64,000 nucleotides of DNA from positions 24,151 through 88,150 of the forward strand of contig BQWY01000002.1 in the NCBI GenBank assembly GCA_036984305.1. Reading direction: 5' to 3'. The position numbers were made by a program, and so were the translations under genes. This stretch comes from Nitrospira sp. (GTDB taxonomy: Bacteria; Nitrospirota; Nitrospiria; Nitrospirales; Nitrospiraceae). Below, one piece after another: positions 1 to 64,000 of this stretch (position 1 is the stretch's first letter; each line of letters begins with the position of its first letter). The notes under the pieces are model-generated. The model made no database searches, had not been told where the DNA came from, and saw only the letters and a list, made by a program, of their open reading frames with translations.

Positions 1-822
1 AAGCCTACGGCTGCGCTCGGAGAGCCGGTCTATGCCACCGTGCACCTCAAGAACGGAGGGGCCTCCTCGATCGACGTACCGAGGATTCTCGATCCACAAT
101 TAGGGCACGTGCGGATCATCATATCGAGCGCTGACCGACCGCGCTTCGTCTATCTCCCATTGTTCGTGACCGATGCCGTACGGGCCACCGCCACGCTCGG
201 GCCCGGCGAGGAAACGTCCGCCACTTTTCCCATTTTTTACGGCGGCCTGGGATGGACATTTCGGAAGCCTGACACCTATCGTATCAGTGCAACGATCGGC
301 ACTTCGAAACCGACCGCGGCACGTGCCCTCTCTCAACCTGTCAATCTCAGGATCACGGAAGACGACGGTGCAAGCGCGATCCTCTTCCGCGAATCGAGGG
401 CCGGCGAGCAAGCGGCGAAATTCCTCCTTTGGCAGCGCGGCGACCACCTCCGCGACGGGCTGGCTCTGCTGGCAGACATACTGAAAATTCATCCCGATTC
501 ACACATGGCCGACTTTGTTCGCGCAGCACTCGGTCACAATTTCTCTCGTGACTTCCGCGATTACGTCGTCGGTCGCATGAGGCCGGCCGATTGTGAGACG
601 GCCCTCGAGCACCTACGCCACGTACGCGATGGGCGACTTCCGTCGTACCTGCAGGTGCAGAAGCATCTCGACGAAGCTCGCTGCCTCTCTCGCCAGTCTC
701 GGACGGAAGAGGCCGGTGCAGCCGTAAAGGCCGCGAATGACACGGCGGGCGGACGGCCCGAGTATCGGATATTGTTTCAGCAAGCAATCCGTTTGCAGCC
801 TTCCCTGTCCTCTCTCCCGTAG
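1..822 (+). CDS. hypothetical protein, 5'-partial (frame is open from base 1)
   Basis: ORF 40..822 starts at a GTG, but the same frame is open back to base 1 ([14 protein letters not shown]...). I recognise no motif. Confidence 0.5.
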
Positions 823-992
823 TCACTTTCACGGCACGTCCGTTCCTCCCCCGGCCTCGGGATCACGACCACGACAGGAATTCGTCGCCCGATCTCGGTC
901 GTTCGTGGTGGACAAACCCGCATGGCTCCCGACATACTGCCTCGTGTCATGATCGCCTCACCAAACAAGACGGTAATGGAGATCGGCTCCCG

Positions 993-1448
993 ATGATCGA
1001 AATCTTTACGGATGGAGCCTGTAGCGGTAATCCAGGCCCCGGTGGATGGGGCGTGCTGATGCGGATCAGTCAGGCGGAAACGGAATTGTGCGGGGGCGAA
1101 CCAGAGACGACGAACAATCGTATGGAGTTGCTCGCCGTCATCGAGGCCCTGCAGTCGCTGAAAGAGCCGATGACCGCCCTTGTGTACACCGACTCACAGT
1201 ATGTGCAGAAGGGCATCAGCGAGTGGATTCATTCGTGGAAGCGGCGCGGCTGGCGAACGGCCGGCAACCAGCCGGTGAAGAACGAGGACTTGTGGCGTCG
1301 CCTGGATGCGTTGGCTGCCTCCCACACCATTGAGTGGCGGTGGGTCAGGGGCCATGCGGGTCACCCGGAGAACGAGCGTGCCGACGCATTGGCCCGGGAA
1401 GGGTTGGAACGGGCCAGGAAGATGGGTCGTATTCTGGCTAAGGATTAG
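993..1448 (+). CDS. rnhA: ribonuclease HI
   Basis: 151 aa. Classic RNase HI signature: [42 protein letters not shown]. Confidence 0.93.
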
Positions 1449-1530
1449 GGGGGAGTGGAAAGGCCACATCCGCCCATCCTAAGCTGTACACCGGAGCGCC
1501 GACCGTCCGGCACTCCCTGGCCGTTTCCCC

Positions 1531-2298
1531 CTACTCGTTGGAATCTGTAAACGCGCGCAGCACATCCGACACCGATAAGACGCCGATGATGGTACCGTCC
1601 GCGGTAACGGGCACGTGACGGATGCCCTGCTTCTTCATCAAGCTCATCGCCTCGGAGAGCGGCTCGTCTTCCTCGATGGTCATCAACGACTTGCTCATGC
1701 ATGAGCGGACGGTCGCGGAATTTGGATCGAGTCCCTTGGCGACCGCCCGACGGCTCAGATCGGAATCCGTGATGATGCCGACGTAGCGAGATCCGTCATC
1801 GACGATCAGCGATCCGACCTTGTACTTTTGCAGCATCTTGCCCGCTTCCTTGATCGTCGCCCCATAATGGATGCTATGCACGTCGTGCGACATGTAGTCT
1901 TCCACGGTGGCGCGGAGTGGCCCGTTGCCGTCCCGATTCTGCCGGCTCATTTGAATTCTTCGCCGCAACTCCAGATCGGCGAGACAGCTTTCAAGTACCT
2001 GCCGCCGCTGTTGCAAGCTTTCCCGCTCGACATCGTGCGTGCCGTTCTCCTGCGCCTCCTCAGGAAGGAGACCGGACTCACCGGTCTTGGCATACACATA
2101 GGCCTCCGCTTCGTCCGAGGCCGCTCCAAAGACCTGCGCAATGAGTTCCTCGGCGGATTCGTCGAAATCGTCCAGCGACCCCGTGGCCCGCTTACGCGAG
2201 AGGAAGGGCTGGAGCTTGGTCAGTTGTGTTTTGATCCGCTCGATATAGCGATCGAGAATATCAATTCGTGTCAATCCTGTGCGTACGCGCTTTGGCAT
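1531..2298 (-). CDS. CBS-pair domain protein with a coiled-coil N-terminus
   Basis: The C-terminal half has two CBS-like repeats (VGSLIVDD...GIITDSDL, IRHVPVT..GVLSVSDV). ATG at 2298 is preceded by GAGGAG. The longer 268-aa ORF start is less likely. Last gene of the minus-strand nitrogen unit. Confidence 0.75.
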   Translation of the reverse strand: MPKRVRTGLTRIDILDRYIERIKTQLTKLQPFLSRKRATGSLDDFDESAEELIAQVFGAASDEAEAYVYAKTGESGLLPEEAQENGTHDVERESLQQRRQVLESCLADLELRRRIQMSRQNRDGNGPLRATVEDYMSHDVHSIHYGATIKEAGKMLQKYKVGSLIVDDGSRYVGIITDSDLSRRAVAKGLDPNSATVRSCMSKSLMTIEEDEPLSEAMSLMKKQGIRHVPVTADGTIIGVLSVSDVLRAFTDSNE

Positions 2299-2402
2299 CG
2301 TGGCTCTCCTCTGGTTCCGTGCGAGAGAATACCGCACGCCCCTTCCGGGCTCAAGAGCCTTGTCACGGTCGCCGGAATAACCGGATCACCACAGCAGCCA
2401 CA

Positions 2403-3815
2403 TCATCCTCCACCGCGCTTTCCCTGCATTTCCTTGTCGTAAAACTCCAACATTTGTGCGATCTCATCCTTGGTCATTCCCTTTTCGATCCACTGGTGCG
2501 TCTCCTGTTGGAGCAATTCCGTGGCGACGACCGGAGAAAGGTCCCTGACTTTCGGCAAAAACTTCGTGTAAAAGTGCTTCGCGACCTCATAGAAGCCCTG
2601 CCAATGGACATAGTCGGGCGCCATCTTGGACAGTCCGTGGCGGGCACGACGGCCCTCATGGTGCCACAATTCGTAGAACACCCATTCGATTTCTTCGTCG
2701 AATGGCGTGGGCGTGATCTTGCCGAGCTCTTTCAGACGATCCATGGCCACCTTTGCCGGCTTGCCGAACTTCTCGTTATAGAGATTGATGCCGCTGTCCA
2801 TTTGAGTGAAAAACCTCGCCACAATTTCCGCGCTGTGACAGGACGAGCAGACCTGCGTCATCGCTTTCCTTCGCGATTCATAATCCTCGAGACGCGTTGA
2901 CACCACTGGCCGAAGCGTCCAGCTAATGCGATCGCCCACGTCGTGCGTGACCTCCTGAGTCCCGGTCGCACTCATATGACACGTGGCGCAGGTCGGGAAG
3001 AGATAATCTTTTCCAGGCCGCCATTGCTCCTTGGGGTGACTGAGCTTCATCTTGTCCTTATTCGCGGTGAAGAGGACTCCGTGCTTGCTCTCATAGTACG
3101 CCTCGATCTGTGGGTGATCCGGCCCCATGTGGCATCTCCCGCAGCTCTCCGGTTGCCTGGCTTGCGCGACGGAGAAACTGTGCCGGGCATGACAGGCCGA
3201 ACAGGTGCCCTTCGACCCGTCCGGATTCACCCGACCGATGCCTGAATTGGGCCAGGTCGATGGGTGAAGCTTCCCTTTGTCCATGACCTTGACGACGCTG
3301 CCGTGGCAGCCCGCGCATCCGGAGGTCCCGACCTCGGGCCCCTCCACGACATTGCCCAGAAAGTTATCGAGCGAGCCGATGAACTGCGCCGCCTTGGCAT
3401 GGTGAGACTTTCCAAATTGCCGCGCTTCCTTGTCGTGGCACCGCATGCAATCTTTCGGCGTGACCAGCGTCGAAATGAGCGCTCCCTCGTGGTCATACGC
3501 ATCCGGATCGCCCTTTTCGGCCCGGTGACATTCCACGCAGCCGATGCCTTTGGGCGCATGCGCGCTGGTTTTCCAATCATTGATGCCGCCGACCCCCACG
3601 TCCTTTGTAGTATGGCAATCGATGCAACGTTTGTTGTCCGCGGAAATGAAGGGCCGTAGTCCGCCCCCGCGACGCTCCTCGACCTTGATATACCCGATCC
3701 CCGTCAAGGCGAAAAACAAGATCAGGCATAGGCCGCCGATCATGTACCGAGTCCAGTTGAGCGATCCGTTTTCGTGTGAGTCCGTTGCGGAGTGCTCGTG
3801 CGATGGTTCGTTCAT
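2403..3815 (-). CDS. membrane-anchored octaheme cytochrome c (HAO-family-like), candidate nitrite/hydroxylamine-converting enzyme
   Basis: 470 aa with eight CxxCH motifs (CIDCH, CVECH, CMRCH, CAGCH, CSACH, CGRCH, CATCH, CSSCH). N-terminal TM helix YMIGGLCLILFFALTGIGYI. AAGGAG lies before the ATG. Confidence 0.85.
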   Translation of the reverse strand: MNEPSHEHSATDSHENGSLNWTRYMIGGLCLILFFALTGIGYIKVEERRGGGLRPFISADNKRCIDCHTTKDVGVGGINDWKTSAHAPKGIGCVECHRAEKGDPDAYDHEGALISTLVTPKDCMRCHDKEARQFGKSHHAKAAQFIGSLDNFLGNVVEGPEVGTSGCAGCHGSVVKVMDKGKLHPSTWPNSGIGRVNPDGSKGTCSACHARHSFSVAQARQPESCGRCHMGPDHPQIEAYYESKHGVLFTANKDKMKLSHPKEQWRPGKDYLFPTCATCHMSATGTQEVTHDVGDRISWTLRPVVSTRLEDYESRRKAMTQVCSSCHSAEIVARFFTQMDSGINLYNEKFGKPAKVAMDRLKELGKITPTPFDEEIEWVFYELWHHEGRRARHGLSKMAPDYVHWQGFYEVAKHFYTKFLPKVRDLSPVVATELLQQETHQWIEKGMTKDEIAQMLEFYDKEMQGKRGGG

Positions 3816-3870
3816 TTGGGCTCCTTGTAATTCAGCGAGAGTCCCGCACCAGAAGCGGGCTTCCGTGTTC

Positions 3871-4962
3871 CTACATTTGGGTGTCGAGGTACATGAGGAT
3901 CACCAGCGCCCCGATGGCGATCGTCCCGACCGTGGCGTTGATAACACCCATTGGCCATCCGCGCCGGGCCAGTTCCCGATCAATAAACGGGTACACCACG
4001 AAGAGGAGCGCTCCTCCAAGCAACCCCCACAACGCCACCGGCCCCGGTAGCAGCGAAATGACCATGAAGGGAGCCGAGAAATACCACGGAGGAGAGACAT
4101 CGGCCGCCACTTCTTGCAGATCGGCTGGCGGTCCGAGGGTCGGCGGAAAGATCATGACCAGATCCACGATCAACAGCAGCATGCCAACAGCCACGGCACC
4201 CATCAGCAGCGTATGGACGGGATAAAAGGGATGAGATTGTCGGCTCCCCGCCACATCCGCGAACCCGATCAATCGCACGACGAGGACATGCCCGCCAACA
4301 AGCACCACAAGCAGGACCGGCAACAACTTGGTATGTAAATCGTACAAGCGCAAGAGTGTGTTGTCCGAGACCTCTTCCCCCCCGCGCAGAAGGTACAACA
4401 GCGGCGTGCCGACGATGGGCAATGCGCCCAACATGTTCGTCACCACCGTCATGCCCCAGTAGGACACGTTGTCAAAAATCAAGGAATAGCCGGTAAACCC
4501 CATGGCGAAGGTGACGAACAACACAATGGCGCCGGTCACCCATTTCCATTCTCCCGGTGTCCGGTAGGCACGTGTCAGAAATACGCGGATCACGTGAAAC
4601 AGCAGAAACAAGATCATGAGATCCACTGAAAATTTGTGCACGCCCCGCACAAACCATCCCAGATACACCTCTTCCGTGATGAACTCGACGCTCTCATAGG
4701 CCTTGCCGGGCGATGGCACATAATAAAACGTCAGCAACAGTCCCGTTACGATCAGGAAACCCAATAGCGTCAGCGGAATGGCCCCCAGCGTGTACGGCCA
4801 CCAATCAAGGTGCTCGGGCAAATCCTTCTGGATATAAGCGATCCAGCGTTGCGAGTTCCGGTCTTGGTCGACTTTGACGAGATCGGTGTCGGAATGCGCG
4901 CTTGGCATCATGTCTCCAAAAGGGACGTCCTCGATCGCACCAGCGTTCTGACTACGTGGCAA
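3871..4962 (-). CDS. cytochrome b (b6 plus subunit-IV-like, fused)
   Basis: 363 aa, polytopic. Four candidate heme-ligand His (GVHKF, LFHVIR, LHTKL, GGHVL). Qo-type motif reads PPWYF. Start is uncertain: TTG at 4962 or ATG at 4911/4908. Confidence 0.85.
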   Translation of the reverse strand: MPRSQNAGAIEDVPFGDMMPSAHSDTDLVKVDQDRNSQRWIAYIQKDLPEHLDWWPYTLGAIPLTLLGFLIVTGLLLTFYYVPSPGKAYESVEFITEEVYLGWFVRGVHKFSVDLMILFLLFHVIRVFLTRAYRTPGEWKWVTGAIVLFVTFAMGFTGYSLIFDNVSYWGMTVVTNMLGALPIVGTPLLYLLRGGEEVSDNTLLRLYDLHTKLLPVLLVVLVGGHVLVVRLIGFADVAGSRQSHPFYPVHTLLMGAVAVGMLLLIVDLVMIFPPTLGPPADLQEVAADVSPPWYFSAPFMVISLLPGPVALWGLLGGALLFVVYPFIDRELARRGWPMGVINATVGTIAIGALVILMYLDTQM

Positions 4963-5419
4963 GATTCACGTACACCTGTCCGGCCCGATTCACCACCTCG
5001 TAACGGTCCAGGGGGCGCGGCGGAGGCCCGGCAATGTTCCGGCCTTGCTTGTCGTAGATTCCCTGGTGACAGGGGCAGATAAACTGCTCTCTCCGCTTGT
5101 CCCAGGACACGAGACAGCCGAGGTCCGTGCAGCGCCTGGAAAACGCCGCGACGCCCTCGTTGGTTCTCAGGACCAACAGCTTATGGTTCCCTAATTCCAT
5201 CGTGATGGCATCGTTGAGCGGAAGGCTCTGTTCCACTCCGAGTAGGACCGGGACATTGCGTTTGGTCGTGCCCGTCGGCACGAGGAACTGCACGAACCGA
5301 AGCCCGAGCAAGCCCATCCCGAACAACAGGCCAAAGCCCATGACGGCCTGGCTTAAAAACCGTCTCCGCCCCGGATCATCATGAATAATGGCCATGCGCC
5401 ACGAATCCTTTCTCGCCAT
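4952..5419 (-). CDS. Rieske-type [2Fe-2S] protein with a Tat signal and a non-canonical box 1
   Basis: Twin-arginine motif GRRRFLSQAV. Cluster boxes are CTDLGC and CPCHQG. Start is ATG 5419 or 5395; the 175-aa ORF start at 5479 would overlap amt by 100 nt. Confidence 0.8.
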   Translation of the reverse strand: MARKDSWRMAIIHDDPGRRRFLSQAVMGFGLLFGMGLLGLRFVQFLVPTGTTKRNVPVLLGVEQSLPLNDAITMELGNHKLLVLRTNEGVAAFSRRCTDLGCLVSWDKRREQFICPCHQGIYDKQGRNIAGPPPRPLDRYEVVNRAGQVYVNLAT

Positions 5420-6539
5420 GTTGCGCCAGATCCAATCCGAAAATTTCGGCCTGTTCGTCCACGCGCGGGGACAGTACAAGCCTCAGCCCCTTCAATGATA
5501 AGAAGCTCATGCCGCCCGCGAACGCAGCCACCACGACCGTCGAGACCAGTTGCGCAAAGAACTGATAGGGATATCCAAAGAACAACCCATCGCTCCCATC
5601 CGGATTGGCCTCGGTCGAGGCGAACAGACCGGTCGCCACCATCCCCCACGCTCCGCCCACCCCATGCATGCCGAATACGTCCAAGGAGTCATCATATCCA
5701 AGGATCAGCTTGACGTAATTGACCGCCATATAGCAGAGTCCCCCCGCTCCGGTTCCGATCACCACCGCAGACACCGGACTGACATAGCCCGCAGCAGGCG
5801 AGATGGCCACCAATCCGGCGACCAGCCCGCTGCCCATGCCCAGCGCCGTCGGCTTCTCCCGTTGCAACCATTCTGCCACCATCCAGGTCAGCGCAGCCGA
5901 CGCCGCCGACAGTTGGATGGCGACAAACGCGGTCGTAACGATGGTCATGGACACCGGACCGGGTCCAACCGTCATTCCAAACCAACCCGCCCACATCAAC
6001 CCGACTCCCAGAAAGGAGAAGGGCAAATGGCTGGGCAACATTTCATTGCGACCATACCCCCGTCGTGTTCCCAGCACGATGGCTGCCACCAACGCTGTCA
6101 CCCCGGCACTGAGATGGACGACTGCCCCTCCCGCATAATCCAGGCTGCCCAACTTCGTCAGCCATCCTCCCGCCCACAGCCACGATGCCACCGGGCCGTA
6201 GACCAGCAGAATCCAGAGCGCTCCAAACGCCAGGAAGAACGAAAATCGAACCCGCTCGACGATCCCGCCTGCAATCAAGCCGAGCGAGAGGGAGGCCATG
6301 AGGGCATGATGGACCGCGCGTAGCGACCCGGTTTCATCGCCTCCGTAGAGGATCCTGTCACCGACACACAGCCACACGAGGGAGGCGACTGCAAGTGCGC
6401 TAAAGGGCATGCCGATGGTATTCAGCACGTTTTTTCTCCGCACCATCCCTCCGTAAAAGAGCGCCACACCCACAAGGACCAGCATCAGTAGGCTGGTTGC
6501 GATGAGGAACCAGAGCGTTTCGCCACCTGGGTTCGTCAT
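5379..6539 (-). CDS. amt: ammonium transporter (Amt family, short form, no signal peptide)
   Basis: 386 aa with Amt signatures: LFYGGMVRRKNVLNT, DYAGGAVVHLSAG, DDSLDVFGMHGVGG. Confidence 0.92.
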   Translation of the reverse strand: MTNPGGETLWFLIATSLLMLVLVGVALFYGGMVRRKNVLNTIGMPFSALAVASLVWLCVGDRILYGGDETGSLRAVHHALMASLSLGLIAGGIVERVRFSFFLAFGALWILLVYGPVASWLWAGGWLTKLGSLDYAGGAVVHLSAGVTALVAAIVLGTRRGYGRNEMLPSHLPFSFLGVGLMWAGWFGMTVGPGPVSMTIVTTAFVAIQLSAASAALTWMVAEWLQREKPTALGMGSGLVAGLVAISPAAGYVSPVSAVVIGTGAGGLCYMAVNYVKLILGYDDSLDVFGMHGVGGAWGMVATGLFASTEANPDGSDGLFFGYPYQFFAQLVSTVVVAAFAGGMSFLSLKGLRLVLSPRVDEQAEIFGLDLAQHGEKGFVAHGHYS

Positions 6540-6742
6540 TCTCGTCCGCCGCTCAGCGAGACCAGATAGTCAGGTCCTGCTGCCCGTCGCAGCCACACTT
6601 CACCTGATCGGCTCAACCGGTCGATCCCGGCGAAGACTTGCGCCCAGCAAAGGCCGGAACGAAGCCATAGCCGATCCAATGTTTGCGCACCCTCTCGTTG
6701 AAGGATCTCCTTGACGATGGTTTCTGTCGATGCACCTGCCAT
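6536..6742 (-). CDS. small hypothetical protein (68 aa), possibly winged-helix-like
   Basis: ATG at 6742 is preceded by AGGAGGTGA. Its stop overlaps the amt start (ATGA). The upstream part of the 106-aa ORF overlaps a terminator-like hairpin and is probably not coding. Confidence 0.55.
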   Translation of the reverse strand: MAGASTETIVKEILQREGAQTLDRLWLRSGLCWAQVFAGIDRLSRSGEVWLRRAAGPDYLVSLSGGRE

Positions 6743-6779
6743 AGTCACCTCCTGTCCCTTGAGACCAATAAAAAAGCGC

Positions 6780-6841
6780 CGCGCGGTGAGTGGGAGTCCC
6801 GTCATAGGATTCTCCCAGTCCCCGCCGGCGCCTTTGCCGGC
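6780..6841 (-). terminator. terminator/attenuator-like structure between amt (7040..8359) and the small ORF
   Basis: Minus strand: a long GC-rich imperfect hairpin (GCGCCGGCGG...CCGCGCGGCGC, inner stem CUGGGAG/CUCCCA) followed directly by UUUUUU. It ends about 20 nt before the small ORF's SD. Confidence 0.45.
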
Positions 6842-7039
6842 TTCCTTCGACCGCATTGTCGACTATCTCGACCTGAGCCGCCCTGTGGCCGTGACGCTAC
6901 CGCTGTGGGTCTCCACGGGCCCGTGGGCGACATTCGCACAATTCAGTTGGCTGCACGCACAAGGACCGATGTGACGTGCACATGGGAACGCACATAGCAC
7001 GACGACCGCCCCGGATAGCCCCCCTCAACCGCATTCGCA

Positions 7040-8359
7040 TCATGAATAGGCGCGCTCGTTGTGCTGGGCGAGGTCGAGCCCGATCCGCTCTTCCTCCAAC
7101 GTCACACGCAATCCCACCGCCCAATCGACCAATTTCAGGATCGCCAGCGTCCCGACAGCGGAATAGAGTCCTACGGCAATCGTCGCCACGACCTGTGCAC
7201 CGAAGAAGTGGGCGTTGCCGTACAACAACCCGTCGGCACCGGCCGCATTCACGGCTTTGGACGCCAGCAGACCGGTCGCCAACATTCCGACGACTCCAGC
7301 CATCCCATGAATTCCAACCACGTCCAGCGAGTCGTCATAGCCGAGTTTACTCTTCATCATGATCGCGCCGTAGGATAGCGCTCCAGCCATCACCCCCATG
7401 ACCACCGCGGAGTACTGACCGACATACCCGGCGCCCGGTGTCACCATCGCCAGACCGGCCACCGCACCGCTGGCAACCCCCAGCACGGTTGGCGTACCAC
7501 GATGCGCCCATTCCACGGCCATCCACGTCAAGGCGCCCGAGGTCGCTCCGATATGCGTCGTGAGAAAGGCCGCCACTGCCGTCCCATTCGCAGCCAAGGC
7601 ACTTCCCGCGTTGAAGCCGAACCACCCGAACCACAACAAGCCCGTGGCGAGCAGGACCATGGGGAGATTGTGTGGCGCCAGATAGTCCGTGCCGTAGCCA
7701 TGGCGGGGACCGAGGACGAGCGCACACACCAGGGCGCCGACTCCGCTACTCAGATGCACGACAGCCCCTCCTGCAAAATCCAATGCCCCGGCGCTCGCGA
7801 GCCACCCGCCTCCCCACAACCAGTGGGCAATCGGACAATAAATGGCCAACGACCAGAGCCCGGAGAACAGCAACACCGCGCTGAACTTCATGCGCTCTGC
7901 AAATGCCCCGGTAATCAGCGCCGGTGTGATAGCGGCGAACATCATCTGAAAGATCATGAATGCCTGGTGCGGTATGGTTGGAGCATACACAGCATGCGGT
8001 ACCAGCCCGACGCCGCTCAGGCCCACCCAGTCCAGGCTGCCGAGCAATCCCTTGGCATCGGGACCAAAGGCCAGACTGTATCCAAGGCTCATCCACAACA
8101 GGCTCACCAAACAGACGATCACAAAGCTTTGCATGATCGTTCCCAGGACGTTCTTGCTTCGAACCAGTCCTCCATAGAACAATGCGAGCCCGGGCATGGC
8201 CATCGCCAAGACCAACGCTGAGCTGACTAATACCCAGGCGGTATCCGCCACGTTGATGGTCGGTGAAGTGGCGGCGGTCGGTTCTTGGGCCCCCGCAATT
8301 GTAATCGGCGCAACGCAGGCAAGTACCAACCATACGCTCCATCGGCCGCTTCGATTCAT
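7040..8359 (-). CDS. amt: ammonium transporter with signal peptide
   Basis: 439 aa. N-terminal signal (WSVWLVLACVAPITIAGAQE). Amt motifs: LFYGGLVRSKNVLGT, DFAGGAVVHLSSG, DDSLDVVGIHGMAG. GAGGGG before the ATG. Confidence 0.93.
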   Translation of the reverse strand: MNRSGRWSVWLVLACVAPITIAGAQEPTAATSPTINVADTAWVLVSSALVLAMAMPGLALFYGGLVRSKNVLGTIMQSFVIVCLVSLLWMSLGYSLAFGPDAKGLLGSLDWVGLSGVGLVPHAVYAPTIPHQAFMIFQMMFAAITPALITGAFAERMKFSAVLLFSGLWSLAIYCPIAHWLWGGGWLASAGALDFAGGAVVHLSSGVGALVCALVLGPRHGYGTDYLAPHNLPMVLLATGLLWFGWFGFNAGSALAANGTAVAAFLTTHIGATSGALTWMAVEWAHRGTPTVLGVASGAVAGLAMVTPGAGYVGQYSAVVMGVMAGALSYGAIMMKSKLGYDDSLDVVGIHGMAGVVGMLATGLLASKAVNAAGADGLLYGNAHFFGAQVVATIAVGLYSAVGTLAILKLVDWAVGLRVTLEEERIGLDLAQHNERAYS

Positions 8360-8447
8360 AGCGACCCCTCGACGGTATCGGAGCCGACCGGCCTGATAGA
8401 TCTGAATCCAGCAGTACGTGTTCTCATCAAACGCTCACCACTCATTG

Positions 8448-8888
8448 TCAGAAGGTCTTGTACTCCAACCACTTCCCATTCAGCGTGATTTTACAGCGCG
8501 CTTCGCCCTGACTCCCGATGACCTTTTCCATATCGAGCGAAAAATCGATGGCGCTCATGATGCCGTCGCCGAACATTTCGTTGGCCATATCACGGAGCGA
8601 ATCGCCGTAGACTCCGATCACCTCAAGTAAGCGGTACTTGAACGGATCGGTCATGTTCGGAAAATCTCCCCGAATCGGGAACTTGCTGAGCGACGCCGTC
8701 TGCTCGGCATCCAGACCCAGCAACCCACCGACCTGCTTCGCTTCCTCCGCCGTAAACTTATGATTGCCATTGAGGACCGCCGCGACGAACGTGGGGTTCT
8801 TCCCCACCACCTTCGCCACCTCCGCAATCGTGACCTTTTTCGTCAACCGTTTCTCCTTGATCGCCTTGCGCACGTCCTCTTTCGTCAT
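8448..8888 (-). CDS. cynS: cyanase (cyanate hydratase)
   Basis: 146 aa, typical cyanase length and sequence (TIAEVAKVVGKNPTFVAAVLNG..., C-terminal ...KITLNGKWLEYKTF). AAGGAG before the ATG. Confidence 0.9.
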   Translation of the reverse strand: MTKEDVRKAIKEKRLTKKVTIAEVAKVVGKNPTFVAAVLNGNHKFTAEEAKQVGGLLGLDAEQTASLSKFPIRGDFPNMTDPFKYRLLEVIGVYGDSLRDMANEMFGDGIMSAIDFSLDMEKVIGSQGEARCKITLNGKWLEYKTF

Positions 8889-8954
8889 CGCCGTTCTCCT
8901 TCCACCGTAGGGGTTCTGGCTGTCCTGCAGTCTGACCCGTCACACCTTACGCCG

Positions 8955-9806
8955 TTACGAAAAACTCACCAGCACCGGCGTCGCTTCGCTCGTCTCCTCC
9001 ACCCGCGTTCCGCTCCCACGCCCTACGTGCGAACCATGGCGCATGAGGAAGTGAATGATGTGGTTGCGGATCTTGTAGTAATGCGGATGCTCGATGATCG
9101 ACTCGCGAGAGCGAGGTCGCGGGATCGTGACTTCAACGATCTCGGCCACGCGCGACGCGGGTCCATTGGTCATCAGAAGAATCCGGTCTGACAGAAGAAT
9201 GGCTTCATCGACGTCATGGGTCACCATGAACACGGTGTTCCGGGAGCTGTTCCACATTTGAATCAGTTCTTCTTGGATGACCCCCCGCGTCAGGGCGTCG
9301 ATCTGCGCAAAGGGTTCGTCCAGCAAGAGCACCTTTGGCTCAATCGAAAAGGCACGAGCCAGACCGACCCGTTGCTTCATTCCTCCCGACAACGCCGCCG
9401 GACGCTTGGCCTCCGCCCCCTTCAGCCCGACTAACGAAATGTATTTATGCACGTGATCTGCCACCTGGGCATGACTCCAATTTGGATACGCCGACCGGAC
9501 GGCCAAGGCGATGTTTTCGAAGACGGTCATCCACGGCATCAACGAGAAGTTCTGGAATACCACCATTCGATCAATGCCCGGACCAATCACCTCCTTGCCT
9601 TGAAGAATGATGCCGCCCTCGGAGGCGGTTTCAAGGCCGGCGATAATGTTCAGTAGCGTGCTCTTGCCACAGCCGGAATGGCCGATGACGGTGACGAATT
9701 CGCCCTGCTCGATTTTGATCGTCACGTCCTTGAAGATGCATACGTCGCCATCCCCCGAAGTACTGGGAAAAAACTTGCTGACATGGTCGATTTGTAGAAA
9801 TGACAT
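8955..9806 (-). CDS. ABC transporter ATP-binding protein (NrtD/CynD-type, nitrate/nitrite/cyanate family)
   Basis: Walker A GHSGCGKST, signature LSGGMKQR, Walker B LLLDEP. ATG 9806 is preceded by AGGAG and lies 2 nt after the permease stop. Confidence 0.88.
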   Translation of the reverse strand: MSFLQIDHVSKFFPSTSGDGDVCIFKDVTIKIEQGEFVTVIGHSGCGKSTLLNIIAGLETASEGGIILQGKEVIGPGIDRMVVFQNFSLMPWMTVFENIALAVRSAYPNWSHAQVADHVHKYISLVGLKGAEAKRPAALSGGMKQRVGLARAFSIEPKVLLLDEPFAQIDALTRGVIQEELIQMWNSSRNTVFMVTHDVDEAILLSDRILLMTNGPASRVAEIVEVTIPRPRSRESIIEHPHYYKIRNHIIHFLMRHGSHVGRGSGTRVEETSEATPVLVSFS

Positions 9807-9808
9807 GG

Positions 9809-10789
9809 TTACTCCTGATAGGTGACGAAGCCCGCCAGCTTGTTGAATCCTGCATCCAGAATGACGCCGACACATCCGACCACGAGAATTGCGAAGATGA
9901 CCCCGGAAATGTCCAGATTATTCCATTCGATCCAGCTCAGATAGCCGACGCCCAATTCCCCCAGCAGCATCTCGGCAGGGACCACCGCAACGAGCGCGCT
10001 TCCGAATGCGATCCGCAGACCGTTGATGATCGTGGGCGCCGCCCCCGGGAGAATGACCGTAAAGAGCCGCTTGAACCAGGAGAGTTGTAGAATGGATGCG
10101 ACGTGCAAGTAGTCCTTCCTGAGCGCATTCACTCCGAACGCTGTCGTGGCCAAGGTTGGCCACACGGCCGCCATGAAGACGACCAGAATGGCCGTCCACT
10201 TGGGATCCTTCACCGTGTACAGCATCAACGGCATCCAGGCCAACGGCGAGATCGGCTTGAGAATCTGGATGAACGGGTTGACCGCCTTGAACAGAACTTT
10301 GTTGAGGCCAAGAAAGACACCCACCACGATGGCAACAATCGAAGCGGCAAGAAATCCGGCGCCGAATCGCGAGACGGTGTAGAGCACTAAGTAGGCGATT
10401 CCATGATCGTTCGTGCCCTTCTTGGTAAAGGCCTCACCGAGTTCCTCACGAGCTTTGACGATGACCGCGTAGGGCCCCGGCACCCCTTTGACCTTTTCCT
10501 TTTCCGGATTCCAGACATAGACTCCGTCCGAACCGCGTACGATGTCGCCGTTGAATTCCATCAGCATGAGTTGCTCGTCGTTTAGCCCCGTCGCATCGAA
10601 CGGCGCCCGCACAGTCGCGAGATGCCATGCCGCCAGAAACACGGCCAGGAGGAAGAGTGTAATGATCCATGGACTATCCTTCGCCTGTCGGGTCATGGCG
10701 GCGCTCACGGTTTTCTTCGCCGTGGGGCGACATTCCGCCTCAACGCTTCCCAACGAGGCATGTCCTGCGTCGGCTATCTCCGTCAACAT
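9809..10789 (-). CDS. ABC transporter permease (NrtB/CynB-type)
   Basis: Polytopic BPD-type permease. ATG 10789 is preceded by AAGGAAGG. The 512-aa ORF N-terminus overlaps the binding-protein gene and looks non-coding. Confidence 0.85.
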   Translation of the reverse strand: MLTEIADAGHASLGSVEAECRPTAKKTVSAAMTRQAKDSPWIITLFLLAVFLAAWHLATVRAPFDATGLNDEQLMLMEFNGDIVRGSDGVYVWNPEKEKVKGVPGPYAVIVKAREELGEAFTKKGTNDHGIAYLVLYTVSRFGAGFLAASIVAIVVGVFLGLNKVLFKAVNPFIQILKPISPLAWMPLMLYTVKDPKWTAILVVFMAAVWPTLATTAFGVNALRKDYLHVASILQLSWFKRLFTVILPGAAPTIINGLRIAFGSALVAVVPAEMLLGELGVGYLSWIEWNNLDISGVIFAILVVGCVGVILDAGFNKLAGFVTYQE

Positions 10790-10827
10790 TCCGACCTTCC
10801 TTTCTGTTTCATTCGACAGCATGCCGC

Positions 10828-12162
10828 TCACGCCATGCTGTGAATGGAAAATCCCTTCAGATACTCCTCCGGCTTGGCTGGATCGAACTCCTTCCCCATA
10901 ATGACGTGCTTCATCGTCGTGGCTTGATGCGTCTGATAGCCGAGTTCTTTTGCGACTCGATCGCAATCCGCCGCGCGATAGACTTGCTCGGCGACCTTCG
11001 CATAGTCCACATCGCCTTTGAGATGCCCCCATCGCTTCATTTGGGTCAAAATCCAAATCGCCATCGAATGCCAGGGGTAGGGATCGAAGTCGATTCGATT
11101 GGGCTCTTTTCGAATATGCCCCAGGCCGTCGGCGTAGGTACCGGTCAGTACTTGCTCCAGCACAGTCACCGGTTGATTCAGATAGTTCGTCGGCGCAATC
11201 GCCGCCGCGATTTCCTTTCGATGGGACGGATCGGACGCGTAGTGCGTGGCGTCCACGATGGCTCGAAACAAAGCGTGAAACGTGTTGGGGTACTTTGTCG
11301 CAAATTCCTTGGATACCGTGAAGGCGCAGCAGGGATGCCGGTCCCATATTTCTTTCGATAGCTTAAAGAGGAACCCGACATTCTCGTAGACCGCCCGTTG
11401 ATTGAAGGGATCGGGTGCCAAATAACCGTCCACATTGCCTGCCTTGAGATTCGCCACCATTTCAGGTGGGGGCACCACTCGTATCTGCACATCCTTGTCG
11501 GGGTGCACACCCCCTTCCGCCAAAAAATACCGTAGCAAATAGTTGTGCATGGAGTAGTCGAATGGCACACAGAATCGAAACCCCTTCATATCGGCGGCGG
11601 TCTTTACGTTCTTGTGTTTGATGTGCAGCGTGATGGCTTGGCCGTTGATGTTCTCAACGGCCGGCATGTAGAAGGGCTTGGGGACGGAACCGGCCCCCAG
11701 CGTGATCGCCAAGGGCATAGGGGTCAGCATATGGGCCGCGTCGACGTCCCCGTTAATCGCCCAATCCCGCACCATCGCCCACCCCGCTGCGCGCTTCACC
11801 GATGCATTCAAGCCGTATTTCTTATAGAACCCCAGGGGTTCGGCCATGATGATGGGGGTGGCGCATGTGATGGGGATGAACCCGATCGTCAGGTCTTTCT
11901 TTTCCGGCTTCCCTCCCGCATCCGCCGCAAAGGCCACCAACCGGCTCAGTGGAAAGACCTCCGCGATACACGCCGTCACTACGGCCCGGCCCATCAGTTC
12001 AAGTACTCGGCGCCGACCCGGATCCGCGGCAGCCAACACCGCCGAGGTCACAACGTGTTCGAGACCCGCCCGATAGCGCTCGTCTGTGGATTGAACCGAA
12101 TGAGATTGTGTCTCTCCTGCACCGTCATTCTCGTGTCTCAGGACGTCGTTCATGGGATCCAT
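10828..12162 (-). CDS. periplasmic substrate-binding protein, NrtA/CmpA/CynA family, Tat signal
   Basis: GRRRVLELMGRAVV twin-arginine signal. NrtA-like core (TIGFIPITCATP..., DGYLAPDPFNQRAV, HPCCAF). ATG 12162 is preceded by GAGGAG. Confidence 0.87.
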   Translation of the reverse strand: MDPMNDVLRHENDGAGETQSHSVQSTDERYRAGLEHVVTSAVLAAADPGRRRVLELMGRAVVTACIAEVFPLSRLVAFAADAGGKPEKKDLTIGFIPITCATPIIMAEPLGFYKKYGLNASVKRAAGWAMVRDWAINGDVDAAHMLTPMPLAITLGAGSVPKPFYMPAVENINGQAITLHIKHKNVKTAADMKGFRFCVPFDYSMHNYLLRYFLAEGGVHPDKDVQIRVVPPPEMVANLKAGNVDGYLAPDPFNQRAVYENVGFLFKLSKEIWDRHPCCAFTVSKEFATKYPNTFHALFRAIVDATHYASDPSHRKEIAAAIAPTNYLNQPVTVLEQVLTGTYADGLGHIRKEPNRIDFDPYPWHSMAIWILTQMKRWGHLKGDVDYAKVAEQVYRAADCDRVAKELGYQTHQATTMKHVIMGKEFDPAKPEEYLKGFSIHSMA

Positions 12163-12242
12163 TGTCGTTCTCCTCGCCACGTTTGAGCTGTTGGTTGCGT
12201 GGCTTCTGTTCAACCTCCATCCCGCACTTCCGCCACACCCAC

Positions 12243-12284
12243 AAAAAAAAAGCGTCCCTATTCCCTTCAGGGGAACAAGGACGC
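12243..12284 (-). terminator. intrinsic terminator A in the 5' leader of the ABC-cynS unit
   Basis: Minus strand: GCGUCCUUGUUCCC-CUGAA-GGGAAUAGGGACGC followed by U9. Confidence 0.8.
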
Positions 12285-12292
12285 CGTCGTCC
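12279..12292 (-). promoter_or_regulatory. GGAC-GACGGC-GUCC hexaloop hairpin overlapping the 5' arm of terminator A (candidate antiterminator P2)
   Basis: Read directly. Its 3' arm GUCC is part of the terminator A stem. Loop has G1 and G4. Confidence 0.55.
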
Positions 12293-12315
12293 AAAGGCGG
12301 AGGCTTCGTGCCCCC

Positions 12316-12335
12316 GTGAGACTTCAGTGTCTCAC
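12316..12335 (-). promoter_or_regulatory. GUGAGAC-ACUGAA-GUCUCAC hexaloop hairpin (candidate ANTAR P1)
   Basis: Perfect 7-bp stem. Hexaloop has A1 and G4. Lies 23 nt upstream of the P2 hairpin at 12279..12292. Confidence 0.55.
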
Positions 12336-12342
12336 ATCGCCC

Positions 12343-12387
12343 AAAACTAAAAAGGCGTCCGCCATTCTTACACGAATGACGGACGCC
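12343..12387 (-). terminator. intrinsic terminator D downstream of glnA
   Basis: Minus strand: GGCGUCCGUCAUUC-GUGUAA-GAAUGGCGGACGCC followed by UUUUUAGUUUU. About 125 nt after the glnA stop. Confidence 0.75.
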
Positions 12388-12396
12388 TTTGTCCGT
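12379..12396 (-). promoter_or_regulatory. ACGGAC-AAAGGC-GUCCGU hexaloop hairpin overlapping the 5' arm of terminator D
   Basis: 6-bp stem. Hexaloop has A1 and G4. Mutually exclusive with the terminator D stem. A TATAAC -10-like hexamer lies at 12405..12410. Confidence 0.55.
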
Positions 12397-12515
12397 GACC
12401 TATTGTTATAGTGTGCCGTTAGTCCGGCGTCGTTGCCAAACCACGACCTATGGTGGGGAGCTTACCACAGCTTCTCTCGACTCGTCAACCTACTTAATCT
12501 CCCCCGTAAACCCGC

Positions 12516-13925
12516 CTATACATCGTAGTACAGGTAGTATTCATACGGCACCGGTCGCAAGCGCATGGGATCGACTTCCTTGGCGCGCTTGTAGCCAATC
12601 CAGGCCTCGATCAGATCTTCGCTGAAAACACCGCCCTTGAGCAGGAATTGGTGATCCTTCTCCAAGTTGCGCAACGACTCTTCCAGGCTGCCCGGCATGG
12701 TCGGGATCTTCGCCGCTTCCTTGGCCTCGAGGTCGTAGAGGTCCTTTTCGGCCGGTTCTCCGGGATTGATCTTGTTTTCGATGCCGTCGAGACCCGCCAT
12801 CAACATGGCTGAAAACGCCAGGTACGGGTTGCAGGATGGATCCGGAAAGCGCACCTCGATGCGTTTGGCCTTCGGACTCGGCGAATACATCGGTATTCTG
12901 ATCCCTGCCGAGCGATTACGGCTGGAGTAGGCCAGCAACACCGGCGCCTCGAAGCCGGGCGTCAGGCGCTTATACGAGTTGGTCGAAGGATTGGTGAAGG
13001 CCGCCAACGCGGGAGCGTGCTTCAAGATCCCGCCGATATAATACAGGCAGAGTTGCGAGACGCCCGCATACTCCTTGCCCGCGAACAACGGCTTCCCGTC
13101 TTTCCAAATGCTCTGATGCGTGTGCATACCCGACCCATTGTCCCCGAATATGGGTTTCGGCATGAAGGTCACGGTCTTCCCATGCCGGCGGGCTACGTTC
13201 TTGACGATATACTTATACATCATCATTTTGTCGGCCGTGCGCAGCAGCGAATCGAACCGGATATCGATCTCCGCCTGACCCGCCGTGGCCACCTCGTGGT
13301 GGTGCTTCTCGATCTGGATTCCGGCCTTTTCCATTTCCAAAATCATCTCGCTGCGGATGTCCTGCTGCGTATCGGTCGGGGCCACCGGGAAATAGCCTTC
13401 CTTATGGCGGATCTTCCCGCCCAAATTTGGGCCTTCCTGCCCGCTGTTCCAGATGCCCTCCTCCGAATCGACAAAGTAGTATCCGCTATGGCTGGTTTGA
13501 TCGTAGCGGGCCTGGTCGAAGATGAAGAACTCGGCCTCGGGGCCCCAATACGAGATGTCTCCGATCTTGGTGCTTTGCAAATGTTTCTCGGCCTTTTGGG
13601 CCACGTACCGCGGATCGCGATCGTACATTTCCCTCGTGATGGGATCCAACACGTTGCCGACCATGCTCAAGGTCGGGACCGTGCAGAACGGATCCAAACA
13701 GGCGGTCGCCGGATCGGGAATCAGCAACATGTCGCTGTTGTTGATAGCCTTCCAGCCGCGGATGGACGATCCGTCCAGGCCGGAGCCGTCTTTGAACAGC
13801 CCTTCGGTCAATTCCCCGACGGGAATGCTGAAATGCTGCCACGTCCCAATCAAATCGATGAACTTGAGATCGACGACTTGTACCTTGTTCTTCTTCGCGA
13901 GCTCCATCACTTCCTTGACCGTCAT
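12516..13925 (-). CDS. glnA: glutamine synthetase type I
   Basis: 469 aa from ATG 13925 (AAGGAGG upstream). GSI motifs FDGSSI-like (LDGSSIRGW), [32 protein letters not shown]. Confidence 0.95.
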
Positions 13926-13948
13926 TACGCCCCTCCTTTTCAAGACCG

Positions 13949-17034
<3,086 letters not shown>

Positions 17035-17071
17035 TCAACTGCACACCAGCCCGACCTTGCATCGCGCCGCA

Positions 17072-18424
17072 CTACGAGTAGGCTCGTTCATTGTGTCCGG
17101 ACAAATCCAACCCGCTGGCCTCTTCGTCCGGTGTCACGCGCAATCCGACTGCTCCATCGACCACTTTCAGGAGGATATACGTCACAATGATCGAAAAGAC
17201 GGTGACTGCGCACACGGTGAGAGCCTGAACACCGAAGAATGCCGCACCACCGAAGAACAACCCGTCGGCCCCTCCGGCATTAACGGCTTTGGAAGCGAAC
17301 AAGCCTGTGGCGAGAATACCCAAGATGCCGCCTACGCCGTGGATGCCCACCACGTCAAGCGCGTCATCATAGCCGAACTTCCCCTTCCAAACAATTGCCA
17401 AGTAGCACAGGCACGCTCCAATGGCTCCGATCAGGATGGACGAAAATGGCCCGACGTAACCGGCCGCGGCCGTCACCGTGGTTAGCCCGGCGACCGCTCC
17501 GCTCGCCATCCCGAGCACGGTTGACTTCCCGCGGTGTTTCCACTCCACGAACATCCACATGAGCCCGCCTGACGCTGCTCCGAGGTGCGTCGCGACGAGC
17601 GCGGTCACCGCCACCCCATTGGCCCCAAGGGCCCGTCCCGCATTGAGCCCGAACCAGCCGAACCACAGCAATCCTGCTCCCAGTAACGTTAAGGGAAGGT
17701 TATGTGGGGCAATGTAGTCGGTACGATAGCCACGCCGCTGCCCAAGTACCAACGCACACACGAGCGCGGCCACGCCCGAGTTGATGTGCACCACGGCCCC
17801 CCCGGCAAAATCCAGCGCGCCCAGCTTGCTCAGCCAGCCCCCACCCCATAGCCAATGGGCAACCGGCGCATAGACGATCAGCGACCAGAGGAGGGCAAAC
17901 AACAACATGGCGCTGAAACGAACACGCTCGGCAAGCGCCCCGCTAATCAACACGGGGGTGAATGCCGCAAGCATGAGTTGGAACAGCATAACGGCCTGAT
18001 GGGGTACGGTCGGCCCATACGTCCGGTGCGGGTCCAACCCCACGCCGGAAAGGAACATCCATTCAAGACTTCCGATCATTCCTCCAAGGTCGGTGCCGAA
18101 CGTGAGCGTGTAGCCGACCACGACCCATGCCAGTGATACCGCGCAAAGAATACTGAGGCCATGCATGATGGTGGCCAGCGCATTCTTTTTTCTGACGAGC
18201 CCCCCGTAGTACAGTGCGAGGCCCGGCACGATCATGACCAGCACGAGCGCCGTCGAGGCCAGCATCCATGCCGTGTCACCGCTATCAATGTTCGGTCCCC
18301 CGCTCCCGGGTTGGCCGGATTGCGCCCACGCTGTATCACCGCCCACTCCCGCTATCAGCAGCCCCACCAGTCCCCCCACGCTTGCCAGGGCAAGACCGTC
18401 TGCCGTACGCCGATGGAGTCTCAC
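17072..18424 (-). CDS. amt: ammonium transporter with signal peptide
   Basis: 450 aa. Amt motifs LYYGGLVRKKNALAT, DFAGGAVVHINSG, DDALDVVGIHGVGG. GTG start preceded by GGGAGGA. Confidence 0.92.
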   Translation of the reverse strand: MRLHRRTADGLALASVGGLVGLLIAGVGGDTAWAQSGQPGSGGPNIDSGDTAWMLASTALVLVMIVPGLALYYGGLVRKKNALATIMHGLSILCAVSLAWVVVGYTLTFGTDLGGMIGSLEWMFLSGVGLDPHRTYGPTVPHQAVMLFQLMLAAFTPVLISGALAERVRFSAMLLFALLWSLIVYAPVAHWLWGGGWLSKLGALDFAGGAVVHINSGVAALVCALVLGQRRGYRTDYIAPHNLPLTLLGAGLLWFGWFGLNAGRALGANGVAVTALVATHLGAASGGLMWMFVEWKHRGKSTVLGMASGAVAGLTTVTAAAGYVGPFSSILIGAIGACLCYLAIVWKGKFGYDDALDVVGIHGVGGILGILATGLFASKAVNAGGADGLFFGGAAFFGVQALTVCAVTVFSIIVTYILLKVVDGAVGLRVTPDEEASGLDLSGHNERAYS

Positions 18425-18495
18425 ATCGTCCTCCCTTCAGACACGCATCATTCAGGTGAGAAACGGGGCCTAGCCCTCGCCGGGGCCACCTGCCT

Positions 18496-20280
18496 CTAGC
18501 GTTCCTCCCGGTATCGGTTCGTGATCGGCATTCGCCGATCCTTACCTAATCCGCGGTGAGTAATCTTGATTCCTACCGGTGCCTGCCGGCGCTTGTACTC
18601 GCTCCGGTCGACTTGCGCGACAACATGCTCCACCGTGTCACGCGCAAATCCCATTCCGACCATCTCATCGACCGAACAATCGTCTTCTACATAGGCCTTG
18701 AGAATTGGGTCCAAGACCGCATAGGGCGGCAAGGAATCTTCATCGCGTTGGTCTGGACGAAGCTCGGCGGTCGGCGGACGATCCAGGATCCGTTTGGGAA
18801 TCACGGGATTCGCTTCGTGTTCGTTCCGCATCCGGGCCAGCTCGTACACGAGAGTTTTCGGTACGTCCTTGATGACGGCAAATCCACCTGCCATGTCGCC
18901 GTATAACGTCGCGTAGCCGACGCTCATCTCGCTCTTGTTGCCGGTGGTCAACACGAGATGTCCGAACTTGTTGGAGAAGGCCATCAGGAGATTGCCTCGG
19001 ATCCGCGCCTGCAGATTTTCTTCCGTCACATCGGATTGACACCCCTCGAAGGATGACGCCAGTGACTTCCGGTACGCCTCGAAGACCTGGGTGATCGGGA
19101 GCGAGCGGCATTCGATCCCAAGCCGGCGCGCCAGCGCGGCAACGTCCTCGTGGCTCTCCTCGGAGGTATAGGGAGACGGCATAAACAAAGCCAGTACGTT
19201 ACCTGGACCGAGCGCGTCCGCGGCAATGGTCGCCGTGAGCGCGGAATCCACCCCGCCGCTCACCCCAATGACCACACGCCGAAAGCCGTTTTTCCTCACG
19301 TAGTCACGGACTCCAACCACGAGGGCACGATAGACCTCGGCCAAAGGGGTCAATAGTGGAGTCTGGGCCGCCACGAGCCTCGGCCGCTTTACCGACGCCG
19401 GCTGCGTGCTCGGCAACAGCAGCCTTTCCACGCCCACATGCCGGCGTCCCATCGCGGCCTTGCGCGATCCCTGTCCGATGCGGCCGCGTCCGACAGGTTG
19501 CGCGTTCACATCAGCGAGGAGGAAATCCTCCTCGAATGCTTTTGCTCGCGCGATCACCTCGCCCGTCTGGTCGAGGATCACACTGTTTCCATCGAAGACG
19601 AGCTCGTCTTGTGCCCCGACGATGTTCGTGTATGTCACGATGACGTGATGATCCCGAGCACGCGTGGCCAACATCTGCTCACGCTGGCGGCTCTTGCCCA
19701 TGTGGAACGGGGACGCGTTAATATTTACGATGATTTCGGCCCCGGCTGCCGCCTGGGCTTTCGTGGGCCCTTCCGGGAGCCAGATATCCTCGCAGATATT
19801 CACGCCCAGACAGGTCCCATTGAGCATCAAAACCGGAACCCGGCTGCCGGGCATGAAGTAGCGGTTTTCATCGAACACCCCGTAGTTCGGCAGGTGTTGC
19901 TTGGCGTACACGGTGACCAATTGCCCATTGACGATCACAGCCGCGGCGTTATACAGCGCGCCTCGCCCTGACGGTAGCGAGACAGCTCGCCGAGACGACG
20001 CCGAAGGCTCCAGTTCCTGTCCCACATAGCCAACCACGACGGCGAGATCGCGGCATTGCGGTATCAGTTTCTCGAGTGCCAGTCGCGTGTCCTCGATGAA
20101 ACGCGGTTTGAGTAACAGATCTTCCGGCGGATATCCCGTCAATCCCAACTCGGGAAAGGCCACCAGATCGGCATTGGCTTTTCGTGCTTCCTTGATCCAT
20201 CGTTCAATTGCAGCGAGGTTACCCGTGAGATCTCCCACGGTCGGATTCATCTGCGCCATCGCGATCCGGAAGAGCCGCAT
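18496..20280 (-). CDS. nadE: glutamine-dependent NAD+ synthetase (nitrilase/CN-hydrolase domain plus NAD synthetase domain)
   Basis: ATG 20280 is preceded by AAGGAG. N-terminal CN-hydrolase (FPELGLTGYPPEDL, ICEDIW). C-terminal SGGVDS PP-loop. The upstream part of the 666-aa ORF covers the leader and terminator and is not coding. Confidence 0.9.
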   Translation of the reverse strand: MRLFRIAMAQMNPTVGDLTGNLAAIERWIKEARKANADLVAFPELGLTGYPPEDLLLKPRFIEDTRLALEKLIPQCRDLAVVVGYVGQELEPSASSRRAVSLPSGRGALYNAAAVIVNGQLVTVYAKQHLPNYGVFDENRYFMPGSRVPVLMLNGTCLGVNICEDIWLPEGPTKAQAAAGAEIIVNINASPFHMGKSRQREQMLATRARDHHVIVTYTNIVGAQDELVFDGNSVILDQTGEVIARAKAFEEDFLLADVNAQPVGRGRIGQGSRKAAMGRRHVGVERLLLPSTQPASVKRPRLVAAQTPLLTPLAEVYRALVVGVRDYVRKNGFRRVVIGVSGGVDSALTATIAADALGPGNVLALFMPSPYTSEESHEDVAALARRLGIECRSLPITQVFEAYRKSLASSFEGCQSDVTEENLQARIRGNLLMAFSNKFGHLVLTTGNKSEMSVGYATLYGDMAGGFAVIKDVPKTLVYELARMRNEHEANPVIPKRILDRPPTAELRPDQRDEDSLPPYAVLDPILKAYVEDDCSVDEMVGMGFARDTVEHVVAQVDRSEYKRRQAPVGIKITHRGLGKDRRMPITNRYREER

Positions 20281-20352
20281 GGTACTCCTTCGAAACTCCC
20301 GTGACCGACTCCATTTCCTGAGCGACCGGACGTGTCGCCGTCCTGCACGAAC

Positions 20353-20399
20353 AAAAAAAAACGTCCTTGATTCCCAGACGATTGGGAACCCAAGGACGT
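20353..20399 (-). terminator. intrinsic terminator B in the nadE leader, downstream of ureD
   Basis: Minus strand: ACGUCCUUGGGUUCCCA-AUCGUC-UGGGAAUCAAGGACGU followed by U9-10. Confidence 0.85.
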
Positions 20400-20407
20400 C
20401 ATTGTCC
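20394..20407 (-). promoter_or_regulatory. GGAC-AAUGAC-GUCC hexaloop hairpin overlapping the 5' arm of terminator B (candidate P2)
   Basis: Read directly. Loop has A1 and G4. Its 3' arm is the first part of the terminator B stem. Confidence 0.6.
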
Positions 20408-20435
20408 GTGGTTATGTCGTACCGACACCCTGATC

Positions 20436-20451
20436 GAGACGCCTTTGTCCC
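20436..20451 (-). promoter_or_regulatory. GGGAC-AAAGGC-GUCUC hexaloop hairpin (candidate P1)
   Basis: 5-bp stem including one G-U pair. Loop has A1 and G4. Lies 28 nt upstream of P2 and 15-20 nt downstream of the TATAAC -10. Confidence 0.55.
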
Positions 20452-20466
20452 AGGACGGTAGCAGGC

Positions 20467-20496
20467 GTTATAGCAGCCTCCCTCGCTCATTGTCAA
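20467..20496 (-). promoter_or_regulatory. sigma70-type promoter for the nadE unit
   Basis: Minus strand: TTGACA-18 nt-TATAAC. Located between the ureD stop (20560) and the leader hairpins. Confidence 0.6.
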
Positions 20497-20559
20497 TCAA
20501 GGCATGCCGTATCCTTACGCAGGGACACGTACGGGTCGAATGCTGCTGGGTGCCACCAG

Positions 20560-21537
20560 TCAATACCGTCGCAGATCGGGACGCGGCCGGCCCCAACACA
20601 TGCCCCGCACCGCTTCCCACAGGCCCTCGTACAGCCTGGTCAATGCCGGACACGATCTCGCCAGCACCTTGACCACGATACCGGGCGCAGCGGACCTGGA
20701 GACGCCGGCCAGAACGCCCTGCCCTTCCCATGCCCGGGCACATGATCGAAGAGACGAGTCCAGTCGATCCCACGTGGCTTCCCCAATGGCATCTCCGATG
20801 ACGTAGAGCGAGGCGGAATAATTCCACTCGCCCATGACATCCGATGTCCCCTGCCAAAGCCCCGGCCTGGCGACCGCACGATCGATCAGCCGAGCCCCCG
20901 AAGCAACCTGCACGCATACGTCATTCGTGTAGTCGTCGAACGCCCACCGCTCACCCCGAGCAATTCGGCCGGCTGCCATCGCATCCCAGATGACGAGGGT
21001 CGCCCCCGGGGCAAGCTTCGCCTCGAGGCGTTGGACATACCGGGAACCCGCAAAGGGAATGGTCAGCTCAGGCATCCATTCGAGGATGCTCCCCTGCCCA
21101 AGCCGCAGCGAAACGTGCTGCGTCGCCGGAAGAGAAAGGGAACGATACACGCGCGTCGCCGAAGGTGACGAAACGACCACGTGCGCGTTGTCCTTCAGAT
21201 CAACGGCACAGGAGACCACATCCCCACCCACCAGGCCCCCCGACGGGTTGACCAGCCACGTCAACAGCGCGCGGCCATCGTCAAGCTCGATCGGCGGCAC
21301 AGAGTGCCAGGGACTGGTGCACCGGACCGCGTCCAGAACCGTGCGGTCGTGGCAGGAAGAAAATGAGAGCGCGAGCTCACCCAGGCGTCCGACGCTGTCC
21401 AGCGATGGAGCCGTCGGTGACGAGATGGAGGACTTCGATGGGATTAGCCTGGAGTGACGCGTTGCGGCAGCCCGTGCTCGACCCACCCCACCACGGCCGG
21501 CACGCCTTCGCCCGTTAAGAGATTCGTGAAGATCCAC
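20560..21537 (-). CDS. ureD: urease accessory protein UreD
   Basis: UreD-like sequence (GELALSF..., [12 protein letters not shown]). Position after ureG. Start is uncertain: GTG 21537 or GTG 21486, and both overlap the ureG 3' end. Confidence 0.8.
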
Positions 21538-22121
21538 GGCAATTCTCCGCGCATGACTCGGCTGTCCCGCTCCATGACCCCCAGGTCGGCCCCGACGTGC
21601 GGCGCTAAGTCGATCTTGTTGATCACGAGCAGATCGGACCTCGTGATGCCGGGACCACCCTTGCGCGGGATCTTGTCCCCTGCGGCCACATCAATGACAT
21701 AGATCACGCGGTCGACGAGTTCCGGGCTGAAGGTCGCGGCGAGGTTGTCTCCTCCGCTTTCCACGAACATGACCTCGACTTCAGGATGGCGATCCAACAG
21801 ATCATCCAATGCCGCCTGGTTATGAGAGGCATCCTCGCGAATGGCGGTGTGCGGACATCCGCCCGTCTCCACGCCGAGGATGCGATCCGCCGCTAGCGCG
21901 CCTCGTCGCGTCAGAAACTCTGCGTCTTCTCTGGTAAAAATGTCATTCGTGACCACGGCAAGACTGTACCGGTCTCGGAGTCGACGACAGAGCGCTTCGA
22001 GTAACGCCGTCTTCCCCGAGCCGACGGGGCCGCCGATTCCAATCACCGGAATTCCGCGCGCGCGAGCCTTGGTCGGGCGGCCCCCGTCGTGATGAAGGTG
22101 ATGAACGTGATATCCCCCCAT
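21444..22121 (-). CDS. ureG: urease accessory GTPase UreG with a His-rich N-terminus
   Basis: ATG 22121. N-terminus [15 protein letters not shown]-loop [16 protein letters not shown] and NKIDL motifs. Confidence 0.93.
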
Positions 22122-22156
22122 AACCTTGTCCTTTCGTAGTCGCCGAACGAGACCCG

Positions 22157-22870
22157 TTACGATCGAAACAAGCGATGTTCGAGGCCGCCGTGCCGCATTG
22201 CAAACAGGTCGTGCAGGGGCGTCCATCCGGCCATGACCTGATCTGCCGAGACCGTCACGCTGAGTTCGGCCAGCGCCGGCAGGCATCCCTTGAGCAGACG
22301 TTGGCCGGCTTGTTGCCCGAGCGGCAGAAGTTTCAGCGCCGCGGACACCGTGCCAACGAGCGAGTGATAGAGGAACCCGGCCACGGCATGCTCGCAGGAC
22401 CACCCCTGCGCGCCGAGCACGACCCCCAGTGCAACGGCCAGATGCCCGGGTGTGGACTTGGTTTCGACTGCCGTTGCAAAGTCGGAGACCATGCTAGGGG
22501 TTTCCGGCTCGTCCGACAGCATGCGAGCCACTTGTCGTCCCATCTGGCGACTAGCTTCCCTCGTCGCACTGCTGAGCTTCAAGCTTTCGAGTTCCCAGTC
22601 GCACTCGATCGCGTTCCTCACATCACCGTCTACGGCCGCCTGGCGGGCCCGGGCTACAGCCACAGCCTCCCGTGTCCCCAATCCAAATCGAAGATGCGTC
22701 TGGAGAAAGCTCTGGAGCTCGGCCTCAGCCTTTACCGCCCCACCTTGCACCGCCGCTTCCAGCCCCGACGAGTAGGCGAATCCTCCCGAGGGGAAAAAGC
22801 TATCGATAAGTCGAATGCCCTCCACCAGTTCAAGCGCCGTGAACCTGGTGAGAGGCCTGCGTGACCGCAT
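22157..22870 (-). CDS. ureF: urease accessory protein UreF
   Basis: UreF-like ([18 protein letters not shown]). ATG 22870 lies just after the ureC stop. Confidence 0.85.
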
Positions 22871-22887
22871 GGACACAATCCGTTCAC

Positions 22888-24615
22888 CTAGAAGAGGAAA
22901 TAGCGTTGCGCCATTGGCAGCACCTTGAGCGGATCGCAACTGAGGAGTTGGCCGTCGGCCCGCACTTCGTAGGTCTCGGGATCAACCTCCAAATGCGGCA
23001 TCGCGCTGTTGAGCTTCATGTCTCGTTTCGTAATCGTCCGACACTGCCCCACCGTCGCGATGCGCTTCTGCAATTCCAGTTGGGCGGGCACCCCCCGCTG
23101 CACACCGGCCGCCGAGAGGAAGGTCAGACTGGTCGAGTACGGCGCGCGCCCGAACGATCCAAACATAGGACGGGTGTACACGGGCTGCGGGGTGGGGATC
23201 GACGCGTTTGGATCTCCCATGGCGGCGGACATGGGAAATCCCCCCTTGATGACGATCTCAGGCTTGACGCCGAAGAACGCGGGTCTCCAGAGCACCAAGT
23301 CGGCCAACTTGCCGACCTCGAGCGAGCCGACTTCATGAGCGATGCCATGTGCGATGGCCGGGTTGATCGTATACTTTGCTATGTAGCGGCGTGCCCGAAA
23401 ATTGTCTTGCCGTTCTTCCCCGCCTACCATGTCGTTTTGAGCGAGATGGCCACGCTGGATCTTCATCTTGTGCGCCGTCTGCCACGTGCGGATGATGACC
23501 TCCCCCACACGTCCCATGGCTTGTGAATCGGACGACATCATGCTGATGGCACCCATGTCGTGCAGGATATCCTCCGCGGCAATGGTCTCACGACGTATCC
23601 TCGATTCGGCAAATGCCACGTCCTCCGGCACGCGGGGGTTTAAGTGATGACACACCATCAACATGTCGAGATGTTCATCCATCGTATTGACGGTGAACGG
23701 CATCGTGGGATTGGTCGACGACGGCAGCACGTTGGCCTCGCCGCAGATTTTGATGATGTCCGGCGCATGGCCCCCGCCGGCTCCTTCGGTGTGGAATGAA
23801 TGGATGGTGCGACCCTTGAAGGCCTTGATGGTGTCCTCGAGGAATCCCGCCTCGTTGATGGTATCGGTGTGGATCGCCACTTGCACGTCGTACTCCTCCG
23901 CGACGTCGAGACAGGTCGAAATCGCCGCGGGCGTCGTGCCCCAATCCTCGTGCAGTTTCAACCCGATGGCTCCGGCCTCGACCTGCTCCCGCAAGCCCTC
24001 CGGTCGAGCGGCATTGCCCTTCCCAAAGAATCCGAGATTAATGGGAAATCCGTCCGCGGCCTCCAGCATGCGTCCGATGTTCCATGCGCCTGGGGTACAC
24101 GTCGTCGCGTTGGTCCCGGTCGCGGGACCGGTCCCCCCTCCGAGCAACGTCGTGAGGCCAGCGGCAACAGCCTCGTACACGATCTGGGGACAGATGAAAT
24201 GGATATGACTGTCGATTCCGCCGGCTGTGACGATCCGCCCTTCGGCGGAGAGGGCTTCAGTGCCAGGACCGATCTCCATTCCCGGCGTCACCCCATCCAT
24301 AAGGTCCGGATTGCCGGCTTTGCCGATCCCGACAATGCGACCGTCACGAATACCGATGTCCGCCTTGACCACGCCCCAATAGTCGAGGATCACCGCGTTG
24401 GTGATGACCAGATCGAGTGCCCCCTGCGCACGCGTCGCCGTCGGGGACTGTCCCATCCCATCCCGGATGACCTTCCCTCCGCCGAACTTGGCTTCCTCAC
24501 CGGGAACGGTGAGATCGCGCATGACTTCGATGATCAAATCCGTGTCGGCGAGGCGTATGCGGTCTCCGGTCGTCGGACCATAGAGATCGACGTATTGACG
24601 ACGAGACAAGTTCAT
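22888..24615 (-). CDS. ureC: urease alpha subunit
   Basis: 575 aa. [42 protein letters not shown] and other canonical urease alpha motifs. Confidence 0.97.
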
Positions 24616-24684
24616 GACGAAACCTCAGACGAATTGTGCGCGACCTGACGGCAATGCGTTCGCCCCTCTTCCCACGATCCTGCC

Positions 24685-25149
24685 TTACGCCTTTGCCCGC
24701 GGAATGAAGCCTTGATCGTATGCAGCCGCCAAGGCCCTCGCTTTCACATCCACGTCGTCGAGCGAACCGTTCACCAGCCCGTTGATGCCGTAGACGACTC
24801 GCCTGCCCCCAAATGCCACGAGAGCGACTCGTTTCTCCTCTCCAGGTTCAAATCTCACGGCGGTTCCCGCCGGCGTCTGCAGCCGAAACCCATAGGCCTG
24901 CTCCCGATCGAACTGCAGCGCCCGATTGACTTCGAAGAAGTGGCAATGCGAGCCGACCTGAATCGGCCGATCGCCCGTATTGGCGACCGTCATCTGAATC
25001 GTCGGACGACCCGGCAGCGCCACGATGTCGCCCTCACCCAACAGAATCTCCCCAGGATGAACGTCGGCGGAGTGCCTCTCGGGCCGAGCGCCCATCCGCT
25101 TCCGAGCCGGCTTTGCACGCCGGGCCCGCTTGGTGATGTTCTTGGCCAT
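24685..25149 (-). CDS. ureB: urease beta subunit with a basic N-terminal extension
   Basis: Core [19 protein letters not shown]...[12 protein letters not shown] is canonical UreB. ATG 25149 follows the ureA stop and adds about 30 basic residues. The alternative ATG 25095 gives about a 10-aa extension. Confidence 0.9.
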
Positions 25150-25157
25150 GCCTCGCC

Positions 25158-25460
25158 TCATCGGATCGGTTGATGTACCGTCACCAGCTTGGTCCCGTCC
25201 GGGAAGGTCCCCTCCACCTGGAGTTCCGAGATCATGTCGGACACTCCCGGCATGACATCATGTCGCTTCAAAAGAGTGGCCCCGTAACTCATCAAGTCGG
25301 ACACCGATCGTCCATCGCGAATTCCTTCCAGAATGGCCGCTGTCAGGTAGGCCATTGCCTCAGGATGATTCAGCTTGAGTCCCCGAGCCTTCCGGTCTCG
25401 AGCCAGCTGCGCGGCCACATAGATCAGCAATTTGTCTTGCTCCCTGGGCGTCAGATGCAT
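25158..25460 (-). CDS. ureA: urease gamma subunit
   Basis: 100 aa. [35 protein letters not shown] is canonical. Confidence 0.96.
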
Positions 25461-25463
25461 CGC

Positions 25464-25865
25464 TCAGTCTCTCCGCAGTCGGTTCAACTCGACAAGCACG
25501 GCATGGGCGTCATGAAACAACGTGGCCCCTTCTGGTATGGTTCCCTTGTACAACCTGACCATCACTGACGTGCTCCGGGTCAACATCAAACTGTCGAAAC
25601 GTTCTCCCATCTCGAAGTAGTCATATCCTCGCTGAACTGTCAGTTCGGCGCAGCGCAGCCGCACAAAATCATCCACCGTCTTCTGCGACGTCAGCGCGCC
25701 GGCCGAGTAGCGGACCTGGAACTCGCTCTCCGTGAGCTGCGTGATATCCTGCCCGTCGGTCCTGTCGAGCGATTGATACGCGGTCGTGACGCACCCGCAC
25801 AATCCCACCAGCACGCAGACCATTATCGTGCCAAGGCGCGCCCGGATGACAAGTCCTGAGATCAC
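25464..25865 (-). CDS. hypothetical lipoprotein between urtE and ureA
   Basis: Signal plus lipobox (MVCVLVGLCGC). Ends 4 nt before the ureA start. Start is GTG 25865 or ATG 25823. Confidence 0.6.
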   Translation of the reverse strand: MISGLVIRARLGTIMVCVLVGLCGCVTTAYQSLDRTDGQDITQLTESEFQVRYSAGALTSQKTVDDFVRLRCAELTVQRGYDYFEMGERFDSLMLTRSTSVMVRLYKGTIPEGATLFHDAHAVLVELNRLRRD

Positions 25866-25877
25866 GACGCGTCTCTC

Positions 25878-26588
25878 TTATACCACCAGATGCTGTCTGA
25901 CCACGTCGTCGCTCAATTCTCCGGAGTTGCCGGCTGCCACTACCGCCCCTTTTGCCATAATGACATAGGCATCGGCAAGCCGGGCGGCAAAGTGCAAGCC
26001 CTGCTCCACCAGTAGGATGGCAAAACGGCGCTGAGCTTTGAAGCCGATGATCACGTCTTCAATTTGGTCGACCACCGACGGCTGAATCCCTTCGGTCGGT
26101 TCATCAAGCAGCAACACCTTGGGATTGGTCAGCAACGCACGCGCAATGGCGAGTTGTTGCTGTTCGCCGCCGCTCAAAACGCCGCCCGGACGATCGAGAA
26201 TCTGTTTCAATTTTGGGAAAAGTGAAAACACTTCCTCGAAGGCCGCTGATTCCGTCTGCGCGCTGTCCACATCGGCTCTCGCCCATAGGCCCAGTTTGAG
26301 ATTCTCGCGAACGGTCAGATGCGGCAAAATTTCGCGCCCCTGCGGCACGAATCCCAAGCCATACCCCACGCGCCGGTCTGGGGTCGCTTTCGTGATGTCG
26401 GATCCATTGAAGCTGACCTGCCCGCTCCTGACCGGAATGAGCCCCATGATCGCCTTGAGCGTAGTCGTCTTGCCGACGCCGTTGCGCCCCATCAGGCAGA
26501 CGACTTGTCCGGAGTCCACGTCAAACGTGACATTCCGCAGGATATGACTCTCGCCGTAATACGCGTTGACGCCATCGAGTCGCAACAT
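25878..26588 (-). CDS. urtE: urea ABC transporter ATP-binding protein UrtE
   Basis: LivF-like ATPase (GRNGVGKTT, LSGGEQQQL, LLLDEP) at the fifth position of the urt operon. ATG 26588 is preceded by GAAGGG. Confidence 0.88.
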   Translation of the reverse strand: MLRLDGVNAYYGESHILRNVTFDVDSGQVVCLMGRNGVGKTTTLKAIMGLIPVRSGQVSFNGSDITKATPDRRVGYGLGFVPQGREILPHLTVRENLKLGLWARADVDSAQTESAAFEEVFSLFPKLKQILDRPGGVLSGGEQQQLAIARALLTNPKVLLLDEPTEGIQPSVVDQIEDVIIGFKAQRRFAILLVEQGLHFAARLADAYVIMAKGAVVAAGNSGELSDDVVRQHLVV

Positions 26589-26672
26589 AGCGCCCTTCAC
26601 CCTTCGACAGACGATGACGGCCGTTGAGCAAGCGTGCGTTTGGCGACGCCGTTCGCCAGTTCGTGCCGGTCG

Positions 26673-27440
26673 CTAGACGTGGGCGACCTTTTGCCGGCCT
26701 AGGTAGATCTCGCGCACGCGATCATCGGCCTGCACGGTTTCCACGGTTCCTTCGCAGATCACCGTTCCCTCGTGCATCACCGTCACCACCCGTGCGATCT
26801 GTCGTACGAATTCCATATCATGCTCAATCACCACAATGGCGTGCTCCTGCGCTAGGGACAGCAGGAGTTGGCCGGTTTGCTCGGTCTCTCGGTCGGTCAT
26901 CCCCGCCACCGGTTCGTCTACGAGAAGGAGCGACGGGTCCTGCAAGAGGACCATGCCGATTTCCAGCCATTGTTTCTGCCCATGTGACAACGATCCGGCA
27001 CGCGTGTGCCGATAGTCCGGCAACCCGATTGTCTCCAATACTCCCTCGATGCGATCCTGTTCCGGTTTTGTCGTAAGCCCTCTGAGCGTGGCCCATACGC
27101 CCTTGCTGGGACGCTTGAGCGACAGGTCGAGATTCTCCCACACGGTCAAATTGGCGTAGATCGACGGCGCTTGGAACTTCCGGCCGATGCCCAGCGAGGC
27201 GATCTCGTGCTCCCGCAGCGGTAAGAGATCCGTATCGTGGCCAAAGATCACTCTGCCCGCAACCGGCTTCGTCTTTCCCGATATGACGTCCAGCAAGGTC
27301 GTCTTCCCCGCTCCATTGGGACCAATCACGACCCGTAGTTCTTTGTACCCTACGATGAAATTCAGGCAGTTCAACGCTTTGAATCCGTCGTAGTCGACGG
27401 TGACCCCTTCGAGATAAATGATCGAACCATGATCCGTCAT
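26673..27440 (-). CDS. urtD: urea ABC transporter ATP-binding protein UrtD
   Basis: LivG-like ATPase ([26 protein letters not shown]). ATG 27440 overlaps the urtC stop (ATGA). Confidence 0.88.
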   Translation of the reverse strand: MTDHGSIIYLEGVTVDYDGFKALNCLNFIVGYKELRVVIGPNGAGKTTLLDVISGKTKPVAGRVIFGHDTDLLPLREHEIASLGIGRKFQAPSIYANLTVWENLDLSLKRPSKGVWATLRGLTTKPEQDRIEGVLETIGLPDYRHTRAGSLSHGQKQWLEIGMVLLQDPSLLLVDEPVAGMTDRETEQTGQLLLSLAQEHAIVVIEHDMEFVRQIARVVTVMHEGTVICEGTVETVQADDRVREIYLGRQKVAHV

Positions 27441-28588
27441 GTGAGAATCCACTTGCCAGGGCTCGATCCCTTGGCGATTTCCGATTGCTCGGGACGGACC
27501 CAGATCTTGACCCGTCCCCACAATCCGACGATCCCATCCGGCACGAATAAGACCACGGCAACAAACAGTCCCCCGAGTAAGAACGGCCACAGTTCAGGGA
27601 AGTAATTCGTCAACACGCTCCGCCCCCAATTGACGCCGATTGCCCCGATAATCGCCCCAATCAAGGTCCCTCGTCCACCAACCGCCACCCAAATCACCAT
27701 CTCCAGCGAGGGGAGGACCCCGATCTGCGCCGGAGTAATGATTCCGACTTGAGGCACATACAACGCCCCGGCGAGCCCCGCGAGGGCAGCAGAGACCACG
27801 AACACGAACAGCTTGTACTGGGCCGGTGAATACCCCGAAAACAACACGCGCTGCTCGCTGTCTCGAATCGCGACCAGCACTTTCCCCGCCCGGGATTGCA
27901 CGATGGCTCGACAGAGGATATAGGCCACGCCCAGACACACGACCGTGAACAAATAGAGCGACCGCTGTGTCCAAGGCTCGCTCAGGCGGAACCCCAAGAG
28001 CAGCTTGAAATCGGTGAGTCCGTTCGTCCCTCCGAGATTCGTCTCATTGCGGTTGAAAACCAGCCAGGCACAGAGCGCCAACGCTTGGGTGATGATGGCG
28101 AAATATACGCCTTTGATACGGCTTCGAAACGCCAGCGAACCGAAGACAAACGCACAGGCCGCCGGCACCATGAGCGCCCCGAGAACGGCAACGGGGAAAT
28201 AGTGAAATGGCTTCCAAAACAGCGGCAACTCCTGCACCTGGTTCCAGACCATGAAGTCGGGCAGCGCGCTCCCGTACACGCTCTCCGTCCCGATCGAGAG
28301 CGCCATGTACATCCCCATCGCATAGGCCCCCAGGCCGAAAAAGACACCATGACCGAGGCTCAGAATGCCTGCATAGCCCCAGATCAGGTCCAACCCCAGT
28401 GCAAGGATGGCGAACGAAAGGAACTTACCGAATCGATTGAGTGAGAAATCGGATACATGCCACCATGAATCGGCCGGAGGCACGATATTCAGCCCTGGAA
28501 GTACCACCAAAAACACGGCTGCCATGATCCATACGCCGGGGCCCACTTGCAGGCCACGTCGCTGGTCATTGGGCTCAGGATTCGGCAT
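27437..28588 (-). CDS. urtC: urea ABC transporter permease UrtC
   Basis: 383 aa LivM-like polytopic permease in urt context. Confidence 0.87.
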   Translation of the reverse strand: MPNPEPNDQRRGLQVGPGVWIMAAVFLVVLPGLNIVPPADSWWHVSDFSLNRFGKFLSFAILALGLDLIWGYAGILSLGHGVFFGLGAYAMGMYMALSIGTESVYGSALPDFMVWNQVQELPLFWKPFHYFPVAVLGALMVPAACAFVFGSLAFRSRIKGVYFAIITQALALCAWLVFNRNETNLGGTNGLTDFKLLLGFRLSEPWTQRSLYLFTVVCLGVAYILCRAIVQSRAGKVLVAIRDSEQRVLFSGYSPAQYKLFVFVVSAALAGLAGALYVPQVGIITPAQIGVLPSLEMVIWVAVGGRGTLIGAIIGAIGVNWGRSVLTNYFPELWPFLLGGLFVAVVLFVPDGIVGLWGRVKIWVRPEQSEIAKGSSPGKWILT

Positions 28589-30155
28589 GGCGTCCTTTGA
28601 TGGCGAACAGCCCGGAGGGCCGGCGTTGTAGAAATAGCACCACTAGCAGGAGAATCGTGACCTTGGCATATACGGCTCCCATGCTCGGTTCAAAAACTTT
28701 GTTGAGGCCGCCGATGCCAAGCGCCGCCGCAATCGTACCGGCAAGCTTTCCGACGCCACCGGTTACGACGACCATGAAGGAATCGACGATATAGTTCTGC
28801 CCAAGGCCAGGCTCCACATTCCCGATCAGTGTGAGCCCCCATCCCGCAAGTCCTGCAAGCCCGGAGCCGAAGGCAAAGGTATATGCATCGACCTGGCGAG
28901 TCGGGATTCCCAGGCACGCACTCATGTTCCGATTCTGCATGACCGCCCGGACCCGAAGGCCAACTCGCGTGCGGAACAGGAGCGCGTAGATCGCCATCAC
29001 GCTCACCGCCGAGAGCACGATCAAGAAGAGCCGGTTGTACGGGACGAACACGCCAACCATCACCTGCACCCCTCCACTGAACCATGCCGGCGCCGTCACC
29101 GCGGTCAGGTCTCCGAACATGACACGGGCCGACTGAATCAAGATCAAACTGACGCCCCACGTCGCCAACATCGTTTCCAGGGGCCGACCATACAAGAAAC
29201 GAATCACGGACATCTCCAAGAGCAAACCGACCAGAGCGGCCGCGAGAAACGAGCAGGGCAACGCCGCCCAAAAATACCAGTCGAACACCTCGGTGGGCAA
29301 ATACGCTTTGAAGAGTTCCTGGGTGACGAACGTCGCATAGGCCCCGATCATCATCAACTCGCCATGGGCCATGTTGATGACGCCCATGAGGCCAAAGACG
29401 ATCGCCAAGCCCAACGCCATCATTAGGAGGATGGAACTGAGGCTCAACCCGTGAAAAAGCGTTTCGAACACTCCAGCCCACACGCCCCACCGTTCGGTTT
29501 GCTCGATGGCCTGGTGGGCCGTGGCCAATACGTCCGGGCTCGGCTGGCCGCTCCCTGCGCCTGTGGTCTCTGATTCGTCGGCATTCGCCTCTTCGACCAG
29601 CTCCTTCAAACGCGGCAGTCCATTGGGGCTGGCCAGATCGCCCAGCGTACGCACGGCCTCCACTTGTTGCTGGGTGGTACCATGTGCCAGACGAATCAGC
29701 GCGAGTGATTCTCGTAGCGCGTAGCGGACCCATCGATGCGACTCCGAGACCAGCTGGCTCTCGAGCCACGGTACCGCGAGTGGGCTTCCCACCGAACCCA
29801 GATCCGTGGCCGCTGCACGCCGCACTTCTGGGTCGTCGTCGCCAAGCTTCGCGCGATTTTTCAGCAAGTCCAAAACGGGCTTGAGCGCCCGGCGCGTCGA
29901 CCGGTCCGCCTCCTCGCGCAATGCCTCCAACTGTGACAGCAAGTTTGGATCGGAAGATTCGACCAACTCGGCGGTCGCCGCCTCTTGCTCGGCGGGATCC
30001 TCCGCCGTCAACCGAGCAATCGTATGCTCGAGACCGGCGACGGGAGTCACCCCACCGCCGGTCTCGGCCCAACTCCCCGCCGGCCATGCCAACCAGAGCC
30101 ACGCTAGGGCGATCCCGGCCAACACCCGCACCACGGCTCTAGTCGGTTGCCTCAT
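28575..30155 (-). CDS. urtB: urea ABC transporter permease UrtB with an N-terminal HEAT-like periplasmic domain
   Basis: C-terminal LivH-like permease. The N-terminal roughly 200 aa has a signal peptide then helical repeats (DPEVRRAAATDLGSVGSPLAVPWL...). ATG 30155 lies after the urtA stop. Confidence 0.85.
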   Translation of the reverse strand: MRQPTRAVVRVLAGIALAWLWLAWPAGSWAETGGGVTPVAGLEHTIARLTAEDPAEQEAATAELVESSDPNLLSQLEALREEADRSTRRALKPVLDLLKNRAKLGDDDPEVRRAAATDLGSVGSPLAVPWLESQLVSESHRWVRYALRESLALIRLAHGTTQQQVEAVRTLGDLASPNGLPRLKELVEEANADESETTGAGSGQPSPDVLATAHQAIEQTERWGVWAGVFETLFHGLSLSSILLMMALGLAIVFGLMGVINMAHGELMMIGAYATFVTQELFKAYLPTEVFDWYFWAALPCSFLAAALVGLLLEMSVIRFLYGRPLETMLATWGVSLILIQSARVMFGDLTAVTAPAWFSGGVQVMVGVFVPYNRLFLIVLSAVSVMAIYALLFRTRVGLRVRAVMQNRNMSACLGIPTRQVDAYTFAFGSGLAGLAGWGLTLIGNVEPGLGQNYIVDSFMVVVTGGVGKLAGTIAAALGIGGLNKVFEPSMGAVYAKVTILLLVVLFLQRRPSGLFAIKGRHAES

Positions 30156-30172
30156 TGAATCGCTTCGTCGCC

Positions 30173-31543
30173 CTACTTCTTTTTGTAGGTACCCTGATGC
30201 GCAACCCAATCGCATCCCTTGTCTGGATTGGTATACTCACTCCAGGGCTCCGGTTTGACGAGTCCCTTCGAGCGCCAGATCGTCTTGAACTGGCCATCCT
30301 TGCGGATCTCTCCAATCAACACCGGTTTGTGGGTGTGATGATTCGCCGAATCCATCATGATCTCGCCGCCTGGGGCCAAGAACTTGCTGCCATAGACCGC
30401 CTTGCGCACCTTGTCCACCGCGGTCGAGCCAGCCTTCTCCACGGCTTGTTTCCACACATGCACCCCGAAGTAGGCGGCTTCGATCGGATCGTCCGTGACG
30501 CGATTGCCACCATCCGGCAGCTTGTTCTTTTCGCAATACGCCTTGAAGTTTGACACGAATTTTTTATTCTGCGGTGTATCGACGCTCTGGAAATAGTTCC
30601 ATGCCGCGAGGTGCCCCACCAACGGAGTCGTATCCATCCCACGCAACTCGTCTTCGGCGACGCTGAACGCCATGATCGGCGCATCCTCAGACCGAAGTCC
30701 TTGATTGGCGAATTCCTTGTAGAACGGAACATTGCTGTCTCCATTGATGGTGCTGATGACGCAGGCGCCGCCTCCGGCGGAAAATTTCTTAATCTTTCCG
30801 ACGATCGTTTGATAGTCCTGGTGATGAAAGGGCGTATACTCCTCCATGATATTGGCGGCTGCCACCTTCTTCGCCAACAACATGGCGCGAAGAATCTTGT
30901 TCGTCGTGCGTGGATACACGTAGTCAGTGCCCAACAGATAGAACTTCTTGTACTCGCCACCCTCCTTGCTCATGAGATACTCGACTGCCGGCACGGCCTG
31001 TTGATTGACCGCCGCCCCCGTATAGAAGACGTTGTGCGAGCATTCTTCGCCCTCGTATTGGACGGGGTAGAACAGCAAGCCGTTGTTCTTTTCGAATACG
31101 GGAAGCACTGATTTCCGGCTGACGGACGTCCAACACCCGAATACGACCGCCACCTTGTCCTGCAGGAGCAGACCCTTCGCCTTCTCCGCAAACAGATCCC
31201 AGTTCGACGCGGGATCCACCACCACCGGTTCGATCGGTCGTCCCATGACCCCGCCCTTGGCGTTGATCTCTTCGACAGCCATCATGACCACATCCCGCAG
31301 GGATACCTCGCTGATCGCCATCGTGCCGCTCAGCGAATGCAAGATACCGATCTTGATCGGTTCCTTCCCCGCTGCATATGACAATGCCCAATGTCCGAGG
31401 TTCCCCAGGAGCGCAGCCACACCGATCCCGGCCGCCGTTCGCCCCCCCTTGGACAAAAGTTCCCGACGGGAGAGGTTTTCAGGCCCGGCCTCGTCCGCAA
31501 GAGGCTTCTGTGTGTCGGTCGTCGTTTCGTTAATAGGTTTCAT
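30173..31543 (-). CDS. urtA: urea-binding periplasmic protein UrtA (Tat signal)
   Basis: 456 aa. SRRELLSKGGRTAAGIGVAAL signal. LivK/amide-binding fold sequence. AAGGAG before the ATG. Confidence 0.9.
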   Translation of the reverse strand: MKPINETTTDTQKPLADEAGPENLSRRELLSKGGRTAAGIGVAALLGNLGHWALSYAAGKEPIKIGILHSLSGTMAISEVSLRDVVMMAVEEINAKGGVMGRPIEPVVVDPASNWDLFAEKAKGLLLQDKVAVVFGCWTSVSRKSVLPVFEKNNGLLFYPVQYEGEECSHNVFYTGAAVNQQAVPAVEYLMSKEGGEYKKFYLLGTDYVYPRTTNKILRAMLLAKKVAAANIMEEYTPFHHQDYQTIVGKIKKFSAGGGACVISTINGDSNVPFYKEFANQGLRSEDAPIMAFSVAEDELRGMDTTPLVGHLAAWNYFQSVDTPQNKKFVSNFKAYCEKNKLPDGGNRVTDDPIEAAYFGVHVWKQAVEKAGSTAVDKVRKAVYGSKFLAPGGEIMMDSANHHTHKPVLIGEIRKDGQFKTIWRSKGLVKPEPWSEYTNPDKGCDWVAHQGTYKKK

Positions 31544-31568
31544 CGTTCGACTCCTTTTGCTTCTCGGC

Positions 31569-32951
31569 TTAGAAGTTGTACCACCAGGACAGCATGAAGT
31601 TGTCGCCTTGATTCTGGTCTCCAGTTGTCCAGTGCGTCATGAGGTGATTCCACTCCAGTCCGGTATAGAAGTCTCCCCACAGATGTCGGACCGCTGTCAG
31701 ATAGAACCGGTGGTTCAGCAGATATTGGGTATCGGGCCCGGCGGTGGTCCCGGCAAGGTCGGAGTTAAACGGATTGTCGAACCCGTACCCACCGACGAAG
31801 GTATACTTATGAGAGTGGGCATAGTTTAATTCCGCCCATCCCACCATCGTCCGAATCACCTTACCGGTGCCAAGGTTCCGTTCCTGCCCGTAACGAAACC
31901 ATTCCACGCCTAATCCCTGCCCGTAGGCAATTTCACCCGTGAACTTCAGGCGGCTCGTAATGGGCACGACTAACTCGCCGCCGACCACGAATGATTGGAT
32001 ATCCTGTCCAGACGGAATCCCACCGGTTGCCGCGGTGGGAGCGGATCGGTAGTACCGATAGGCCGCATTGGCGGCGATCATGAAACCCTGCTGTTTCCCG
32101 GTGCCGGTGTAGGCCCAGCGCGTTCCCACATACGGCATTTGCACAGGATCGTTGAAGGCGTTCTCCGAACAGGCAAACGCCCCGGTTGGATTCGTACAGC
32201 TCACCGGAGGCGATCCGCCGACGGCGCTTCCCGTGAAGGGCCGCCGCTGTGTCTGCGGCTGGATGGCAGAAAGACCGCGCTCAAACCGCATAACCGTCAA
32301 CAAACCATCCACATGGTCGCTGAATCGATGTTTTAACGTGATTTGCGGCAAGCGCTGCCAGAGATTGCCGTTGTACCCCATGATCGAGAAATCGATGAGA
32401 TTGGGGTGCAATCCCATGATCGGCGTCCAATCTTGCCCGACCGTCAACGTGGATCGCCCATTGTTGGGCGAGTACTTGACGTTGGCCAAACGCAAGCGCG
32501 GGAGAATGTTGCCTGCATTGTCCGTTTGCCCGTAAAAATCTGTCTCAACCACACCGGACAGCGAATGTTTGCCATCCGTTCGATCAGCGCGCAATCCGAA
32601 TACGCTGTATCGCGGATTGAGCGTGCTGCTGCTGTTCGAACTCGTTCCGGCCGCCGTGGCATACCCGTTGAACTGCCCCGGGTCCAGTGGGTTATTATTT
32701 CTCGTACTGTAAATGGCGTCCAATTCGACCCGCCCGTAGGGACTGATGCTGCCTTTTCCGTCCGTGGGAAACGCCGGTGCAATGCATCCTGCGCAAAGAA
32801 TCGGGGGCGGCGTCTCTTCTTCGCGGATGAGACGTCCCGCTCCTGCCGCCTCTTCCGCACTCTGCTCTTCGGCATAGGCCCCGGGCACCGCCACCAGCGT
32901 GGCAATGATCAGCACCCCCAACCACTTTCGATACATACCGTCCGCATTCAT
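31569..32951 (-). CDS. outer-membrane porin, likely urea/short-chain-amide selective (FmdC-like by position)
   Basis: Signal peptide (LGVLIIATLVAVPGAYA). Beta-rich sequence ending in the ...WWYNF C-terminal OMP signature. First gene of the urt unit. AGGAGG lies 9 nt before ATG 32951. Confidence 0.75.
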   Translation of the reverse strand: MNADGMYRKWLGVLIIATLVAVPGAYAEEQSAEEAAGAGRLIREEETPPPILCAGCIAPAFPTDGKGSISPYGRVELDAIYSTRNNNPLDPGQFNGYATAAGTSSNSSSTLNPRYSVFGLRADRTDGKHSLSGVVETDFYGQTDNAGNILPRLRLANVKYSPNNGRSTLTVGQDWTPIMGLHPNLIDFSIMGYNGNLWQRLPQITLKHRFSDHVDGLLTVMRFERGLSAIQPQTQRRPFTGSAVGGSPPVSCTNPTGAFACSENAFNDPVQMPYVGTRWAYTGTGKQQGFMIAANAAYRYYRSAPTAATGGIPSGQDIQSFVVGGELVVPITSRLKFTGEIAYGQGLGVEWFRYGQERNLGTGKVIRTMVGWAELNYAHSHKYTFVGGYGFDNPFNSDLAGTTAGPDTQYLLNHRFYLTAVRHLWGDFYTGLEWNHLMTHWTTGDQNQGDNFMLSWWYNF

Positions 32952-33006
32952 CCCTTCGCCCTCCTGGTTGAGAGACCGTCTAGTCTTGACCGCAGGGCGT
33001 CGGAAC

Positions 33007-33047
33007 AAAAAAAAACGCCCTTCCGGCCCATTTGGACCAAAAGGACG
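33007..33047 (-). terminator. intrinsic terminator C (T2) in the porin-urt leader
   Basis: Minus strand: CGUCCUUUUGGUCC-AAAU-GGGCCGGAAGGGCG (14 bp including G-U pairs) followed by U9. Lies about 55 nt upstream of the porin start codon. Confidence 0.8.
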
Positions 33048-33056
33048 CCGTTGTCC
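33043..33056 (-). promoter_or_regulatory. GGAC-AACGGC-GUCC hexaloop hairpin overlapping the 5' arm of terminator C (candidate P2)
   Basis: Read directly. Loop has A1 and G4. Its 3' arm is shared with the terminator stem. Confidence 0.6.
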
Positions 33057-33070
33057 TCATGTGAACTTGG

Positions 33071-33104
33071 AAAAAAATCGTCGTGGAACCACGCTGTTCC
33101 ACGA
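33071..33104 (-). promoter_or_regulatory. UCGUGGAAC-AGCGUG-GUUCCACGA hexaloop hairpin followed by CGAU7 (candidate P1, itself terminator-like)
   Basis: Perfect 9-bp stem. Hexaloop has A1 and G4. A U7 tract follows 3 nt after the stem, so it may act as a first attenuator. Confidence 0.55.
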
Positions 33105-33128
33105 ACTGACACACACAAAAACGGCCCT

Positions 33129-33158
33129 CTTGTATCGGATCGCTCTCTTGGTTGTCAA
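33129..33158 (-). promoter_or_regulatory. sigma70-like promoter for the porin-urt-ure unit
   Basis: Minus strand: TTGACA-17/18 nt-(A)TACAAG, about 25 nt upstream of the first leader hairpin. Confidence 0.4.
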
Positions 33159-33251
33159 TGGGTTTCTTCTTATCTGCACTCCTGTGGTACACTGCGGCAA
33201 ACCACGAAGTGCCCAGCCGTCCTCATGATGTTTGGGTACCCCCCAGCACAC

Positions 33252-34256
33252 ATGCACATTTTTACGTCCATTTTTCCGTGGCAGCTGGTCACGGGCTCTC
33301 TCCTCTGCCTAATCACGTTTCACGGTTGTGGACTGCTTTCCTCTTCCCGAACAGGGCTCTACGACGGACCTCGGGGACGCGTCTATCTCGAAACCGTCCC
33401 TGAGCGAGGCGCAAGCGGCGGCGTTGGGGTGCGGACTGGCTTGGATGCGTCACATCCCGCTCTCATCGAACCTGATGTGATCGCATCGCTTCTGAGAGGT
33501 CTTCAGATCAAAGAAACCTCAAGTTTCGGTGCGTTGTTGGACACGTCCGGAACGCCACGGCCGATCTTTACCAAGGAAGAGGCCGCTTTTTTGGCTCCGC
33601 TCCTGAGCTCGGCCTTGGCGAAGGCCTCTCCTTCCCAATTTGTCGTGTTTGAACTCCAGCAGCCACCGACCGGTTATCGCGCAAAGCGGGTTCCTGGAGC
33701 CGGAGCCGGCTCGTCCATTCCCAGTCCCGAACAGGTGAGCACAGAGGAAACCTCGGGGGCGCTGTACGTCTTTGGCCGCTCGTTGCACGCCGTGTTGACG
33801 AAATTCCGTTACGTGCCCGACCCACCCGACACGATCCGGATGGCCAATCGTCTCCTGCCGGATCCCACCGGTCTGGCCGAGTACAAGGTGTCCTTCTCTC
33901 CGGCGGCCGCTCTTCGACCAGATACGTATGCTCGCGAGGCACTGCCGGTTTCAGACGAACTACCCTCGTTTGTCATCGACTATCAAGCACTCCCCAGTTT
34001 GGTCGTAACGCCCGCCCCTGCGCCCGGGGCGTCGCAGGCATCCGGGACCACGTCCGCACCTGCGCCGTCGCGGCCGGCAAGCGCAGAGACCCCACCCCAG
34101 AATCAAATTCGTGAATTGAAAGATCTTGTTGTCGAGAAGGATCTGGAATTGGAACGATTGCGGAAAGAACTTGAACAGCTGAAACGGCGGCCGCCGACAC
34201 CGGGGCAGGCCCCTTCGAAAGTACCACCTGGCGGAAAAGTTACTCCCGCGCCGTAG
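33252..34256 (+). CDS. hypothetical secreted protein/lipoprotein with a C-terminal coiled coil and Pro-rich tail
   Basis: In-frame part of the 637-aa ORF that does not overlap the porin gene. Hydrophobic N-terminus with ...LLCLITFHGC. C-terminus IRELKDLVVEKDLELERLRKELEQLKRRPPTPGQAP. Start is uncertain (ATG 33225, 33228 or 33252) and has no clear SD. Confidence 0.5.
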   Translation: MHIFTSIFPWQLVTGSLLCLITFHGCGLLSSSRTGLYDGPRGRVYLETVPERGASGGVGVRTGLDASHPALIEPDVIASLLRGLQIKETSSFGALLDTSGTPRPIFTKEEAAFLAPLLSSALAKASPSQFVVFELQQPPTGYRAKRVPGAGAGSSIPSPEQVSTEETSGALYVFGRSLHAVLTKFRYVPDPPDTIRMANRLLPDPTGLAEYKVSFSPAAALRPDTYAREALPVSDELPSFVIDYQALPSLVVTPAPAPGASQASGTTSAPAPSRPASAETPPQNQIRELKDLVVEKDLELERLRKELEQLKRRPPTPGQAPSKVPPGGKVTPAP

Positions 34257-34265
34257 CACCCGCCG

Positions 34266-35534
34266 CTAGGATGCCGTCCCTGCCCCGCCAGCCTGCCCGT
34301 CGATCTCTCCGGCCAGTAAAATGGCCTCAGCAACCTCACGCATCGATTTACGCATCGCCATGCTTTGCCGTTGAATGAGGCGGAACGCCTCCTCCTCCGA
34401 GAGTCGCCGTGTCCGCATAATATAGCCCTTCGCGCGCTCCACCACTTTGCGCACCGCGAGTGCCTCCTGCATCTCGAAGGACTTGTCGATCAGCGTCGTG
34501 TGCTCGATCGCGATGGCCGCTTGATTGGCGATAGCCTGAAGGATCTTCGTTTCCTCGTTGGTGAACTCATGGGGAACGGAGGTGTAGGTGTTGATGACGC
34601 CGACGACCTTTTCTCGGACCAGCATCGGAACGGACAACAGGGAATAGAGTCCTTCGCGCCGTGCCAGATCTGGATACATGAAATCGTGATCTGTTGTGAC
34701 GTCCGGCACCATGATGGGGCGCCGTTCCTGCACGGCGCGACCACTGATGCTCTGGCCGACCCGCAGGTTTGGCTTGCGCCGATAGGCTTCGCTGAGGCTT
34801 TGGGTTGCCACGATTCGCAGTTCGCCCTTGTCGTGATCCAGCACCATGATCGAGCAGATCTTTGAGTTCATGAGTTGCGCAACCATCGCAACGATCAGTT
34901 GGAAGACGTCCTCAATCAATCGATTGGAGGTCACCGTTTCGGAAACCTGTGACAACGTCTCGACCTGAAGAGCCTTGCGCCGCATCTCTTCATAGAGTCG
35001 GGCATTCTCGATGGCTCCGCCCACCTGATTGGCAATCGTGGTCAGCAGGGCCAGTTCGTCTGTACCGTACCGGCGCGGTCGCTTGTGCTGCACATTGATG
35101 ACCCCGACCACTTCCTTCTTGGTCAAGATGGGCACGGACACAAACGCCTGATAGCGGTCTTCCGGCAAGTTGTGAAAAAACTTGAAGCGTGGATCGTCAC
35201 TGGCGCTGCTGGGAATGACAACGCTGGTCCGCTCTCGGGCGACCCACCCTGTGATACCTTCACCCAATCCGATCGTAATTCTGCCAATCAGGCGAGGATG
35301 CGGATTTTTCGATGCCCGCAGAACCAACTCATGCTTGTCCGCGGACAAGAGATAGAGCAGGCAAGCGTCGCATTTAGTCACCTCGACCACCACATCCACG
35401 ATATGGCGGAGGACCGCCGCGAGATCAAGGGTGTTGCTGATGGAGTCGCTGATACGATGTAGCACCTCGACTTCGCGCGTTTTGGTGCGCAAAGCGTGTT
35501 GGATTCGCTGCGTCGAATTGGAACTACGTTTCAT
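34266..35534 (-). CDS. GAF-GAF-ANTAR RNA-binding antitermination regulator
   Basis: Two GAF-like blocks (LEVLHRISDSISNTLDL...GITGWV; LSQVSETVTSNRL...). C-terminal ANTAR-like helix bundle (ALAVRKVVERAKGYIMRTRRLSEEEAFRLIQRQSMAMRKSMREVAEAIL). ATG 35534 lies 8 nt after the aroB stop. Confidence 0.8.
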   Translation of the reverse strand: MKRSSNSTQRIQHALRTKTREVEVLHRISDSISNTLDLAAVLRHIVDVVVEVTKCDACLLYLLSADKHELVLRASKNPHPRLIGRITIGLGEGITGWVARERTSVVIPSSASDDPRFKFFHNLPEDRYQAFVSVPILTKKEVVGVINVQHKRPRRYGTDELALLTTIANQVGGAIENARLYEEMRRKALQVETLSQVSETVTSNRLIEDVFQLIVAMVAQLMNSKICSIMVLDHDKGELRIVATQSLSEAYRRKPNLRVGQSISGRAVQERRPIMVPDVTTDHDFMYPDLARREGLYSLLSVPMLVREKVVGVINTYTSVPHEFTNEETKILQAIANQAAIAIEHTTLIDKSFEMQEALAVRKVVERAKGYIMRTRRLSEEEAFRLIQRQSMAMRKSMREVAEAILLAGEIDGQAGGAGTAS

Positions 35535-35541
35535 TGTTTCC

Positions 35542-36642
35542 CTAATCCCGGGTCCGTGTACGATACCACCGCGCGAACGTTGACCGTCCGATCGGTGCGA
35601 TCCGCACGGCTCCGATTCGTTCAGGCCATACACCATGAACCTGGCCCTGCACCACCTTTTTGTCGTGCTGCATCGCGTCCCACAGCTGGCGCTCGGTGCA
35701 TCGCGGCAGACGGCTTGGCAACCCGGCGGCCTCCACCAATGTGAGGATACGTTCCGGCACGTCCAACCGGCAGTAACCGAGCTTGTGCGAGATCCACGCT
35801 TCCTGCACCATTCCTATGGCCACCGCCTCACCGTGAATCAACGCGCGATAGTGTCCGAGCGTCTCCAATGCATGCCCGATCGTGTGTCCGTAGTTCAGGA
35901 TACGGCGACGATCGCCTTCCCGTTCGTCCGATGCCACGACCTCGGCCTTGATCTCACACGAACGCTGAATGATCTTCGCAATCGTGTCTTCATCCATCTT
36001 CAGGACGCTGGACATCGTCCGCTCGAGATACACGAAGAATTCCTGGTCGGCAATGACACCATATTTGATAACCTCCGCCACTCCCCCGAGCCGCTGTCGA
36101 AGCGGCAATGTCCGAAGGGTAGACGGATCGACCAGTACGGCGCGCGGCTGGTAGAAAGCACCGATAAGATTCTTCCCTTGGGGGTGGTTAATGCCGGTTT
36201 TTCCCCCGACACTAGAATCGACCTGGGCCACCACAGTGGTGGGTACCTGGACAAAGGGGATCCCGCGCAGGTAGCTCGCTGCGGCAAATCCCGTCAAGTC
36301 ACCGACAACCCCACCGCCGAGCGCAACGAGAAACGAACTGCGCTCCAGCCGGGCTTCCACGAAGCGGTCCAACACCCGCCCAAGCCAAACGAGGCTCTTG
36401 GCTCGTTCGCCGGCTGGCACCGTCACCAGCTGCGCGCCCAACCCCGCCCGCCGAATGGACCGTACGGCTGTCGGAGCATAGAGTCCCCCCACGGTCCGAT
36501 CGGTTACAATGCATACGGTTCCCTTGGCGCCGAGACGCCGGAGATGCCCTCCAAGCTCTCCGAGCAAACCGGATTGAATGGTGATGTCATAGCTACGATC
36601 GCCAAGGACAACCGGCACCGATATGGAAGCCATTGCCGTCAT
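35542..36642 (-). CDS. aroB: 3-dehydroquinate synthase
   Basis: AroB motifs (GGGVVGDLTGFAA, GGKTGINHPQGKNLIGAFYQP, LNYGHTIGHA). Start is ATG 36642 or 36633. The upstream 76 codons of the ORF look non-coding. Confidence 0.9.
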   Translation of the reverse strand: MTAMASISVPVVLGDRSYDITIQSGLLGELGGHLRRLGAKGTVCIVTDRTVGGLYAPTAVRSIRRAGLGAQLVTVPAGERAKSLVWLGRVLDRFVEARLERSSFLVALGGGVVGDLTGFAAASYLRGIPFVQVPTTVVAQVDSSVGGKTGINHPQGKNLIGAFYQPRAVLVDPSTLRTLPLRQRLGGVAEVIKYGVIADQEFFVYLERTMSSVLKMDEDTIAKIIQRSCEIKAEVVASDEREGDRRRILNYGHTIGHALETLGHYRALIHGEAVAIGMVQEAWISHKLGYCRLDVPERILTLVEAAGLPSRLPRCTERQLWDAMQHDKKVVQGQVHGVWPERIGAVRIAPIGRSTFARWYRTRTRD

Positions 36643-37133
36643 CAGATGCGAAATCTGGAGCCAGTAATCGGTAGGATCATCGACAGGACGACCGCGCTCC
36701 CGGCTCAAGGCCGTCTGGTCTCGTCCCTGTGCAGGGACAGGCAGGAGAGGTCGGATGGGAGAATCGTAGCACAGGCGTGAGGGACTTAAAAGTCCTTGGC
36801 GTCGAGCGCTGCATGTCTTGGTTCCCCGAGCTGTCCCCTCACGCCCTGCCGGACGGCTTCGTGAAGCCACGCTCCGGTTCCGCAGACAGACGTAGGCTAC
36901 CTACCCGCGCACGGCGCATGCAAAGGAGTGGTCCGATCACTGCACCAAGAGATCAAACGCCGTCGCGGTGGGTCGCGGGCCAATTCACCCAGGCCCGTGC
37001 TCTCCATACCGCGACAACCTCCTGCAACTGGTATCGTCAGTGATCAGAACGTAGGACCATGTCGAGAATCCATGCAAGATGCGGGGCGAAGGCGAACTGG
37101 GTGATGACCGTCGGTACGAAAGGGCAGTCCTTT

Positions 37134-37153
37134 GCCGCGGGTTTCCCCGCGGC
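37134..37153 (-). other. strong GNRA-capped hairpin just downstream of pilQ
   Basis: Minus strand: GCCGCGGG-GAAA-CCCGCGGC, 8 perfect GC-rich bp, 37 nt after the pilQ stop. No U tract follows. It may be a transcript-end, stabiliser or processing structure. Confidence 0.4.
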
Positions 37154-37189
37154 GTGGGACTCGCGTCGTGAACGGACGAAATCGGTCGG

Positions 37190-39382
37190 TTAGGTTTTCA
37201 CGATGTTGGGGGTGAGGAAGATCAACAGTTCCTGCCTGGCAATGTCTTCGATTTTGTTTTTGAACAGCCAGCCGAGGACAGGAATGCGCGAGAGATAGGG
37301 CACACCATTGACGTTGTTCTGTTGGGAATCCACGTAGACCCCACCGATCACCATCGTTTCCCCATCGCGCACCAACACCTGGGTATTGGCCTCTCGTTTA
37401 TCGATGCTGGGACCAGCAGGATTGCTTCTGGCCCCGACCGCGTTCCGGGTAGCCCTTACCTTCATCATGATGTTCTTGGCCACCTCGTTCGGATCGCGGG
37501 AAGTGATTTGTGGCGTCACTTGGAGCTCGAGGTTGGCATCGACAAACGTCGTCTGGGTTCCTTGCAATGATACGGTTTGGAACGGAATCGATTCACCTTG
37601 AGAGATCTTGGCATCCCGCTTGTCGAGCGTCGTGATTTTCGGCGAAGCGATGACCTTGGTCAATCCCAAAGCTTCTCCAGCGGACAGTCTCAGATCCAAT
37701 AAGGCCCCGTCGGTCTTGCCAAACTGGAATCCGAGGGCCGGAGGCGGCGTCAGCCCAGCGACCGACGCAGGCAAGTTGACCAGAAAATTGCTTTCGGGAG
37801 CGCCAAACGGACCGGTGGTCCCGGCACGGAAATTGGCAACCCCGTTCGAGTTCCCCAATTGATTGACGTTACTGAAGCCCCACTGAATGCCGAGCGACCG
37901 AGTATAGTTCGTATTGGCCTGCACGACGCGGGCTTCGATCTCCACCTGAGGCACCATAATGTCCAACCCATCGATCATCTGTTTGATGACACCGATCTTT
38001 GATTCGACGTCGCGGACGATAATGGCATTGCTTCCAACGTTGGATTGCATCATGCCGCGCGACGTGATGTATTGCCTCAACGACTGCTGCACTTCTTGCG
38101 CCTGGACATTCCGCAGATAGAAGATCCGGGTCACCAATTCTTCCGCCGCAGTCTTCGAATTCCTTGCGTTCGCCTCTTCCTGCTGTTGTTTGGCAATGTT
38201 GGAAAGCGTGTCGACCCAGACGATATTCCCTTGCTTGATCATTCCGAGACCATTCATCTTCAGCAACATGTCCAAGGCTTGGTCCCATGGTACGTTGACG
38301 ATTTTCATCGTGACCTTGGCCTTGACGCCCTCTCCCACGACAATGTTGAACCCGCTGACCTCCGCGATGAGCCGCAGGACATTGGTGATTTCGGCTGACT
38401 GGAAGTCCAGCGACATTCGACGGCCGACGTAGCGCGGCTGATCCACCACCGCTTCGTCTCTGGAGCGGGAGTCATCGATGTTGGCCATCTGCGTACGTTG
38501 CGGCTTGACCGCCAACCCGTAAGGGCGTGTACCGAGGAGCTGAGCCGGGGCGGCATGCGACACCCGAGTGACCAAGGTCGCAGACGACCGACTCTGTGGC
38601 CCCGATGGGGACGGCATCGCCTCAGTAACCGCGTCGGGCTGGTCTCTCGATATGCGAACGGTCAGTCCCGATGGCGCGGGCTCCACCACATAGTGGCTGG
38701 GGCCGGACAAATCCAACACGAGACGCAACTTGTCCGCATGGCGGCCCAAACGAATGCGCTCCACCACGGCGCTCGCTTCCGCCTGAACGGGGGAAGTCAG
38801 CGGCGTGGACACACCCGGAAGATCGACCACCAGCCGGTTCCCACTGGCCATGTGGGCGTCGAACTCCAATTGCCCATCGGCCGATACCATGACCGCCGTC
38901 TCTTCCGCCAGGGGATGCATACGGATGCCGGTGATGGTGGAAGCCGTTGCCGCCGCCCCGCGGGCCGCCGGGAAATCCACTTGCAGCCCTCGCTCGGTCC
39001 TCGTGATCTCCGGCACCACATAGTCGGTCAGTTGGAACACAACCCTCGAGCCATGACCGGCGGAAGCGATCTGATCGCGAATGACTCGTCGCACCGGAGG
39101 TTGATCTACCCTGAGTTCTCCGCTGGCACCAGTCTCAGTCCCGTTCAATGACACGGCCACCATGGGCGGGATACGACTGTCCTCGACCTGGTACATGTTC
39201 GAGGACTGAATACCGTCTATCGTCACCCGGACTCGATCGTGGAGCCGCTCCACGCTGATTCCTTGGAGCACCGCGGGCACGCTCATCCGGGAGTCGCTCT
39301 CGCGGACCGACTCCGCAAGCGCGCTGGCTGCGGTACCGAGCGTCAATGCCACTGCCACGGTGAGGATGGTATGCCGTTTCAT
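37190..39382 (-). CDS. pilQ: type IV pilus secretin PilQ (with N-terminal AMIN-like repeats)
   Basis: 730 aa. C-terminal secretin domain (GGVYVDSQQNNVNGVPYLSRIPVLGWLFK). Follows pilP with an ATGA overlap. Confidence 0.92.
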   Translation of the reverse strand: MKRHTILTVAVALTLGTAASALAESVRESDSRMSVPAVLQGISVERLHDRVRVTIDGIQSSNMYQVEDSRIPPMVAVSLNGTETGASGELRVDQPPVRRVIRDQIASAGHGSRVVFQLTDYVVPEITRTERGLQVDFPAARGAAATASTITGIRMHPLAEETAVMVSADGQLEFDAHMASGNRLVVDLPGVSTPLTSPVQAEASAVVERIRLGRHADKLRLVLDLSGPSHYVVEPAPSGLTVRISRDQPDAVTEAMPSPSGPQSRSSATLVTRVSHAAPAQLLGTRPYGLAVKPQRTQMANIDDSRSRDEAVVDQPRYVGRRMSLDFQSAEITNVLRLIAEVSGFNIVVGEGVKAKVTMKIVNVPWDQALDMLLKMNGLGMIKQGNIVWVDTLSNIAKQQQEEANARNSKTAAEELVTRIFYLRNVQAQEVQQSLRQYITSRGMMQSNVGSNAIIVRDVESKIGVIKQMIDGLDIMVPQVEIEARVVQANTNYTRSLGIQWGFSNVNQLGNSNGVANFRAGTTGPFGAPESNFLVNLPASVAGLTPPPALGFQFGKTDGALLDLRLSAGEALGLTKVIASPKITTLDKRDAKISQGESIPFQTVSLQGTQTTFVDANLELQVTPQITSRDPNEVAKNIMMKVRATRNAVGARSNPAGPSIDKREANTQVLVRDGETMVIGGVYVDSQQNNVNGVPYLSRIPVLGWLFKNKIEDIARQELLIFLTPNIVKT

Positions 39383-40008
39383 TCTGAACCCTCTTTTTGA
39401 TGGAGTAGTCTCACGAACTCACGTTCCTGTTTTTTCCCATAGATATCCGTGAAGCGCTCCACCACGATGAGTCCCCGTTCCGTGATGGAAGTCACGATCC
39501 CATTATTCGGCCCCATGCGTGTTCCGCGACGTATCGCATACCCCTTGCCATCGGGCGTTTGAACCATGGCGGTGTACCCAGCCCCCCCCCACACCACGCC
39601 GACCAAATTGATCTCCGTTAGCCCAATGCGCTGCAAGGGAGGTAGGTTCGCGTCGTCTTCCTTCTTTTGCTGCAACAGCTGGATGATCGCCACGAATGGA
39701 TCCCGGCGACCGGATGGATCATACGTCGCCGACTCCACGGGATCCGCCGGCGCCAGTTCTCCCGTCGCCGGTGCCAGGCCGGGCAGCGGATCCGAAGGCG
39801 GCAATGAGGGCCGCTCTTGTTGGATGTCCCCGATAGGCTTAAGCGGAATCGACGCCGGGGCGGGCGGAGTAAGCTGCCCGGTTGACTTGGCCTCGGAAAC
39901 CGGTTGCGCGTACCCTGGCAGCACCTCTGTGCACAGCACCGCAGCACACGACACGACAGCTGCGCCGACCAGCGCCCCCCGGAATCTCGTGGATGAGAAC
40001 AGTCGCAT
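39379..40008 (-). CDS. pilP: type IV pilus assembly protein PilP
   Basis: Signal/lipoprotein-like N-terminus, Pro-rich linker, conserved C-terminal beta domain. Position in pilMNOPQ. GTG 40011 is an alternative start. Confidence 0.8.
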   Translation of the reverse strand: MRLFSSTRFRGALVGAAVVSCAAVLCTEVLPGYAQPVSEAKSTGQLTPPAPASIPLKPIGDIQQERPSLPPSDPLPGLAPATGELAPADPVESATYDPSGRRDPFVAIIQLLQQKKEDDANLPPLQRIGLTEINLVGVVWGGAGYTAMVQTPDGKGYAIRRGTRMGPNNGIVTSITERGLIVVERFTDIYGKKQEREFVRLLHQKEGSE

Positions 40009-40688
40009 CACTTCGCTCCTGCCGGGGTCGCAGGCACCGGCGGTTTCGGCGCCGTAGCTCCGCCCGGAGCAGCCGCCATCCTGGCTGTCTCCGCGGAGGC
40101 AGGCTTTTCCTCCGGCGCGGCGTAGGCGACCAGATCGAAAACGGTTTTGGTGACGACCCGGCCCTGCGATACGTTCGGATCGGCCATCTTGAGATCTGAC
40201 ACGTTGATGATCCTGGGCATGTGATTCACACGATCAAAAAACAAGGCAGCCGTGTGATATCCGCCCGTCACTTCGACATTGACCGGCATCTTCACGAACA
40301 GCTTGGAGGGATCCTCCGACGGCGGTCCTGGCTTCCACAGCTTGATATCCAATCCCAGGCGGATTCCCAGGTCCGAAAGCTGCTTGAGCAACATGACCGC
40401 CTCTTCCGCCGGCGGCAGCTTCTCCTTCTTTTTAGCCAGTTCGATTTCCAGTTGCTTGCTCGCCGCGATCAACTCATCCAGGTGTTTGACCTTGATCGTC
40501 AGCGTTTGGATCTCGGAATCCAGCTGGCCAATCTGGCTCGTCAGTTGCGCGATCTGTGCTTCCTCCGGCTCGACAAAATAGTAGTACGTCACGCCGACGA
40601 ACACGGCGATCACCAACGCCACGAGCGCCAGCTTCTGGACCAGCGGGATGCTCTGCAGGGAACTCACGCTGATTTTGGGCATTTGCAT
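40008..40688 (-). CDS. pilO: type IV pilus assembly protein PilO
   Basis: Single TM helix plus coiled coil (QIAQLTSQIGQLDSEIQTLTIKVKHL). Position in the operon. Confidence 0.8.
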   Translation of the reverse strand: MQMPKISVSSLQSIPLVQKLALVALVIAVFVGVTYYYFVEPEEAQIAQLTSQIGQLDSEIQTLTIKVKHLDELIAASKQLEIELAKKKEKLPPAEEAVMLLKQLSDLGIRLGLDIKLWKPGPPSEDPSKLFVKMPVNVEVTGGYHTAALFFDRVNHMPRIINVSDLKMADPNVSQGRVVTKTVFDLVAYAAPEEKPASAETARMAAAPGGATAPKPPVPATPAGAK

Positions 40689-40690
40689 GG

Positions 40691-41245
40691 TCAAACCTTC
40701 AGAGCGAATCTAAGTTTGAACGAGTACAGGTCGATCTTATTTTCCGTCGATGCCCGCGATTCGACGAGCTGAATATTGTTGAATGAATCGGTTCGTCGCA
40801 GATTGTTGACGAATTCCACGATGTCGTCGTTGGTCAACGCGCGTCCCTCGACCTCGACCGTCCCGTTCGTCAGACTCAGTCTGAGCAACCACAGCTTGAG
40901 CGGTTCAATGCTGCGACTCACCTGGTCCAGCACTTTCACCGGTCCAGACCGCGCTGCTTCCAACTGGTCGATGATTCGATTTTTGTCCTCCAGCACCTTC
41001 TTTTTTTGCTCAAAATCCTGAACCTGCTTCACCTGTTCCTTGAGAACAGCAACTTGCTTGTCCTTGTCTCGCTTTTCCTGTTCTTTCAACTCTCGCTCGG
41101 CCTGAACGCTGCTCACATACATCCAGCACCCGAACAACGTGAGGAGCAACACCGTCCCGAACATCAAGCCTTCGACCCTGGCGTCGAGCTGTCCGGTTTG
41201 GGCTTTTTTGACGCGCGGTCCCGCGATCAGGTTTATGCGAATCAT
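40691..41245 (-). CDS. pilN: type IV pilus assembly protein PilN
   Basis: MIRINLI... N-terminus typical of PilN, TM helix, coiled coil. ATG 41245 overlaps the pilM stop. Confidence 0.82.
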   Translation of the reverse strand: MIRINLIAGPRVKKAQTGQLDARVEGLMFGTVLLLTLFGCWMYVSSVQAERELKEQEKRDKDKQVAVLKEQVKQVQDFEQKKKVLEDKNRIIDQLEAARSGPVKVLDQVSRSIEPLKLWLLRLSLTNGTVEVEGRALTNDDIVEFVNNLRRTDSFNNIQLVESRASTENKIDLYSFKLRFALKV

Positions 41246-42351
41246 CAGTCCCCCATTGCGCGAAGCGCCAATCCGACGCCCACTGCGGCCGCCGTTTCGA
41301 CCTGGGTCAACTGTGCTGCGTCGACTTCGGAACCGGAACAATCGATTTCTCCGAACGCATTGACCAGTTCCACGGTGATTTGCATCCGCTCCTGAAGGTG
41401 GTCAACCAGACCGTGGACCTTAGCGCCCCCTCCACACAGCAACAGCCGCTCCACATCGCCCTCGCCCGTCGTACTCTTGTAGTAATCGACCGTTCTGGCA
41501 ATTTCCGAGGCTACCTCGGCATTGACGCCATCGAGGACCATGCTGACGGAGTCCTCCGTCCCGGCACGCTTGCGCGCGCCCGTCTTCAGATCCTCGGCTT
41601 CCTCGAACGACAAACCTAATTCGCGCTGAATCGCTTCCGTGTATTTGTTGCCGCCCAATGGGATGTCACGTGTGAACAGAGAGGCGCCGTTTCGAATGAT
41701 GTTGATGTTCATCACGCTCGCACCGACGTTTACGATCGTGGTCACTTCCCCCTTCGAGGCCGGATAGTTCAAGTCATGCATGTTCTGAATGGCAAAGGCA
41801 TCCACGTCCATCACGACCGGGACCAAACCGGCGGTTTTCACAAGCTCGCAGAGTTCGTTGACCTTGTCCTTCTTGGCGGCCACCAGGAGAACGGACATTT
41901 GTCCATCTCCTTCATCACCCTCGTCTCCCGGATGCAGAACGTGAAAGTCGAGGTTGACTTCGTTGATGTCGAACGGGATGTATTGCTCAGCCGCAAGTTT
42001 GACCTGTCCTTCCAGCTCCTCGTCCGGCATGGGCGGGAGACTGATCTTTTTCACGATCACCGCATGGCCGGAAATCGAGATCGCCACATTCTTGCTCTTA
42101 ATGCCCTGTTCTTCCAGGAGTTCCTTGATAGCCGCCACGACCCGTCCTTCGTCCATGACCGTCCCATCGACGATCACTTCGGGCTCGAGGGGCTTGATCC
42201 CGCACTTCTGCAAAACGTAGCGGCCTTTGACTTCCTTCAATTGCACGACCTTGATGGCGCTCGACCCAATGTCCAATCCAATCAGCAACCGCTTGGGTGC
42301 GAGCAGGGAGGAGAAGTCTGTGGATAACACGTTGCGTAACTGCGCCAGCAT
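41245..42351 (-). CDS. pilM: type IV pilus assembly ATPase-like protein PilM
   Basis: Actin-like fold motifs (IGLDIGSSAIKVVQL, LLCGGGAKVHGL). ATG 42351. Confidence 0.9.
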   Translation of the reverse strand: MLAQLRNVLSTDFSSLLAPKRLLIGLDIGSSAIKVVQLKEVKGRYVLQKCGIKPLEPEVIVDGTVMDEGRVVAAIKELLEEQGIKSKNVAISISGHAVIVKKISLPPMPDEELEGQVKLAAEQYIPFDINEVNLDFHVLHPGDEGDEGDGQMSVLLVAAKKDKVNELCELVKTAGLVPVVMDVDAFAIQNMHDLNYPASKGEVTTIVNVGASVMNINIIRNGASLFTRDIPLGGNKYTEAIQRELGLSFEEAEDLKTGARKRAGTEDSVSMVLDGVNAEVASEIARTVDYYKSTTGEGDVERLLLCGGGAKVHGLVDHLQERMQITVELVNAFGEIDCSGSEVDAAQLTQVETAAAVGVGLALRAMGD

Positions 42352-42484
42352 GAGTTCTGACTCCTTACCGCCCGACGGGCGCCGACAAACGGTTTGGGCC
42401 ACGCAGCGCCATTTTACCTAGTCATTTCAGCGTGTGGTAAAGGATGCGTACCGACTAGGTACTTAGCTTGTGCGGACAATGCCA

Positions 42485-42512
42485 AGTATAGTCCATGCCT
42501 TCAGGCTGTCAA
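42485..42512 (-). promoter_or_regulatory. sigma70 promoter upstream of pilM
   Basis: Minus strand: TTGACA-16 nt-TATACT, about 130 nt upstream of the pilM start. Confidence 0.6.
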
Positions 42513-42559
42513 GGAAAGCACTATTCCGCGCACCGCCGTTCGCGCTAGGCGGCAGCCCG

Positions 42560-43426
42560 TCAGACTTTGTGGATATCGCGATGAAACAGGATGGATTCGA
42601 ATCCGCTGCTGGCGAGCGCTTCCTTCACGTGACAGGCGATGGCGATGGAGCGGTGCCGTCCGCCGGTGCACCCGAAACCGATGTTGAGGTAGCTGCGTCG
42701 CTCTCGTTCATAGAGAGGTATGGCGAATCGGAGCATGTCGAGCAACATGTCCACAAACCGTCTAGACGAATCATCTTGTAGCACATAGGACTGCACCACC
42801 GAATCCTCTCCGGTCTTGTGTTTCAGATCCTCATGAAAGTATGGATTGCGCATGAAACGGACGTCAAACAGGAGATCGATGTCATAGGGGACACCGAATT
42901 TATAGCCGAACGTGACCAGGGAAATGGTCATCCGGCGACCGGCCGACTCTCGGTGGACGTAGCGCTCAAGGACGCCCTTGAGCTCGTGGACGGTCAGATC
43001 GCTGGTATCAATGATGCGGTCTGCCGCACTCCGCAACTCGTGCAACCGCTCGCGTTCCCACCGGACGGCATCGAGCAACGGGGCATTTGGCATCACCGGA
43101 TGGGGCCGGCGAGATTCGGAAAATCGCCGGGCAAGCACGTCCTCCCGGGCCTCAAAAAAGAGGAGGCGGAATTTAAAACCACGTTCCTTGACACGATCGA
43201 GGTTGTCCGTGAGGTCACCGAGAAACGCCCGCTCCCGGATATCGATCCCGAGCGCTACGTTGCGGACCTCACCACCCTGCTGACGGCACAGCTCCACGAA
43301 CGTAGGCAGGAGCGCAGGCGGCAGATTGTCGACACAGAAGTATCCCTCGTCTTCAAAACATTTAAGGGCATGGGTTTTCCCGGATCCTGACAACCCACTG
43401 ATGACAATGAGTTGAAACTCGCTCAT
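42560..43426 (-). CDS. rapZ: RNase adapter/nucleotide-binding protein RapZ (YhbJ)
   Basis: 288 aa. LIVISGLSGSGKTHALKCFEDEGYFCVDNLP and C-terminal GCTGGRHRS motifs. Confidence 0.92.
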   Translation of the reverse strand: MSEFQLIVISGLSGSGKTHALKCFEDEGYFCVDNLPPALLPTFVELCRQQGGEVRNVALGIDIRERAFLGDLTDNLDRVKERGFKFRLLFFEAREDVLARRFSESRRPHPVMPNAPLLDAVRWERERLHELRSAADRIIDTSDLTVHELKGVLERYVHRESAGRRMTISLVTFGYKFGVPYDIDLLFDVRFMRNPYFHEDLKHKTGEDSVVQSYVLQDDSSRRFVDMLLDMLRFAIPLYERERRSYLNIGFGCTGGRHRSIAIACHVKEALASSGFESILFHRDIHKV

Positions 43427-43965
43427 CCGGCTCCACGAGAGCGTCGACGACGAGGCACAAGCAGCTCGGCACGCCCGTCCGTCGACCGACGGAGGACGCT
43501 CATCTCCTCGGTCTCTCCGTCCACAAACACCACCGGTGAGTCGGGATCGGCCTCTAGAATGGCAATCGCCTCATCCAAAGCGAGTGTCGGCACGATCGGC
43601 CTGACGATCTGGAGGGATGGACGCAAGGGAGGCTGAGACTCCAATGCTGCGGCAACCAGCCGGCGTCGCGCCTTCCCCTTGTGGTTGACCAGTCGGGCCT
43701 TCTTCTCGCGAAGCTGCCGCTCGATCTTATCCATCACAAGATCGATGGAAGCGTACATCTCGGAAGACGAAGCCTTCGCCCGATATTGTCGCCGATTGAA
43801 AACGCACAGGACCTCCGCAGAATGACGGAATTTCTCGACCGCAATGATGACTTGCACCGTGTGCAGTCCGAGACCGAACCGGTCCAACCGGTCGGCCTTA
43901 CTCTCGACGTAGCGTCGCAACGCTGGCGTCACCGCCACGTGCCTCCCCGTAATCGACACACTCAT
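43423..43965 (-). CDS. hpf: ribosome hibernation promoting factor (long HPF)
   Basis: MSVSITGRHVAVTPALRRYVESK... is canonical. AAGGAG before ATG 43965. Downstream of rpoN. Confidence 0.9.
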   Translation of the reverse strand: MSVSITGRHVAVTPALRRYVESKADRLDRFGLGLHTVQVIIAVEKFRHSAEVLCVFNRRQYRAKASSSEMYASIDLVMDKIERQLREKKARLVNHKGKARRRLVAAALESQPPLRPSLQIVRPIVPTLALDEAIAILEADPDSPVVFVDGETEEMSVLRRSTDGRAELLVPRRRRSRGAG

Positions 43966-44088
43966 GCGTTTCTCCTTAGTTGGCTGATCGATCGATGCTC
44001 TTCTCTTGGACACGCGCACCACATGGGCGCGAGGTTACCCGTCCGGCCCTTCCACACTCGTAACGGATCGCGCTGCATGCGGGACGAA

Positions 44089-45600
44089 CTAGAAGAAACG
44101 TCGTCGCTGGCTGGCGGACGGGATATTCTCCTCGGCTCGATACTTGGCCACCGTTCTTCGTGCAATCAGAATATGTTGACGTCGGAGACGGTCCGCAATC
44201 TCTTCGTCCTTAAGCGGATGTGCTGAGTCTTCCTCTGCGACCATCTTACGAATCATCTCCCGCACCGTCACCGAGGACAGCATCTCCCCTTGTTGGTCAG
44301 CACGCTGCAAGCCCGCATTGAAAAAATACTTCAATTCGAACATCCCCTGTGGGCAATACACGTACTTATTGGCGGTCACCCGACTGATGGTGGATTCGTG
44401 CATCCCCACATCGTCTGCCACCTGTTTCAAAACCAGCGGCCTGAGCGCTACGACACCATGATCGAAAAATGCCTGCTGAAATTTCACGATGCTGGCCACG
44501 ACCTTCACGATCGTCTTATTCCGCTGTTCGATGCTGCGGAGCACCCATTGGGCTGCGCGAAGCTTTTCGTCGAGATAGGCTTTAGTTTCTCCCGTCGTGG
44601 ACTGTCCTCCCATAAGTTGTTTATAGTAGGGGCTAATGCGCATTCTCGGCAAGCCATCGTCGTTCAAGAGCACGACCCATTCCCCCTCATGTCGCGCAAC
44701 GAATACATCCGGGACGATGACGTGATTGTCCGAAGAGGAGAACGGTCGCCCCGGCTTAGGCTCCAGGGATTCAATGACCTTGGTAGCCTGAAACACCTCC
44801 TCGCACGTCACATCCAGAGTCTTGGCAATTTTCGCATACTGCTTCTTTTCAAGATCCTTGAGGTGGTGCTTGATGACCGCCTCGACGACGCTGCCCCGGA
44901 GGGCGCCCGGTCTAGCTCCCACAGAGCCCATTGGCCCTTTTCCCAAGTAGCCTAATTGAAGCAATAAACACTCAGGCAAATCGCGCGCACCGACGCCGGC
45001 CGGGTCAAGCTTCTGTACCTCCTGCAGCGCCTGCTCCGCCTCCTCCACGGTAAAGTCTGTGCCGGCGATCACCTCTTCAAGGGTGGTTCTGAGATAGCCG
45101 TCCTCTTCCAGATTCCCGATGATGAGCCGGGCCAATGCCTTCTGACGATCATCCAGTGTGGACAACGACAACTGCCACACCAGATGCTCCTCCAACGATT
45201 TGGCCGTCGTCAGAGTCTGTTCGAATGAAGGCATGTCGTCCTGGGCCGAACCAGGATATTCGACATCGCCGGCCCGTCGATCCTGATCGAAGTAATCCTC
45301 CCAGCCTGCAGCGGACAGCTCCTCTGCATTCGTGCGATCATCGGCCGGAGCAGGTAGCTCGGCCTCGGTGCTGGTGGGGGAGGTCGCGGTGAGAGCCTCA
45401 GTTGGAGACTCTGATTCCCTGGCTTCGTCAGCTTCTTCGATTTCAGTCTGGGCTTCCTCGAGGAGGGGATTATCGAGTAGGTGCTGTTCTAGCGTTTGCT
45501 GCAATTCCAGTCTGGAGAGCTGCAACAGCTTGATCGCCTGCTGCAGCTGCGGCGTCATGATGAGCTTTTGACTGAGTCGAAGATCGAGCCTGAGCTTCAT
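44089..45600 (-). CDS. rpoN: RNA polymerase sigma-54 factor
   Basis: 503 aa. N-terminal LxQxLxLTPQLQQAIKLLQLSRLEL. C-terminal RpoN box ARRTVAKYR. Confidence 0.96.
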   Translation of the reverse strand: MKLRLDLRLSQKLIMTPQLQQAIKLLQLSRLELQQTLEQHLLDNPLLEEAQTEIEEADEARESESPTEALTATSPTSTEAELPAPADDRTNAEELSAAGWEDYFDQDRRAGDVEYPGSAQDDMPSFEQTLTTAKSLEEHLVWQLSLSTLDDRQKALARLIIGNLEEDGYLRTTLEEVIAGTDFTVEEAEQALQEVQKLDPAGVGARDLPECLLLQLGYLGKGPMGSVGARPGALRGSVVEAVIKHHLKDLEKKQYAKIAKTLDVTCEEVFQATKVIESLEPKPGRPFSSSDNHVIVPDVFVARHEGEWVVLLNDDGLPRMRISPYYKQLMGGQSTTGETKAYLDEKLRAAQWVLRSIEQRNKTIVKVVASIVKFQQAFFDHGVVALRPLVLKQVADDVGMHESTISRVTANKYVYCPQGMFELKYFFNAGLQRADQQGEMLSSVTVREMIRKMVAEEDSAHPLKDEEIADRLRRQHILIARRTVAKYRAEENIPSASQRRRFF

Positions 45601-45626
45601 GGGTATGTATTCGAGCGATCTTACTA

Positions 45627-46415
45627 CTACAGCTGAAAGCGCTCCCCTAAGTATACCGCTCGAGCGACTGCGCTGTTCACAATGACTTCGGGCGTCCCCG
45701 CCTCAAGGATCGTACCCTCGTTGATGATGTAAGCCCGATCCGTGATCGAGAGCGTTTCCTGCACATTGTGATCGGTGATCAGAATTCCAATATGCTTGTG
45801 TTTCATTCGGGTAATGATGTGTTGAATTTCGGACACCGCAATCGGGTCAATTCCCGCAAATGGCTCATCGAGCAGTAAGAATCGAGGACGGGTCGCGAGG
45901 GCTCGGGTAATTTCTAGCCGGCGTCGTTCGCCTCCGGAAAGCGCATATGCCTTGCTGCGCCTGAGCGGCGTCAAGTCGAGTTCCTTTAACAAGGCCTCCA
46001 GACGTTGTGCGCGTTCCTCTCTGTCGGAAACAAACATCTCCAAGATGGCCATGATGTTGTCTTCCACGGACAATCGACGAAAAACCGAGGACTCCTGAGG
46101 AAGGTATCCAATCCCGAGCCGGGCGCGCTGATACATCGGCAACTCGGTCACTGTCGTGTCTCCCAGCTGGATCACACCCTCATCGGGCTCAGACAGGCCT
46201 ACCATCATGTCAAAGATGGTTGTTTTTCCAGCACCGTTCGGACCGAGCAAGCCCACGACTTCGCCGGAGGAGACATCCAAGGCCACTCCCTTGACGACAC
46301 GACGCCCTTTGAAGCTCTTCACCAAACCAGCACCCGCGAGGCGCTCGCTCGATGCGGTTGGTGCTAGCCCTATGGACGTTTTGGCCTCTAGCACCGCGCC
46401 GTGTTCTCCTCCCAT
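45627..46415 (-). CDS. lptB: LPS export ABC transporter ATP-binding protein LptB
   Basis: [32 protein letters not shown]. Position between lptA and rpoN. About 20 aa of N-terminal extension. Confidence 0.9.
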
Positions 46416-46418
46416 GGT

Positions 46419-47051
46419 CTAACAGCGCCCCCCTTCGGGGTTGATCATCACCTGCGATCCACCTTCGACCTCGCTGCGGTCCTCGTCCAAAAACATCGTG
46501 ATCCGTTCGCCGCTGACTCGAGTGCCTCGCTGACATGCGACGGGGTCCCCGGTCAGGACGATCCGCTTATCGGTGACGTAGTAGACAGCCTTCTGGCTCG
46601 TGGCACGACCACCGTCTTTTTCTATCGTCACGTGACCAGTCGCTTCCATCAAACAAACGGACCGATTGGACACGGCCGGCAACACATCCCCCTGTTTCGC
46701 GCCACCTGTGGCCTTGGAAGATGCCCCCGGTTTGCCCCCCTGAGTTCGGCATGAGCTGGGAAGCCTAGACGAATCTGTCCCTCCATCACCCACCGCCTGA
46801 AACGTCACGATCATGACGTCCGAGTGCACGACCAGAGTTCCGCGCGTCAGCACCACTGCACCTTCGAAGATAGCGCGACTCTCCTGATTCTTGACTGTCA
46901 TGCGCTTCGAGGTGATCGTGGTTTTCTCGTCCGGCGTTCGCGGGGCCACCGGTTTGAGCGATTCCCCGCTTGCGCGGGACACCCATAAGGCCTCCCCGCC
47001 AAACAGCATGCTACTCACCAGTAGGGAGAAAATCCACATGAACATTTTCAA
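46419..47051 (-). CDS. lptA: LPS transport periplasmic protein LptA (OstA-like)
   Basis: Signal peptide plus OstA-type beta-jellyroll repeats (SKRMTVKNQE..., ATGHVTIEKDG...). Operon position. Confidence 0.75.
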   Translation of the reverse strand: MKMFMWIFSLLVSSMLFGGEALWVSRASGESLKPVAPRTPDEKTTITSKRMTVKNQESRAIFEGAVVLTRGTLVVHSDVMIVTFQAVGDGGTDSSRLPSSCRTQGGKPGASSKATGGAKQGDVLPAVSNRSVCLMEATGHVTIEKDGGRATSQKAVYYVTDKRIVLTGDPVACQRGTRVSGERITMFLDEDRSEVEGGSQVMINPEGGRC

Positions 47052-47592
47052 GGACTTGGAACTCCTCTTGGGCTAATTTTCCGCGCAACCCTCGTCCTCT
47101 GATTATGAGACCATTTCCCTCGATGCTCACCGGGTCCTCGGTCGTGAGTTCTTGCAGCTTGTCCGTCCATTGTAGGTGATTTGTATAGACGGTGTAGCCG
47201 CCGTCGAGGTGAACGGCGATATCGGTGGATCGATTGGAAAGTGTAAAATCCTTCGTCTGTGTGTTGAGCTGTCCTTCTTCCCCATGCACGGTCATCTGTC
47301 GACCGCGGGCACCCAACAATGCGACTTGAACAGTGCTGAGCAAGGCTTGGTTGCGCTCTTCGAACAGGCTCGCCTCCTCAGCCTTGACTTCCCACTGCAC
47401 GACGCCATCTTTGGTCTGCCGGAACACAAACTCCTCCATTCCGGCATCTGCATGGTCGAGGGGTTGCTTATGCGTCGAAACGGAAGATGATGTGGTGTCC
47501 GTGCGAGTCAGCAGGATATACGCGAGGAAGGCACTTGACGCAACTATGAGCAACAACAGGAATCGACGGGCCCACTGCTGCCAGGACGTCAC
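47011..47592 (-). CDS. lptC: LPS export protein LptC
   Basis: N-terminal TM anchor, LptC-like periplasmic domain. Position upstream of lptA. GTG start. Confidence 0.7.
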   Translation of the reverse strand: MTSWQQWARRFLLLLIVASSAFLAYILLTRTDTTSSSVSTHKQPLDHADAGMEEFVFRQTKDGVVQWEVKAEEASLFEERNQALLSTVQVALLGARGRQMTVHGEEGQLNTQTKDFTLSNRSTDIAVHLDGGYTVYTNHLQWTDKLQELTTEDPVSIEGNGLIIRGRGLRGKLAQEEFQVLENVHVDFLPTGE

Positions 47593-47749
47593 TTGAAACA
47601 GGCTTATCCCTTGACCAGTGATCCTCTCTCAATGGAGAGTAGCATGGGGGCCAGCACATGTAAACACGCGCATCGTTTATCCGACGAGCGGGCAGCACGA
47701 ACCAGCCGACCAACTTGGGGTCGGAGAGGAAATGCCAGGAGGTGGATGG

Positions 47750-48229
47750 CTATTGCGGAGCGGCTTCGGTCGCTGGTTGGGCCACACTCGATGATTCCTC
47801 GCCGGTACGCGCGGTGGGTTTCGGCTTGGACTTTGACGCCGAATCGCCGCCTTTCCCGGACGAAGCGGGCTGCGCTTGGGCGACTAATTCGATCGCCACC
47901 ATCTTGGCAGCGTCACCAGCCCGACGCCGAGTCTTCGTGATGCGCGTATAGCCTCCGCTGCGATCCTTAAATCGAGAGGCGACCTCGTCAAAGAGTTTTG
48001 AGACTACGCCTTTTTGGCGAAGAAAGGCCAGCGCCCGTCGCCTCGCCGCGAGCCCCCCATCCTTTCCCAGCGTGATCATGCGATCGGCAAAGCCACGGAT
48101 TTCCTTCGCCTTGGCTTCGGTCGTTTCGATTCGCTCATGCTCGAGCAAGGACGTCACCAAGCTGCGAAAGAGCGCCCACCGGTGTTTGGTTTGCCGTCCC
48201 AGTTGTCGTCCACGTTTTCGATGTCGCAC
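47750..48229 (-). CDS. rplQ: 50S ribosomal protein L17 with a low-complexity C-terminal tail
   Basis: [24 protein letters not shown]... is canonical. About 40 extra C-terminal residues rich in A/S/K/P. Confidence 0.95.
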
Positions 48230-48265
48230 GGCGATGTATCCTTCGTATTCGTCGAGGTGGTTGAG

Positions 48266-49282
48266 CTACGCGCCTTCAGTCCGCCCAGCCGGCTCGCTCG
48301 CGGGTTGAAGCGCTTCTGATTCGAGCCTCATTCCGAGACCCAACCCCATTTCCGTAAGAATCTCTTTGATTTCGTTCAGTGACTTCTTGCCGAAATTCTT
48401 GGTCTTCAACATCTCCAATTCGGTCTTCTGCACCAAATCGGCAATCGTCTTGATGTTGGCATTTTTAAGACAGTTGGCCGCACGGACGGACAACTCCAAT
48501 TCGCTGACGTTCCGGAACAGATTGCGATTGACTGCCTGCGATTGATCCTCTCGGCCAGCCTCCGCCTTCGCTTCGACGCGATCCTCCGGGTTGATGAAGA
48601 TGTCGAGATGATCCCGAAGGATGCTCGCAGCGGTGGACAATGCGTCTCTCGGCGTCGTCGTTCCATCCGTCCAAATTTCGATGGTCAACTTGTCGTAATC
48701 GGTCATGCGTCCCACGCGCGCGTTCTCCACCTGAAAATTGACGCGCTTTACAGGCGAAAATATTGAATCGACGGCGATGACTCCGATCGGTAGGCCCTCT
48801 TCTTTGTTTCGCTCGGCGGGCACATAGCCGCGCCCATGCTTGACAACCAGTTCCATATCCAGGACGGCATCTTTATCGAGTGTGGCAATGTGCAAATCCG
48901 GCGTGAGCACCGTCACATCACCATCATGCACGATATCCGAGCCCTTGGCTTCTCCGGGCCCTTTCTTGCGGAGTCGGATCGTCTTCGGTTTGTCGCCATG
49001 AAGCACCAAGCGAAGGCTCTTCACGTTGAGAATGATCGTCGTCACATCCTCGGTCACGCCGGGAATAGTCGAAAATTCATGGAGGACGCCCTCAATGCGA
49101 ACGCTCGTGACCGCTGCTCCCGTCAACGTCGAGAGCAACACCCGTCGCATGGCATTACCGACCGTTGTTCCAAACCCTCGCTCAAACGCTTCCGCCGAAA
49201 ACTTTCCATACGTCGGGGAAAGCGTATCCTTTTCGACTTCCACCCGGAGCGGGATTTGAAAGTCTTTCATGAGCTTGATCAT
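48266..49282 (-). CDS. rpoA: DNA-directed RNA polymerase alpha subunit
   Basis: 338 aa. Canonical NTD and CTD ([24 protein letters not shown]). Confidence 0.97.
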
Positions 49283-49357
49283 GGGTCCCCCTTCATCTCA
49301 CCAAAGTTGTCAGGCACGCACTATTCATGTGGCTCCCGAGAGTGCCTCTACGCTCGA

Positions 49358-49984
49358 CTACCGGGAATACAATTCGACAACGAGCTGTTCATTGACCGGC
49401 ACCGCTGCGTCTTGCTTGGTCGGAAGCGCCTTCACCGTCCCCCTGAACGCCGCACGGTCCAGCTCCAGCCAAGCGGGCACACCGCGCGAATCGATCGCGT
49501 CGAGCGCTCCGACGATGCCCGGAATCTCTCGGCTCCCCGGACGGATCTCCACGATGTCCCCCGATTTGAGCGTCTGGGAGGCAATATCGGCCTTGTGTCC
49601 GTTGACCGTCACATGACCGTGATTAACCAGCTGCCGAGCCTGCTTGCGCGACACGCCGAAACCCAACCGATACACGACGTTGTCGAGCCGACATTCCAGC
49701 AACGACAGTAGGAGTTCCCCTGTCACACCCGTCCGGCGCTCCGCTCGTTGGAACACGCCTCGAAACTGCCGCTCTTGTAAACCATAGATGCGTCGGAGCT
49801 TCTGTTTCTCTCGGAGCTGCACGCTGTAATCCGTCGTACGCTGACGCCCCTGTCCATGCTGCCCGGGAGGATAGCTGCGGCGCTCGATCGCGCATTTTTC
49901 CGTCATACAGCGCGAGCCTTTGAGGAAGAGTTTCTCCCCTTCGCGCCGGCAGAGCCGACAGACTGGACCTCGATACCGTGCCAC
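49358..49984 (-). CDS. rpsD: 30S ribosomal protein S4
   Basis: MARYRGPVCRLCRREGEKLFLKG... is canonical. GTG start. Confidence 0.96.
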   Translation of the reverse strand: MARYRGPVCRLCRREGEKLFLKGSRCMTEKCAIERRSYPPGQHGQGRQRTTDYSVQLREKQKLRRIYGLQERQFRGVFQRAERRTGVTGELLLSLLECRLDNVVYRLGFGVSRKQARQLVNHGHVTVNGHKADIASQTLKSGDIVEIRPGSREIPGIVGALDAIDSRGVPAWLELDRAAFRGTVKALPTKQDAAVPVNEQLVVELYSR

Positions 49985-50063
49985 AACACCCTCCTTACGT
50001 TAATCGTTCGGCGCGAGTCGCTCACACGCGAATTCTGGCGCCGGGAATATTCGCTGGCTCCCT

Positions 50064-50447
50064 CTAGACACGCCGACGCTTCGGAGGCCGGCACCCATTG
50101 TGGGGAATAGGCGTGACATCCCGAATCAAATTGATTCGTAGTCCCGCACTCTGCAGGGCTCGGATGGCCGACTCACGGCCGGCACCCGGTCCATTGACGT
50201 ACACATCGATCTGGCGCATGCCGTTTTCCATCGCCTTGCGGGCAGCAGTTTCTCCTGCGCGCTGGGCCGCAAACGGGGTGCTCTTTCGCGATCCCTTGAA
50301 ACCCTGATTTCCAGCACTGGACCATACAACGGTGTTGCCACCCACATCCGTGATCGTCACGATCGTATTGTTGAATGACGCCTGTATGTGTGCGACGCCC
50401 GCCTGAACGATCTTGCGCTCCTTCTTCTTTCCCTTTTTGACGCTCAT
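50064..50447 (-). CDS. rpsK: 30S ribosomal protein S11
   Basis: [18 protein letters not shown]...[16 protein letters not shown] is canonical. Confidence 0.96.
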
Positions 50448-50484
50448 ACCAAATTCCTTCCGAATAATTCAGCCGTCGTCACGC

Positions 50485-50865
50485 TCAGGCTCTCGTTGGC
50501 TTCGGCTTACTTCCCATGGAGGCACGTCGGCCCTTGCGCGTCCGCGCGTTGGTTTTGGTACGCTGGCCTCGTACCGGGAGCCCCTTGCGATGCCTCAGGC
50601 CGCGGTACGTGCCAGAATCCACCAACCGCTTGATATTGAGAGAAACCTCCTTGCGCAAATCGCCCTCCACTTTGAGGTCCCGCTCGATCACCTCGCGGAG
50701 TTTGACGATCTTGTCCTCTGTCAAATCTTTGATGCGAATGGCCCCGTCGACACCCGCTTTCGCAAGAATATCGCGTGCAGCCGCACGCCCGATTCCATAA
50801 ATGTATGTGAGGCCGATATCGGTCCGCTTCTCACGTGGTAAGTCGATGCCCGCAATACGTGCCAT
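50485..50865 (-). CDS. rpsM: 30S ribosomal protein S13
   Basis: [14 protein letters not shown]...[26 protein letters not shown] is canonical. Confidence 0.96.
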
Positions 50866-50963
50866 TGTCTCCCCTCGATCGAATCGTTATGTCGAGTTCG
50901 CGGTTCGCGACCCTCTGGATACCGCTCCGTTGAATACCAGACGTTGCGCCTCCAAGCACGTCC

Positions 50964-51077
50964 TTAACCCTGCCGCTGCTTGTGGCGAGGATTCTCGCAC
51001 AAGACGCGTACAACGCCGCGGCGGCGAACCACCTTGCACTTCGAACAAATTGGCTTGACTGACGATTTCACTTTCAT
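50964..51077 (-). CDS. rpmJ: 50S ribosomal protein L36
   Basis: Not in the ORF track because it is under 60 aa. My translation of the minus strand gives [37 protein letters not shown] followed by a stop. Confidence 0.9.
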
Positions 51078-51125
51078 ACGCTTCCTTCTTTCGGAGGCTG
51101 CTCGCCGTCAGAGATCCTTCACGCC

Positions 51126-51344
51126 CTATTTAAAACGATAGGTAATACGCCCCCGCGTAAGATCATAGGGAGACAGTTCCACTGTCACCTTGTCACCAGG
51201 GAGGATGCGGATAAAGTGCATGCGCATCTTGCCTGAAATATGCGCGAGGATGCGGTGCCCATTTTCCAGTTCGACTCTGAACATGGCGTTTGGCAGGGTT
51301 TCCGAGACCGTGCCTTGTACCTCGATGACGTCTTCCTTGGCCAC
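51126..51344 (-). CDS. infA: translation initiation factor IF-1
   Basis: 72 aa. [30 protein letters not shown]... is canonical. Confidence 0.96.
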
Positions 51345-51374
51345 TCGAAAAGTCGCCTCCCTTACCTCACCGCT

Positions 51375-52127
51375 TTATGCCGCCTGAGACAGCACGCGCG
51401 CGGGCCCCTGCGCACTAATCGCGATCGTATGCTCAAAATGCGCCGACAAGCTACCGTCTGCGGTCACAGCAGTCCACTGATCGTCCAGAATCCGCACGGC
51501 CGGTTTTCCTGCGTTCACCATCGGCTCGATCGCCAGCACCATGCCCACCTGCAGTCGAGGCCCTTGACCCGGCTTGCCATAATTGGGCACCTGGGGCTCT
51601 TCATGCAGATTACGACCAATGCCGTGACCCACAAACTCGGTTACCACCGAGAATCCAGCCGATTCGGCCACGTTCTGGACTGCATAAGAGATGTCGCTCA
51701 GACGATTGCCGACCACGGCCCGCTCAATGGCGGCTCGTAACGACCGCTCCGTTACCTGTACCAACTTTTCGGCCTGCGGGGATACGCTACCGATCATCAC
51801 TGTTATGGCGGCATCCCCGTAAAACCCGTCCACAATCGCCCCAAGGTCCAGCCCGACGATGTCTCCCTCTTTCACCACGCGTTTGGACGGAATCCCGTGC
51901 ACCACTTCATCATTAATCGACACACAAAGGGTCTTTGGATAACTGCGATATCCCTTGAACGCTGGCGTCCCTCCGCGAGCACGAATATTCTCTTCGGCCA
52001 AGCGGTCCAGCTCGTTGGTGGTCATCCCGGGCTTGATCTCCCGCCTGAGCACCACGAGCGTTTCAGCCACTATCTTCGCCGCCTGTGCGATGAGCTCCGT
52101 TTCACCAGGCGTCTTCAAAATAATCAT
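51375..52127 (-). CDS. map: methionine aminopeptidase type I
   Basis: 250 aa. Canonical metal-ligand regions (VVHGIP, DIVGLDLG, GHGIG, EPM). Confidence 0.94.
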   Translation of the reverse strand: MIILKTPGETELIAQAAKIVAETLVVLRREIKPGMTTNELDRLAEENIRARGGTPAFKGYRSYPKTLCVSINDEVVHGIPSKRVVKEGDIVGLDLGAIVDGFYGDAAITVMIGSVSPQAEKLVQVTERSLRAAIERAVVGNRLSDISYAVQNVAESAGFSVVTEFVGHGIGRNLHEEPQVPNYGKPGQGPRLQVGMVLAIEPMVNAGKPAVRILDDQWTAVTADGSLSAHFEHTIAISAQGPARVLSQAA

Positions 52128-52780
52128 GCTCGCCCGGACAACCCTAACAGGTGGTGCACCCGCTGCTGGACCACCTCGACCGGACCCGCGCCATCCAGAT
52201 CCGCCAACAATCCCCGATCCCGATAGTACCGAATCAATGGCGCTGTTTGCTCCTCATACACGTTCAGACGTGCTTCGATCGTCTCCGGTTTGTCATCGCT
52301 GCGCTGGACTAACCCGCCTCCACAGCGATCGCACACATCGGCCACTTTGGGCGGAGAAAATTCGACATGGTACACTGCCTGACACTTCGGACAACTGCGC
52401 CGACCACTCAGCCGTCGGACGAGATCCTTCTTCGGCACGGAGAAATTCACCACACGATCGAGCGTCAGGCGCTTTTGTTCCAGCAATGCACCTAATTCTT
52501 CAGCTTGGGCGACGGTACGGGGGAATCCGTCGAGGATGAATTCCTCCGCGCAACCCGGTTCGTTCAATTTGTCTCTCACCATTCCGATGACAACTGCGTC
52601 CGGAACCAATTGTCCCTGATCCATGAACGACTTTGCTTCAATTCCCAACGGCGTCTGATTTTTCACCGCCGCACGGAGTAGGTCGCCGGTCGATATTTTC
52701 GTATGCCTGAATTGATCGACTATTCGATCGGCCTGCGTGCCTTTGCCGACGCCGGGAGCTCCGAGAAAAACGATCCGCAT
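52124..52780 (-). CDS. adk: adenylate kinase (zinc-lid type)
   Basis: ATG 52780. MRIVFLGAPGVGKGTQ. Lid with CPKC...CDRCG. Confidence 0.95.
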   Translation of the reverse strand: MRIVFLGAPGVGKGTQADRIVDQFRHTKISTGDLLRAAVKNQTPLGIEAKSFMDQGQLVPDAVVIGMVRDKLNEPGCAEEFILDGFPRTVAQAEELGALLEQKRLTLDRVVNFSVPKKDLVRRLSGRRSCPKCQAVYHVEFSPPKVADVCDRCGGGLVQRSDDKPETIEARLNVYEEQTAPLIRYYRDRGLLADLDGAGPVEVVQQRVHHLLGLSGRA

Positions 52781-52790
52781 GGCTGAATCC

Positions 52791-54110
52791 TTACCCGCTA
52801 CGTCCGCGAAGCGGACGGCCTTTGGGCCCAAGGAACCCGTCATAATTCCGCATCAGCATATGGGACTCAATTTGTTGCGCTGTATCCAAACCGACACCGA
52901 TGACGATCAAGAGCGACGTACCGCCAAAATAAAATGGAACATTGAGCCGGTAGATTAAAACCTCCGGGATGACGCACACGATCGCGAGGTAGATGGCTCC
53001 GGCAAAAGTAATTCTCGTTAAGACCTTATAAATAAAATCGGAGGTGTGCTGTCCCGGACGAATCCCGGGAATAAAGCCTCCATACTTTTTCATGTTGTCA
53101 GCCATATCGACTGGATTGAGTACGACGGCCGTATAAAAAAAGCAGAAGAAGATGATCAATCCCACGTACATAAGCGTATAAAGCACCGACCCTGGTGCCA
53201 GTTGCGCGCCAATCGATTGCACCCACGGCACCTGTATGAAGCCGGCGATCGTGGCCGGGAACGCGATCAACGACGACGCGAAGATCGGCGGAATTACTCC
53301 TGCCGTATTGATCTTCAACGGAATATGCTGGCTCTGGCCCCCGTAGACTCGACGCCCCACCACCCGCTTGGCGTACTGCACCGGAATTTTCCGCCGCCCA
53401 CTCTCCAAAAATACGATGGCTGCCACTACCGCAACCATCAGCAGCGCAAGCATGACCAGCACGGCGAAGCTCAATTGGCCGACTGTATAGAGATCGTACG
53501 TCTGCACAACCGCATTCGGCAGTCTGGCGACGATCCCGGCAAAGATAATGAGTGAAATTCCGTTTCCAATCCCTCGTTCGGTAATTTGTTCACCCAGCCA
53601 CATCAGAAATCCGGTCCCTGCCGTGAGGGTGATGACCGTCATGAACCGAAACCCCCATCCGGGCGTCAACACGAATTGCCCTTGGTTCATGCCCTCCAAT
53701 CCGACAGCGATGCCGAAACCCTGGATGAGCGCAATACCAATGGTGCCGAACCTGGTGTACTGAATTATCTTCTTCCGACCTCGTTCTCCTTCTTTGGCCA
53801 GCTTCGCCAGATGGGGGATGACCACCGTCAGCAGCTGGAGGATAATCGATGCGCTAATGTACGGCATGATGCCGAGCGCAAAGATCGTCAAGCGCGAGAG
53901 AGCCCCACCTGAAAAAATATCGAGGAACCCTAGAAGGGCTCCTCCCTGCTTCTGCAGGAATTCGGCCAGCGCCTCCCCATTGATTCCTGGGGTGGGAATG
54001 TGGGCGCCGACCCGGTACACCACCAGCATCCCGAGGGTAAAAAGAATTCGGGTGCGGAGTTCCGGAATCTTGAGAATGTTCTGAAAACTGGTTAGGAGTC
54101 GCTCAAACAC
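52791..54110 (-). CDS. secY: preprotein translocase subunit SecY
   Basis: 439 aa polytopic protein with canonical SecY sequence. GTG start. Confidence 0.96.
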   Translation of the reverse strand: MFERLLTSFQNILKIPELRTRILFTLGMLVVYRVGAHIPTPGINGEALAEFLQKQGGALLGFLDIFSGGALSRLTIFALGIMPYISASIILQLLTVVIPHLAKLAKEGERGRKKIIQYTRFGTIGIALIQGFGIAVGLEGMNQGQFVLTPGWGFRFMTVITLTAGTGFLMWLGEQITERGIGNGISLIIFAGIVARLPNAVVQTYDLYTVGQLSFAVLVMLALLMVAVVAAIVFLESGRRKIPVQYAKRVVGRRVYGGQSQHIPLKINTAGVIPPIFASSLIAFPATIAGFIQVPWVQSIGAQLAPGSVLYTLMYVGLIIFFCFFYTAVVLNPVDMADNMKKYGGFIPGIRPGQHTSDFIYKVLTRITFAGAIYLAIVCVIPEVLIYRLNVPFYFGGTSLLIVIGVGLDTAQQIESHMLMRNYDGFLGPKGRPLRGRSG

Positions 54111-54552
54111 CTCGAATGACCTCAGCCCTCCCCCCAGCTGCCTTGATTTTCTCTTCAGCGGACTTGCTGAACTTGTGCGCTTGGATCACAAGGGGCCTGG
54201 TCAGTTCGCCGCTGCCGAGCACTTTGATCGGCCACGTTTTCTGCTTCACTATGCCGAATTCCACCAGTTTTGCAGGTGTAATGGGTTCAACGGTTTGCAG
54301 TTGGGCCAAGGTTTCCAGGTTGACGATGCTATACTCGATCCGCGTGGGGTTTCGAAACCCGAACTTCGGAGTCCGTCGAATCAAGGGCATCTGTCCGCCC
54401 TCAAAACCCGGCTGCTTTCCCCCGCCTGATCTTGCCAGCAAGCCCTTATGTCCTTTGGTGGCAGTCTTCCCGTGCCCGGATCCGGGCCCGCGTCCGATTC
54501 TCTTTCTCGCTCGGGTGGCTCCTTGGGCCGGAGCAAGTTGATGTAGTTTCAT
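54103..54552 (-). CDS. rplO: 50S ribosomal protein L15
   Basis: MKLHQLAPAQGATRARKRIGRGPGSGHGKT is canonical. Confidence 0.95.
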   Translation of the reverse strand: MKLHQLAPAQGATRARKRIGRGPGSGHGKTATKGHKGLLARSGGGKQPGFEGGQMPLIRRTPKFGFRNPTRIEYSIVNLETLAQLQTVEPITPAKLVEFGIVKQKTWPIKVLGSGELTRPLVIQAHKFSKSAEEKIKAAGGRAEVIRGV

Positions 54553-54761
54553 TTTTGCTGCACCTCGAGCAAATAGCCGACCTTATGGATCAATCCGCGC
54601 GTTTGAGGGGTATCGGGTACGACAACCCGCTGGTGTGGACGACGAAGGCGGAGGGCTCGCAGGACCAACCGATGACCCTCAGGAGTTCCGATCATGCTCC
54701 TCTTCAACGTCACGACCAACTGTCTCGATTTCGCTTTTGCTACCGACTGACTCCCTGACAT
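54549..54761 (-). CDS. rpmD: 50S ribosomal protein L30
   Basis: ATG 54761. LVVTLKRSMIGTPEGHRLVLRALRL is canonical. Confidence 0.9.
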   Translation of the reverse strand: MSGSQSVAKAKSRQLVVTLKRSMIGTPEGHRLVLRALRLRRPHQRVVVPDTPQTRGLIHKVGYLLEVQQK

Positions 54762-54777
54762 ACGTGCCTCACTTGTT

Positions 54778-55287
54778 TCAAACTGCTGCGACGCTACCAG
54801 CGGCGGCGACACCTCGCCGAATTCGCAAGATATCGTCAGGGTTTTTTAACTGGGTCAAGCCATTCAGCGTGGCACGCACCGCATTAAACGGATTGCCTCG
54901 CCCCAGAGTTTTGGCAATGATATTATGGATACCTGCAAGCTCGACGATGACCCGCACGGCACCCCCCGCGATGATACCGGTCCCCTCGACGGCGGGTTTG
55001 AGAATAATGGATTCGCTGCCGAACTTCCCAAGAACCTCGTGCGGAATCGTGCCCTCCAACACCGGAATCCGAACCAGGTGTTTTTTCGCCTGTTCGACGG
55101 CTTTGGAGATAGCCGCCGGAACCTCCGCCGCTTTCCCCTTTCCCACTCCAACCCACCCATGGCCGTCTCCGACCGCTACGAGCGCACAAAAATTGAAGCG
55201 CTTGCCGCCCTTAACGACCTTGGCCACACGATTAATGAAAATGACCTTGTCCTTGAGACTGAGTTCTTCCGCATTCACACGTGCCAA
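54778..55287 (-). CDS. rpsE: 30S ribosomal protein S5
   Basis: VIFINRVAKVVKGGKRFNFCALVAVGDG is canonical. TTG start. Confidence 0.95.
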   Translation of the reverse strand: MARVNAEELSLKDKVIFINRVAKVVKGGKRFNFCALVAVGDGHGWVGVGKGKAAEVPAAISKAVEQAKKHLVRIPVLEGTIPHEVLGKFGSESIILKPAVEGTGIIAGGAVRVIVELAGIHNIIAKTLGRGNPFNAVRATLNGLTQLKNPDDILRIRRGVAAAGSVAAV

Positions 55288-55347
55288 TGAAGACTCCCTC
55301 TGTCGTGAGCAGGAGCCCGATGGACCCCCGCCTGGGTAAAAACTTCC

Positions 55348-55713
55348 CTAGAACTGCAAGCCACCTTCGCGTGACGCGTCGGCCAAGGCCTTGATCCGAC
55401 CGTGATAGACCCGTCCACCTCGATCGAACACAACGGTCTGTACATTGGCAGCCTTCGCCCGCTCAGCCAGCAAGGCCCCAACGGCTTTGGCCGCAGCGAT
55501 CGTCCCGGTCGTACTGAGTGTCCCCCTCAACTTTGCGTCCATCGTGGAGGCAGCCGCCAGCGTGTGTCCTTTGAGGTCGTCGATAATCTGAGCATAAATG
55601 TGGCCCTTGCTCCGATAGACGCTCAGTCGTGGGCGGAGGTGGCTCCCAAATATCCGCTTCCGAATCCGGCGACGGCGGCGCTCCAACGTAACTGTCTTAC
55701 GCGTGGTCTTCAT
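55348..55713 (-). CDS. rplR: 50S ribosomal protein L18
   Basis: [18 protein letters not shown]...[27 protein letters not shown] is canonical. Confidence 0.95.
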
Positions 55714-55723
55714 ACCAGTCTAC

Positions 55724-56260
55724 CTACTTCCCTGTTTTGCCTTCCTTCTTACGCAGAACTTCACCGGCGTACCGGATACCCTTTTGCTTGTATACATCCG
55801 GCGGCTTCACGGCTCGGAGCTTTGCCGCCAGCTCGCCGACCATTCGCTTGTCGACGCCGGTCAATGTGATCTGCGTCTGCTTTTCAACCTTTCCATCAAC
55901 ACCAGGCAGAAGTTTAAATTCGACGGGATTGATATAGCCGACGTTCAGGGTCAAGACTTTCCCCTGAATCTGGGCTTTATAGCCGACGCCGGTCATCTCG
56001 AGCACCCGCTCGTAGCCTTTAGTCACCCCGATCACCATGTTACTGAGGTTCGCTCGAGTGAGCCCGTGCATAGCCCTCAACCGGCGATCGTCGTTAGCTC
56101 GCTTCACGTGAGCCTGACTGCCCTCGACCGCAACGGTTAGCCCAGGCTCGAGGGACCATTTTAGTTGGCCGAGGGGCCCTTTCACCGTCACTTGGTCGCC
56201 GACCACCTTAAAGTCGACACCCGTCGGAATAACAATCGGTTTCTTTCCAATTCTGGACAT
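55724..56260 (-). CDS. rplF: 50S ribosomal protein L6
   Basis: MSRIGKKPIVIPTGVDFKV is canonical. Confidence 0.95.
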   Translation of the reverse strand: MSRIGKKPIVIPTGVDFKVVGDQVTVKGPLGQLKWSLEPGLTVAVEGSQAHVKRANDDRRLRAMHGLTRANLSNMVIGVTKGYERVLEMTGVGYKAQIQGKVLTLNVGYINPVEFKLLPGVDGKVEKQTQITLTGVDKRMVGELAAKLRAVKPPDVYKQKGIRYAGEVLRKKEGKTGK

Positions 56261-56304
56261 GGTGTCCCTTTACTCGTGACAAACCAACTCGATGACGTGG
56301 CTAT

Positions 56305-56700
56305 CTACCAAACAGAGCAGAGCACCTCGCCGCCCAACCCGGCACGCCGGCATTCACGCTCGGTCATCACACCCTTCGATGTGGACATAATAGTAATACC
56401 GAGGCCCCCGCGAGTTCTGGGAACTTCTCGTTTCCCGACGTAGACCCGTCGACCCGGTTTGCTGACCCGCGATGCCCCGACAATCATCGGTTGGCCGGCT
56501 TCTACGTATCGTAGCTGAACACGGAAGGCGGGATGCCCCTCATTGTCGCCTGGCTCGACGCCGCCCACGAACCCCTCCTCCTGAAGAACTCTCAGGACTT
56601 CCCTCTTCAGTCGCGAGGCAGGAATGATGACACTTTCGTGGCCGCGATGTGCCGCGTTACGTATTCGCACCAGCAAATCAGCAATGGGATCAGTTACCAT
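56305..56700 (-). CDS. rpsH: 30S ribosomal protein S8
   Basis: ATG 56700. MVTDPIADLLVRIRNA is canonical. The upstream ORF extension overlaps rpsZ. Confidence 0.94.
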   Translation of the reverse strand: MVTDPIADLLVRIRNAAHRGHESVIIPASRLKREVLRVLQEEGFVGGVEPGDNEGHPAFRVQLRYVEAGQPMIVGASRVSKPGRRVYVGKREVPRTRGGLGITIMSTSKGVMTERECRRAGLGGEVLCSVW

Positions 56701-56750
56701 AATCGTCAGTACTCCCCTCCCGGGATCATCAGAATACCTCGGAGCACTAT

Positions 56751-56936
56751 TTACCAACTCGACTTGCGCACGCCGGGAATATCTCCTCGCAAGCTCAAGA
56801 AACGAAAGCAGATGCGACACATTTCGAAGCGCCGAAGATAGCCGCGAACGCGCCCACAGAGACCACACCGATTGTATTGCCGAACGGCAAATTTCGGCTT
56901 GCGGGACGACTTCAGCTTCAAGGCCAATCTTGCCAC
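56751..56936 (-). CDS. rpsZ: 30S ribosomal protein S14 type Z (zinc-binding)
   Basis: 61 aa with CGLCGR...CRIC zinc ribbon. GTG start. Confidence 0.93.
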
Positions 56937-56980
56937 AACAGTCTCCTTCGTCCGGTCAATTCACATGGGAATAGGGCTGT

Positions 56981-57646
56981 CTAAGCTCGGAACGGCATCC
57001 CGAGCAAGCGAAGCAACGCCTTCCCCTCATCATTCGTACGAGCCGTCGTCACAAAAGTAATATCCATTCCATGAATAGCCGCTACGCTGTCGTACTTGAT
57101 TTCAGGGAAAATGAGTTGTTCCTTTAGACCGAGCGTATAGTTCCCCCGCCCGTCGAATGACTTTGGCGAGACGCCGCGGAAGTCCCGAATGCGCGGCAGC
57201 GCCAATGTGACCAGACGGTCGAGAAATTCGAACATCCGACGGTTCCGGAGCGTCACCTTGGCTCCAATGGGCATCCCTTGCCGCAGCTTGAAGCCCGCGA
57301 TGGCCTTCTTCGCACGAGTGATCACCGGACGTTGTCCGGTAATGACTCCTAACTCACCGACCGCGCTTTCCAGCAGCTTCATATTCTGGATGGCTTCGCC
57401 CATCCCCACATTGATCACGATTTGGCGAATCCGCGGCACCTGCATCGGATTGCGATAATTGAATTCCTTCATCAGTGCCGGCACGACCTCTCCACGGTAT
57501 TTTTCGACCATCCGCGGGATTCCCGCCTGACTGTCCGGCGTCGATTCGCCCGCTTCCATCTCGACGGATGGGCCCTTTTTGCGCCCCGTCGGCTTTCCGC
57601 CTTGCGCCTTGTCGGATTTGCTTTTTCCGGTCTCTTTCGTAGCCAT
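56981..57646 (-). CDS. rplE: 50S ribosomal protein L5, possibly with a 45-aa Lys/Gly-rich N-terminal extension
   Basis: Conserved L5 core begins at [26 protein letters not shown] (ATG 57511). ATG 57646 overlaps the rplX stop (TAATG) and would add the extension. Confidence 0.9.
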
Positions 57647-57975
57647 TACTCAATCGCCTGTTTTGCCTGTTTACTGAACCGAACTCGACGCCCATCATCG
57701 CGCAACTGGACGCCCACACGAGTCGGCTTTTGTGTCGTCGGGCACAGAAGCATCACATTGCTGATGTGAAGTGGGGCCTCGCGTTCAATAATGCCCCCTT
57801 GCCGTACTTTCGCATTCGGCTTGGTGTGACGCTTCATGATATTCAGCTTCTCGACGACGACCTTGCGCTTTTCTCGGTTGATCGAGAGAACTTTCCCACT
57901 CTTCCCGCGTTCACGCCCGGCGATCACCACCACTGTATCGCCCTTTTTGATTCGTGACTTGACTGGTACGCCCAC
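57646..57975 (-). CDS. rplX: 50S ribosomal protein L24
   Basis: [22 protein letters not shown] is canonical. GTG start. Confidence 0.94.
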
Positions 57976-57994
57976 GATCGACGACTCCTTTTCC

Positions 57995-58363
57995 TTAGAG
58001 CACTTCCGGAGCGAGGGAGATAATCTTCATGAATTTCTTCCACCGCAGCTCACGGGCTACCGGACCGAATATGCGGGTTCCGACTGGTTCGCCCTGAGCG
58101 TTGATGAGTACACAGGCATTCCGGTCGAATTTGATATAGGATCCGTCGTCGCGGCGGACCCCTTTGGTAGTGCGAACAATCACTGCCCGACTCACGTCAC
58201 CCTTTTTTACGGATGCTTGCGGGATGGCCTCTTTGACGGCGACTACGACAATGTCTCCGACCGACCCATATCTCCGCCGTGTGCCACCTAAAACGTGAAA
58301 GCACATGACTTGACGTGCGCCGGAGTTATCCGCCACATCCATGTAGGTGTAGTTTTGAATCAT
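57995..58363 (-). CDS. rplN: 50S ribosomal protein L14
   Basis: [27 protein letters not shown] is canonical. Confidence 0.96.
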
Positions 58364-58410
58364 TGTCGCCTTGAACTATCCTTCCTCACAACGGGAGGCC
58401 GTGGCTCACC

Positions 58411-58677
58411 CTATTTCTCAACCTGGCCCTTCTCCATTACCTGGACGACACGCCAATGCTTCTGTTTGCTGATAGGCCTGGTTTCAATCAATTTCACTCG
58501 ATCCCCGACCTTGCACACACTGTTTTCGTCGTGGGCCTTGAGGCGGGTAATTCGCTTCAACACCTTTTTGTACATCCGATGAATGACCGACCTCTCGATT
58601 TCCACGACGACGGTCTTCTGCATCTTGGTGCCTACAACGCTTCCGAACCAATGATGCCTGTGCTCCACATCAGCCAT
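58411..58677 (-). CDS. rpsQ: 30S ribosomal protein S17
   Basis: ATG 58677. GSVVGTKMQKTVVVEIER...HDENSVCKVGDRV is canonical. Confidence 0.93.
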   Translation of the reverse strand: MADVEHRHHWFGSVVGTKMQKTVVVEIERSVIHRMYKKVLKRITRLKAHDENSVCKVGDRVKLIETRPISKQKHWRVVQVMEKGQVEK

Positions 58678-58681
58678 CGTC

Positions 58682-58900
58682 CTACCCTTTACCCTTCCGC
58701 GCGCGAGTATCCTTGAGCGCAGCTTCCCGTCGTACGGTCTTGACACGCGCCAAGTCCCGTCTCGTATTTCGCAATTGCATGGGATTTTCTAGCCGCCCGG
58801 TGGCCAGTTGAAACCGGTGATTGAACTGCTCTTGATAGAGCTGTCGCTCCTTCTCCTTCAGTTCTTCGTCCGTCAAGCCACGTAGATCCTTCACGTCCAT
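58682..58900 (-). CDS. rpmC: 50S ribosomal protein L29
   Basis: LRGLTDEELKEKERQLYQEQFNHRFQLATGRLENP is canonical. Confidence 0.93.
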   Translation of the reverse strand: MDVKDLRGLTDEELKEKERQLYQEQFNHRFQLATGRLENPMQLRNTRRDLARVKTVRREAALKDTRARKGKG

Positions 58901-58909
58901 GACAGGCTC

Positions 58910-59329
58910 CTACGCTTCAAGCGAGCCACGCACCACGATCTTCGTGGCAACTGGCAGTTTATGGGCCGCCAACCGCAAGGCTTCGGTGGCGACATCTGCC
59001 GTAACCCCATCCATCTCGTAGAGAATGCGGCCCGGCTTCACCACGGCCACCCAGTACTCGGGATTGCCCTTTCCCTTTCCCATGCGAGTCTCGGCAGGCT
59101 TCTTGGTAATTGGCTTGTCAGGGAAGATGCGAGTCCACACCTGCCCGCCTCGTTTGACGCACCTGGTGATGGCAATGCGTGCGGCCTCGATCTGCCGGCT
59201 CGTAACCCATCCGGGCTCAAGGGCCTTGAGCCCATACTCTCCCAGCGTGAGCGAGGAGCCGCGGTAGGCCTTCCCGCGCATTCTGCCCTTCTGCATCTTT
59301 CTAAATTTGACCTTCTTTGGCGCTAACAC
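58910..59329 (-). CDS. rplP: 50S ribosomal protein L16
   Basis: GTG 59329 gives (M)[18 protein letters not shown], which is canonical. The longer ORF overlaps rpsC. Confidence 0.93.
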
Positions 59330-59339
59330 GTCATCCTCT

Positions 59340-60026
59340 CTAAAGAGCCATCCCTCGACCCTCAGGATGGCCGAATCCCAATTCCGCCTTACCGGACTGT
59401 CGCGGGTTGAGTTCGCCCTTATAGATCCACGTTTTGACTCCGATTTGTCCCATCGTGGTCTTCGCTTCGGCAAATCCGTAATCGATGTCAGCCCTCAAGG
59501 TATGCAGGGGCACGCGGCCCTCTCGGTACCACTCGGTTCTGGCGATCTCAGCTCCTGCGAGTCGACCAGCACAGGTAATCTTGATACCCTGCGCACCAAG
59601 CCGTAGCGCCGCGGCAACACTGCGCTTCATAGCGCGCCGAAATGCCACACGCTTCTCCAATTGAGTCGCGATATTTTCGCTGACCAATTGAGCATCAAGT
59701 TCCGGTTTCTTAATCTCCTTGACGTTAATGTAAACCTGTCCCCCGTATTGCTTCTCGACCGCGGCCTTGAGCTTGTCGACTTCCGCGCCTTTTCGACCGA
59801 TGATGATCCCCGGACGAGCCGTGTGAATAATGATGCGCGTCTGATCACCGGACCGCTCAATCTCCACCTTCGCAACGCCCGCATGATACAATCGATCCTT
59901 GACCATCCGCTTGATGCGAATGTCCTGATGCAACAACTTGGCGTACTCCTTGGACGCATACCACCGGGATGTCCACGTAGTGCTGTATCCAAGACGAAAC
60001 CCGTACGGATGTGATTTTTGCCCCAT
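59340..60026 (-). CDS. rpsC: 30S ribosomal protein S3
   Basis: [24 protein letters not shown] is canonical. Confidence 0.96.
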
Positions 60027-60063
60027 AGATCCTCAGCCGAAACGGCTAAACTCCCTTGTAAGG

Positions 60064-60426
60064 CTACGCGTCGGCAGCCTGTCCAGACTGGTTCGCGGTT
60101 CCCACAACAATTGTGATGTGACTGGTTCTCTTATGGATGGAATTCGCCCGGCCCATCGATCGGGCGCGAAAGCGCTTGAGAATAGGCCCCCCATCCACAA
60201 AGGCCTTCGCCACAACGAGTTGTTCAGGGTCGTCCATGTTTTTTTGTTCGGCGTTAGCCACAGCCGACCGCAGAATTTTCTCGATCATATGCGCGGCAGC
60301 GCGCGGTGTATGCTTCAATATCGCAAGGGCCAAAGGCACCTGTTTTCCACGAATCATGTTGACGACAGGCCGCGCCTTCCGTGGTGAAACCCTGGCATAC
60401 CTGAGCATTGCTTGAGCTTGAGCCAT
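60064..60426 (-). CDS. rplV: 50S ribosomal protein L22
   Basis: [19 protein letters not shown]...SHITIVV is canonical. Confidence 0.95.
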
Positions 60427-60513
60427 CGTTGTCTCGTCTTCCCGTTCAAATCCAACGTGAAGGGCAGAACTTCATGTACGCCAGAAGGTCCGCCTTGCAC
60501 GTCGCAATAGCAC

Positions 60514-60801
60514 CTATTTCAGCGCGACCGCCTTTTCACTCTTGGCCTGACCGTGCCCCTTGAAGAAGCGCGTTGCGGCAAACTCCCCCAGTTTGTGTCC
60601 GACCATATTCTCGGTCACATACACAGGGATAAACTTCTTCCCATTGTGTACAGCAAAAGTATGACCAATCATGTCCGGTACGACCGTCGATCGGCGAGAC
60701 CAAGTCTTGATCAGTTTCTTATCGCGCGCTTGGTTCATCTGCTCAACCTTCTTGAGCAGATGATCATCGACGAATGCACCCTTACTTATCGAGCGCGGCA
60801 T
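60514..60801 (-). CDS. rpsS: 30S ribosomal protein S19
   Basis: ATG 60801. [19 protein letters not shown]...[23 protein letters not shown] is canonical. Confidence 0.95.
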
Positions 60802-60811
60802 ACCTTCTCCT

Positions 60812-61642
60812 CTACTTCTTCTTTCCTCGCGAGATAATGAATTTATCCGTGCGCTTGTTCTGCCTGGTTTTGTAGCCCTTGGTCGGTTGCCCCCAAGGCG
60901 AGACCGGATGAGGATTGCCCTGGCCGGATTTCCCCTCACCACCGCCGTGGGGATGGTCGACCGGATTCATGACAACACCACGCACATGTGGGCGACGTCC
61001 CATCCATCGCTTCCGCCCGGCCTTCCCCACGCTAATATTCTCGTGGTCCAGGTTGCCCACCTGACCGACCGTCGCCATACACGCGCCCAGTACTTTTCGC
61101 ATTTCCCCAGACTTCAGACGCAGCTGTACATAGATACCGTCGCGCCCCATCACCTGGGCGCTTCCTCCGGCGCTCCGGATCAACTGCCCGCCCTTACCCG
61201 GCTTGAGCTCGATATTGTGGACGGTCGTACCGAGAGGCATGTTCATCAGCGGCAGGGCATTCCCCGTACGGATTTCAACTTCAGACCCAGACTCAACAAT
61301 CTGCCCGATCGATATTCCGTCGGGGGCCAGAACATAGCGTTTTTCTCCATCTCGATAGTGCAGGAGCGCAATGCGCGCCGAGCGATTCGGATCGTATTCA
61401 AGCGCAGCTACCTTGGCGGGAATACCAAACTTGTCACGGCGAAAGTCAATCTTCCTGTACAGCCGCTTATGCCCCGCCCCACGAAATCGAACAGTTTGTT
61501 CCCCATATCCGTTGCGCCCACCGGTACGCAGGTTGAATGAGGTGAGGCTCTTTTCCGGTCGCTTCTTTGTCAATCCCTCGCCGGTCACCGCACTCATGCC
61601 GCGACGCGCAGCCGAAGTTGGTCGATAGTTTTTGAGTCCCAT
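60812..61642 (-). CDS. rplB: 50S ribosomal protein L2
   Basis: 276 aa. [23 protein letters not shown] is canonical. Confidence 0.97.
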
Positions 61643-61667
61643 AAATTTACGCTCGATTCGTCGATCC

Positions 61668-61961
61668 CTACACCGTCTCGTAGAGCTCCAACTTCTCGCC
61701 TTTCTTCAGAGTCACAAGGGCCTTTTTCCAGTCCGGCTTCTTCCCGCCGAATCTGCCAAGTCGCTTGAATTTGCCCATGACGTTCATCAGATTCACGCGG
61801 TCAACTTTGACCTTGAGCATCTCCTCGACGGCGCGCTTCACTTGAATCCGATTGGCTTTGGCGGCCACCACAAACGCAACCGTGTTCTGACTCTCCCTCA
61901 AAGCCGTCACCTTCTCAGTGAGCAGTGGGCGCAGCAGGATTCGACCATTTTCAATGCTCAT
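61668..61961 (-). CDS. rplW: 50S ribosomal protein L23
   Basis: ATG 61961 overlaps the rplD stop (ATGA). [11 protein letters not shown]...AFVV is canonical. Confidence 0.92.
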
Positions 61962-62584
61962 ACCCAAATCTCCTGCAACCGCTCAAGCGCCGGTTGAGCA
62001 ATCACCAGCGACCGATACTTCAACAGATCGTAGACATTCACCTGCTCCGGCGTCACAACTTTCACACCGGACAGATTTTTCGCCGCACGACGGATGACAT
62101 CAACGCCTGCGGCCGACGGAATGATCAGCACGGATTGCGTGACGCCCAACTGCAGCAGAAGCTTTTCCAGCGTCCCAGTCTTGCCACCCGCATCCCCAAG
62201 ATCGGAGACCACCACAAGCTCGCCTGCCGACAACTTGGCCGACAAAGCGGTCTGGATTGCCCGATGATATTTGCCCTTGGGAATGGAAAATCCGTACGAG
62301 CGCGGCTTGGGGCCGAAAACCGACCCACCGTGACGCCATATGGGCGACCTCACTGAGCCCGCTCGTGCTCGCCCGGTGTGCTTTTGTTTCCAGGGCTTCT
62401 TCCCAGATCCTCTGACTTCACCCCTGCGAAGAGTGGAGGCCGTCCCCTGTCGCTCTCCAGCCCGCTGCATCACAACGGCCTCATGCACGAGCGGACCGTT
62501 CGGTGTTCGCGAGAACACTTCGGATGAGAGTTCGGCGGTCGAGACCTTCCGATTTGTGCTATCCACGACATCAACGCTCGGCAC
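61958..62584 (-). CDS. rplD: 50S ribosomal protein L4
   Basis: GSGKKPWKQKHTGRARAGSVRSPIWRHGG is canonical. Confidence 0.96.
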   Translation of the reverse strand: MPSVDVVDSTNRKVSTAELSSEVFSRTPNGPLVHEAVVMQRAGERQGTASTLRRGEVRGSGKKPWKQKHTGRARAGSVRSPIWRHGGSVFGPKPRSYGFSIPKGKYHRAIQTALSAKLSAGELVVVSDLGDAGGKTGTLEKLLLQLGVTQSVLIIPSAAGVDVIRRAAKNLSGVKVVTPEQVNVYDLLKYRSLVIAQPALERLQEIWV

Positions 62585-62587
62585 GAC

Positions 62588-63211
62588 TTACCCCTTTTTC
62601 GACTTTCTCACGACCACAATGCCGTTTTCCGAACCGGGAATCGAACCGCGGACAAACAAGAGGTTCTCGTCGGGCCGCGCCTCCACGACCTTTAACCGCT
62701 GGGCAGTGACCCGGTCGCTCCCCAAATGCCCCGGCAGGGCCTTGTTCTTCCAAACTCGAGATGGGAACGAACTGCTGCCGATGGATCCAGGATGCCGGTG
62801 AAACATTGATCCGTGCGTTTCCGGTCCTCCCCCATAGTGATGCCGCTTCACGACGCCCTGAAACCCTTTGCCCTTGGATACGCCGATCACATCTACAAAC
62901 TCACCGGGCTTAAAAACGTCGGCCTTCACGACTTGACCGAGAGACACCTCACCCATCTTCTTGAACTCTCGCAGATGTCGCTGCGGTGCACCCTGAGAGG
63001 CCTTGAAATGTCCACGTTCCGCCTTCGACAAGCGGTCAGCCTTGACGTCCCCAAACGACAGCTGCACGGCCTCGTACCCATCGCGATCCGCAGTCTTCAC
63101 TTGAACGACCCGGCAAGGACCTGCCTCAATCACCGTCACAGGAATGAGAGTATTCCCATCGCCGTAAATCTGCGTCATCCCCAGCTTCCTACCGATCAAT
63201 CCGTTCGTCAC
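62588..63211 (-). CDS. rplC: 50S ribosomal protein L3
   Basis: [13 protein letters not shown]...[12 protein letters not shown] is canonical. GTG start. Confidence 0.96.
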
Positions 63212-63248
63212 AACCGCTCCAGTCTCTGTTCAGCTGCCATCCTCAGGC

Positions 63249-63563
63249 TTACAACTTGATTTCGACGTCCACTCCGGCCGCAAGATTCAGCTTCATCAGC
63301 GAATCCATCGTTTCCGGGGTAGGCTCCATAATGTCGAGCAAACGTTTGTGGGTCCGCACTTCAAATTGCTCACGAGACTTCTTATCGCAGTGCGTCGCCC
63401 GCTGTACCGTGACCCGCTCGATACGCGTCGGCAAGGGAATGGGTCCCACGACCTTGGCACCACTACGCTTGACAGTCTCCACAATCTCAGCCACTGACTG
63501 ATCGAGCACACGGTAGTCGAACCCCCGCAGCCGAATTCTAATTCGCTGATCTACTCTGACCAC
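63249..63563 (-). CDS. rpsJ: 30S ribosomal protein S10
   Basis: [17 protein letters not shown]...GPIPLPT is canonical. GTG start. Confidence 0.96.
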
Positions 63564-63594
63564 GCTATTCCCCTTGCCCGTCAGCCCTTGTTAA

Positions 63595-64000
63595 CTACGC
63601 CAGAATTTCGGTGACGACGCCGGAGCCGACCGTTTTGCCGCCCTCGCGAACCGCAAAGCGCAACCCCACGTCCATCGCGATCGGCGAAATCAGCTCCGCC
63701 GTCAGACTCACGTTGTCCCCCGGCATCACCATCTCCACCCCCGGATTCAACTGCACCACCCCCGTCACATCCGTCGTCCGGAAATAGAACTGCGGCCGAT
63801 ACCCATTGAAAAACGGCGTGTGCCGCCCACCCTCTTCCTTCGTCAGGACGTACACCTCCGCCTTGAACTTCGTATGCGGCGTGATGCTGCCCCCCTTGGC
63901 CAACACCATCCCCCGCTCCACTTCTTCCTTCTTCGTGCCGCGCAGCAACACCCCGATGTTGTCCCCCGCCTGCCCCTCGTCGAGCACCTTGCGGAACATC
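63595..64000 (-). CDS. tuf: elongation factor Tu, 3' part (the 5' end lies beyond the window)
   Basis: C-terminal EF-Tu sequence ...[23 protein letters not shown]...[20 protein letters not shown]. The frame is open to base 64000. Confidence 0.96.

Follow-up and report, generated by a model that had tools for sequence, protein, structure and literature searches.

Gene content of the locus

The window (the whole stretch of 64,000 nucleotides from Nitrospira sp. that was analysed) contains, on the minus strand like every feature described here, genes for a Rieske-type iron-sulfur protein (4952..5395), a cytochrome b (3871..4911), and an octaheme cytochrome c (2403..3815), the last adjoining the cytochrome b gene downstream. 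This trio lies within a urea, ammonium, and cyanate assimilation region, directly downstream of the cyanase gene cynS (8448..8888; TIGR00673, 136.6 bits, above cut-off), an amt gene for an Amt ammonium transporter (7040..8359; PF00909, E 2e-119; TIGR00836 above cut-off), a small conserved ORF of unassigned function (6536..6856), and another amt gene (5379..6539; PF00909, E 3.9e-90) whose stop overlaps the Rieske start. The small ORF between both amt genes has no match in Pfam or NCBIfam, and tblastn found it in five Nitrospira loci (L001, L003, L004, L007, and L013), in each case before the amt gene that precedes the Rieske gene. The region continues with an NrtABD/CynABD-type ABC transporter (ATPase, permease, and binding protein; 8955..12294; TIGR01184, E 8e-101; TIGR01183, E 1.7e-49; SsuA-family) and with further nitrogen-assimilation genes recognised in Pfam scans (glnA, glnD, a third amt, nadE, ureD/ureG/ureC, and urtABCDE-like genes; 12516..31543).

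The amt and Rieske genes overlap by 17-41 nt, the gap between the Rieske and cytochrome b genes is about 40 nt, and that between the cytochrome b and octaheme genes is 55 nt, with an AAGGAG ribosome-binding site 8 nt 5' of the octaheme gene. These coordinates bear out a preliminary description of the window, which had placed the trio downstream of two amt genes and cynS on the same strand, separated by short gaps or overlaps. Spacing and published co-expression suggest an operon; a promoter and terminator scan of positions 1400-9200 returned nothing above shuffled expectation. No gene for a cytochrome c1, a cytochrome f, or a fused c-type subunit is present between the amt gene and the CBS gene. 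A NIR_SIR domain is likewise absent from the 15 other window ORFs of at least 439 aa that were scanned (a 470-aa ORF at 28690-30102, inside urtB, lay outside the scan), in agreement with the earlier statement that the cluster has no nirA/nirBD-type nitrite reductase.

An HAO-family octaheme cytochrome c

The octaheme protein, the 'ONR/OCC' of the Nitrospira literature, is 470 aa long, with a single hydrophobic helix at its N-terminus (residues 25-43, by hydropathy) and exactly eight CxxCH motifs, beginning at residues 64, 93, 123, 167, 205, 225, 276, and 323. No CxxCK was found in the motif scan, all heme motifs being CxxCH, and the sole Cys outside them is C30 in the membrane helix. The Pfam family PF13447 ('multi-haem cytochrome') matches the protein with E 2.6e-31, and the count of eight motifs is therefore not due to chance.

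Sequence and predicted fold both place this cytochrome in the HAO family, nearest to the Ignicoccus nitrite reductase IhOCC. Its best sequence match in the PDB is IhOCC (4QO5; E 2.6e-46), with HAO/HOX/HDH at 1e-18 to 1e-23, and a profile search gave E 6e-65 for IhOCC versus about 1e-31 for HAO. An AlphaFold2 model built from a 15-sequence alignment (pLDDT 52) was discarded, and the model from an 89-sequence alignment (pLDDT 84) was used for Foldseek, which ranked 4QO5 first (E 1e-16, TMq 0.67) and the reductive HAOr (6H5L) second; HAOr, HOX, HAO, and HDH scored between E 1e-8 and 1e-11. The preliminary description of a membrane-anchored, HAO-family-like protein with eight heme motifs is thus confirmed.

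In a mafft alignment with the HAO of N. europaea (NeHAO), all eight heme motifs align one-to-one and the HAO order is kept. The fourth motif (C167-A-G-C-H171; 3303..3317) aligns with that of the catalytic heme 4, and Asp233-His234 (3114..3119), invariant in 89 family members, aligns with the VDH motif of NeHAO and its distal Asp291/His292 pair. An invariant Arg302 (2910..2912) stands where NeHAO has its active-site Tyr358, and an invariant Trp405 (2601..2603) where it has the cross-linking Tyr491, both placements involving a partly provisional NeHAO sequence; the adjacent Y402 is Tyr or Phe family-wide. The provisional C-terminal part of NeHAO was checked only by total length, by the Tyr491 numbering, and by fragments in the PDB search and profile search output. 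Since the profile search stopped short of the HAO Tyr region, the Tyr test depends on this mafft alignment; a PDB search with the C-terminal 133 residues of the octaheme protein returned spurious repeat-protein matches and none from the HAO family. With Trp405 where HAO has its cross-linking Tyr, a P460 cross-link would be impossible, and on this alignment the protein is without the hallmark Tyr of the oxidative HAO/HDH (P460) enzymes. Family placement and the state of the cross-linking Tyr were among the checks that the preliminary description had proposed, and sequence and fold comparison answer them with IhOCC as closest relative and Trp at the Tyr position.

Membership in the TvNiR-type ONR family was considered and rejected. 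The protein has no CxxCK, no TvNiR was among its PDB sequence matches at E<=1, the best NrfA match had E 1.2e-3 over 63 residues, and the Foldseek comparison with TvNiR gave E 4-6 and TM 0.22. Because CxxCK and similarity to TvNiR are absent, 'ONR' is a functional rather than a family name for the Nitrospira protein.

Altered residues in the cytochrome b and Rieske partners

The cytochrome b is of the fused b6 plus subunit-IV type (PF00033, E 6e-48; full ORF 3871-4962, likely start 4911), and hydropathy analysis shows seven hydrophobic segments in a 4+3 layout. Its heme-ligand His pairs, H109/H123 and H210/H225, are spaced 14 and 15 residues apart and are kept in 22/22 aligned sequences (the alignment took in 21 homologues). 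The protein contains no Cys, hence none for heme ci. According to motif scan and homologue alignment, its Qo motif is PPWY (PPWYF; 4081..4092) in place of PEWY and so has no acidic second residue as in PEWY or PDWY; a survey of Qo motifs names PPWY solely for the bc1 complexes of the acidophilic A. ferrooxidans (PMC4122944). Both the four-His cytochrome b fused to a subunit-IV-like part and the PPWYF replacement had been described beforehand, and both hold.

The Rieske protein (PF00355, E 4e-11) carries a twin-arginine motif, GRRRFLSQ, with a hydrophobic segment behind it (residues 14-39) that would serve as signal and anchor, and by this signal motif it is a predicted Tat substrate. A start at 5395 (147 aa) is likelier than the alternative at 5419, given that the database protein P0121 has 147 aa and that homologues keep the N-terminus MAIIHDD. 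The earlier account of a Tat-exported Rieske protein is accordingly upheld by PF00355 and the GRRRFL motif, with 5419, the end of its range, as the less likely start. It had also missed the sequence of box I (5114..5131), which reads CTDLGC and not CTHLGC, with Asp (5123-5125, codon GAC) at the position of the first cluster-ligand His; box II (CPCH; 5066..5077) is canonical and invariant among homologues. Asp stands in box I in 120/120 of the closest Rieske homologue clusters, and for this reason a sequencing error or pseudogene was rejected as its source, whereas of the 136 nearest clusters at 50% identity whose box could be read, 135 have His. Across the 120 Asp-type clusters, C89, D91, C94, C107, C109, H110, and a GPPPRPL loop are invariant, and there is no compensating invariant His. 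With one canonical ligand missing, normal [2Fe-2S] binding or quinol oxidation is therefore not certain.

Searches of the literature for a Rieske 'CTDLGC' or an aspartate ligand gave no relevant mention, and the exchange of His for Asp looks to be the sole unreported detail of the trio within the searchable literature. A tentative proposal, to which we would give somewhat less than even odds, is that the Rieske centre of the assimilation-linked module has been naturally re-ligated, as either Cys2-His-Asp or a Cys3-His centre recruiting a 'disulfide' cysteine, paired with the loss of the PEWY Glu. If true, both the Rieske-derived cluster and the Qo site would be of a new kind, possibly with a lower potential and a different proton coupling, tuned for a quinol-driven multiheme nitrite reductase. 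Were Asp to ligate the cluster, nature would in effect have run an experiment on what determines the potential and the proton coupling of a Rieske centre.

Distribution of the trio and its published context

Synteny links the window to the N. moscoviensis locus, where the order cynS-amt-amt-Rieske-cytochrome b-OCC-CBS is identical and the Rieske Asp and PPWY are also present; identity is 87% for the octaheme protein, 78% for cytochrome b, and 70% for the Rieske protein. The comparable arrangement in N. moscoviensis to which the preliminary description pointed is therefore borne out. Its suggestion to check co-occurrence of the three genes was followed by a comparison of related loci, 23/81 of which contain the Rieske-cytochrome b-octaheme trio. 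The change from PEWY to PPWY and the box I Asp co-occur only in an amt-linked clade, and in this Asp/PPWY subtype an amt gene lies directly upstream in 9/9 loci extending that far, including a porin-PII-amt-amt-Rieske-cytochrome b-OCC locus in a Deltaproteobacteria MAG (i.e., in another phylum). Of 13 loci of the His/PEWY subtype (CxHLGC/PEWY), nine have a NapA-like gene no more than 6 kb away, an indication that the two subtypes share nitrite as their substrate.

Among the nitrite oxidisers of soils, waters, and treatment plants Nitrospira dominate, and many of them lack the usual assimilatory nitrite reductase. The combination of ONR/OCC with a Rieske/cytochrome b module has been known from genomes since 2015 (Koch 2015, as cited in later papers) and is treated for N. 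moscoviensis and N. japonica by Koch 2015, Ushiki 2018, Mundinger 2019, and Koch 2019, so that the gene trio and the nitrite-to-ammonium hypothesis for Nitrospira are already published in several papers. With nitrite as sole N source, N. moscoviensis highly expresses ONR and both Rieske/cytochrome b genes, and in N. japonica ONR transcripts fall on ammonium addition (PMC6606698, PMC7522533). NirA and NirC are absent from ONR-only Nitrospira genomes (PMC6606698, PMC6311188, PMC7522533, PMC12342949), and such NirA-less Nitrospira still grow with nitrite as sole N source (PMC6606698, PMC7522533). For Caldithrix abyssi, nitrate reduction has been reported, the genome is without Nrf, and a nap-Rieske/cytochrome b-Hao cluster has been proposed to make ammonium from nitrite (PMC5317091). 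A search of the accessible literature found no biochemistry of the Nitrospira module. As that literature already has it, the module is the proposed route by which Nitrospira bring nitrite into biomass nitrogen, and its connection to the quinone pool might let it recover energy beyond the reach of a ferredoxin enzyme.

Proposed function and alternatives

The trio most likely encodes one membrane complex, a quinol:nitrite oxidoreductase making ammonium for assimilation, a reading to which we assign a probability of roughly 0.75. Gene order suggests that the three proteins associate physically. By homology, quinol would be oxidised at a Qo-type site of the seven-helix, two-heme cytochrome b together with the Rieske protein, which would be exported by Tat and anchored through its N-terminus. 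From the Rieske cluster, electrons would pass to the membrane-anchored periplasmic octaheme cytochrome, in the place of the cytochrome c1 or f that is missing from the operon, as the conserved order of the genes and their published co-expression suggest. Its relatives IhOCC and epsilon-Hao, along with Caldithrix physiology, point to a six-electron reduction of nitrite to ammonium at heme 4, where the site predicted from these relatives would comprise a His proximal ligand, the distal Asp233/His234, and Arg302, with no Tyr cross-link. As the gene context suggests, periplasmic ammonium could then enter through the Amt transporters encoded directly upstream and reach GlnA under PII/GlnD control. 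The second electron of each quinol might run an energy-conserving Q cycle. The replacement of both classical Qo-site residues in the clade (Rieske His to Asp, PEWY Glu to Pro) may give the cluster a lower potential and an altered protonation that suit the multiheme reductase. The preliminary idea of a quinol-oxidising Rieske/cytochrome b pair feeding an assimilatory octaheme reductase is supported by orthology, published transcripts, kinship to IhOCC, the lack of a cross-linking Tyr, and the linkage of the trio to PII and amt in another phylum. Counted against the complex are the missing Rieske ligand, the operon boundaries, which no promoter or terminator signals above chance delimit, and the closest characterised reductive HAO, the HAOr of anammox bacteria, whose product is NO and not ammonium (PMC8042395).

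That last observation belongs to an improbable alternative, in which the octaheme protein reduces nitrite by one electron to NO, like Kuenenia HAOr and its homologue Kuste4574, and the module serves signalling or redox regulation. HAOr is the second-best structural match to the octaheme model and makes NO without a Tyr cross-link (PMC8042395), and Kuste4574 is encoded in a Rieske/cytochrome b operon (PMC12485887), but IhOCC is clearly the better match by sequence, profile, and fold, the octaheme gene sits amid amt, PII, glnA, and cynS in two phyla, and the growth of NirA-less ONR-only strains with nitrite as sole N source and the lowering of transcripts by ammonium speak for assimilation to ammonium rather than for NO. 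It is quite improbable that the enzyme acts mainly on hydroxylamine or NO leaked by neighbouring ammonia oxidisers, detoxifying or scavenging them to ammonium, with nitrite secondary. Tyr-less epsilon-Hao enzymes do accept both hydroxylamine and nitrite for reduction in vitro (PMC8042395), and the ammonium formed would still enter via the adjacent Amt transporters; however, the genes are highly expressed in a pure culture given nitrite alone, and the coupling of the sister His/PEWY trios to nitrate reductase makes nitrite the expected substrate.

A complex working in reverse is very unlikely. Cytochrome c/NXR or an oxidised N compound would then supply electrons to the octaheme protein, and the modified Rieske/cytochrome b pair would push them uphill to quinone, like the PPWY bc1 of A. 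ferrooxidans. The A. ferrooxidans bc1 runs uphill and nitrite oxidisers need reverse electron flow, both of which count in its favour. So do the naming of PPWY bc1 only for that organism in the survey above and the reversed Q cycle proposed for the APWY-clade complex of Geobacter metallireducens (PMC4122944). Against this, oxidative HAO chemistry is unlikely without a Tyr cross-link, regulation by nitrogen status has been reported, the same subtype adjoins PII-amt in the Deltaproteobacteria MAG, and according to the literature Nitrospira have two other copies of complex III. There is an equally small chance that the Asp-type Rieske protein, its cluster lost, plays a purely structural part, the octaheme protein receiving electrons from cytochrome b or another donor. 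The loss of one of four canonical ligands with no compensating invariant His is what favours such a role, but the invariance of three box I residues, box II, and the proline-rich loop across the 120 clusters argues for a retained metal site, and the Tat signal has been retained, Tat export being normally for proteins already loaded with a cofactor.

Comparison with known systems

The ONR module of N. moscoviensis and N. japonica is orthologous; the window derives from a different Nitrospira genome, and no functional difference is visible by sequence. With IhOCC of Ignicoccus hospitalis (4QO5), a nitrite/hydroxylamine reductase, the octaheme protein shares the eight-heme HAO-type layout, a long insertion that separates heme motifs 4 and 5, C-terminal helices, and the lack of P460. 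It differs in being only 25% identical, and the HMMER matches omit its N-terminal membrane helix and end about 55 residues before its C-terminus, the stretch beyond the 4QO5 match holding the invariant W442, G446, and Y459; in addition, the accessible part of the literature on IhOCC mentions no Rieske/cytochrome b partner. Thioalkalivibrio TvNiR (the original 'ONR') and NrfA are likewise multiheme enzymes that convert nitrite to ammonium, as is predicted for the window protein, which differs from them in having no CxxCK, no significant TvNiR match, and a Foldseek TM-score of only 0.22 to TvNiR.

Cytochrome bc1 and b6f complexes resemble the module in the four-His cytochrome b, the b6 plus subunit-IV architecture, the Rieske fold with its Tat signal, and the CPCH box, while the module differs from them in having no c1/f, Asp for His in box I, Pro for Glu in PEWY, and no Cys for heme ci. 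The R/b-3 complex of Kuenenia stuttgartiensis (kuste4569-4574) is similar in that a Rieske/cytochrome b complex carries a Tyr-less HAO-family octaheme subunit, Kuste4574 (PMC12485887), but it is proposed to form NO at the anammoxosome membrane, has more subunits, and contains a more distant HAOr-type protein. The nap-Rieske/cytochrome b-epsilonHao loci of the Caldithrix abyssi type have the same three-gene module, an octaheme protein that belongs to the same family (47% identical to that of the window in a Calditrichaceae MAG locus, L069), and the same proposed route from quinol to nitrite and on to ammonium, yet theirs have the canonical CTHLGC and PEWY and are linked to NapA (dissimilatory) rather than to amt/PII. 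The paired changes of His to Asp and PEWY to PPWY separate assimilation-linked trios from nitrate-reductase-linked ones, a concrete and testable oddity.

Anatomy of the module and its published counterpart

The three minus-strand genes at 2403-5419 bear out on every point what the preliminary description had claimed for them: an octaheme protein with eight CxxCH motifs, a four-His cytochrome b with a PPWYF motif, and a Rieske protein with a Tat signal, with amt and cynS upstream. The octaheme gene (2403-3815, minus strand; PF13447, E = 2.6e-31 in Pfam) encodes a protein of 470 aa with exactly eight CxxCH motifs (residues 64, 93, 123, 167, 205, 225, 276 and 323), and a motif scan of all 470 aa detected no CxxCK. 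The sole Cys outside the heme motifs lies within a single N-terminal hydrophobic helix (residues 25-43). The cytochrome b gene (3871 to about 4911, minus strand; PF00033, E = 6e-48 in Pfam) encodes two His pairs, spaced by 14 and 15 residues, and seven hydrophobic segments that correspond to the b6 plus subunit-IV layout on one chain; the protein lacks Cys, and thus has no heme ci site, and its Qo motif reads PPWYF. The Rieske-fold gene (4952-5395 or 5419, minus strand; PF00355, E = 4e-11 in Pfam) encodes a GRRRFL twin-arginine motif and a hydrophobic anchor. It is present as first described, with the corrections that its start is probably at 5395 rather than 5419 and that an Asp in box I had been overlooked.

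When reference genomes were scanned with a profile of the octaheme protein, the best matches were Nitrospira loci, among them one in the complete N. moscoviensis genome (87% identity) whose genes are arranged as they are in the window (cynS, amt, amt, Rieske, cytochrome b, octaheme protein, CBS-domain protein). The trio is the ONR or OCC of the literature with its Rieske/cytochrome b complex. As the preliminary description had correctly stated, the proposal of such a module goes back to genome analysis of N. moscoviensis (Koch 2015, as represented in citing papers); it was later found in N. japonica (PMC7522533) and strain KM1 and has been drawn within a conserved nitrogen-assimilation region (PMC6311188). 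A 2025 survey of the Nitrospirales reports that a Rieske/cytochrome b pair adjoins ONR in most ONR-encoding genomes, with NapC in its place in a quarter, all of lineage IV (PMC12342949). Biochemical characterisation is lacking according to a review (PMC6311188), and none was found in the literature searched up to 2026. The finding is real, its interpretation sound and already known, and the window adds a further Nitrospira genome to those in which this module has been described.

Family placement and active site of the octaheme protein

Family placement, suggested as a check in the preliminary description, assigns the octaheme protein to the HAO family by phmmer, profile and Foldseek searches. 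The closest solved structure by sequence is the Ignicoccus hospitalis octaheme nitrite/hydroxylamine reductase (IhOCC, PDB 4QO5; phmmer E = 2.6e-46, profile E = 6e-65), followed by HAO, HOX, HAOr (the reductive HAO of anammox bacteria) and HDH at 1e-18 to 1e-31. NrfA gave a local match only (E = 1e-3), and the same searches of solved structures returned no sequence match to the Thioalkalivibrio octaheme nitrite reductase (TvNiR). An AlphaFold model built from 15 sequences was unusable (pLDDT 52), and a model from 89 sequences (pLDDT 84) was used instead; with it, Foldseek ranked 4QO5 first (E = 1e-16, TM 0.67), then the reductive HAOr 6H5L and then oxidative HAOs, while TvNiR reached a TM of 0.22. 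In a published structural phylogeny, HAO, HDH and IhOCC cluster together, and NrfA and ONR form a separate clade (PMC9250108). Together with the sequence and fold rankings, these clades make the Nitrospira "ONR" an IhOCC-like enzyme of the HAO family, and the name denotes its function only, not its family. In the family of the Nitrospira protein, the C-terminal ~55 residues fall outside the IhOCC match. Within the C-terminus (residues about 430-470; window 2403-2530, minus strand), W442, G446 and Y459 are invariant, and in Nitrospira the protein ends in a Gly/Lys/Arg-rich tail.

The cross-linking Tyr of HAO was sought by adding to the family alignment an N. europaea HAO sequence that was not taken from a database record, and the result is accordingly provisional. 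This sequence has the right length (570 aa), carries Tyr at 491, the literature number, and agrees, coordinates included, with the HAO fragments in the phmmer and profile matches. Taking this sequence to be correct, the eight heme motifs of the window protein align with it one-to-one, and three positions that are invariant in the octaheme family correspond to known HAO sites: D233/H234 to the distal Asp291/His292, Arg302 to the active-site Tyr358, and Trp405 to the cross-link Tyr491. The cross-linking Tyr thus appears to be absent, with Trp405 in its place; lack of this residue is generally taken to identify reductive HAOs (PMC8042395).

Two types of Rieske/cytochrome b/octaheme trio

Co-occurrence of the three genes was surveyed across 81 related loci (L001-L081) holding homologous octaheme genes, and the trio recurs in 23 of them, with Rieske and cytochrome b adjoining the octaheme gene and lying upstream of it in all except L055. 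In several of the remaining loci the octaheme gene is closely followed by a gene for a four-heme NapC/NrfH-like protein; many loci show neither arrangement. The NapC/NrfH-like ORFs (four CxxCH, ~200 aa; L058, L062, L065, L068, L072, L075, L076 and L078) occur without Rieske and cytochrome b, in agreement with published observations of a NapC variant in lineage IV of the Nitrospirales.

Two types of trio can be distinguished. Type A combines a Rieske box I of CTDLGC with a PPWY Qo motif and comprises eight Nitrospira loci (L001-L007, L013) and L010-L012, whose octaheme protein is 64% identical and whose metagenome-assembled genomes are labelled Ignavibacteriales, Thermodesulfobacteriota and Deltaproteobacteria. 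Type B combines C(T/P)HLGC with PEWY in 13 loci from many phyla. In type A, amt lies directly upstream in all nine loci that extend far enough (e.g., porin, PII, amt, amt, Rieske, cytochrome b, octaheme protein in L012), and no NapA-like gene occurs within 6 kb; in type B the corresponding counts are 0/13 for amt and 9/13 for the NapA-like gene. Since the two types are clades, the loci do not count as independent instances of this association between type and context. The nearest His-type Rieske relative (49% identity) lies inside a type B cluster of napD, napA, ferredoxin, Rieske, cytochrome b and octaheme genes. A NapA-like molybdopterin oxidoreductase is encoded ~0.5-3.7 kb downstream of the octaheme gene in L017, L041, L050, L056, L059, L069, L071 and L079, and upstream in L081; these NapA-linked loci, from at least seven differently labelled lineages, carry the canonical CxHLGC Rieske and PEWY. 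The type B arrangement has been published for Caldithrix abyssi, which is reported to reduce nitrate and whose genome lacks Nrf, the clustered Hao being proposed to convert nitrite to ammonium (PMC5317091). The NapA-linked trio appears far more widespread than this case. Two associations, with nitrate reductase in type B and with ammonium uptake in type A, point to a module that serves to reduce nitrite, and suggest that it exists in a dissimilatory and an assimilatory version.

Gene neighbourhood in the window

The amt gene directly upstream of Rieske lies on the same strand and overlaps, at its stop, the start of Rieske; next upstream on that strand come a small ORF, another amt and cynS. 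Farther upstream are an Nrt/Cyn-type ABC transporter, glnA, glnD, a third amt, nadE, urease genes and a urea ABC transporter. Outside these genes, a domain scan covered 15 ORFs of at least 439 aa in the window (all but a further 470-aa ORF at 28690-30102, within urtB), and a nitrite/sulfite reductase domain was present in none of them, in line with the earlier claim that the cluster has no nirA/nirBD-type reductase.

The companion expected beside amt is PII, and the small ORF between the two amt genes (6536-6856, minus strand; 106 aa as listed) is not PII. It overlaps the start of the downstream amt by 4 nt, conservation is concentrated in roughly its C-terminal 70 aa, and it has no Pfam or NCBIfam match; tblastn places homologues before the Rieske-preceding amt in five Nitrospira loci (L001, L003, L004, L007, L013). 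The gene 66 nt downstream of the octaheme gene (1531-2337, minus strand) encodes 268 aa, with a pair of CBS domains at the C-terminus and an N-terminal half that is uncharacterised; several Nitrospira loci (L001, L003, L006, L007, L009) have a homologue after their octaheme gene, and the protein may act on the module as a regulator or sensor. ANTAR regulators frequently control nitrogen-source operons via leader-RNA hairpins, and a GAF-GAF-ANTAR protein of the RNA-binding antiterminator type (34266-35636, minus strand) is encoded ~2.7 kb past the far end of the urea-transporter genes, with two unassigned ORFs in between.

The UrtB-like permease ORF (28575-30215, minus strand) has a HEAT-repeat match (residues 87-172) before its membrane domain, reflecting either an unusual fusion or an ORF start placed too far upstream. 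The Nrt/Cyn permease ORF (9809-11347, minus strand) has a ~300-aa N-terminal extension overlapping the binding-protein gene (10828-12294); its true start is probably internal, since the NtrB match begins at residue 306. Two long, partly overlapping ORFs (31569-33008, minus strand, 479 aa; 32343-34256, plus strand, 637 aa) have no Pfam match; likely at most one is real, and one could encode an outer-membrane protein upstream of urtA. Housekeeping context (37190-45600 and 52791-54110, minus strand) includes pilQ and pilM (type IV pilus), 3-dehydroquinate synthase, rpoN and secY.

Proposed function

In N. moscoviensis with nitrite as the sole nitrogen source, expression of all three genes is high and of comparable magnitude (PMC6606698), and in N. 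japonica the transcript is lowered upon ammonium addition (PMC7522533). Sequence and comparison reveal a membrane-anchored, periplasm-facing HAO-type octaheme protein that apparently lacks the oxidative cross-link, a cytochrome b with two hemes, and a Rieske-fold protein that has a Tat signal and an altered cluster site; the adjacency of the three genes is conserved, and they are linked to ammonium transporters. In such an assembly, quinol would be oxidised at the cytochrome b/Rieske interface, the Rieske centre would pass electrons to the octaheme protein standing in for cytochrome c1 or f, heme 4 would reduce nitrite to ammonium, and the product could be imported by the Amt proteins. The octaheme protein might instead release NO, as HAOr does, or the module might scavenge hydroxylamine; electrons might also flow through the complex in reverse, or the Rieske subunit might be cluster-less. 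Gene context and expression data from the literature make each of these four possibilities less likely than a quinol-oxidising module feeding an assimilatory octaheme nitrite reductase, the interpretation originally offered, which is supported and equals the published hypothesis.

The Rieske ligand change and the Qo motif

In canonical Rieske proteins, box I (C-x-H-x-G-C) and box II (C-x-C-H) supply the Cys and His ligands of the cluster. Box I of the window protein reads C-T-D-L-G-C, the Asp being encoded by GAC, and Asp is found at this position in 120 of the 120 closest homologue clusters. In a library clustered at 50% identity, Asp occurs in a single full-length cluster, and the 135 clusters next in similarity whose box can be read have His. 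Invariant positions of the Asp clade are C89, D91, C94, C107, C109 and H110 together with the proline loop, and there is no substitute conserved His. The partner cytochrome b of the Asp type has lost the PEWY glutamate and differs from His-type partners over the whole ef-loop region. CTDLGC was in no paper returned by a literature search of incomplete coverage, with Koch 2015 outside it, and the 2025 Nitrospirales survey makes no mention of the ligand change (PMC12342949). It may be speculated that a carboxylate ligand lowers the cluster potential and removes one of two protonatable histidines, and that the Asp and Pro changes together suit electron delivery to low-potential hemes at the cost of an altered bifurcated Qo reaction.

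The remaining interest of the locus lies in a conserved Rieske His-to-Asp change that is paired with PPWY and confined to the amt-linked subtype. A survey of Qo motifs names PPWY only for the bc1 complexes of the acidophilic Acidithiobacillus ferrooxidans, and proline at that position permits no side-chain hydrogen bond to quinol (PMC4122944); the window cytochrome b and the A. ferrooxidans bc1 complex share this motif.

Follow-up and report, generated by a model that had tools for sequence, protein, structure and literature searches.

Introduction

Targets of ANTAR-domain proteins were defined by Ramesh et al. 2012 (PMC3369931) as two stem-loops of at least 3 bp, each carrying a hexaloop with A at position 1 and G at position 4 (A1/G4), and the published search model permitted a variable linker between them (PMC3369931). 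In the Enterococcus faecalis eut leaders, whose regulator EutV/EutW is a dimeric ANTAR protein, linkers measure 5–12 nt, and EutV no longer functions when the linker is 3 nt or 14 nt long or is lengthened by 20 nt (PMC3369931, PMC8934654). A single hexaloop suffices for ANTAR binding (PMC8934654). In Pseudomonas, NasT binds the RNA of NalA, the nirBD leader (PMC11387622, PMC10783516), and in Geobacter sulfurreducens GnfK/GnfR antiterminates nitrogen-fixation, glnK and amtB leaders (PMC2995071). Predicted ANTAR regulons of Desulfotomaculum comprise pairs of matches 100–200 nt apart before amt-PII, nif and urea transporter-urease genes, and further matches before glutamine synthetase and NAD+ synthetase (Table S2, PMC3369931).

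The tables of that study hold no Nitrospira entry, and our literature search found no paper tying ANTAR regulation to Nitrospira, so that the control of nitrogen assimilation in nitrite oxidisers has seemingly not been worked out at this level. At stake is how these globally important organisms assimilate cyanate, urea, ammonium and nitrite. Here, we analyzed a 64-kb stretch of Nitrospira DNA (the window), in which the gap between glnA and nrtA is likely to be the ~290-nt mRNA 5′ leader of nrtABC-cynS(-amt1), with its own promoter and two ANTAR-type units in series, unit D (unit 1 in relatives) followed by unit A (unit 2). An earlier note on this DNA had proposed two serial ANTAR-type terminators. 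The architecture of the region, its conservation and covariation, its likeness to targets of NasT and GnfR, and the presence of an ANTAR gene in the window support that proposal. The mechanism itself would not be new: the leader appears to add a case to a known type of ANTAR target, with a regulator and a signal that we infer from sequence. It provides a testable model of a regulon controlled after initiation, in which the RNA sites are defined, a regulator is proposed and the predictions are clear, and its conserved tandem layout makes it suitable for studying the contribution of serial ANTAR units.

Two hairpin-terminator units between glnA and nrtA

All features of the leader lie on the minus strand. 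In unit D, the putative recruiting hairpin P1 (12443-12420; UGGUUUGGC-AACGAC-GCCGGACUA; RNAfold −10.8 kcal/mol) is joined by a 23-nt linker (16–27 nt in unit 1 of the relatives) to the putative antiterminator hairpin P2 (12396-12379; ACGGAC-AAAGGC-GUCCGU; −8.1 kcal/mol). P1 has 9 bp and P2 6 bp, and both have 6-nt loops that obey the A1/G4 rule. The P2 loop and 3′ arm account for 12 of the 17 nt in the 5′ arm of terminator D (12390-12343), a 17-pair stem (12390-12351; arms GGCGUCCG...CGGACGCC) followed by UUUUUAGUUUU (12353-12343). The z-score of the unit D fold was −5.8.

The earlier note had seen no convincing P1 in unit D. Such a hairpin does exist, and in relatives its homologue is a covarying (N)AGGC-AAYGGC-GCCU(N) with compensatory changes in six of the seven homologous pairs; 88.6% of cells were paired, against 32–40% when the partners were slid. 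Its lower extension (GAGC/GCUC), paired in 73.5% of cells, was kept out of the covariance model described below. The homologous, covarying GGC-AACGAC-GCC hairpin was preferred to GCCG-GACUAA-CGGC (12427-12414), which we had also considered as P1. Terminator D showed compensatory changes at five pairs in relatives. P2 is invariant in 25 relatives, and covariation is therefore unable to confirm it; its 14-mer is also present in the Rfam P11/NalA consensus.

Unit A repeats this arrangement 102 nt away from unit D. Its first hairpin, P1′ (12336-12315; (U)GUGAGAC-ACUGAA-GUCUCAC(G); RNAfold −11.0 kcal/mol) has an A1/G4 hexaloop. In relatives, five of its six pairs carry compensatory changes and 97.8% of cells are paired, while slid controls for P1 and P1′ gave pairing in only 30–45% of cells. 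These values come from fixed-register slices, used in place of an alignment of the whole of unit 2 with MAFFT and RNAalifold that misaligned P1′. The second hairpin, P2′ (12292-12279; GGAC-GACGGC-GUCC; −6.0 kcal/mol), has G at loop position 1 (G1/G4), where 18 of 20 relatives have the canonical AAnGGC, and RNAfold predicts that it closes to 5 bp and a tetraloop (GGACG-ACGG-CGUCC). Drawn with hexaloops, the stems of unit A measure 7–8 bp and 4 bp. P2′ overlaps 7 of the 15 nt in the 5′ arm of terminator A (12285-12243), a 15-pair stem (12285-12251) that runs into U9 (12251-12243) and shows compensatory changes in six of 12 pairs in relatives. The fold z-score of this unit was −5.4.

With 23 nt in unit D and 22–23 nt in unit A, both linkers exceed those of the eut leaders, and that of unit A is also longer than the 4–8 nt of most relatives' unit 2. 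An extra hairpin, GGGGGC-ACGAA-GCCUCC (12315-12299), lies within the unit A linker, and an analogous insert was seen in a single relative (L026). If formed, it would bring P1′ and P2′ nearer each other; as a conjecture, internal linker hairpins of this kind might shorten the effective P1–P2 distance.

Folding, which the earlier note had called for, gave −30.2 kcal/mol for terminator D and −25.6 kcal/mol for terminator A. The overlaps make the antiterminator hairpin and the terminator of each unit mutually exclusive, and at −8.1 and −6.0 kcal/mol, P2 and P2′ are the weaker structures. The stems contain 9 and 8 G-C pairs, respectively, as expected of intrinsic terminators. Both terminators, each overlapped by a GGAC-N6-GUCC hairpin as first described, were called by our terminator scan. 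Every sequence element reported in the earlier note is present base for base, including the 23-nt linker of unit A (12315-12293), its U9 and the 80 nt to the ATG. This 80-nt spacer contains GAGGAG and ends at the ATG at 12162 of the NrtA/CynA-type binding protein gene (spacer and gene, 12242-10828; Pfam NMT1_2, E 1.6e-84), the first gene of nrtABC-cynS-amt1. Open reading frames listed across the leader, among them a TTG-start version of nrtA reaching to 12294, are spurious. A leader peptide was not found in the leader, where the only ATG with any context (12336) runs straight into TGA.

A conserved predicted promoter upstream of both units

Comparison of relatives revealed a predicted sigma-70-type promoter (12488-12459) directly after the glnA stop (12516), so that, together with P1 of unit D, the whole feature is larger than the 12243-12410 originally outlined. 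It consists of a −35 element TTGACG (12488-12483), an 18-nt spacer that ends in an extended −10 TG (12467-12466) and a −10 element TAAGCT (12464-12459). The arrangement TTGACG-N15-TGn-TA(C/T)AAG is kept in ~25 relatives, with the −10 element 58–70 nt upstream of P2, and the window version reads TTGACG-N15-TGG-TAAGCT. From this placement, transcription most likely starts near 12454-12451. A generic sigma-70 scan of 11900-12800 returned no match, the nrt promoter falling below its stringency, and a sigma-54 promoter (TGGCAC-N5-TTGC) was not seen by eye in the gap or downstream of terminator A. The TATAAC at 12405-12410, first described as a −10-like hexamer, was rejected as the promoter: it has no −35, sits in the P1–P2 linker and is replaced by ACAUAAGGCAAC in relatives.

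No terminator of its own follows glnA before unit D, which means that glnA transcription can also enter the leader by read-through, and glnA transcripts probably end at a regulated terminator. Terminator D must thus also serve glnA, a point in favor of regarding both hairpins as unconditional glnA terminators with a separate promoter for the operon, the case that the earlier note had named as its own refutation. We consider this extremely unlikely, because the conserved promoter stands upstream of unit D and not downstream, and nothing promoter-like was found between 12243 and the ATG, where TTGAAC-17-CAGCTC was poor. Nor was any promoter detected between or after the two units. Conserved, covarying A1/G4 P1 hairpins would moreover be pointless in simple terminators, and the module also stands before nadE, the urea genes and amt2 without an upstream gene in need of termination.

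Conservation and chance expectation

Of 45 Nitrospirales loci, about 20 carry both units ahead of nrtA and a further 16 carry one. The cultured species N. moscoviensis (L021) is among the organisms with the same leader. In 20 related loci, GGAC-AAnGGC-GUCC with its terminator occurs twice upstream of nrtA, and the tandem attenuator layout, with two sensor-plus-terminator units in one 5′ leader and a single conserved promoter upstream of both, is kept in 20 loci. The terminator scan gave five sites in the region, where 0.6 were expected. We also searched the window with a descriptor consisting of a hexaloop hairpin, a 2–35 nt linker and a second hexaloop hairpin overlapped by a terminator. All five sites that it returned are on the minus strand; in 60 dinucleotide shuffles, the two strands together averaged 0.7 sites and never exceeded 3.

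A covariance model of unit 1 (R1), built from relatives only with the window left out, ranked unit D first in the 64 kb, with a match that takes in its P1 (54.3 bits, E 1e-9). The five best-scoring hits of the model coincide exactly with the five descriptor sites, all on the coding strand and upstream of nitrogen genes. At gathering thresholds, Rfam matched nothing in the region; its sole match in the window, 5_ureB_sRNA, lies elsewhere.

Within this set, unit A alone scored weakly against R1 (13.5 bits, E 0.31). The P1′ loop of relatives is mostly GCUGNA (G1/G4), different from the AAYGGC of unit 1, with pentaloops in three of them, and P2′ in the window has G1 and a predicted tetraloop. These deviations would fit a leader in which the classical ANTAR switch is confined to unit D. 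Unit A would then either answer to another factor (a second ANTAR protein or RNA-binding factor) or be a constitutive but leaky terminator, and the leader as a whole would combine two separate inputs or just dampen expression. We regard this as unlikely, though deserving of some weight. P2′ in 18 of 20 relatives is the GGAC-AAnGGC-GUCC of unit 1, and P1′ retains G4 and covaries. A terminator of −25.6 kcal/mol with U9 and no downstream promoter also implies that expression needs some antitermination, and a single hexaloop is enough to bind an ANTAR protein (PMC8934654). Two ANTAR-type units thus remain our preferred reading, with three of the four loops in the window (both of unit D and P1′) obeying the A1/G4 rule and P2′ departing from it at position 1.

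Resemblance to NalA and other ANTAR targets

The closest described relative of unit D is NalA/P11 (RF00625), the leader of Pseudomonas nirBD-nasC, which is bound by the NasS-controlled REC-ANTAR protein NasT. Like unit D, it has two A1/G4 hexaloop hairpins, the second being GGAC-AAAGGC-GUCC and overlapping a GGCGUCC...GGACGCC terminator. Both share GGACAAAGGCGUCC, the GGACGCC terminator arm and the CAACGA P1 loop. NalA likewise controls the assimilation of oxidised nitrogen, and it has a long linker too. Unit D matched Rfam P11 over model positions 1–139 with 27.5 bits (E 1e-4), far below the gathering score of 70, so this is resemblance and not membership. Unlike NalA, the nrt leader has two units in series, nrtABC-cynS downstream and a GAF-GAF-ANTAR protein, with no NasS/NasT in the window. 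NalA is NtrC-dependent, whereas the nrt promoter looks sigma-70-type.

This resemblance bears on whether the conserved sequence acts as RNA at all. No position of the 14-mer varies, loop included, as might be expected of a palindromic GGAC-N6-GTCC operator of a transcription factor, and its position upstream of nitrogen genes could suit such an operator or a metabolite riboswitch. Either reading strikes us as scarcely credible, since the element lies 60–170 nt downstream of the predicted promoter, GGAC-N6-GUCC always overlaps a terminator arm, and the partner hairpins covary as RNA. The identical NalA motif is bound as RNA by NasT, and no Rfam riboswitch family matched.

Other systems resemble the leader in part. 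The predicted GnfR motif CAGGCAANGGCGCC, located upstream of and overlapping terminators, fits the P1 consensus with its AANGGC loop and GGC/GCC closing pairs (PMC2995071). The GnfR regulon consists, as in Nitrospira, of nitrogen genes including amt and PII, but GnfR is a phosphorylated REC-ANTAR response regulator with nif targets and RpoN-dependent promoters. EutV/EutW shares the recruiting P1, the competition of P2 with a terminator and several attenuators per locus (PMC3369931, PMC8934654), yet it is a response regulator for ethanolamine utilisation with short linkers. In Klebsiella oxytoca, NasR is a one-component sensor-ANTAR protein that acts at a hexaloop hairpin before a terminator in nasF, a nitrate/nitrite-assimilation leader (PMC3369931, PMC7496416); its sensor is a NIT (nitrate/nitrite) domain, not GAF-GAF, and nasF has a single unit. 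The Desulfotomaculum predictions match both the tandem layout and the regulon content but concern Firmicutes with REC-ANTAR regulators and are predictions only. The tandem layout, which we had considered as a new feature, is therefore already contained in Table S2 of PMC3369931.

Proposed mechanism

For the following scheme, the start site, the protein binding, the ANTAR protein that acts and its signal are those that we infer. Transcription from the conserved sigma-70-type promoter, or glnA read-through, would enter the leader, where the P1 hexaloop hairpin of each unit would recruit a dimeric ANTAR-domain protein. The protein would then capture the hexaloop of the weak P2 (about −6 to −8 kcal/mol), whose loop and 3′ arm form the 5′ arm of the stronger intrinsic terminator (−26 to −30 kcal/mol). 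If active protein is missing, termination would prevail and leave short RNAs of ~100 or 210 nt; if it is present, P2 would be held, the terminator would not nucleate and polymerase would continue. Because the units are serial, read-through would be the product of two probabilities, which would make the off state tighter and the response steeper.

The short RNAs could themselves be the main product, acting in trans or titrating an ANTAR protein, as EutX and Rli55 do. A leader that is mainly an sRNA gene like NalA/P11 would agree with the own promoter, with the strong terminator ~100 nt downstream and with the likeness to P11, which accumulates as an sRNA. We nevertheless find this very improbable, given that the RNA always lies directly upstream of the operon on the same strand in all relatives. 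Antitermination in cis, proven for NalA, is also sufficient, and any action in trans would come on top of it and leave it in place.

A GAF-GAF-ANTAR protein as candidate regulator

No ANTAR gene was found near the leader among the ~40 open reading frames scanned first, and no NasS/NasT-type genes among the window frames scanned. A tblastn search with ANTAR sequences then gave a lead, confirmed with Pfam, to a gene on the minus strand (35534-34266) that encodes 422 aa from its conserved start, with an ANTAR domain (E 3.3e-19) and two GAF domains. Homologues across Nitrospira are 78–89% identical. In N. bockiana and another genome, the gene follows aroB and heads a nitrogen gene cluster, and in one locus (L035) it stands directly upstream of a two-unit nrtA leader. 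On these grounds, the conserved GAF-GAF-ANTAR protein is most likely the regulator of the nrt leader; its probable signal is nitrogen status, and its probable further targets are the urea, nadE-amt-glnB-glnD-glnA and amt2-octahaem leaders. Control of these leaders could instead fall to ANTAR proteins encoded outside the 64-kb window.

The GAF domain of PtsP/EI-Ntr senses glutamine and 2-oxoglutarate. It is the closest match to the first GAF domain of the candidate (3ci6, E 5.9e-22), whose signals might be glutamine or 2-oxoglutarate. More tentatively, and with less than even confidence, the protein may serve as a master regulator of nitrogen assimilation in Nitrospira, a one-component RNA-binding protein that senses metabolites, takes the role of NtrC/NtcA and controls at least five leaders, the two nrt units being non-redundant. 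These would be the urea-uptake leader, the nadE-amt-glnB-glnD-glnA leader, the two nrt-cynS units and the leader of amt2 and the octahaem nitrite reductase. The recruiting loop of unit 2 (GCUGNA) is distinct and itself conserved, which could allow the two units to impose separate thresholds or to combine two inputs as an AND gate. If this holds, targets and a signal would be assigned to a GAF-ANTAR protein for the first time: as of Ramesh et al. 2012, no GAF-ANTAR protein had been characterised (PMC3369931), and a 2025 review names the class only as a domain architecture. The leaders described here are natural candidate targets for such a protein.

Sister leaders in the window

The three remaining descriptor sites are all on the minus strand. 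The leader before the urea-uptake genes (33158-33004; R1 19.4 bits, E 0.018) contains a promoter TTGACA-N18-TACAAG, P1 UCGUGGAAC-AGCGUG-GUUCCACGA and P2 GAGGAC-AACGGC-GUCCUU, with a terminator followed by U9. The leader before nadE, amt, glnB, glnD and glnA (20496-20350; R1 21.2 bits, E 0.0077) has a promoter TTGACA-N15-TGC-TATAAC, P1 UGGGAC-AAAGGC-GUCUCG, a long linker and P2 GGAC-AAUGAC-GUCC, and its terminator likewise ends in U9.

The third site is an attenuator (6862-6765; R1 13.8 bits, E 0.26) before a 68-aa open reading frame, amt2 and the genes for a Rieske protein, cytochrome b and an octahaem cytochrome. Since the second amt and the Rieske/cytochrome b/octahaem module lie behind this further attenuator, units D and A would directly gate nrtABC-cynS-amt1 only. 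The original claim of serial conditional gating is thus supported for these genes and would not extend directly to amt2 and the octahaem module. The amt2 attenuator combines P1 UCGAC-AAUGCG-GUCGA, a 5-nt linker and P2 GCCGGC-AAAGGC-GCCGGC with a terminator.

Putative tandem attenuator units between glnA and nrtA

Pfam matches identify the window as a Nitrospira-type nitrogen-assimilation gene cluster on the minus strand, with urease accessory genes, nadE (18496-20280), amt, glnB, glnD and glnA (stop codon 12518-12516) in that order. Beyond the glnA-nrtA gap lie genes for an NrtA/CynA-type binding protein (ATG at 12162), a permease, an ATPase, a cyanase and an amt (nrtABC-cynS-amt1), followed by a 68-aa ORF, a second amt (amt2), a Rieske protein, cytochrome b and an octahaem cytochrome. 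The best matches of NrtA are in Nitrospira genomes, including N. moscoviensis (76-86% identity).

An earlier note had read the gap as two serial conditional terminators, and all the elements that it listed lie at the coordinates it gave. Each unit comprises a putative recruiting hairpin (P1 in unit D, P1' in unit A) and an antiterminator hairpin (P2, P2') overlapping the 5' arm of a terminator. A pattern scan placed terminator D at 12390-12351 (minus strand; tail UUUUUAGUUUU) and terminator A at 12285-12251 (minus strand; tail U9). Folding of the 361-nt gap, proposed earlier as a check, gave z = -5.7, with both terminators and the GUGAGAC-ACUGAA-GUCUCAC hairpin in the minimum-energy structure. 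Because the terminators (-30.2 kcal/mol for D, -25.6 for A) are far stronger than P2 (-8.1) and P2' (-6.0), termination is the predicted default state of the leader, and a factor would be needed to hold P2 open against the terminator.

Conservation and covariation

In relatives, a GGAC-AAnGGC-GUCC 14-mer occurs twice upstream of nrtA, with a T run 41-47 nt after each copy. Among 45 Nitrospirales loci, the 450 nt upstream of nrtA contain two hairpin-plus-terminator units in 20, one in 16 and none in nine; several of these nine carry a unit farther upstream, ahead of an intervening gene. The earlier note had found no convincing P1 for unit D; the alignment of its counterparts (unit 1) supplies one, UGGUUUGGC-AACGAC-GCCGGACUA at 12443-12420. 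In relatives this hairpin reads (N)AGGC-AAYGGC-GCCU(N), 16-27 nt upstream of P2, and shows compensatory changes in six of seven pairs (for example GGC/GCC to AAC/GUU in one locus, L024), with 88.6% of cells paired vs 32-40% when the partners are slid. P1' of unit 2, the counterpart of unit A, has a stem of 7-8 bp, in which compensatory changes affect five of six pairs and 97.8% of cells are paired; it lies 4-8 nt from P2' in most relatives and 22-28 nt away, with an extra inserted hairpin, in the window and L026. Compensatory changes are also present in the terminator stems. The P2 stems are invariant, which makes covariation uninformative for them.

The unit-1 linker of most relatives contains a conserved block, ACAUAAGGCA(A/C)AC, just 5' of P2, and the nadE leader has ACGACAUAACCAC; the linker of unit D (12419-12397, minus strand) differs from this block and can form a small CUAU/AUAG hairpin. 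A second flavour of unit precedes nrtA in other Nitrospirales (L018, L031, L035-L042, L067), with P1 CCUGAC-AACGNC-GUCAGG, a 6-8 nt linker and P2 CUGGC-AAnGGC-GCCAG.

Sister leaders in the window

We searched the 64 kb with a descriptor of two hexaloop hairpins 2-35 nt apart, the first with G4 and the second with A or G at position 1 as well as G4; the loop or 3' arm of the second had to lie inside a terminator. The search gave five matches, every one of them on the minus strand, whereas 60 dinucleotide shuffles averaged 0.7 matches and never exceeded 3 (both strands summed). A covariance model of P1 and P2, built from unit 1 of 23 relatives with the window left out, was run over the whole window without filters. 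Its top five matches were exactly the descriptor sites. Unit D scored highest (54.3 bits, E 1e-9), ahead of the leaders of nadE (21.2 bits), the urea genes (19.4) and amt2 (13.8). Unit A ranked last of the five (13.5 bits, E 0.31), which makes it the most divergent unit; taken alone, it is not significant with this unit-1 model.

The three sister leaders, all on the minus strand and each with a dual hexaloop and a terminator, precede the urea-uptake genes (33004-33158, with a promoter), nadE (20350-20496, with a promoter) and the 68-aa ORF ahead of amt2 and the octahaem module (6765-6862). Together with units D and A, they look like one ANTAR regulon. The two units had been thought to gate the whole downstream module; they would directly gate nrtABC-cynS-amt1 only, since the further putative attenuator at 6862-6765 stands before amt2 and the octahaem genes. 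N. moscoviensis has an equivalent unit 3' of cynS, before the next gene (L021 9740-9850).

Tandem riboswitches give a lower basal level and a sharper response. Read-through of serial units would be the product of two events, and the same effects would be expected of the tandem layout here. The P1' loop, GCUGNA, is distinct and conserved, and would leave room for differing affinities or a second input.

Predicted promoter and transcript ends

TATAAC at 12410-12405, suggested earlier as a -10 element, sits in the P1-P2 linker, and the conserved promoter is placed farther upstream. All relatives have TTGACG-N15-TGn-TA(C/T)AAG, in which 58-70 nt separate the -10 element from the P2 that follows; by comparison, the predicted nrt-leader promoter comprises TTGACG (12488-12483), TG (12467-12466) and TAAGCT (12464-12459) on the minus strand. 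The same kind of promoter precedes nadE (TTGACA-N15-TGC-TATAAC) and the urea genes (TTGACA-N18-TACAAG). A scan of the region 3' of terminator A revealed no promoter-like site. As the stretch from the glnA stop to unit D contains no terminator, glnA transcripts probably also end at terminator D. Directly 3' of the glnA stop, a GGGGAG...CUCCCC hairpin (12455-12505, minus strand) without a U tract encloses the predicted nrt promoter and could serve to stabilise glnA read-through RNA at its 3' end.

Relation to known ANTAR targets

By the published definition (PMC3369931), an ANTAR target has a pair of hairpins, each with a stem of 3 bp or more and a hexaloop bearing A1 and G4; the linker between them is variable, and P2 overlaps a terminator. 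Unit D conforms to this definition except for its long linker, and unit A except for its long linker and G1 in P2'. The assignment of the glnA-nrtA leader as a putative ANTAR-type element, a further case of an established mechanism, is well supported by comparative evidence. Unit D matches Rfam P11 at 27.5 bits (E 1e-4), below the gathering score of 70; the P11 consensus includes GGACAAAGGCGUCC, the terminator arm GGACGCC and, as its first loop, CAACGA. P11 is NalA, the nirBD leader, whose two hexaloops are bound by NasT (PMC11387622, PMC10783516). Furthermore, the predicted site of the ANTAR regulator GnfR of Geobacter, CAGGCAANGGCGCC (PMC2995071), matches the P1 consensus of unit 1.

Both the mechanism and ANTAR control of nitrogen genes as a theme are already established. 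In Desulfotomaculum, paired ANTAR hits 100-200 nt apart precede amt-PII, nif and urea-urease genes, with further hits ahead of genes for glutamine synthetase and an NAD+ synthetase (Table S2, PMC3369931); tandem layout and regulon content are therefore not new in kind. The tables of that study hold no Nitrospira entry, and the literature searched yielded no link between Nitrospira and ANTAR.

A candidate regulator

A GAF-GAF-ANTAR gene lies within the window (34266-35534, minus strand; Pfam ANTAR E 3.3e-19), its start falling inside the annotated span of an aroB-like ORF. Homologues across Nitrospira (78-89% identity) bear generic names only. Among the loci compared, the gene is always at the head of a nitrogen gene cluster: in N. 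bockiana and another genome it lies 3' of aroB and heads nadE-amt-glnB-glnD-glnA, and in L035 it is directly upstream of a two-unit nrtA leader. Downstream of it in the window, the following transcription unit on the minus strand opens with the urea leader (33158-33004). The encoded protein is the most likely regulator among the genes of the 64-kb window, with other ANTAR proteins possible elsewhere in the genome. Its first GAF domain is closest to that of PtsP/EI-Ntr. The EI-Ntr GAF domain senses glutamine and 2-oxoglutarate, and on this resemblance we speculate that the GAF-GAF-ANTAR protein could sense either. No GAF-ANTAR protein had been characterised as of Ramesh et al. 2012 (PMC3369931), and in a 2025 review the class figures as a domain architecture only.

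Further features of the window

A plus-strand ORF without a Pfam match (~33200-34256) converges on the GAF-GAF-ANTAR gene; L083 and L084 carry a gene without a Pfam match at the equivalent position. The gene that opens the urea transcription unit, just after its leader (~460 aa, 31569-32951, minus strand), also lacks a Pfam match and sits immediately upstream of urtA (30173-31543). The 68-aa ORF (6536-6741, minus strand) between the amt2-leader terminator and amt2 has a good ribosome-binding site, no Pfam match and a stop codon overlapping the amt2 start; a listed 106-aa ORF (6536-6856) would cross the attenuator and is probably spurious. A strong Rfam 5_ureB_sRNA match (RF02514; 24174-24469, plus strand; 86.8 bits, E 4e-21) is antisense to the minus-strand urease genes and may stem from nothing more than conservation of the urease coding sequence.

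Follow-up and report, generated by a model that had tools for sequence, protein, structure and literature searches.

Nitrogen Operons and Their Leaders

The window (the whole 64,000-nt stretch of Nitrospira DNA analyzed here) carries four nitrogen-related operons on its minus strand, together with a gene for a GAF-GAF-ANTAR protein 1.2 kb upstream of the urea leader (unit C). General features of the region are summarized in Table 1. Operon C encodes, in order, a secreted 460-amino-acid protein, urtA, urtB, further ABC-transporter genes, a lipoprotein, ureA, ureB, ureC, ureF, and, further on, ureD; the labels urtC-E were assigned by position, and the domain scan of this operon left out the ORF labeled urtC (27437-28588) and the ORF at 21444-22403. 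The secreted protein is conserved and has no family match in Pfam or NCBIfam, and the 68-amino-acid ORF of operon D has none in Pfam.

A computed scan for the 14-mer GGACRANGRCGTCY returned five matches in the window (12279, 12381, 20394, 20437, and 33043), all on the minus (gene) strand and exactly those listed in a first-pass annotation of this DNA. The mean in 100 dinucleotide-preserving shuffles of the window was 0.02, and none of the shuffles reached five, which bears out the view taken in that annotation that the 14-mer is not a product of chance. The simpler pattern GGAC-N6-GTCC has six matches against 1.6 expected (one shuffle in 100 gets to six); the two that do not conform to the 14-mer had been described correctly, except that the one in glnD begins at 14284, not 14283.

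Table 1. Features of the leaders, operons, and candidate regulator gene in the window
Feature	Position	Strand	Basis
GAF-GAF-ANTAR protein, 422 aa, candidate regulator	34266..35534	-	Pfam, NCBIfam, PDB sequence matches
Leader C putative sigma-70-like promoter, TTGACA-N18-TACAAG	33129..33158	-	sequence
Unit C P1, UCGUGGAAC-AGCGUG-GUUCCACGA, hexaloop A1/G4, closing C:G	33081..33104	-	MFE fold, strict pair scan
Unit C P2, GAGGAC-AACGGC-GUCCUU, holding 14-mer 33043-33056	33041..33058	-	scans
Unit C intrinsic terminator, 5' arm from G4 of P2 loop, U-run 33004-33012	33004..33049	-	MFE fold, RNAalifold
Operon C (urea transporter and urease)	20560..32951	-	Pfam, NCBIfam
Leader B putative sigma-70-like promoter, TTGACA-N18-TATAAC	20467..20496	-	sequence, conservation
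Unit B P1, UGGGAC-AAAGGC-GUCUCG, holding fifth copy 20437-20450	20435..20452	-	scans
Unit B P2, GGAC-AAUGAC-GUCC	20394..20407	-	scans
Unit B intrinsic terminator over P2 loop and 3' arm, U-run 20353-20361	20353..20400	-	MFE fold, RNAalifold, fold energies
Operon B: glutamine-dependent NAD synthetase nadE, amtB, glnB (PII), glnD, glnA	12516..20280	-	Pfam
Leader A putative sigma-70-like promoter, TTGACG-N18-TAAGCU, directly past glnA stop	12459..12488	-	sequence, pattern scan
Unit A1 P1, 13-bp stem with one bulge, hexaloop AACGAC	12415..12447	-	MFE fold; aligns to Rfam P11 P1
Unit A1 P2, ACGGAC-AAAGGC-GUCCGU, 14-mer 12381-12394	12379..12396	-	scans
Unit A1 intrinsic terminator, 17-bp stem and U-run	12345..12390	-	terminator scan, fold
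Unit A2 P1, UGUGAGAC-ACUGAA-GUCUCACG	12315..12336	-	fold, scans
Unit A2 P2, GGAC-GACGGC-GUCC, G replacing A at loop position 1	12279..12292	-	scans
Unit A2 intrinsic terminator, 15-bp stem and U9	12242..12285	-	terminator scan, fold, energies
Operon A: NMT1_2-type ABC substrate-binding protein, permease, ATPase, cyanase cynS, ammonium transporter	7040..12165	-	Pfam
Unit D P1, UCGAC-AAUGCG-GUCGA	6847..6862	-	scans
Unit D P2, GCCGGC-AAAGGC-GCCGGC, 5-nt linker, stem not GGAC	6824..6841	-	scans
Unit D intrinsic terminator from A1 of P2 loop, then U6	6771..6835	-	MFE fold, z = -4.2
Operon D: 68-aa ORF, then second-type ammonium transporter	5379..6742	-	ORF list, sequence, Pfam

Structure of the Leader Elements

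The 14-mer is a 4-bp hairpin whose hexaloop has A at position 1, G at position 4, and a closing C:G pair, features that, as read from sequence, match the signature of ANTAR-target RNAs. Such targets are defined as dual hexaloop hairpins with A1 and G4, the second of which (P2) overlaps a terminator (PMC3369931); a selection experiment with NasR also revealed the closing C:G pair (PMC7496416). Four copies of the 14-mer are P2 hairpins, whose 3' half also serves an intrinsic terminator as its 5' arm. The 14-mer, which the first-pass annotation had treated as a functional RNA operator, does not stand alone; each P2 is paired with an upstream P1 hexaloop hairpin, so the 14-mer is half a unit, and the site at 20437, which had been counted as a separate copy, is the P1 of the unit whose P2 lies at 20394. 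The two loops are 43 nt apart in this unit (B) and in unit C, and 22 nt apart in unit D.

Each leader runs from a putative sigma-70-like promoter through approximately 10-25 nt to P1, a linker, P2, and the terminator. P1 has a variable stem with the top ...AC[AANGNN]GU... and a six-base loop, P2 usually takes the form GGAC-AAYGRC-GUCC, and the linker between them has no conserved sequence. The terminator 5' arm reuses the last bases of the P2 loop and the entire P2 3' arm. That each of the four GTCC copies is joined to a strong intrinsic terminator through the terminator 5' arm was corroborated by a terminator scan, by folds, and by a scan for hairpin-terminator overlap; across both strands of the window, these four are the only R..G.. 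hexaloop hairpins with a 3' arm reused by a U-run terminator. The generic ANTAR model does not demand the invariance of GGAC/GUCC, which counts against the ANTAR reading; as its putative cause we propose a three-way pairing (GGAC with GUCC, and GUCC with the GGAC of the terminator).

A strict pair scan (closing C:G, A1, G4, stems no shorter than 4 bp, and a spacing of 16-60 nt between the two hairpins) found four pairs, with no unit on the plus strand of the window. Permitting G at loop position 1 added A2, and also yielded four more short-stem pairs within gene-covered regions. All five units (A1, A2, B, C, and D) lie in gene-strand leaders. The sites reported in the first-pass annotation are real, but its set of leaders was incomplete: unit D (6771-6862), which has different stems, fell beyond its range. 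Loop position 1 is A in nine of the ten hairpins in the window; the sole exception is the P2 loop of A2, which opens with G and so counts against the ANTAR reading. The five units would gate four operons, operon A lying behind two of them. A pattern scan detected no promoter-like site between A1 and A2, which suggests that these two act in series.

Terminators are present in the MFE folds of the units, and in computed energies the terminator folds beat folds with P2 enforced by 8-16 kcal/mol (8.7 in unit C, 16 in A1, and 8 in D).

Conservation across Nitrospira

Across 1.33 Mb of sequence flanking the ANTAR gene, drawn from 80 Nitrospira genomes, the gene strand carries 97 copies of the 14-mer and the opposite strand none; every copy is downstream of that gene and none upstream. 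Each copy sorts into a leader unit, and none looks like a scattered or coding-region match: 59 are terminator-fused P2 hairpins, 25 are P1 hairpins, and 13 are variants of those leaders. When hexaloop hairpins of any kind that overlap a terminator were sought without bias, 77 matches emerged, 59 of them GGAC/GUCC with AAYGRC loops. An A1/G4 hexaloop hairpin lies upstream in 60 of 63 units (approximately five would be expected by chance), with a modal loop-to-loop spacing of 43 nt, and nearly every unit has TTGACA-N17-19-TAnnnn at 40-57 nt ahead of P1. In an alignment of 56 sequences the P1 helix shows covariation, scoring 0.539 against 0.224 in shuffles (0 of 500 shuffles reach the observed score), with double changes in seven of its eight pairs. 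RNAalifold recovered P1 and the terminator in 23 orthologous urea leaders and in 15 orthologous nadE leaders.

The genes downstream of units in the other genomes are all nitrogen-assimilation genes, and the orthologous targets comprise urea, nadE-amtB-glnB, porin-amt, and nirB operons. Of 59 units, 32 lead into the gene for the 460-amino-acid protein and then urtA, nadE is the first downstream gene at 19 units, and a nirB-type gene follows the motif in just one other genome (L031). Nitrospira has two classes of these RNAs, a long-linker GGAC type and a short-linker CUGGC/GCCGGC type; a short-linker unit occupies the intergenic region corresponding to that between glnA and the binding-protein gene in two other genomes (L006 and L065). 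The first-pass claim of a functional RNA operator tied to terminators holds, the element being strand-specific, leader-specific, terminator-coupled, and kept at orthologous nitrogen-gene leaders across the genus.

These data bear on two readings in which the 14-mer would not be a regulatory RNA. One is a palindromic DNA operator, GGAC-N6-GTCC, recognized by a dimeric transcription factor at nitrogen genes; in DNA the arms are indeed a perfect inverted repeat, and promoters of co-regulated genes are close by. We give this almost no credence: the sites are found 50-110 nt past the promoter hexamers, within the transcribed leader; the asymmetric loop is sense-oriented in every copy (97 to 0); the 3' arm is always common to the terminator; and short-linker units carry the same loops on unrelated stems. 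Moreover, P1 pairing persists while the P1 stem sequence changes, which argues that selection acts on RNA rather than on a DNA half-site. Equally hard to credit is that the element lacks a regulatory role, as either a generic repeat (REP-like or tied to terminators) or a chance by-product of G+C-rich terminators. Such an origin would fit the short stems and the terminator joined to each copy, but in the window and the flanks of the 80 genomes copies are confined to nitrogen-assimilation 5' leaders and never occur at other terminators, they are kept at orthologous positions across species in which homologues of the regulator are about 71-89% identical, and nearly all units (60 of 63) have a specific partner hairpin upstream. 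The copies therefore belong to nitrogen-gene leader units, and not to the generic repeat family that the first-pass annotation had weighed against its own proposal.

Candidate Regulator and Proposed Mechanism

The 14-mers are very probably hairpins of ANTAR-target dual-hexaloop antiterminators that would act at the leaders of nitrogen operons. An ANTAR gene is present in the window and the 14-mer occurs in the P11/NalA consensus (see below), so we place the element in a known class and do not regard it as a new kind of operator. Alternative pairing is an architecture generic to attenuators, and the linker length is conserved (approximately 43 nt loop to loop), so that the same competition between terminator and antiterminator could serve a riboswitch that needs no protein, or an RNA-binding protein outside the ANTAR family. 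We consider this very improbable, since there is no Rfam riboswitch match, even at permissive thresholds; nothing in the sequence or structure of the linker that could make a ligand pocket is conserved; and the conserved positions (A1, G4, and the closing C:G) are exactly those of ANTAR recognition.

As the protein partner of these ANTAR-type RNAs, the GAF-GAF-ANTAR protein is the most likely binder, given its linkage and gene neighborhood. Pfam identifies two GAF domains and an ANTAR domain (PF03861, E=3e-19) in this protein. By NCBIfam, GAF1 resembles the N-terminal GAF domain of PtsP (1e-41) and GAF2 that of NifA (3e-30), both at domain level and under the whole-protein cut-off; sequence matches in the PDB are PtsP GAF domains (3ci6, 3trc) and ANTAR proteins (1s8n, 4akk). 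A 422-amino-acid gene call of identical sequence is present on public contigs, and homologues across Nitrospira share 77-89% identity.

An ANTAR protein encoded beyond the window, such as a NasT-like REC-ANTAR, could instead bind the RNAs, leaving the GAF-GAF-ANTAR protein with other targets or only the short-linker class. This is in keeping with the binding of the nearest known RNA, P11/NalA, by the REC-ANTAR NasT, and the coexistence of long-linker GGAC-type and short-linker CUGGC/GCCGGC-type units could reflect two proteins. We judge it unlikely, although less so than the alternatives above, since a motif-bearing leader follows the GAF-GAF-ANTAR gene in 57 of the 61 genomes with sufficient flank, Pfam detects no other ANTAR domain among roughly 50 ORFs of the window, and ANTAR domains of differing architectures have a common RNA specificity (PMC7496416).

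In the mechanism that we propose, a constitutive-looking sigma-70 promoter would start each leader. The default state would be termination, since naked RNA favors the terminator by the computed margin given above. By analogy with EutV, NasR, and NasT, a dimeric ANTAR protein would bind the nascent RNA at both hexaloops (A1, G4, and the closing C:G); binding would keep P2 closed, block the terminator, and let RNA polymerase enter the operon. The PtsP GAF domain binds glutamine (PMC4848567). Because GAF1 resembles this domain of PtsP (EI-Ntr) and GAF2 resembles the NifA GAF domain, we speculate that the GAF-GAF-ANTAR protein may read nitrogen status, probably as glutamine and perhaps as 2-oxoglutarate, and antiterminate under nitrogen limitation. 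A literature search found no functional study of GAF-ANTAR sensors; the system is of interest both for these sensors and for nitrogen regulation in nitrifiers.

Comparison with Known Systems

The closest known RNA is the Pseudomonas nirB leader NalA (sRNA P11, Rfam RF00625), which is bound by NasT of the NasS-NasT system; binding needs A1 and G4 in both loops (PMC11387622; PMC10783516). P11/NalA has a P1 hexaloop AACGAU with closing C:G, a long linker, and a P2, GGAC-AAAGGC-GUCC, fused to the terminator (GGCGUCC...GGACGCC). Its consensus contains GGACAAAGGCGUCC, identical to 12381-12394 of the window, and its loops are approximately 44 nt apart, against the Nitrospira mode of 43. Unit A1 aligns with P11 over its full length, but its 27.5 bits are far below the Rfam gathering score, which is 70; it is the only one of the five window units to match, and P11 had no match in three other Nitrospira loci. 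The low score and the lack of matches at those loci count against the ANTAR reading. The first-pass annotation had not assigned the RNAs to a family. Antitermination controls nitrogen assimilation in Pseudomonas, as it would in Nitrospira, but the Pseudomonas regulator is a REC-ANTAR protein held by the nitrate sensor NasS, whereas the Nitrospira candidate is GAF-GAF-ANTAR, and the Pseudomonas promoter is activated by NtrBC (PMC11387622), whereas those of Nitrospira are sigma-70-like. The Nitrospira targets also differ, being urea, ammonium, glnA, PII, and nadE operons.

The eut leaders of Enterococcus faecalis, bound by EutV, and the nasF leader of Klebsiella oxytoca, bound by NasR, both as defined by Ramesh et al. 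(2012), likewise have two hexaloop stem-loops with A1, G4, and a closing C:G, a P2 3' half common to an intrinsic terminator, an ANTAR protein encoded nearby, and a theme of nitrogen metabolism. Linkers in E. faecalis are 5-12 nt, and 14 nt already impaired EutV, whereas GGAC-type linkers are 20-37 nt (20-27 in the window, mostly 22-30 across the genus). They thus exceed the E. faecalis range and stand at or beyond the 2-25 nt criterion for actinobacterial ANTAR targets, which counts against the ANTAR reading; the 5-nt linker of unit D fits the eut range. Nitrospira departs from these systems in further ways: A also occupies loop position 2, an invariant A-U pair stands second from the loop in the stem, the P2 stem keeps essentially one sequence throughout the genus, and one leader holds two tandem units.

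ANTAR targets occur widely ahead of PII, amt, urea-transporter, and glnA genes (PMC3369931); Nitrospira is absent from those supplementary tables of Ramesh 2012 that are in text form. The regulons predicted there for Desulfotomaculum, Pelobacter, and Geobacter resemble that of Nitrospira in that several nitrogen-assimilation or nitrogen-fixation leaders (PII, amt, glnA, and urea transporters) each have an ANTAR element. They differ in regulator, since there, as in GnfK-GnfR of Geobacter sulfurreducens (PMC2995071), the regulators are kinase-driven response-regulator ANTAR proteins whereas the Nitrospira candidate is a tandem-GAF one-component protein, and in lineage, the Nitrospira elements belonging to nitrifiers of the Nitrospirota.

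Distribution of the Motif

The first-pass annotation had listed five copies of a 14-mer, GGAC-N6-GUC(C/U), all on the minus strand, and a scan of the window for GGACRANGRCGTCY returns exactly these (12279, 12381, 20394, 20437, and 33043). Against the five observed, dinucleotide-preserving shuffles give an expectation of 0.02 for the same pattern; the looser GGAC-N6-GTCC has 6 matches in the window against 1.6 expected. Two such matches that had been set aside as nonconforming (14284, in glnD, and 36782) do carry unrelated loops. With two mismatches allowed, the 14-mer has 24 matches in the window against 16 expected, no gain over chance.

The related-genome sample consisted of 80 Nitrospira loci (L001–L080) centered on the ANTAR gene, 1.33 Mb in total, and contains 97 copies of the 14-mer on the gene strand and 0 on the opposite strand. 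None lies in the 632 kb upstream of the ANTAR gene, whereas all 97 lie in the 592 kb downstream. Of the 61 genomes in which the downstream flank reaches 4 kb or more, 57 have the motif after the ANTAR gene, most commonly about 1.1–1.2 kb or about 0.11 kb past its stop codon. All copies could be classified: 59 are downstream hairpins (P2) fused to a terminator, 25 are upstream hairpins (P1) with a P2 of the same sequence, and 13 are variants of the same leaders. Random scatter over both strands, which the first-pass annotation had raised against a functional role, is not what these counts show. Its other concern was a REP-like or generic terminator repeat family, of which dispersed intergenic copies in either orientation, regardless of gene function, are typical; no such dispersal was found in the sample, and the 97:0 strand bias and the confinement to leaders of nitrogen genes argue against a repeat of this kind.

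Anatomy of the Leader Units

The four GTCC copies form 4-bp hairpins with six-base loops (AAAGGC, GACGGC, AAUGAC, and AACGGC), and in each the final loop bases and 3' arm double as the first part of a strong intrinsic terminator's 5' arm. A scan of the whole window, on both strands, for R..G.. hexaloop hairpins sharing their 3' arm with a U-run terminator gave these four and no others. Each is the P2 of a predicted unit consisting of P1, P2, and terminator; leader A comprises units A1 and A2, and leaders B and C one unit each. The label A1/G4 is used below for loops that have A in position 1 and G in position 4, and is not to be confused with unit A1.

A strict scan of the whole window for paired hairpins (closing C:G, A at loop position 1, G at position 4, stems of at least 4 bp, hairpins 16–60 nt apart) returned four pairs, none of them on the plus strand: three are of the GGAC type, with loop spacings of 43, 43, and 44 nt, and the fourth is a new unit, D. 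When G is permitted at loop position 1, the scan gains unit A2 (spacing 40 nt) together with four short-stem pairs in gene-covered regions. Stems in the five window units measure 5–13 bp in P1 and 4–6 bp in P2, and the A1/G4 rule is kept by nine of the ten hairpins, the exception being the P2 of unit A2, which has G at position 1.

In computed folds of the naked RNAs, the terminator is favored by 8–16 kcal/mol over a fold in which P2 is enforced, and the GGAC hairpin by itself contributes only -4 kcal/mol. The predicted U-runs lie at about 33004–33012 (unit C), 20353–20361 (unit B), 12345–12350 (unit A1), 12242–12250 (unit A2), and 6771–6776 (unit D). Because the terminator fold is the more stable, the default state should be termination unless some factor keeps P2 closed. 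The two units of leader A are complete and lie in series, with no promoter-like site between them in a pattern scan, so read-through should need two antitermination events, a double requirement that would sharpen the response.

An ATG at 6805 was considered as the start of the ORF that follows unit D, which would have made the unit a translational element; folding places this ATG in the terminator loop, and the actual start is at 6742, preceded by AGGAGG. The same 68-amino-acid ORF overlaps the start of a divergent ammonium transporter gene (5379–6539) by ATGA.

Predicted RNA elements, promoters, and associated genes (window coordinates)
Feature	Position	Strand	Remarks
P1, unit A1	12415–12447		Loop AACGAC, A1/G4
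P1, unit A2	12315–12336		Loop ACUGAA, A1/G4
P1, unit B	20435–20452		Loop AAAGGC, A1/G4; fifth copy of the 14-mer
P1, unit C	33081–33104		Loop AGCGUG, A1/G4
P1–P2 pair, unit D	6824–6862		5-nt linker, GCCGGC stem
Terminator, unit D	6771–6835		
Predicted promoter	33129–33158	-	Equivalent positions in L001–L080
Predicted promoter	20467–20496	-	Equivalent positions in L001–L080
Predicted promoter	12459–12488	-	Equivalent positions in L001–L080
68-aa ORF	6536–6742	-	Strong AGGAGG ribosome-binding site; no family match
Secreted 460-aa protein	31569–32951	-	First urea-operon gene; no Pfam or NCBIfam match
Proline-rich 343-aa ORF	33225–34256	+	No Pfam match
GAF-GAF-ANTAR protein, 422 aa	34266–35534	-	PF03861, E = 3e-19

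Conservation across Nitrospira

An unbiased search of the 80 loci for any hexaloop hairpin overlapping a terminator gave 77 matches, 59 of which are GGAC/GUCC hairpins with AAYGRC loops. An upstream A1/G4 hexaloop partner is present in 60 of 63 nonredundant units of other genomes, against about 5 expected. The P1 consensus is RRAC-AANGRN-GUYY, in which the C:G that closes the loop and the A-U beneath it show little or no variation. Candidates for P1 were chosen on their top four base pairs, with no demand on the lower four, and this lower stem covaries: the score is 0.539 against 0.224 for shuffled alignments (none of 500 as high), with double changes in seven of eight pairs and slid controls at 0.07–0.21. 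The closing C:G, which was not imposed in selecting P1, occurs in all 56 P1 sequences and in every P2 sequence. Among the 29 distinct P2 sequences of the genus, 28 have A at loop position 1 and all have G at position 4; the presence of both in all distinct P1 sequences follows from the selection of candidates.

Both P1 and a terminator beginning at the position-4 G of the P2 loop appear in the RNAalifold consensus folds of 23 urea leaders and of 15 nadE leaders, in which the linker is unaligned. The linker is 5 nt long in unit D, 7 nt in the units of loci L006 and L065, and 20–27 nt in the four GGAC-type window units; GGAC-type linkers across the genus are mostly 22–30 nt, and the loop-to-loop distance has its mode at 43 nt, indicating a constrained length. 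A linker hairpin that might draw P1 and P2 together, present in Pseudomonas sRNA P11 and in three of the four window units, was rejected as a shared feature: 59 distinct linkers fold no better than shuffles (mean z = -0.26), and the linker is conserved in length only, neither in sequence nor in structure. The terminator stem of the urea leader (33013–33049, minus strand) is nearly invariant in the 23 aligned species, several G-U pairs included; these pairs (UUUUGG with CCGGAA) make the hairpin possible in the sense RNA only.

The invariance of GGAC/GUCC would be explained if GUCC has to serve two pairing partners, the upstream GGAC in P2 and the GGAC of the terminator 3' arm. A further probable constraint is contact of the ANTAR domain with the top of the stem (AC...GU), since AC/GU is kept in P1, which does not share the terminator constraint, and the stem varies below it. 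Such a three-way constraint would leave little room for drift.

Assignment to ANTAR-Target RNAs

ANTAR-target RNAs are defined by two hairpins with A1/G4 hexaloops, the second of which is mutually exclusive with a terminator (Ramesh et al. 2012, PMC3369931), and in vitro selection with NasR adds a closing C:G on each hexaloop (PMC7496416). The Nitrospira elements combine dual hairpins, A1/G4 hexaloops, the closing C:G, and exclusivity of P2 and terminator with a nearby ANTAR gene in the same genome, and we regard them with high confidence as ANTAR-type antiterminators. By analogy with known systems, an ANTAR protein would bind the P1–P2 RNA and keep P2 closed, allowing read-through past the terminator. 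Rfam models of known nitrogen riboswitches, such as the glnA RNA/glutamine riboswitch, gave no match in the window, whether the gathering threshold or a limit of E = 1 was applied. Both the RNA class and its mechanism are already well known, so no new kind of mechanism is involved, and ANTAR elements are widespread ahead of PII, amt, urea-transporter, nitrate/nitrite-transporter, and glutamine-synthetase genes (PMC3369931).

Gene Context and Promoters

Nearly every gene of the window is encoded on the minus strand. Pfam and NCBIfam annotation gives, in transcriptional order, aroB (a name taken from the public gene call, carrying DHQ_synthase), the GAF-GAF-ANTAR gene, a convergent plus-strand ORF, and then leader C. 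Leader C precedes the genes for the secreted 460-amino-acid protein, urtA, urtB, further ABC-transporter genes, ureA-ureB-ureC, and accessory genes to ureD (the scans of this operon left out an ORF labeled urtC and one between ureF and ureD). Leader B precedes nadE, amtB, glnB, glnD, and glnA; leader A precedes an NMT1_2-type ABC transporter, cynS, and amt; and unit D precedes the 68-amino-acid ORF and amt. This nitrogen-assimilation supercluster as a whole encodes urea uptake and urease, a cyanase cluster, three ammonium transporters, PII, GlnD, glutamine synthetase, and NAD synthetase. In other genomes the units are followed by the 460-amino-acid protein and urtA (32 units), nadE (19 units), a BBP2 porin and amt, DUF6733 and amt, or, in one genome (L031), a nirB-type nitrite reductase.

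The proline-rich ORF is convergent to the ANTAR gene and divergent from leader C, and its position is conserved (e.g., L001, 11266–12333, minus strand). With this plus-strand gene in between, leader C is not cotranscribed with the ANTAR gene. A sense ORF in the same interval was discounted, its tblastx signal being the mirror image of the plus-strand gene. The 460-amino-acid protein is 54–75% identical in 32 other genomes, in each of which it lies directly ahead of urtA; because the equivalent first gene of other leaders encodes a BBP2-type porin, it may be an outer-membrane urea channel. Within the urea operon, the Rfam model 5_ureB_sRNA (RF02514) matches 24174–24469 on the plus strand (86.8 bits; gathering threshold 40), on the strand opposite the 5' portion of the gene for the urease alpha subunit (22888–24615, minus strand). 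This match may reflect only the conserved coding sequence behind the Helicobacter antisense-RNA model.

Hexamers resembling TTGACA-N17–19-TATAAG are found with a relaxed pattern 40–57 nt ahead of nearly all units in the 80 loci. A first scan, restricted to -10 hexamers ending in T, had returned none in 11500–21500, where the relaxed pattern finds sites. The -35 TTGACA is nearly invariant and the -10 is TATAAG/TATACA-like at 17–19 nt, a conservation unusually strong for nitrogen-regulated genes. Inspection by eye revealed no sigma-54 match at the unit promoters, and a candidate near 33213 was dismissed for its unfit spacing; rpoN itself is in the window (44089–45600). As the promoters look constitutive, control may be mainly postinitiation.

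Short-Linker and Altered Units

Units of the short-linker class occur in two places in other species. One is the intergenic region between glnA and the ABC-binding-protein gene, orthologous to leader A, where a terminator is present; the other is the stretch from nadE to amt in the N. defluvii group, in which the P2 3' half is instead predicted to base-pair with the ribosome-binding site. In N. defluvii (L026, 15010–15150), and likewise in L014, L019, L028, L034, and L052, a dual hexaloop sits between nadE and the next cluster, which includes amt. The L026 element reads GACCGAC-AACGAC-GUCGGUC, 7 nt, CUGGC-AAUGGC-GCCAG and has no U-run terminator; its minimum-free-energy fold pairs the 3' half of P2 with CUCUCU...GGAGGCGUCAUG, comprising the ribosome-binding site and start codon. 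This predicted fold suggests ANTAR-dependent activation of translation instead of antitermination.

One clade, to which Nitrospira sp. CG24A and the RSF3/RSF6 MAGs belong (L017, 12360–12500; also L018, L022, L023, L025, L027, L046, L055, L059, L060, and L072), retains P1 and P2 (GGACAAUGGCGUCC). P2 is followed by UGUCG..GACAGAAUGACCGGAAGGGCCUUUUCC, what is left of the urea-leader terminator, its U-run broken, and the downstream gene is unlike all reference genes of the window. This element may be decayed or repurposed.

Candidate Regulator and Signal

The best homologues of the GAF-GAF-ANTAR protein, 77–89% identical, are from Nitrospira, including N. defluvii and Ca. N. bockiana, which assigns the window to this genus. 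Its first GAF domain (residues ~25–184) matches the N-terminal GAF of PtsP/EI-Ntr (NCBIfam, 1e-41 at the domain level) as well as PDB 3ci6 and 3trc, its second matches the N-terminal GAF of NifA (3e-30), and its C-terminus matches the ANTAR domains of Rv1626 and NasR. This protein, encoded next to the elements, is probably what binds them. The GAF domain of Azotobacter NifA binds 2-oxoglutarate, and that of PtsP has been found to bind the other candidate ligand. That ligand is glutamine (PMC4848567). On these domain likenesses we propose direct sensing of nitrogen status, with nitrogen limitation favoring RNA binding; glutamine and/or 2-oxoglutarate as the actual signal is a tentative and rather doubtful suggestion.

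The GAF-ANTAR class was called uncharacterized by Ramesh et al. (2012, PMC3369931), in whose text-format supplementary files Nitrospira does not appear. Searchable literature yielded neither a link between ANTAR proteins and Nitrospira nor a function for any GAF-ANTAR protein. Nitrospira are the dominant nitrite oxidizers and the sole known complete ammonia oxidizers, and the way in which they draw on urea, cyanate, and ammonium shapes the course of nitrification in soil, water, and treatment plants. What is added here is a predicted genus-wide regulon in key nitrifiers with a candidate one-component sensor: a concrete, testable circuit, conserved throughout the genus, in which five leader switches serve a single 30-kb nitrogen supercluster, with a candidate regulator and a candidate signal, which makes Nitrospira a natural system for studying the GAF-ANTAR class. 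Extrapolating from the sequence data, we consider it conceivable, at somewhat less than an even chance, that the tandem-GAF protein acts as master regulator of nitrogen metabolism in Nitrospira, nitrite oxidizers and comammox alike, a one-component protein that would read glutamine and/or 2-oxoglutarate directly through its PtsP-like and NifA-like GAF domains and switch on the whole scavenging supercluster, with its constitutive sigma-70 promoters, by antitermination alone. If so, it would be, to our knowledge, the first GAF-ANTAR protein with an assigned signal and regulon.

Comparison with Known Systems

A permissive Rfam scan gave one relevant match, that of unit A1 with RF00625 (Pseudomonas sRNA P11) along its entire length, at 27.5 bits (E = 0.047 window-wide) and so below the gathering score of 70; the other window units and loci L026, L024, and L001 gave no match to this model at E up to 1. 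Membership in the P11 family was rejected because only unit A1 matches, below threshold, and P11 is taken instead as the closest relative. P11 is the nirB leader NalA, a target of the ANTAR protein NasT, whose binding and antitermination on NalA need A1 and G4 in both loops (PMC11387622; PMC10783516). Its consensus (...C-AACGAU-G...GGAC-AAAGGC-GUCC-UCGCCGG...CCGGCG-GGACGCC) has the same 14-mer joined to a terminator and a loop spacing about that of the Nitrospira units, and the NasT-type P2 hairpin GGAC-AANGRC-GUCC is common to Gammaproteobacteria and Nitrospirota.

The genomic setting is different: P11 lies ahead of nirBD and beside nasS-nasT, whereas the window units precede an ABC binding protein, nadE, the urea operon, and amt, and neither nasS nor nasT was found in the window. 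The Pseudomonas P11 promoter is activated by NtrBC (PMC11387622), in contrast to the constitutive-looking promoters of Nitrospira. Linkers in Enterococcus faecalis measure 5–12 nt, and Mehta et al. (2021) used a criterion of 2–25 nt; the linker of the EutV paradigm is shorter than that of the Nitrospira GGAC class, whereas P11, an experimentally validated NasT target, has a long spacing equal to it. By this analogy the Nitrospira elements would work like NalA/P11 while standing outside that Rfam family.
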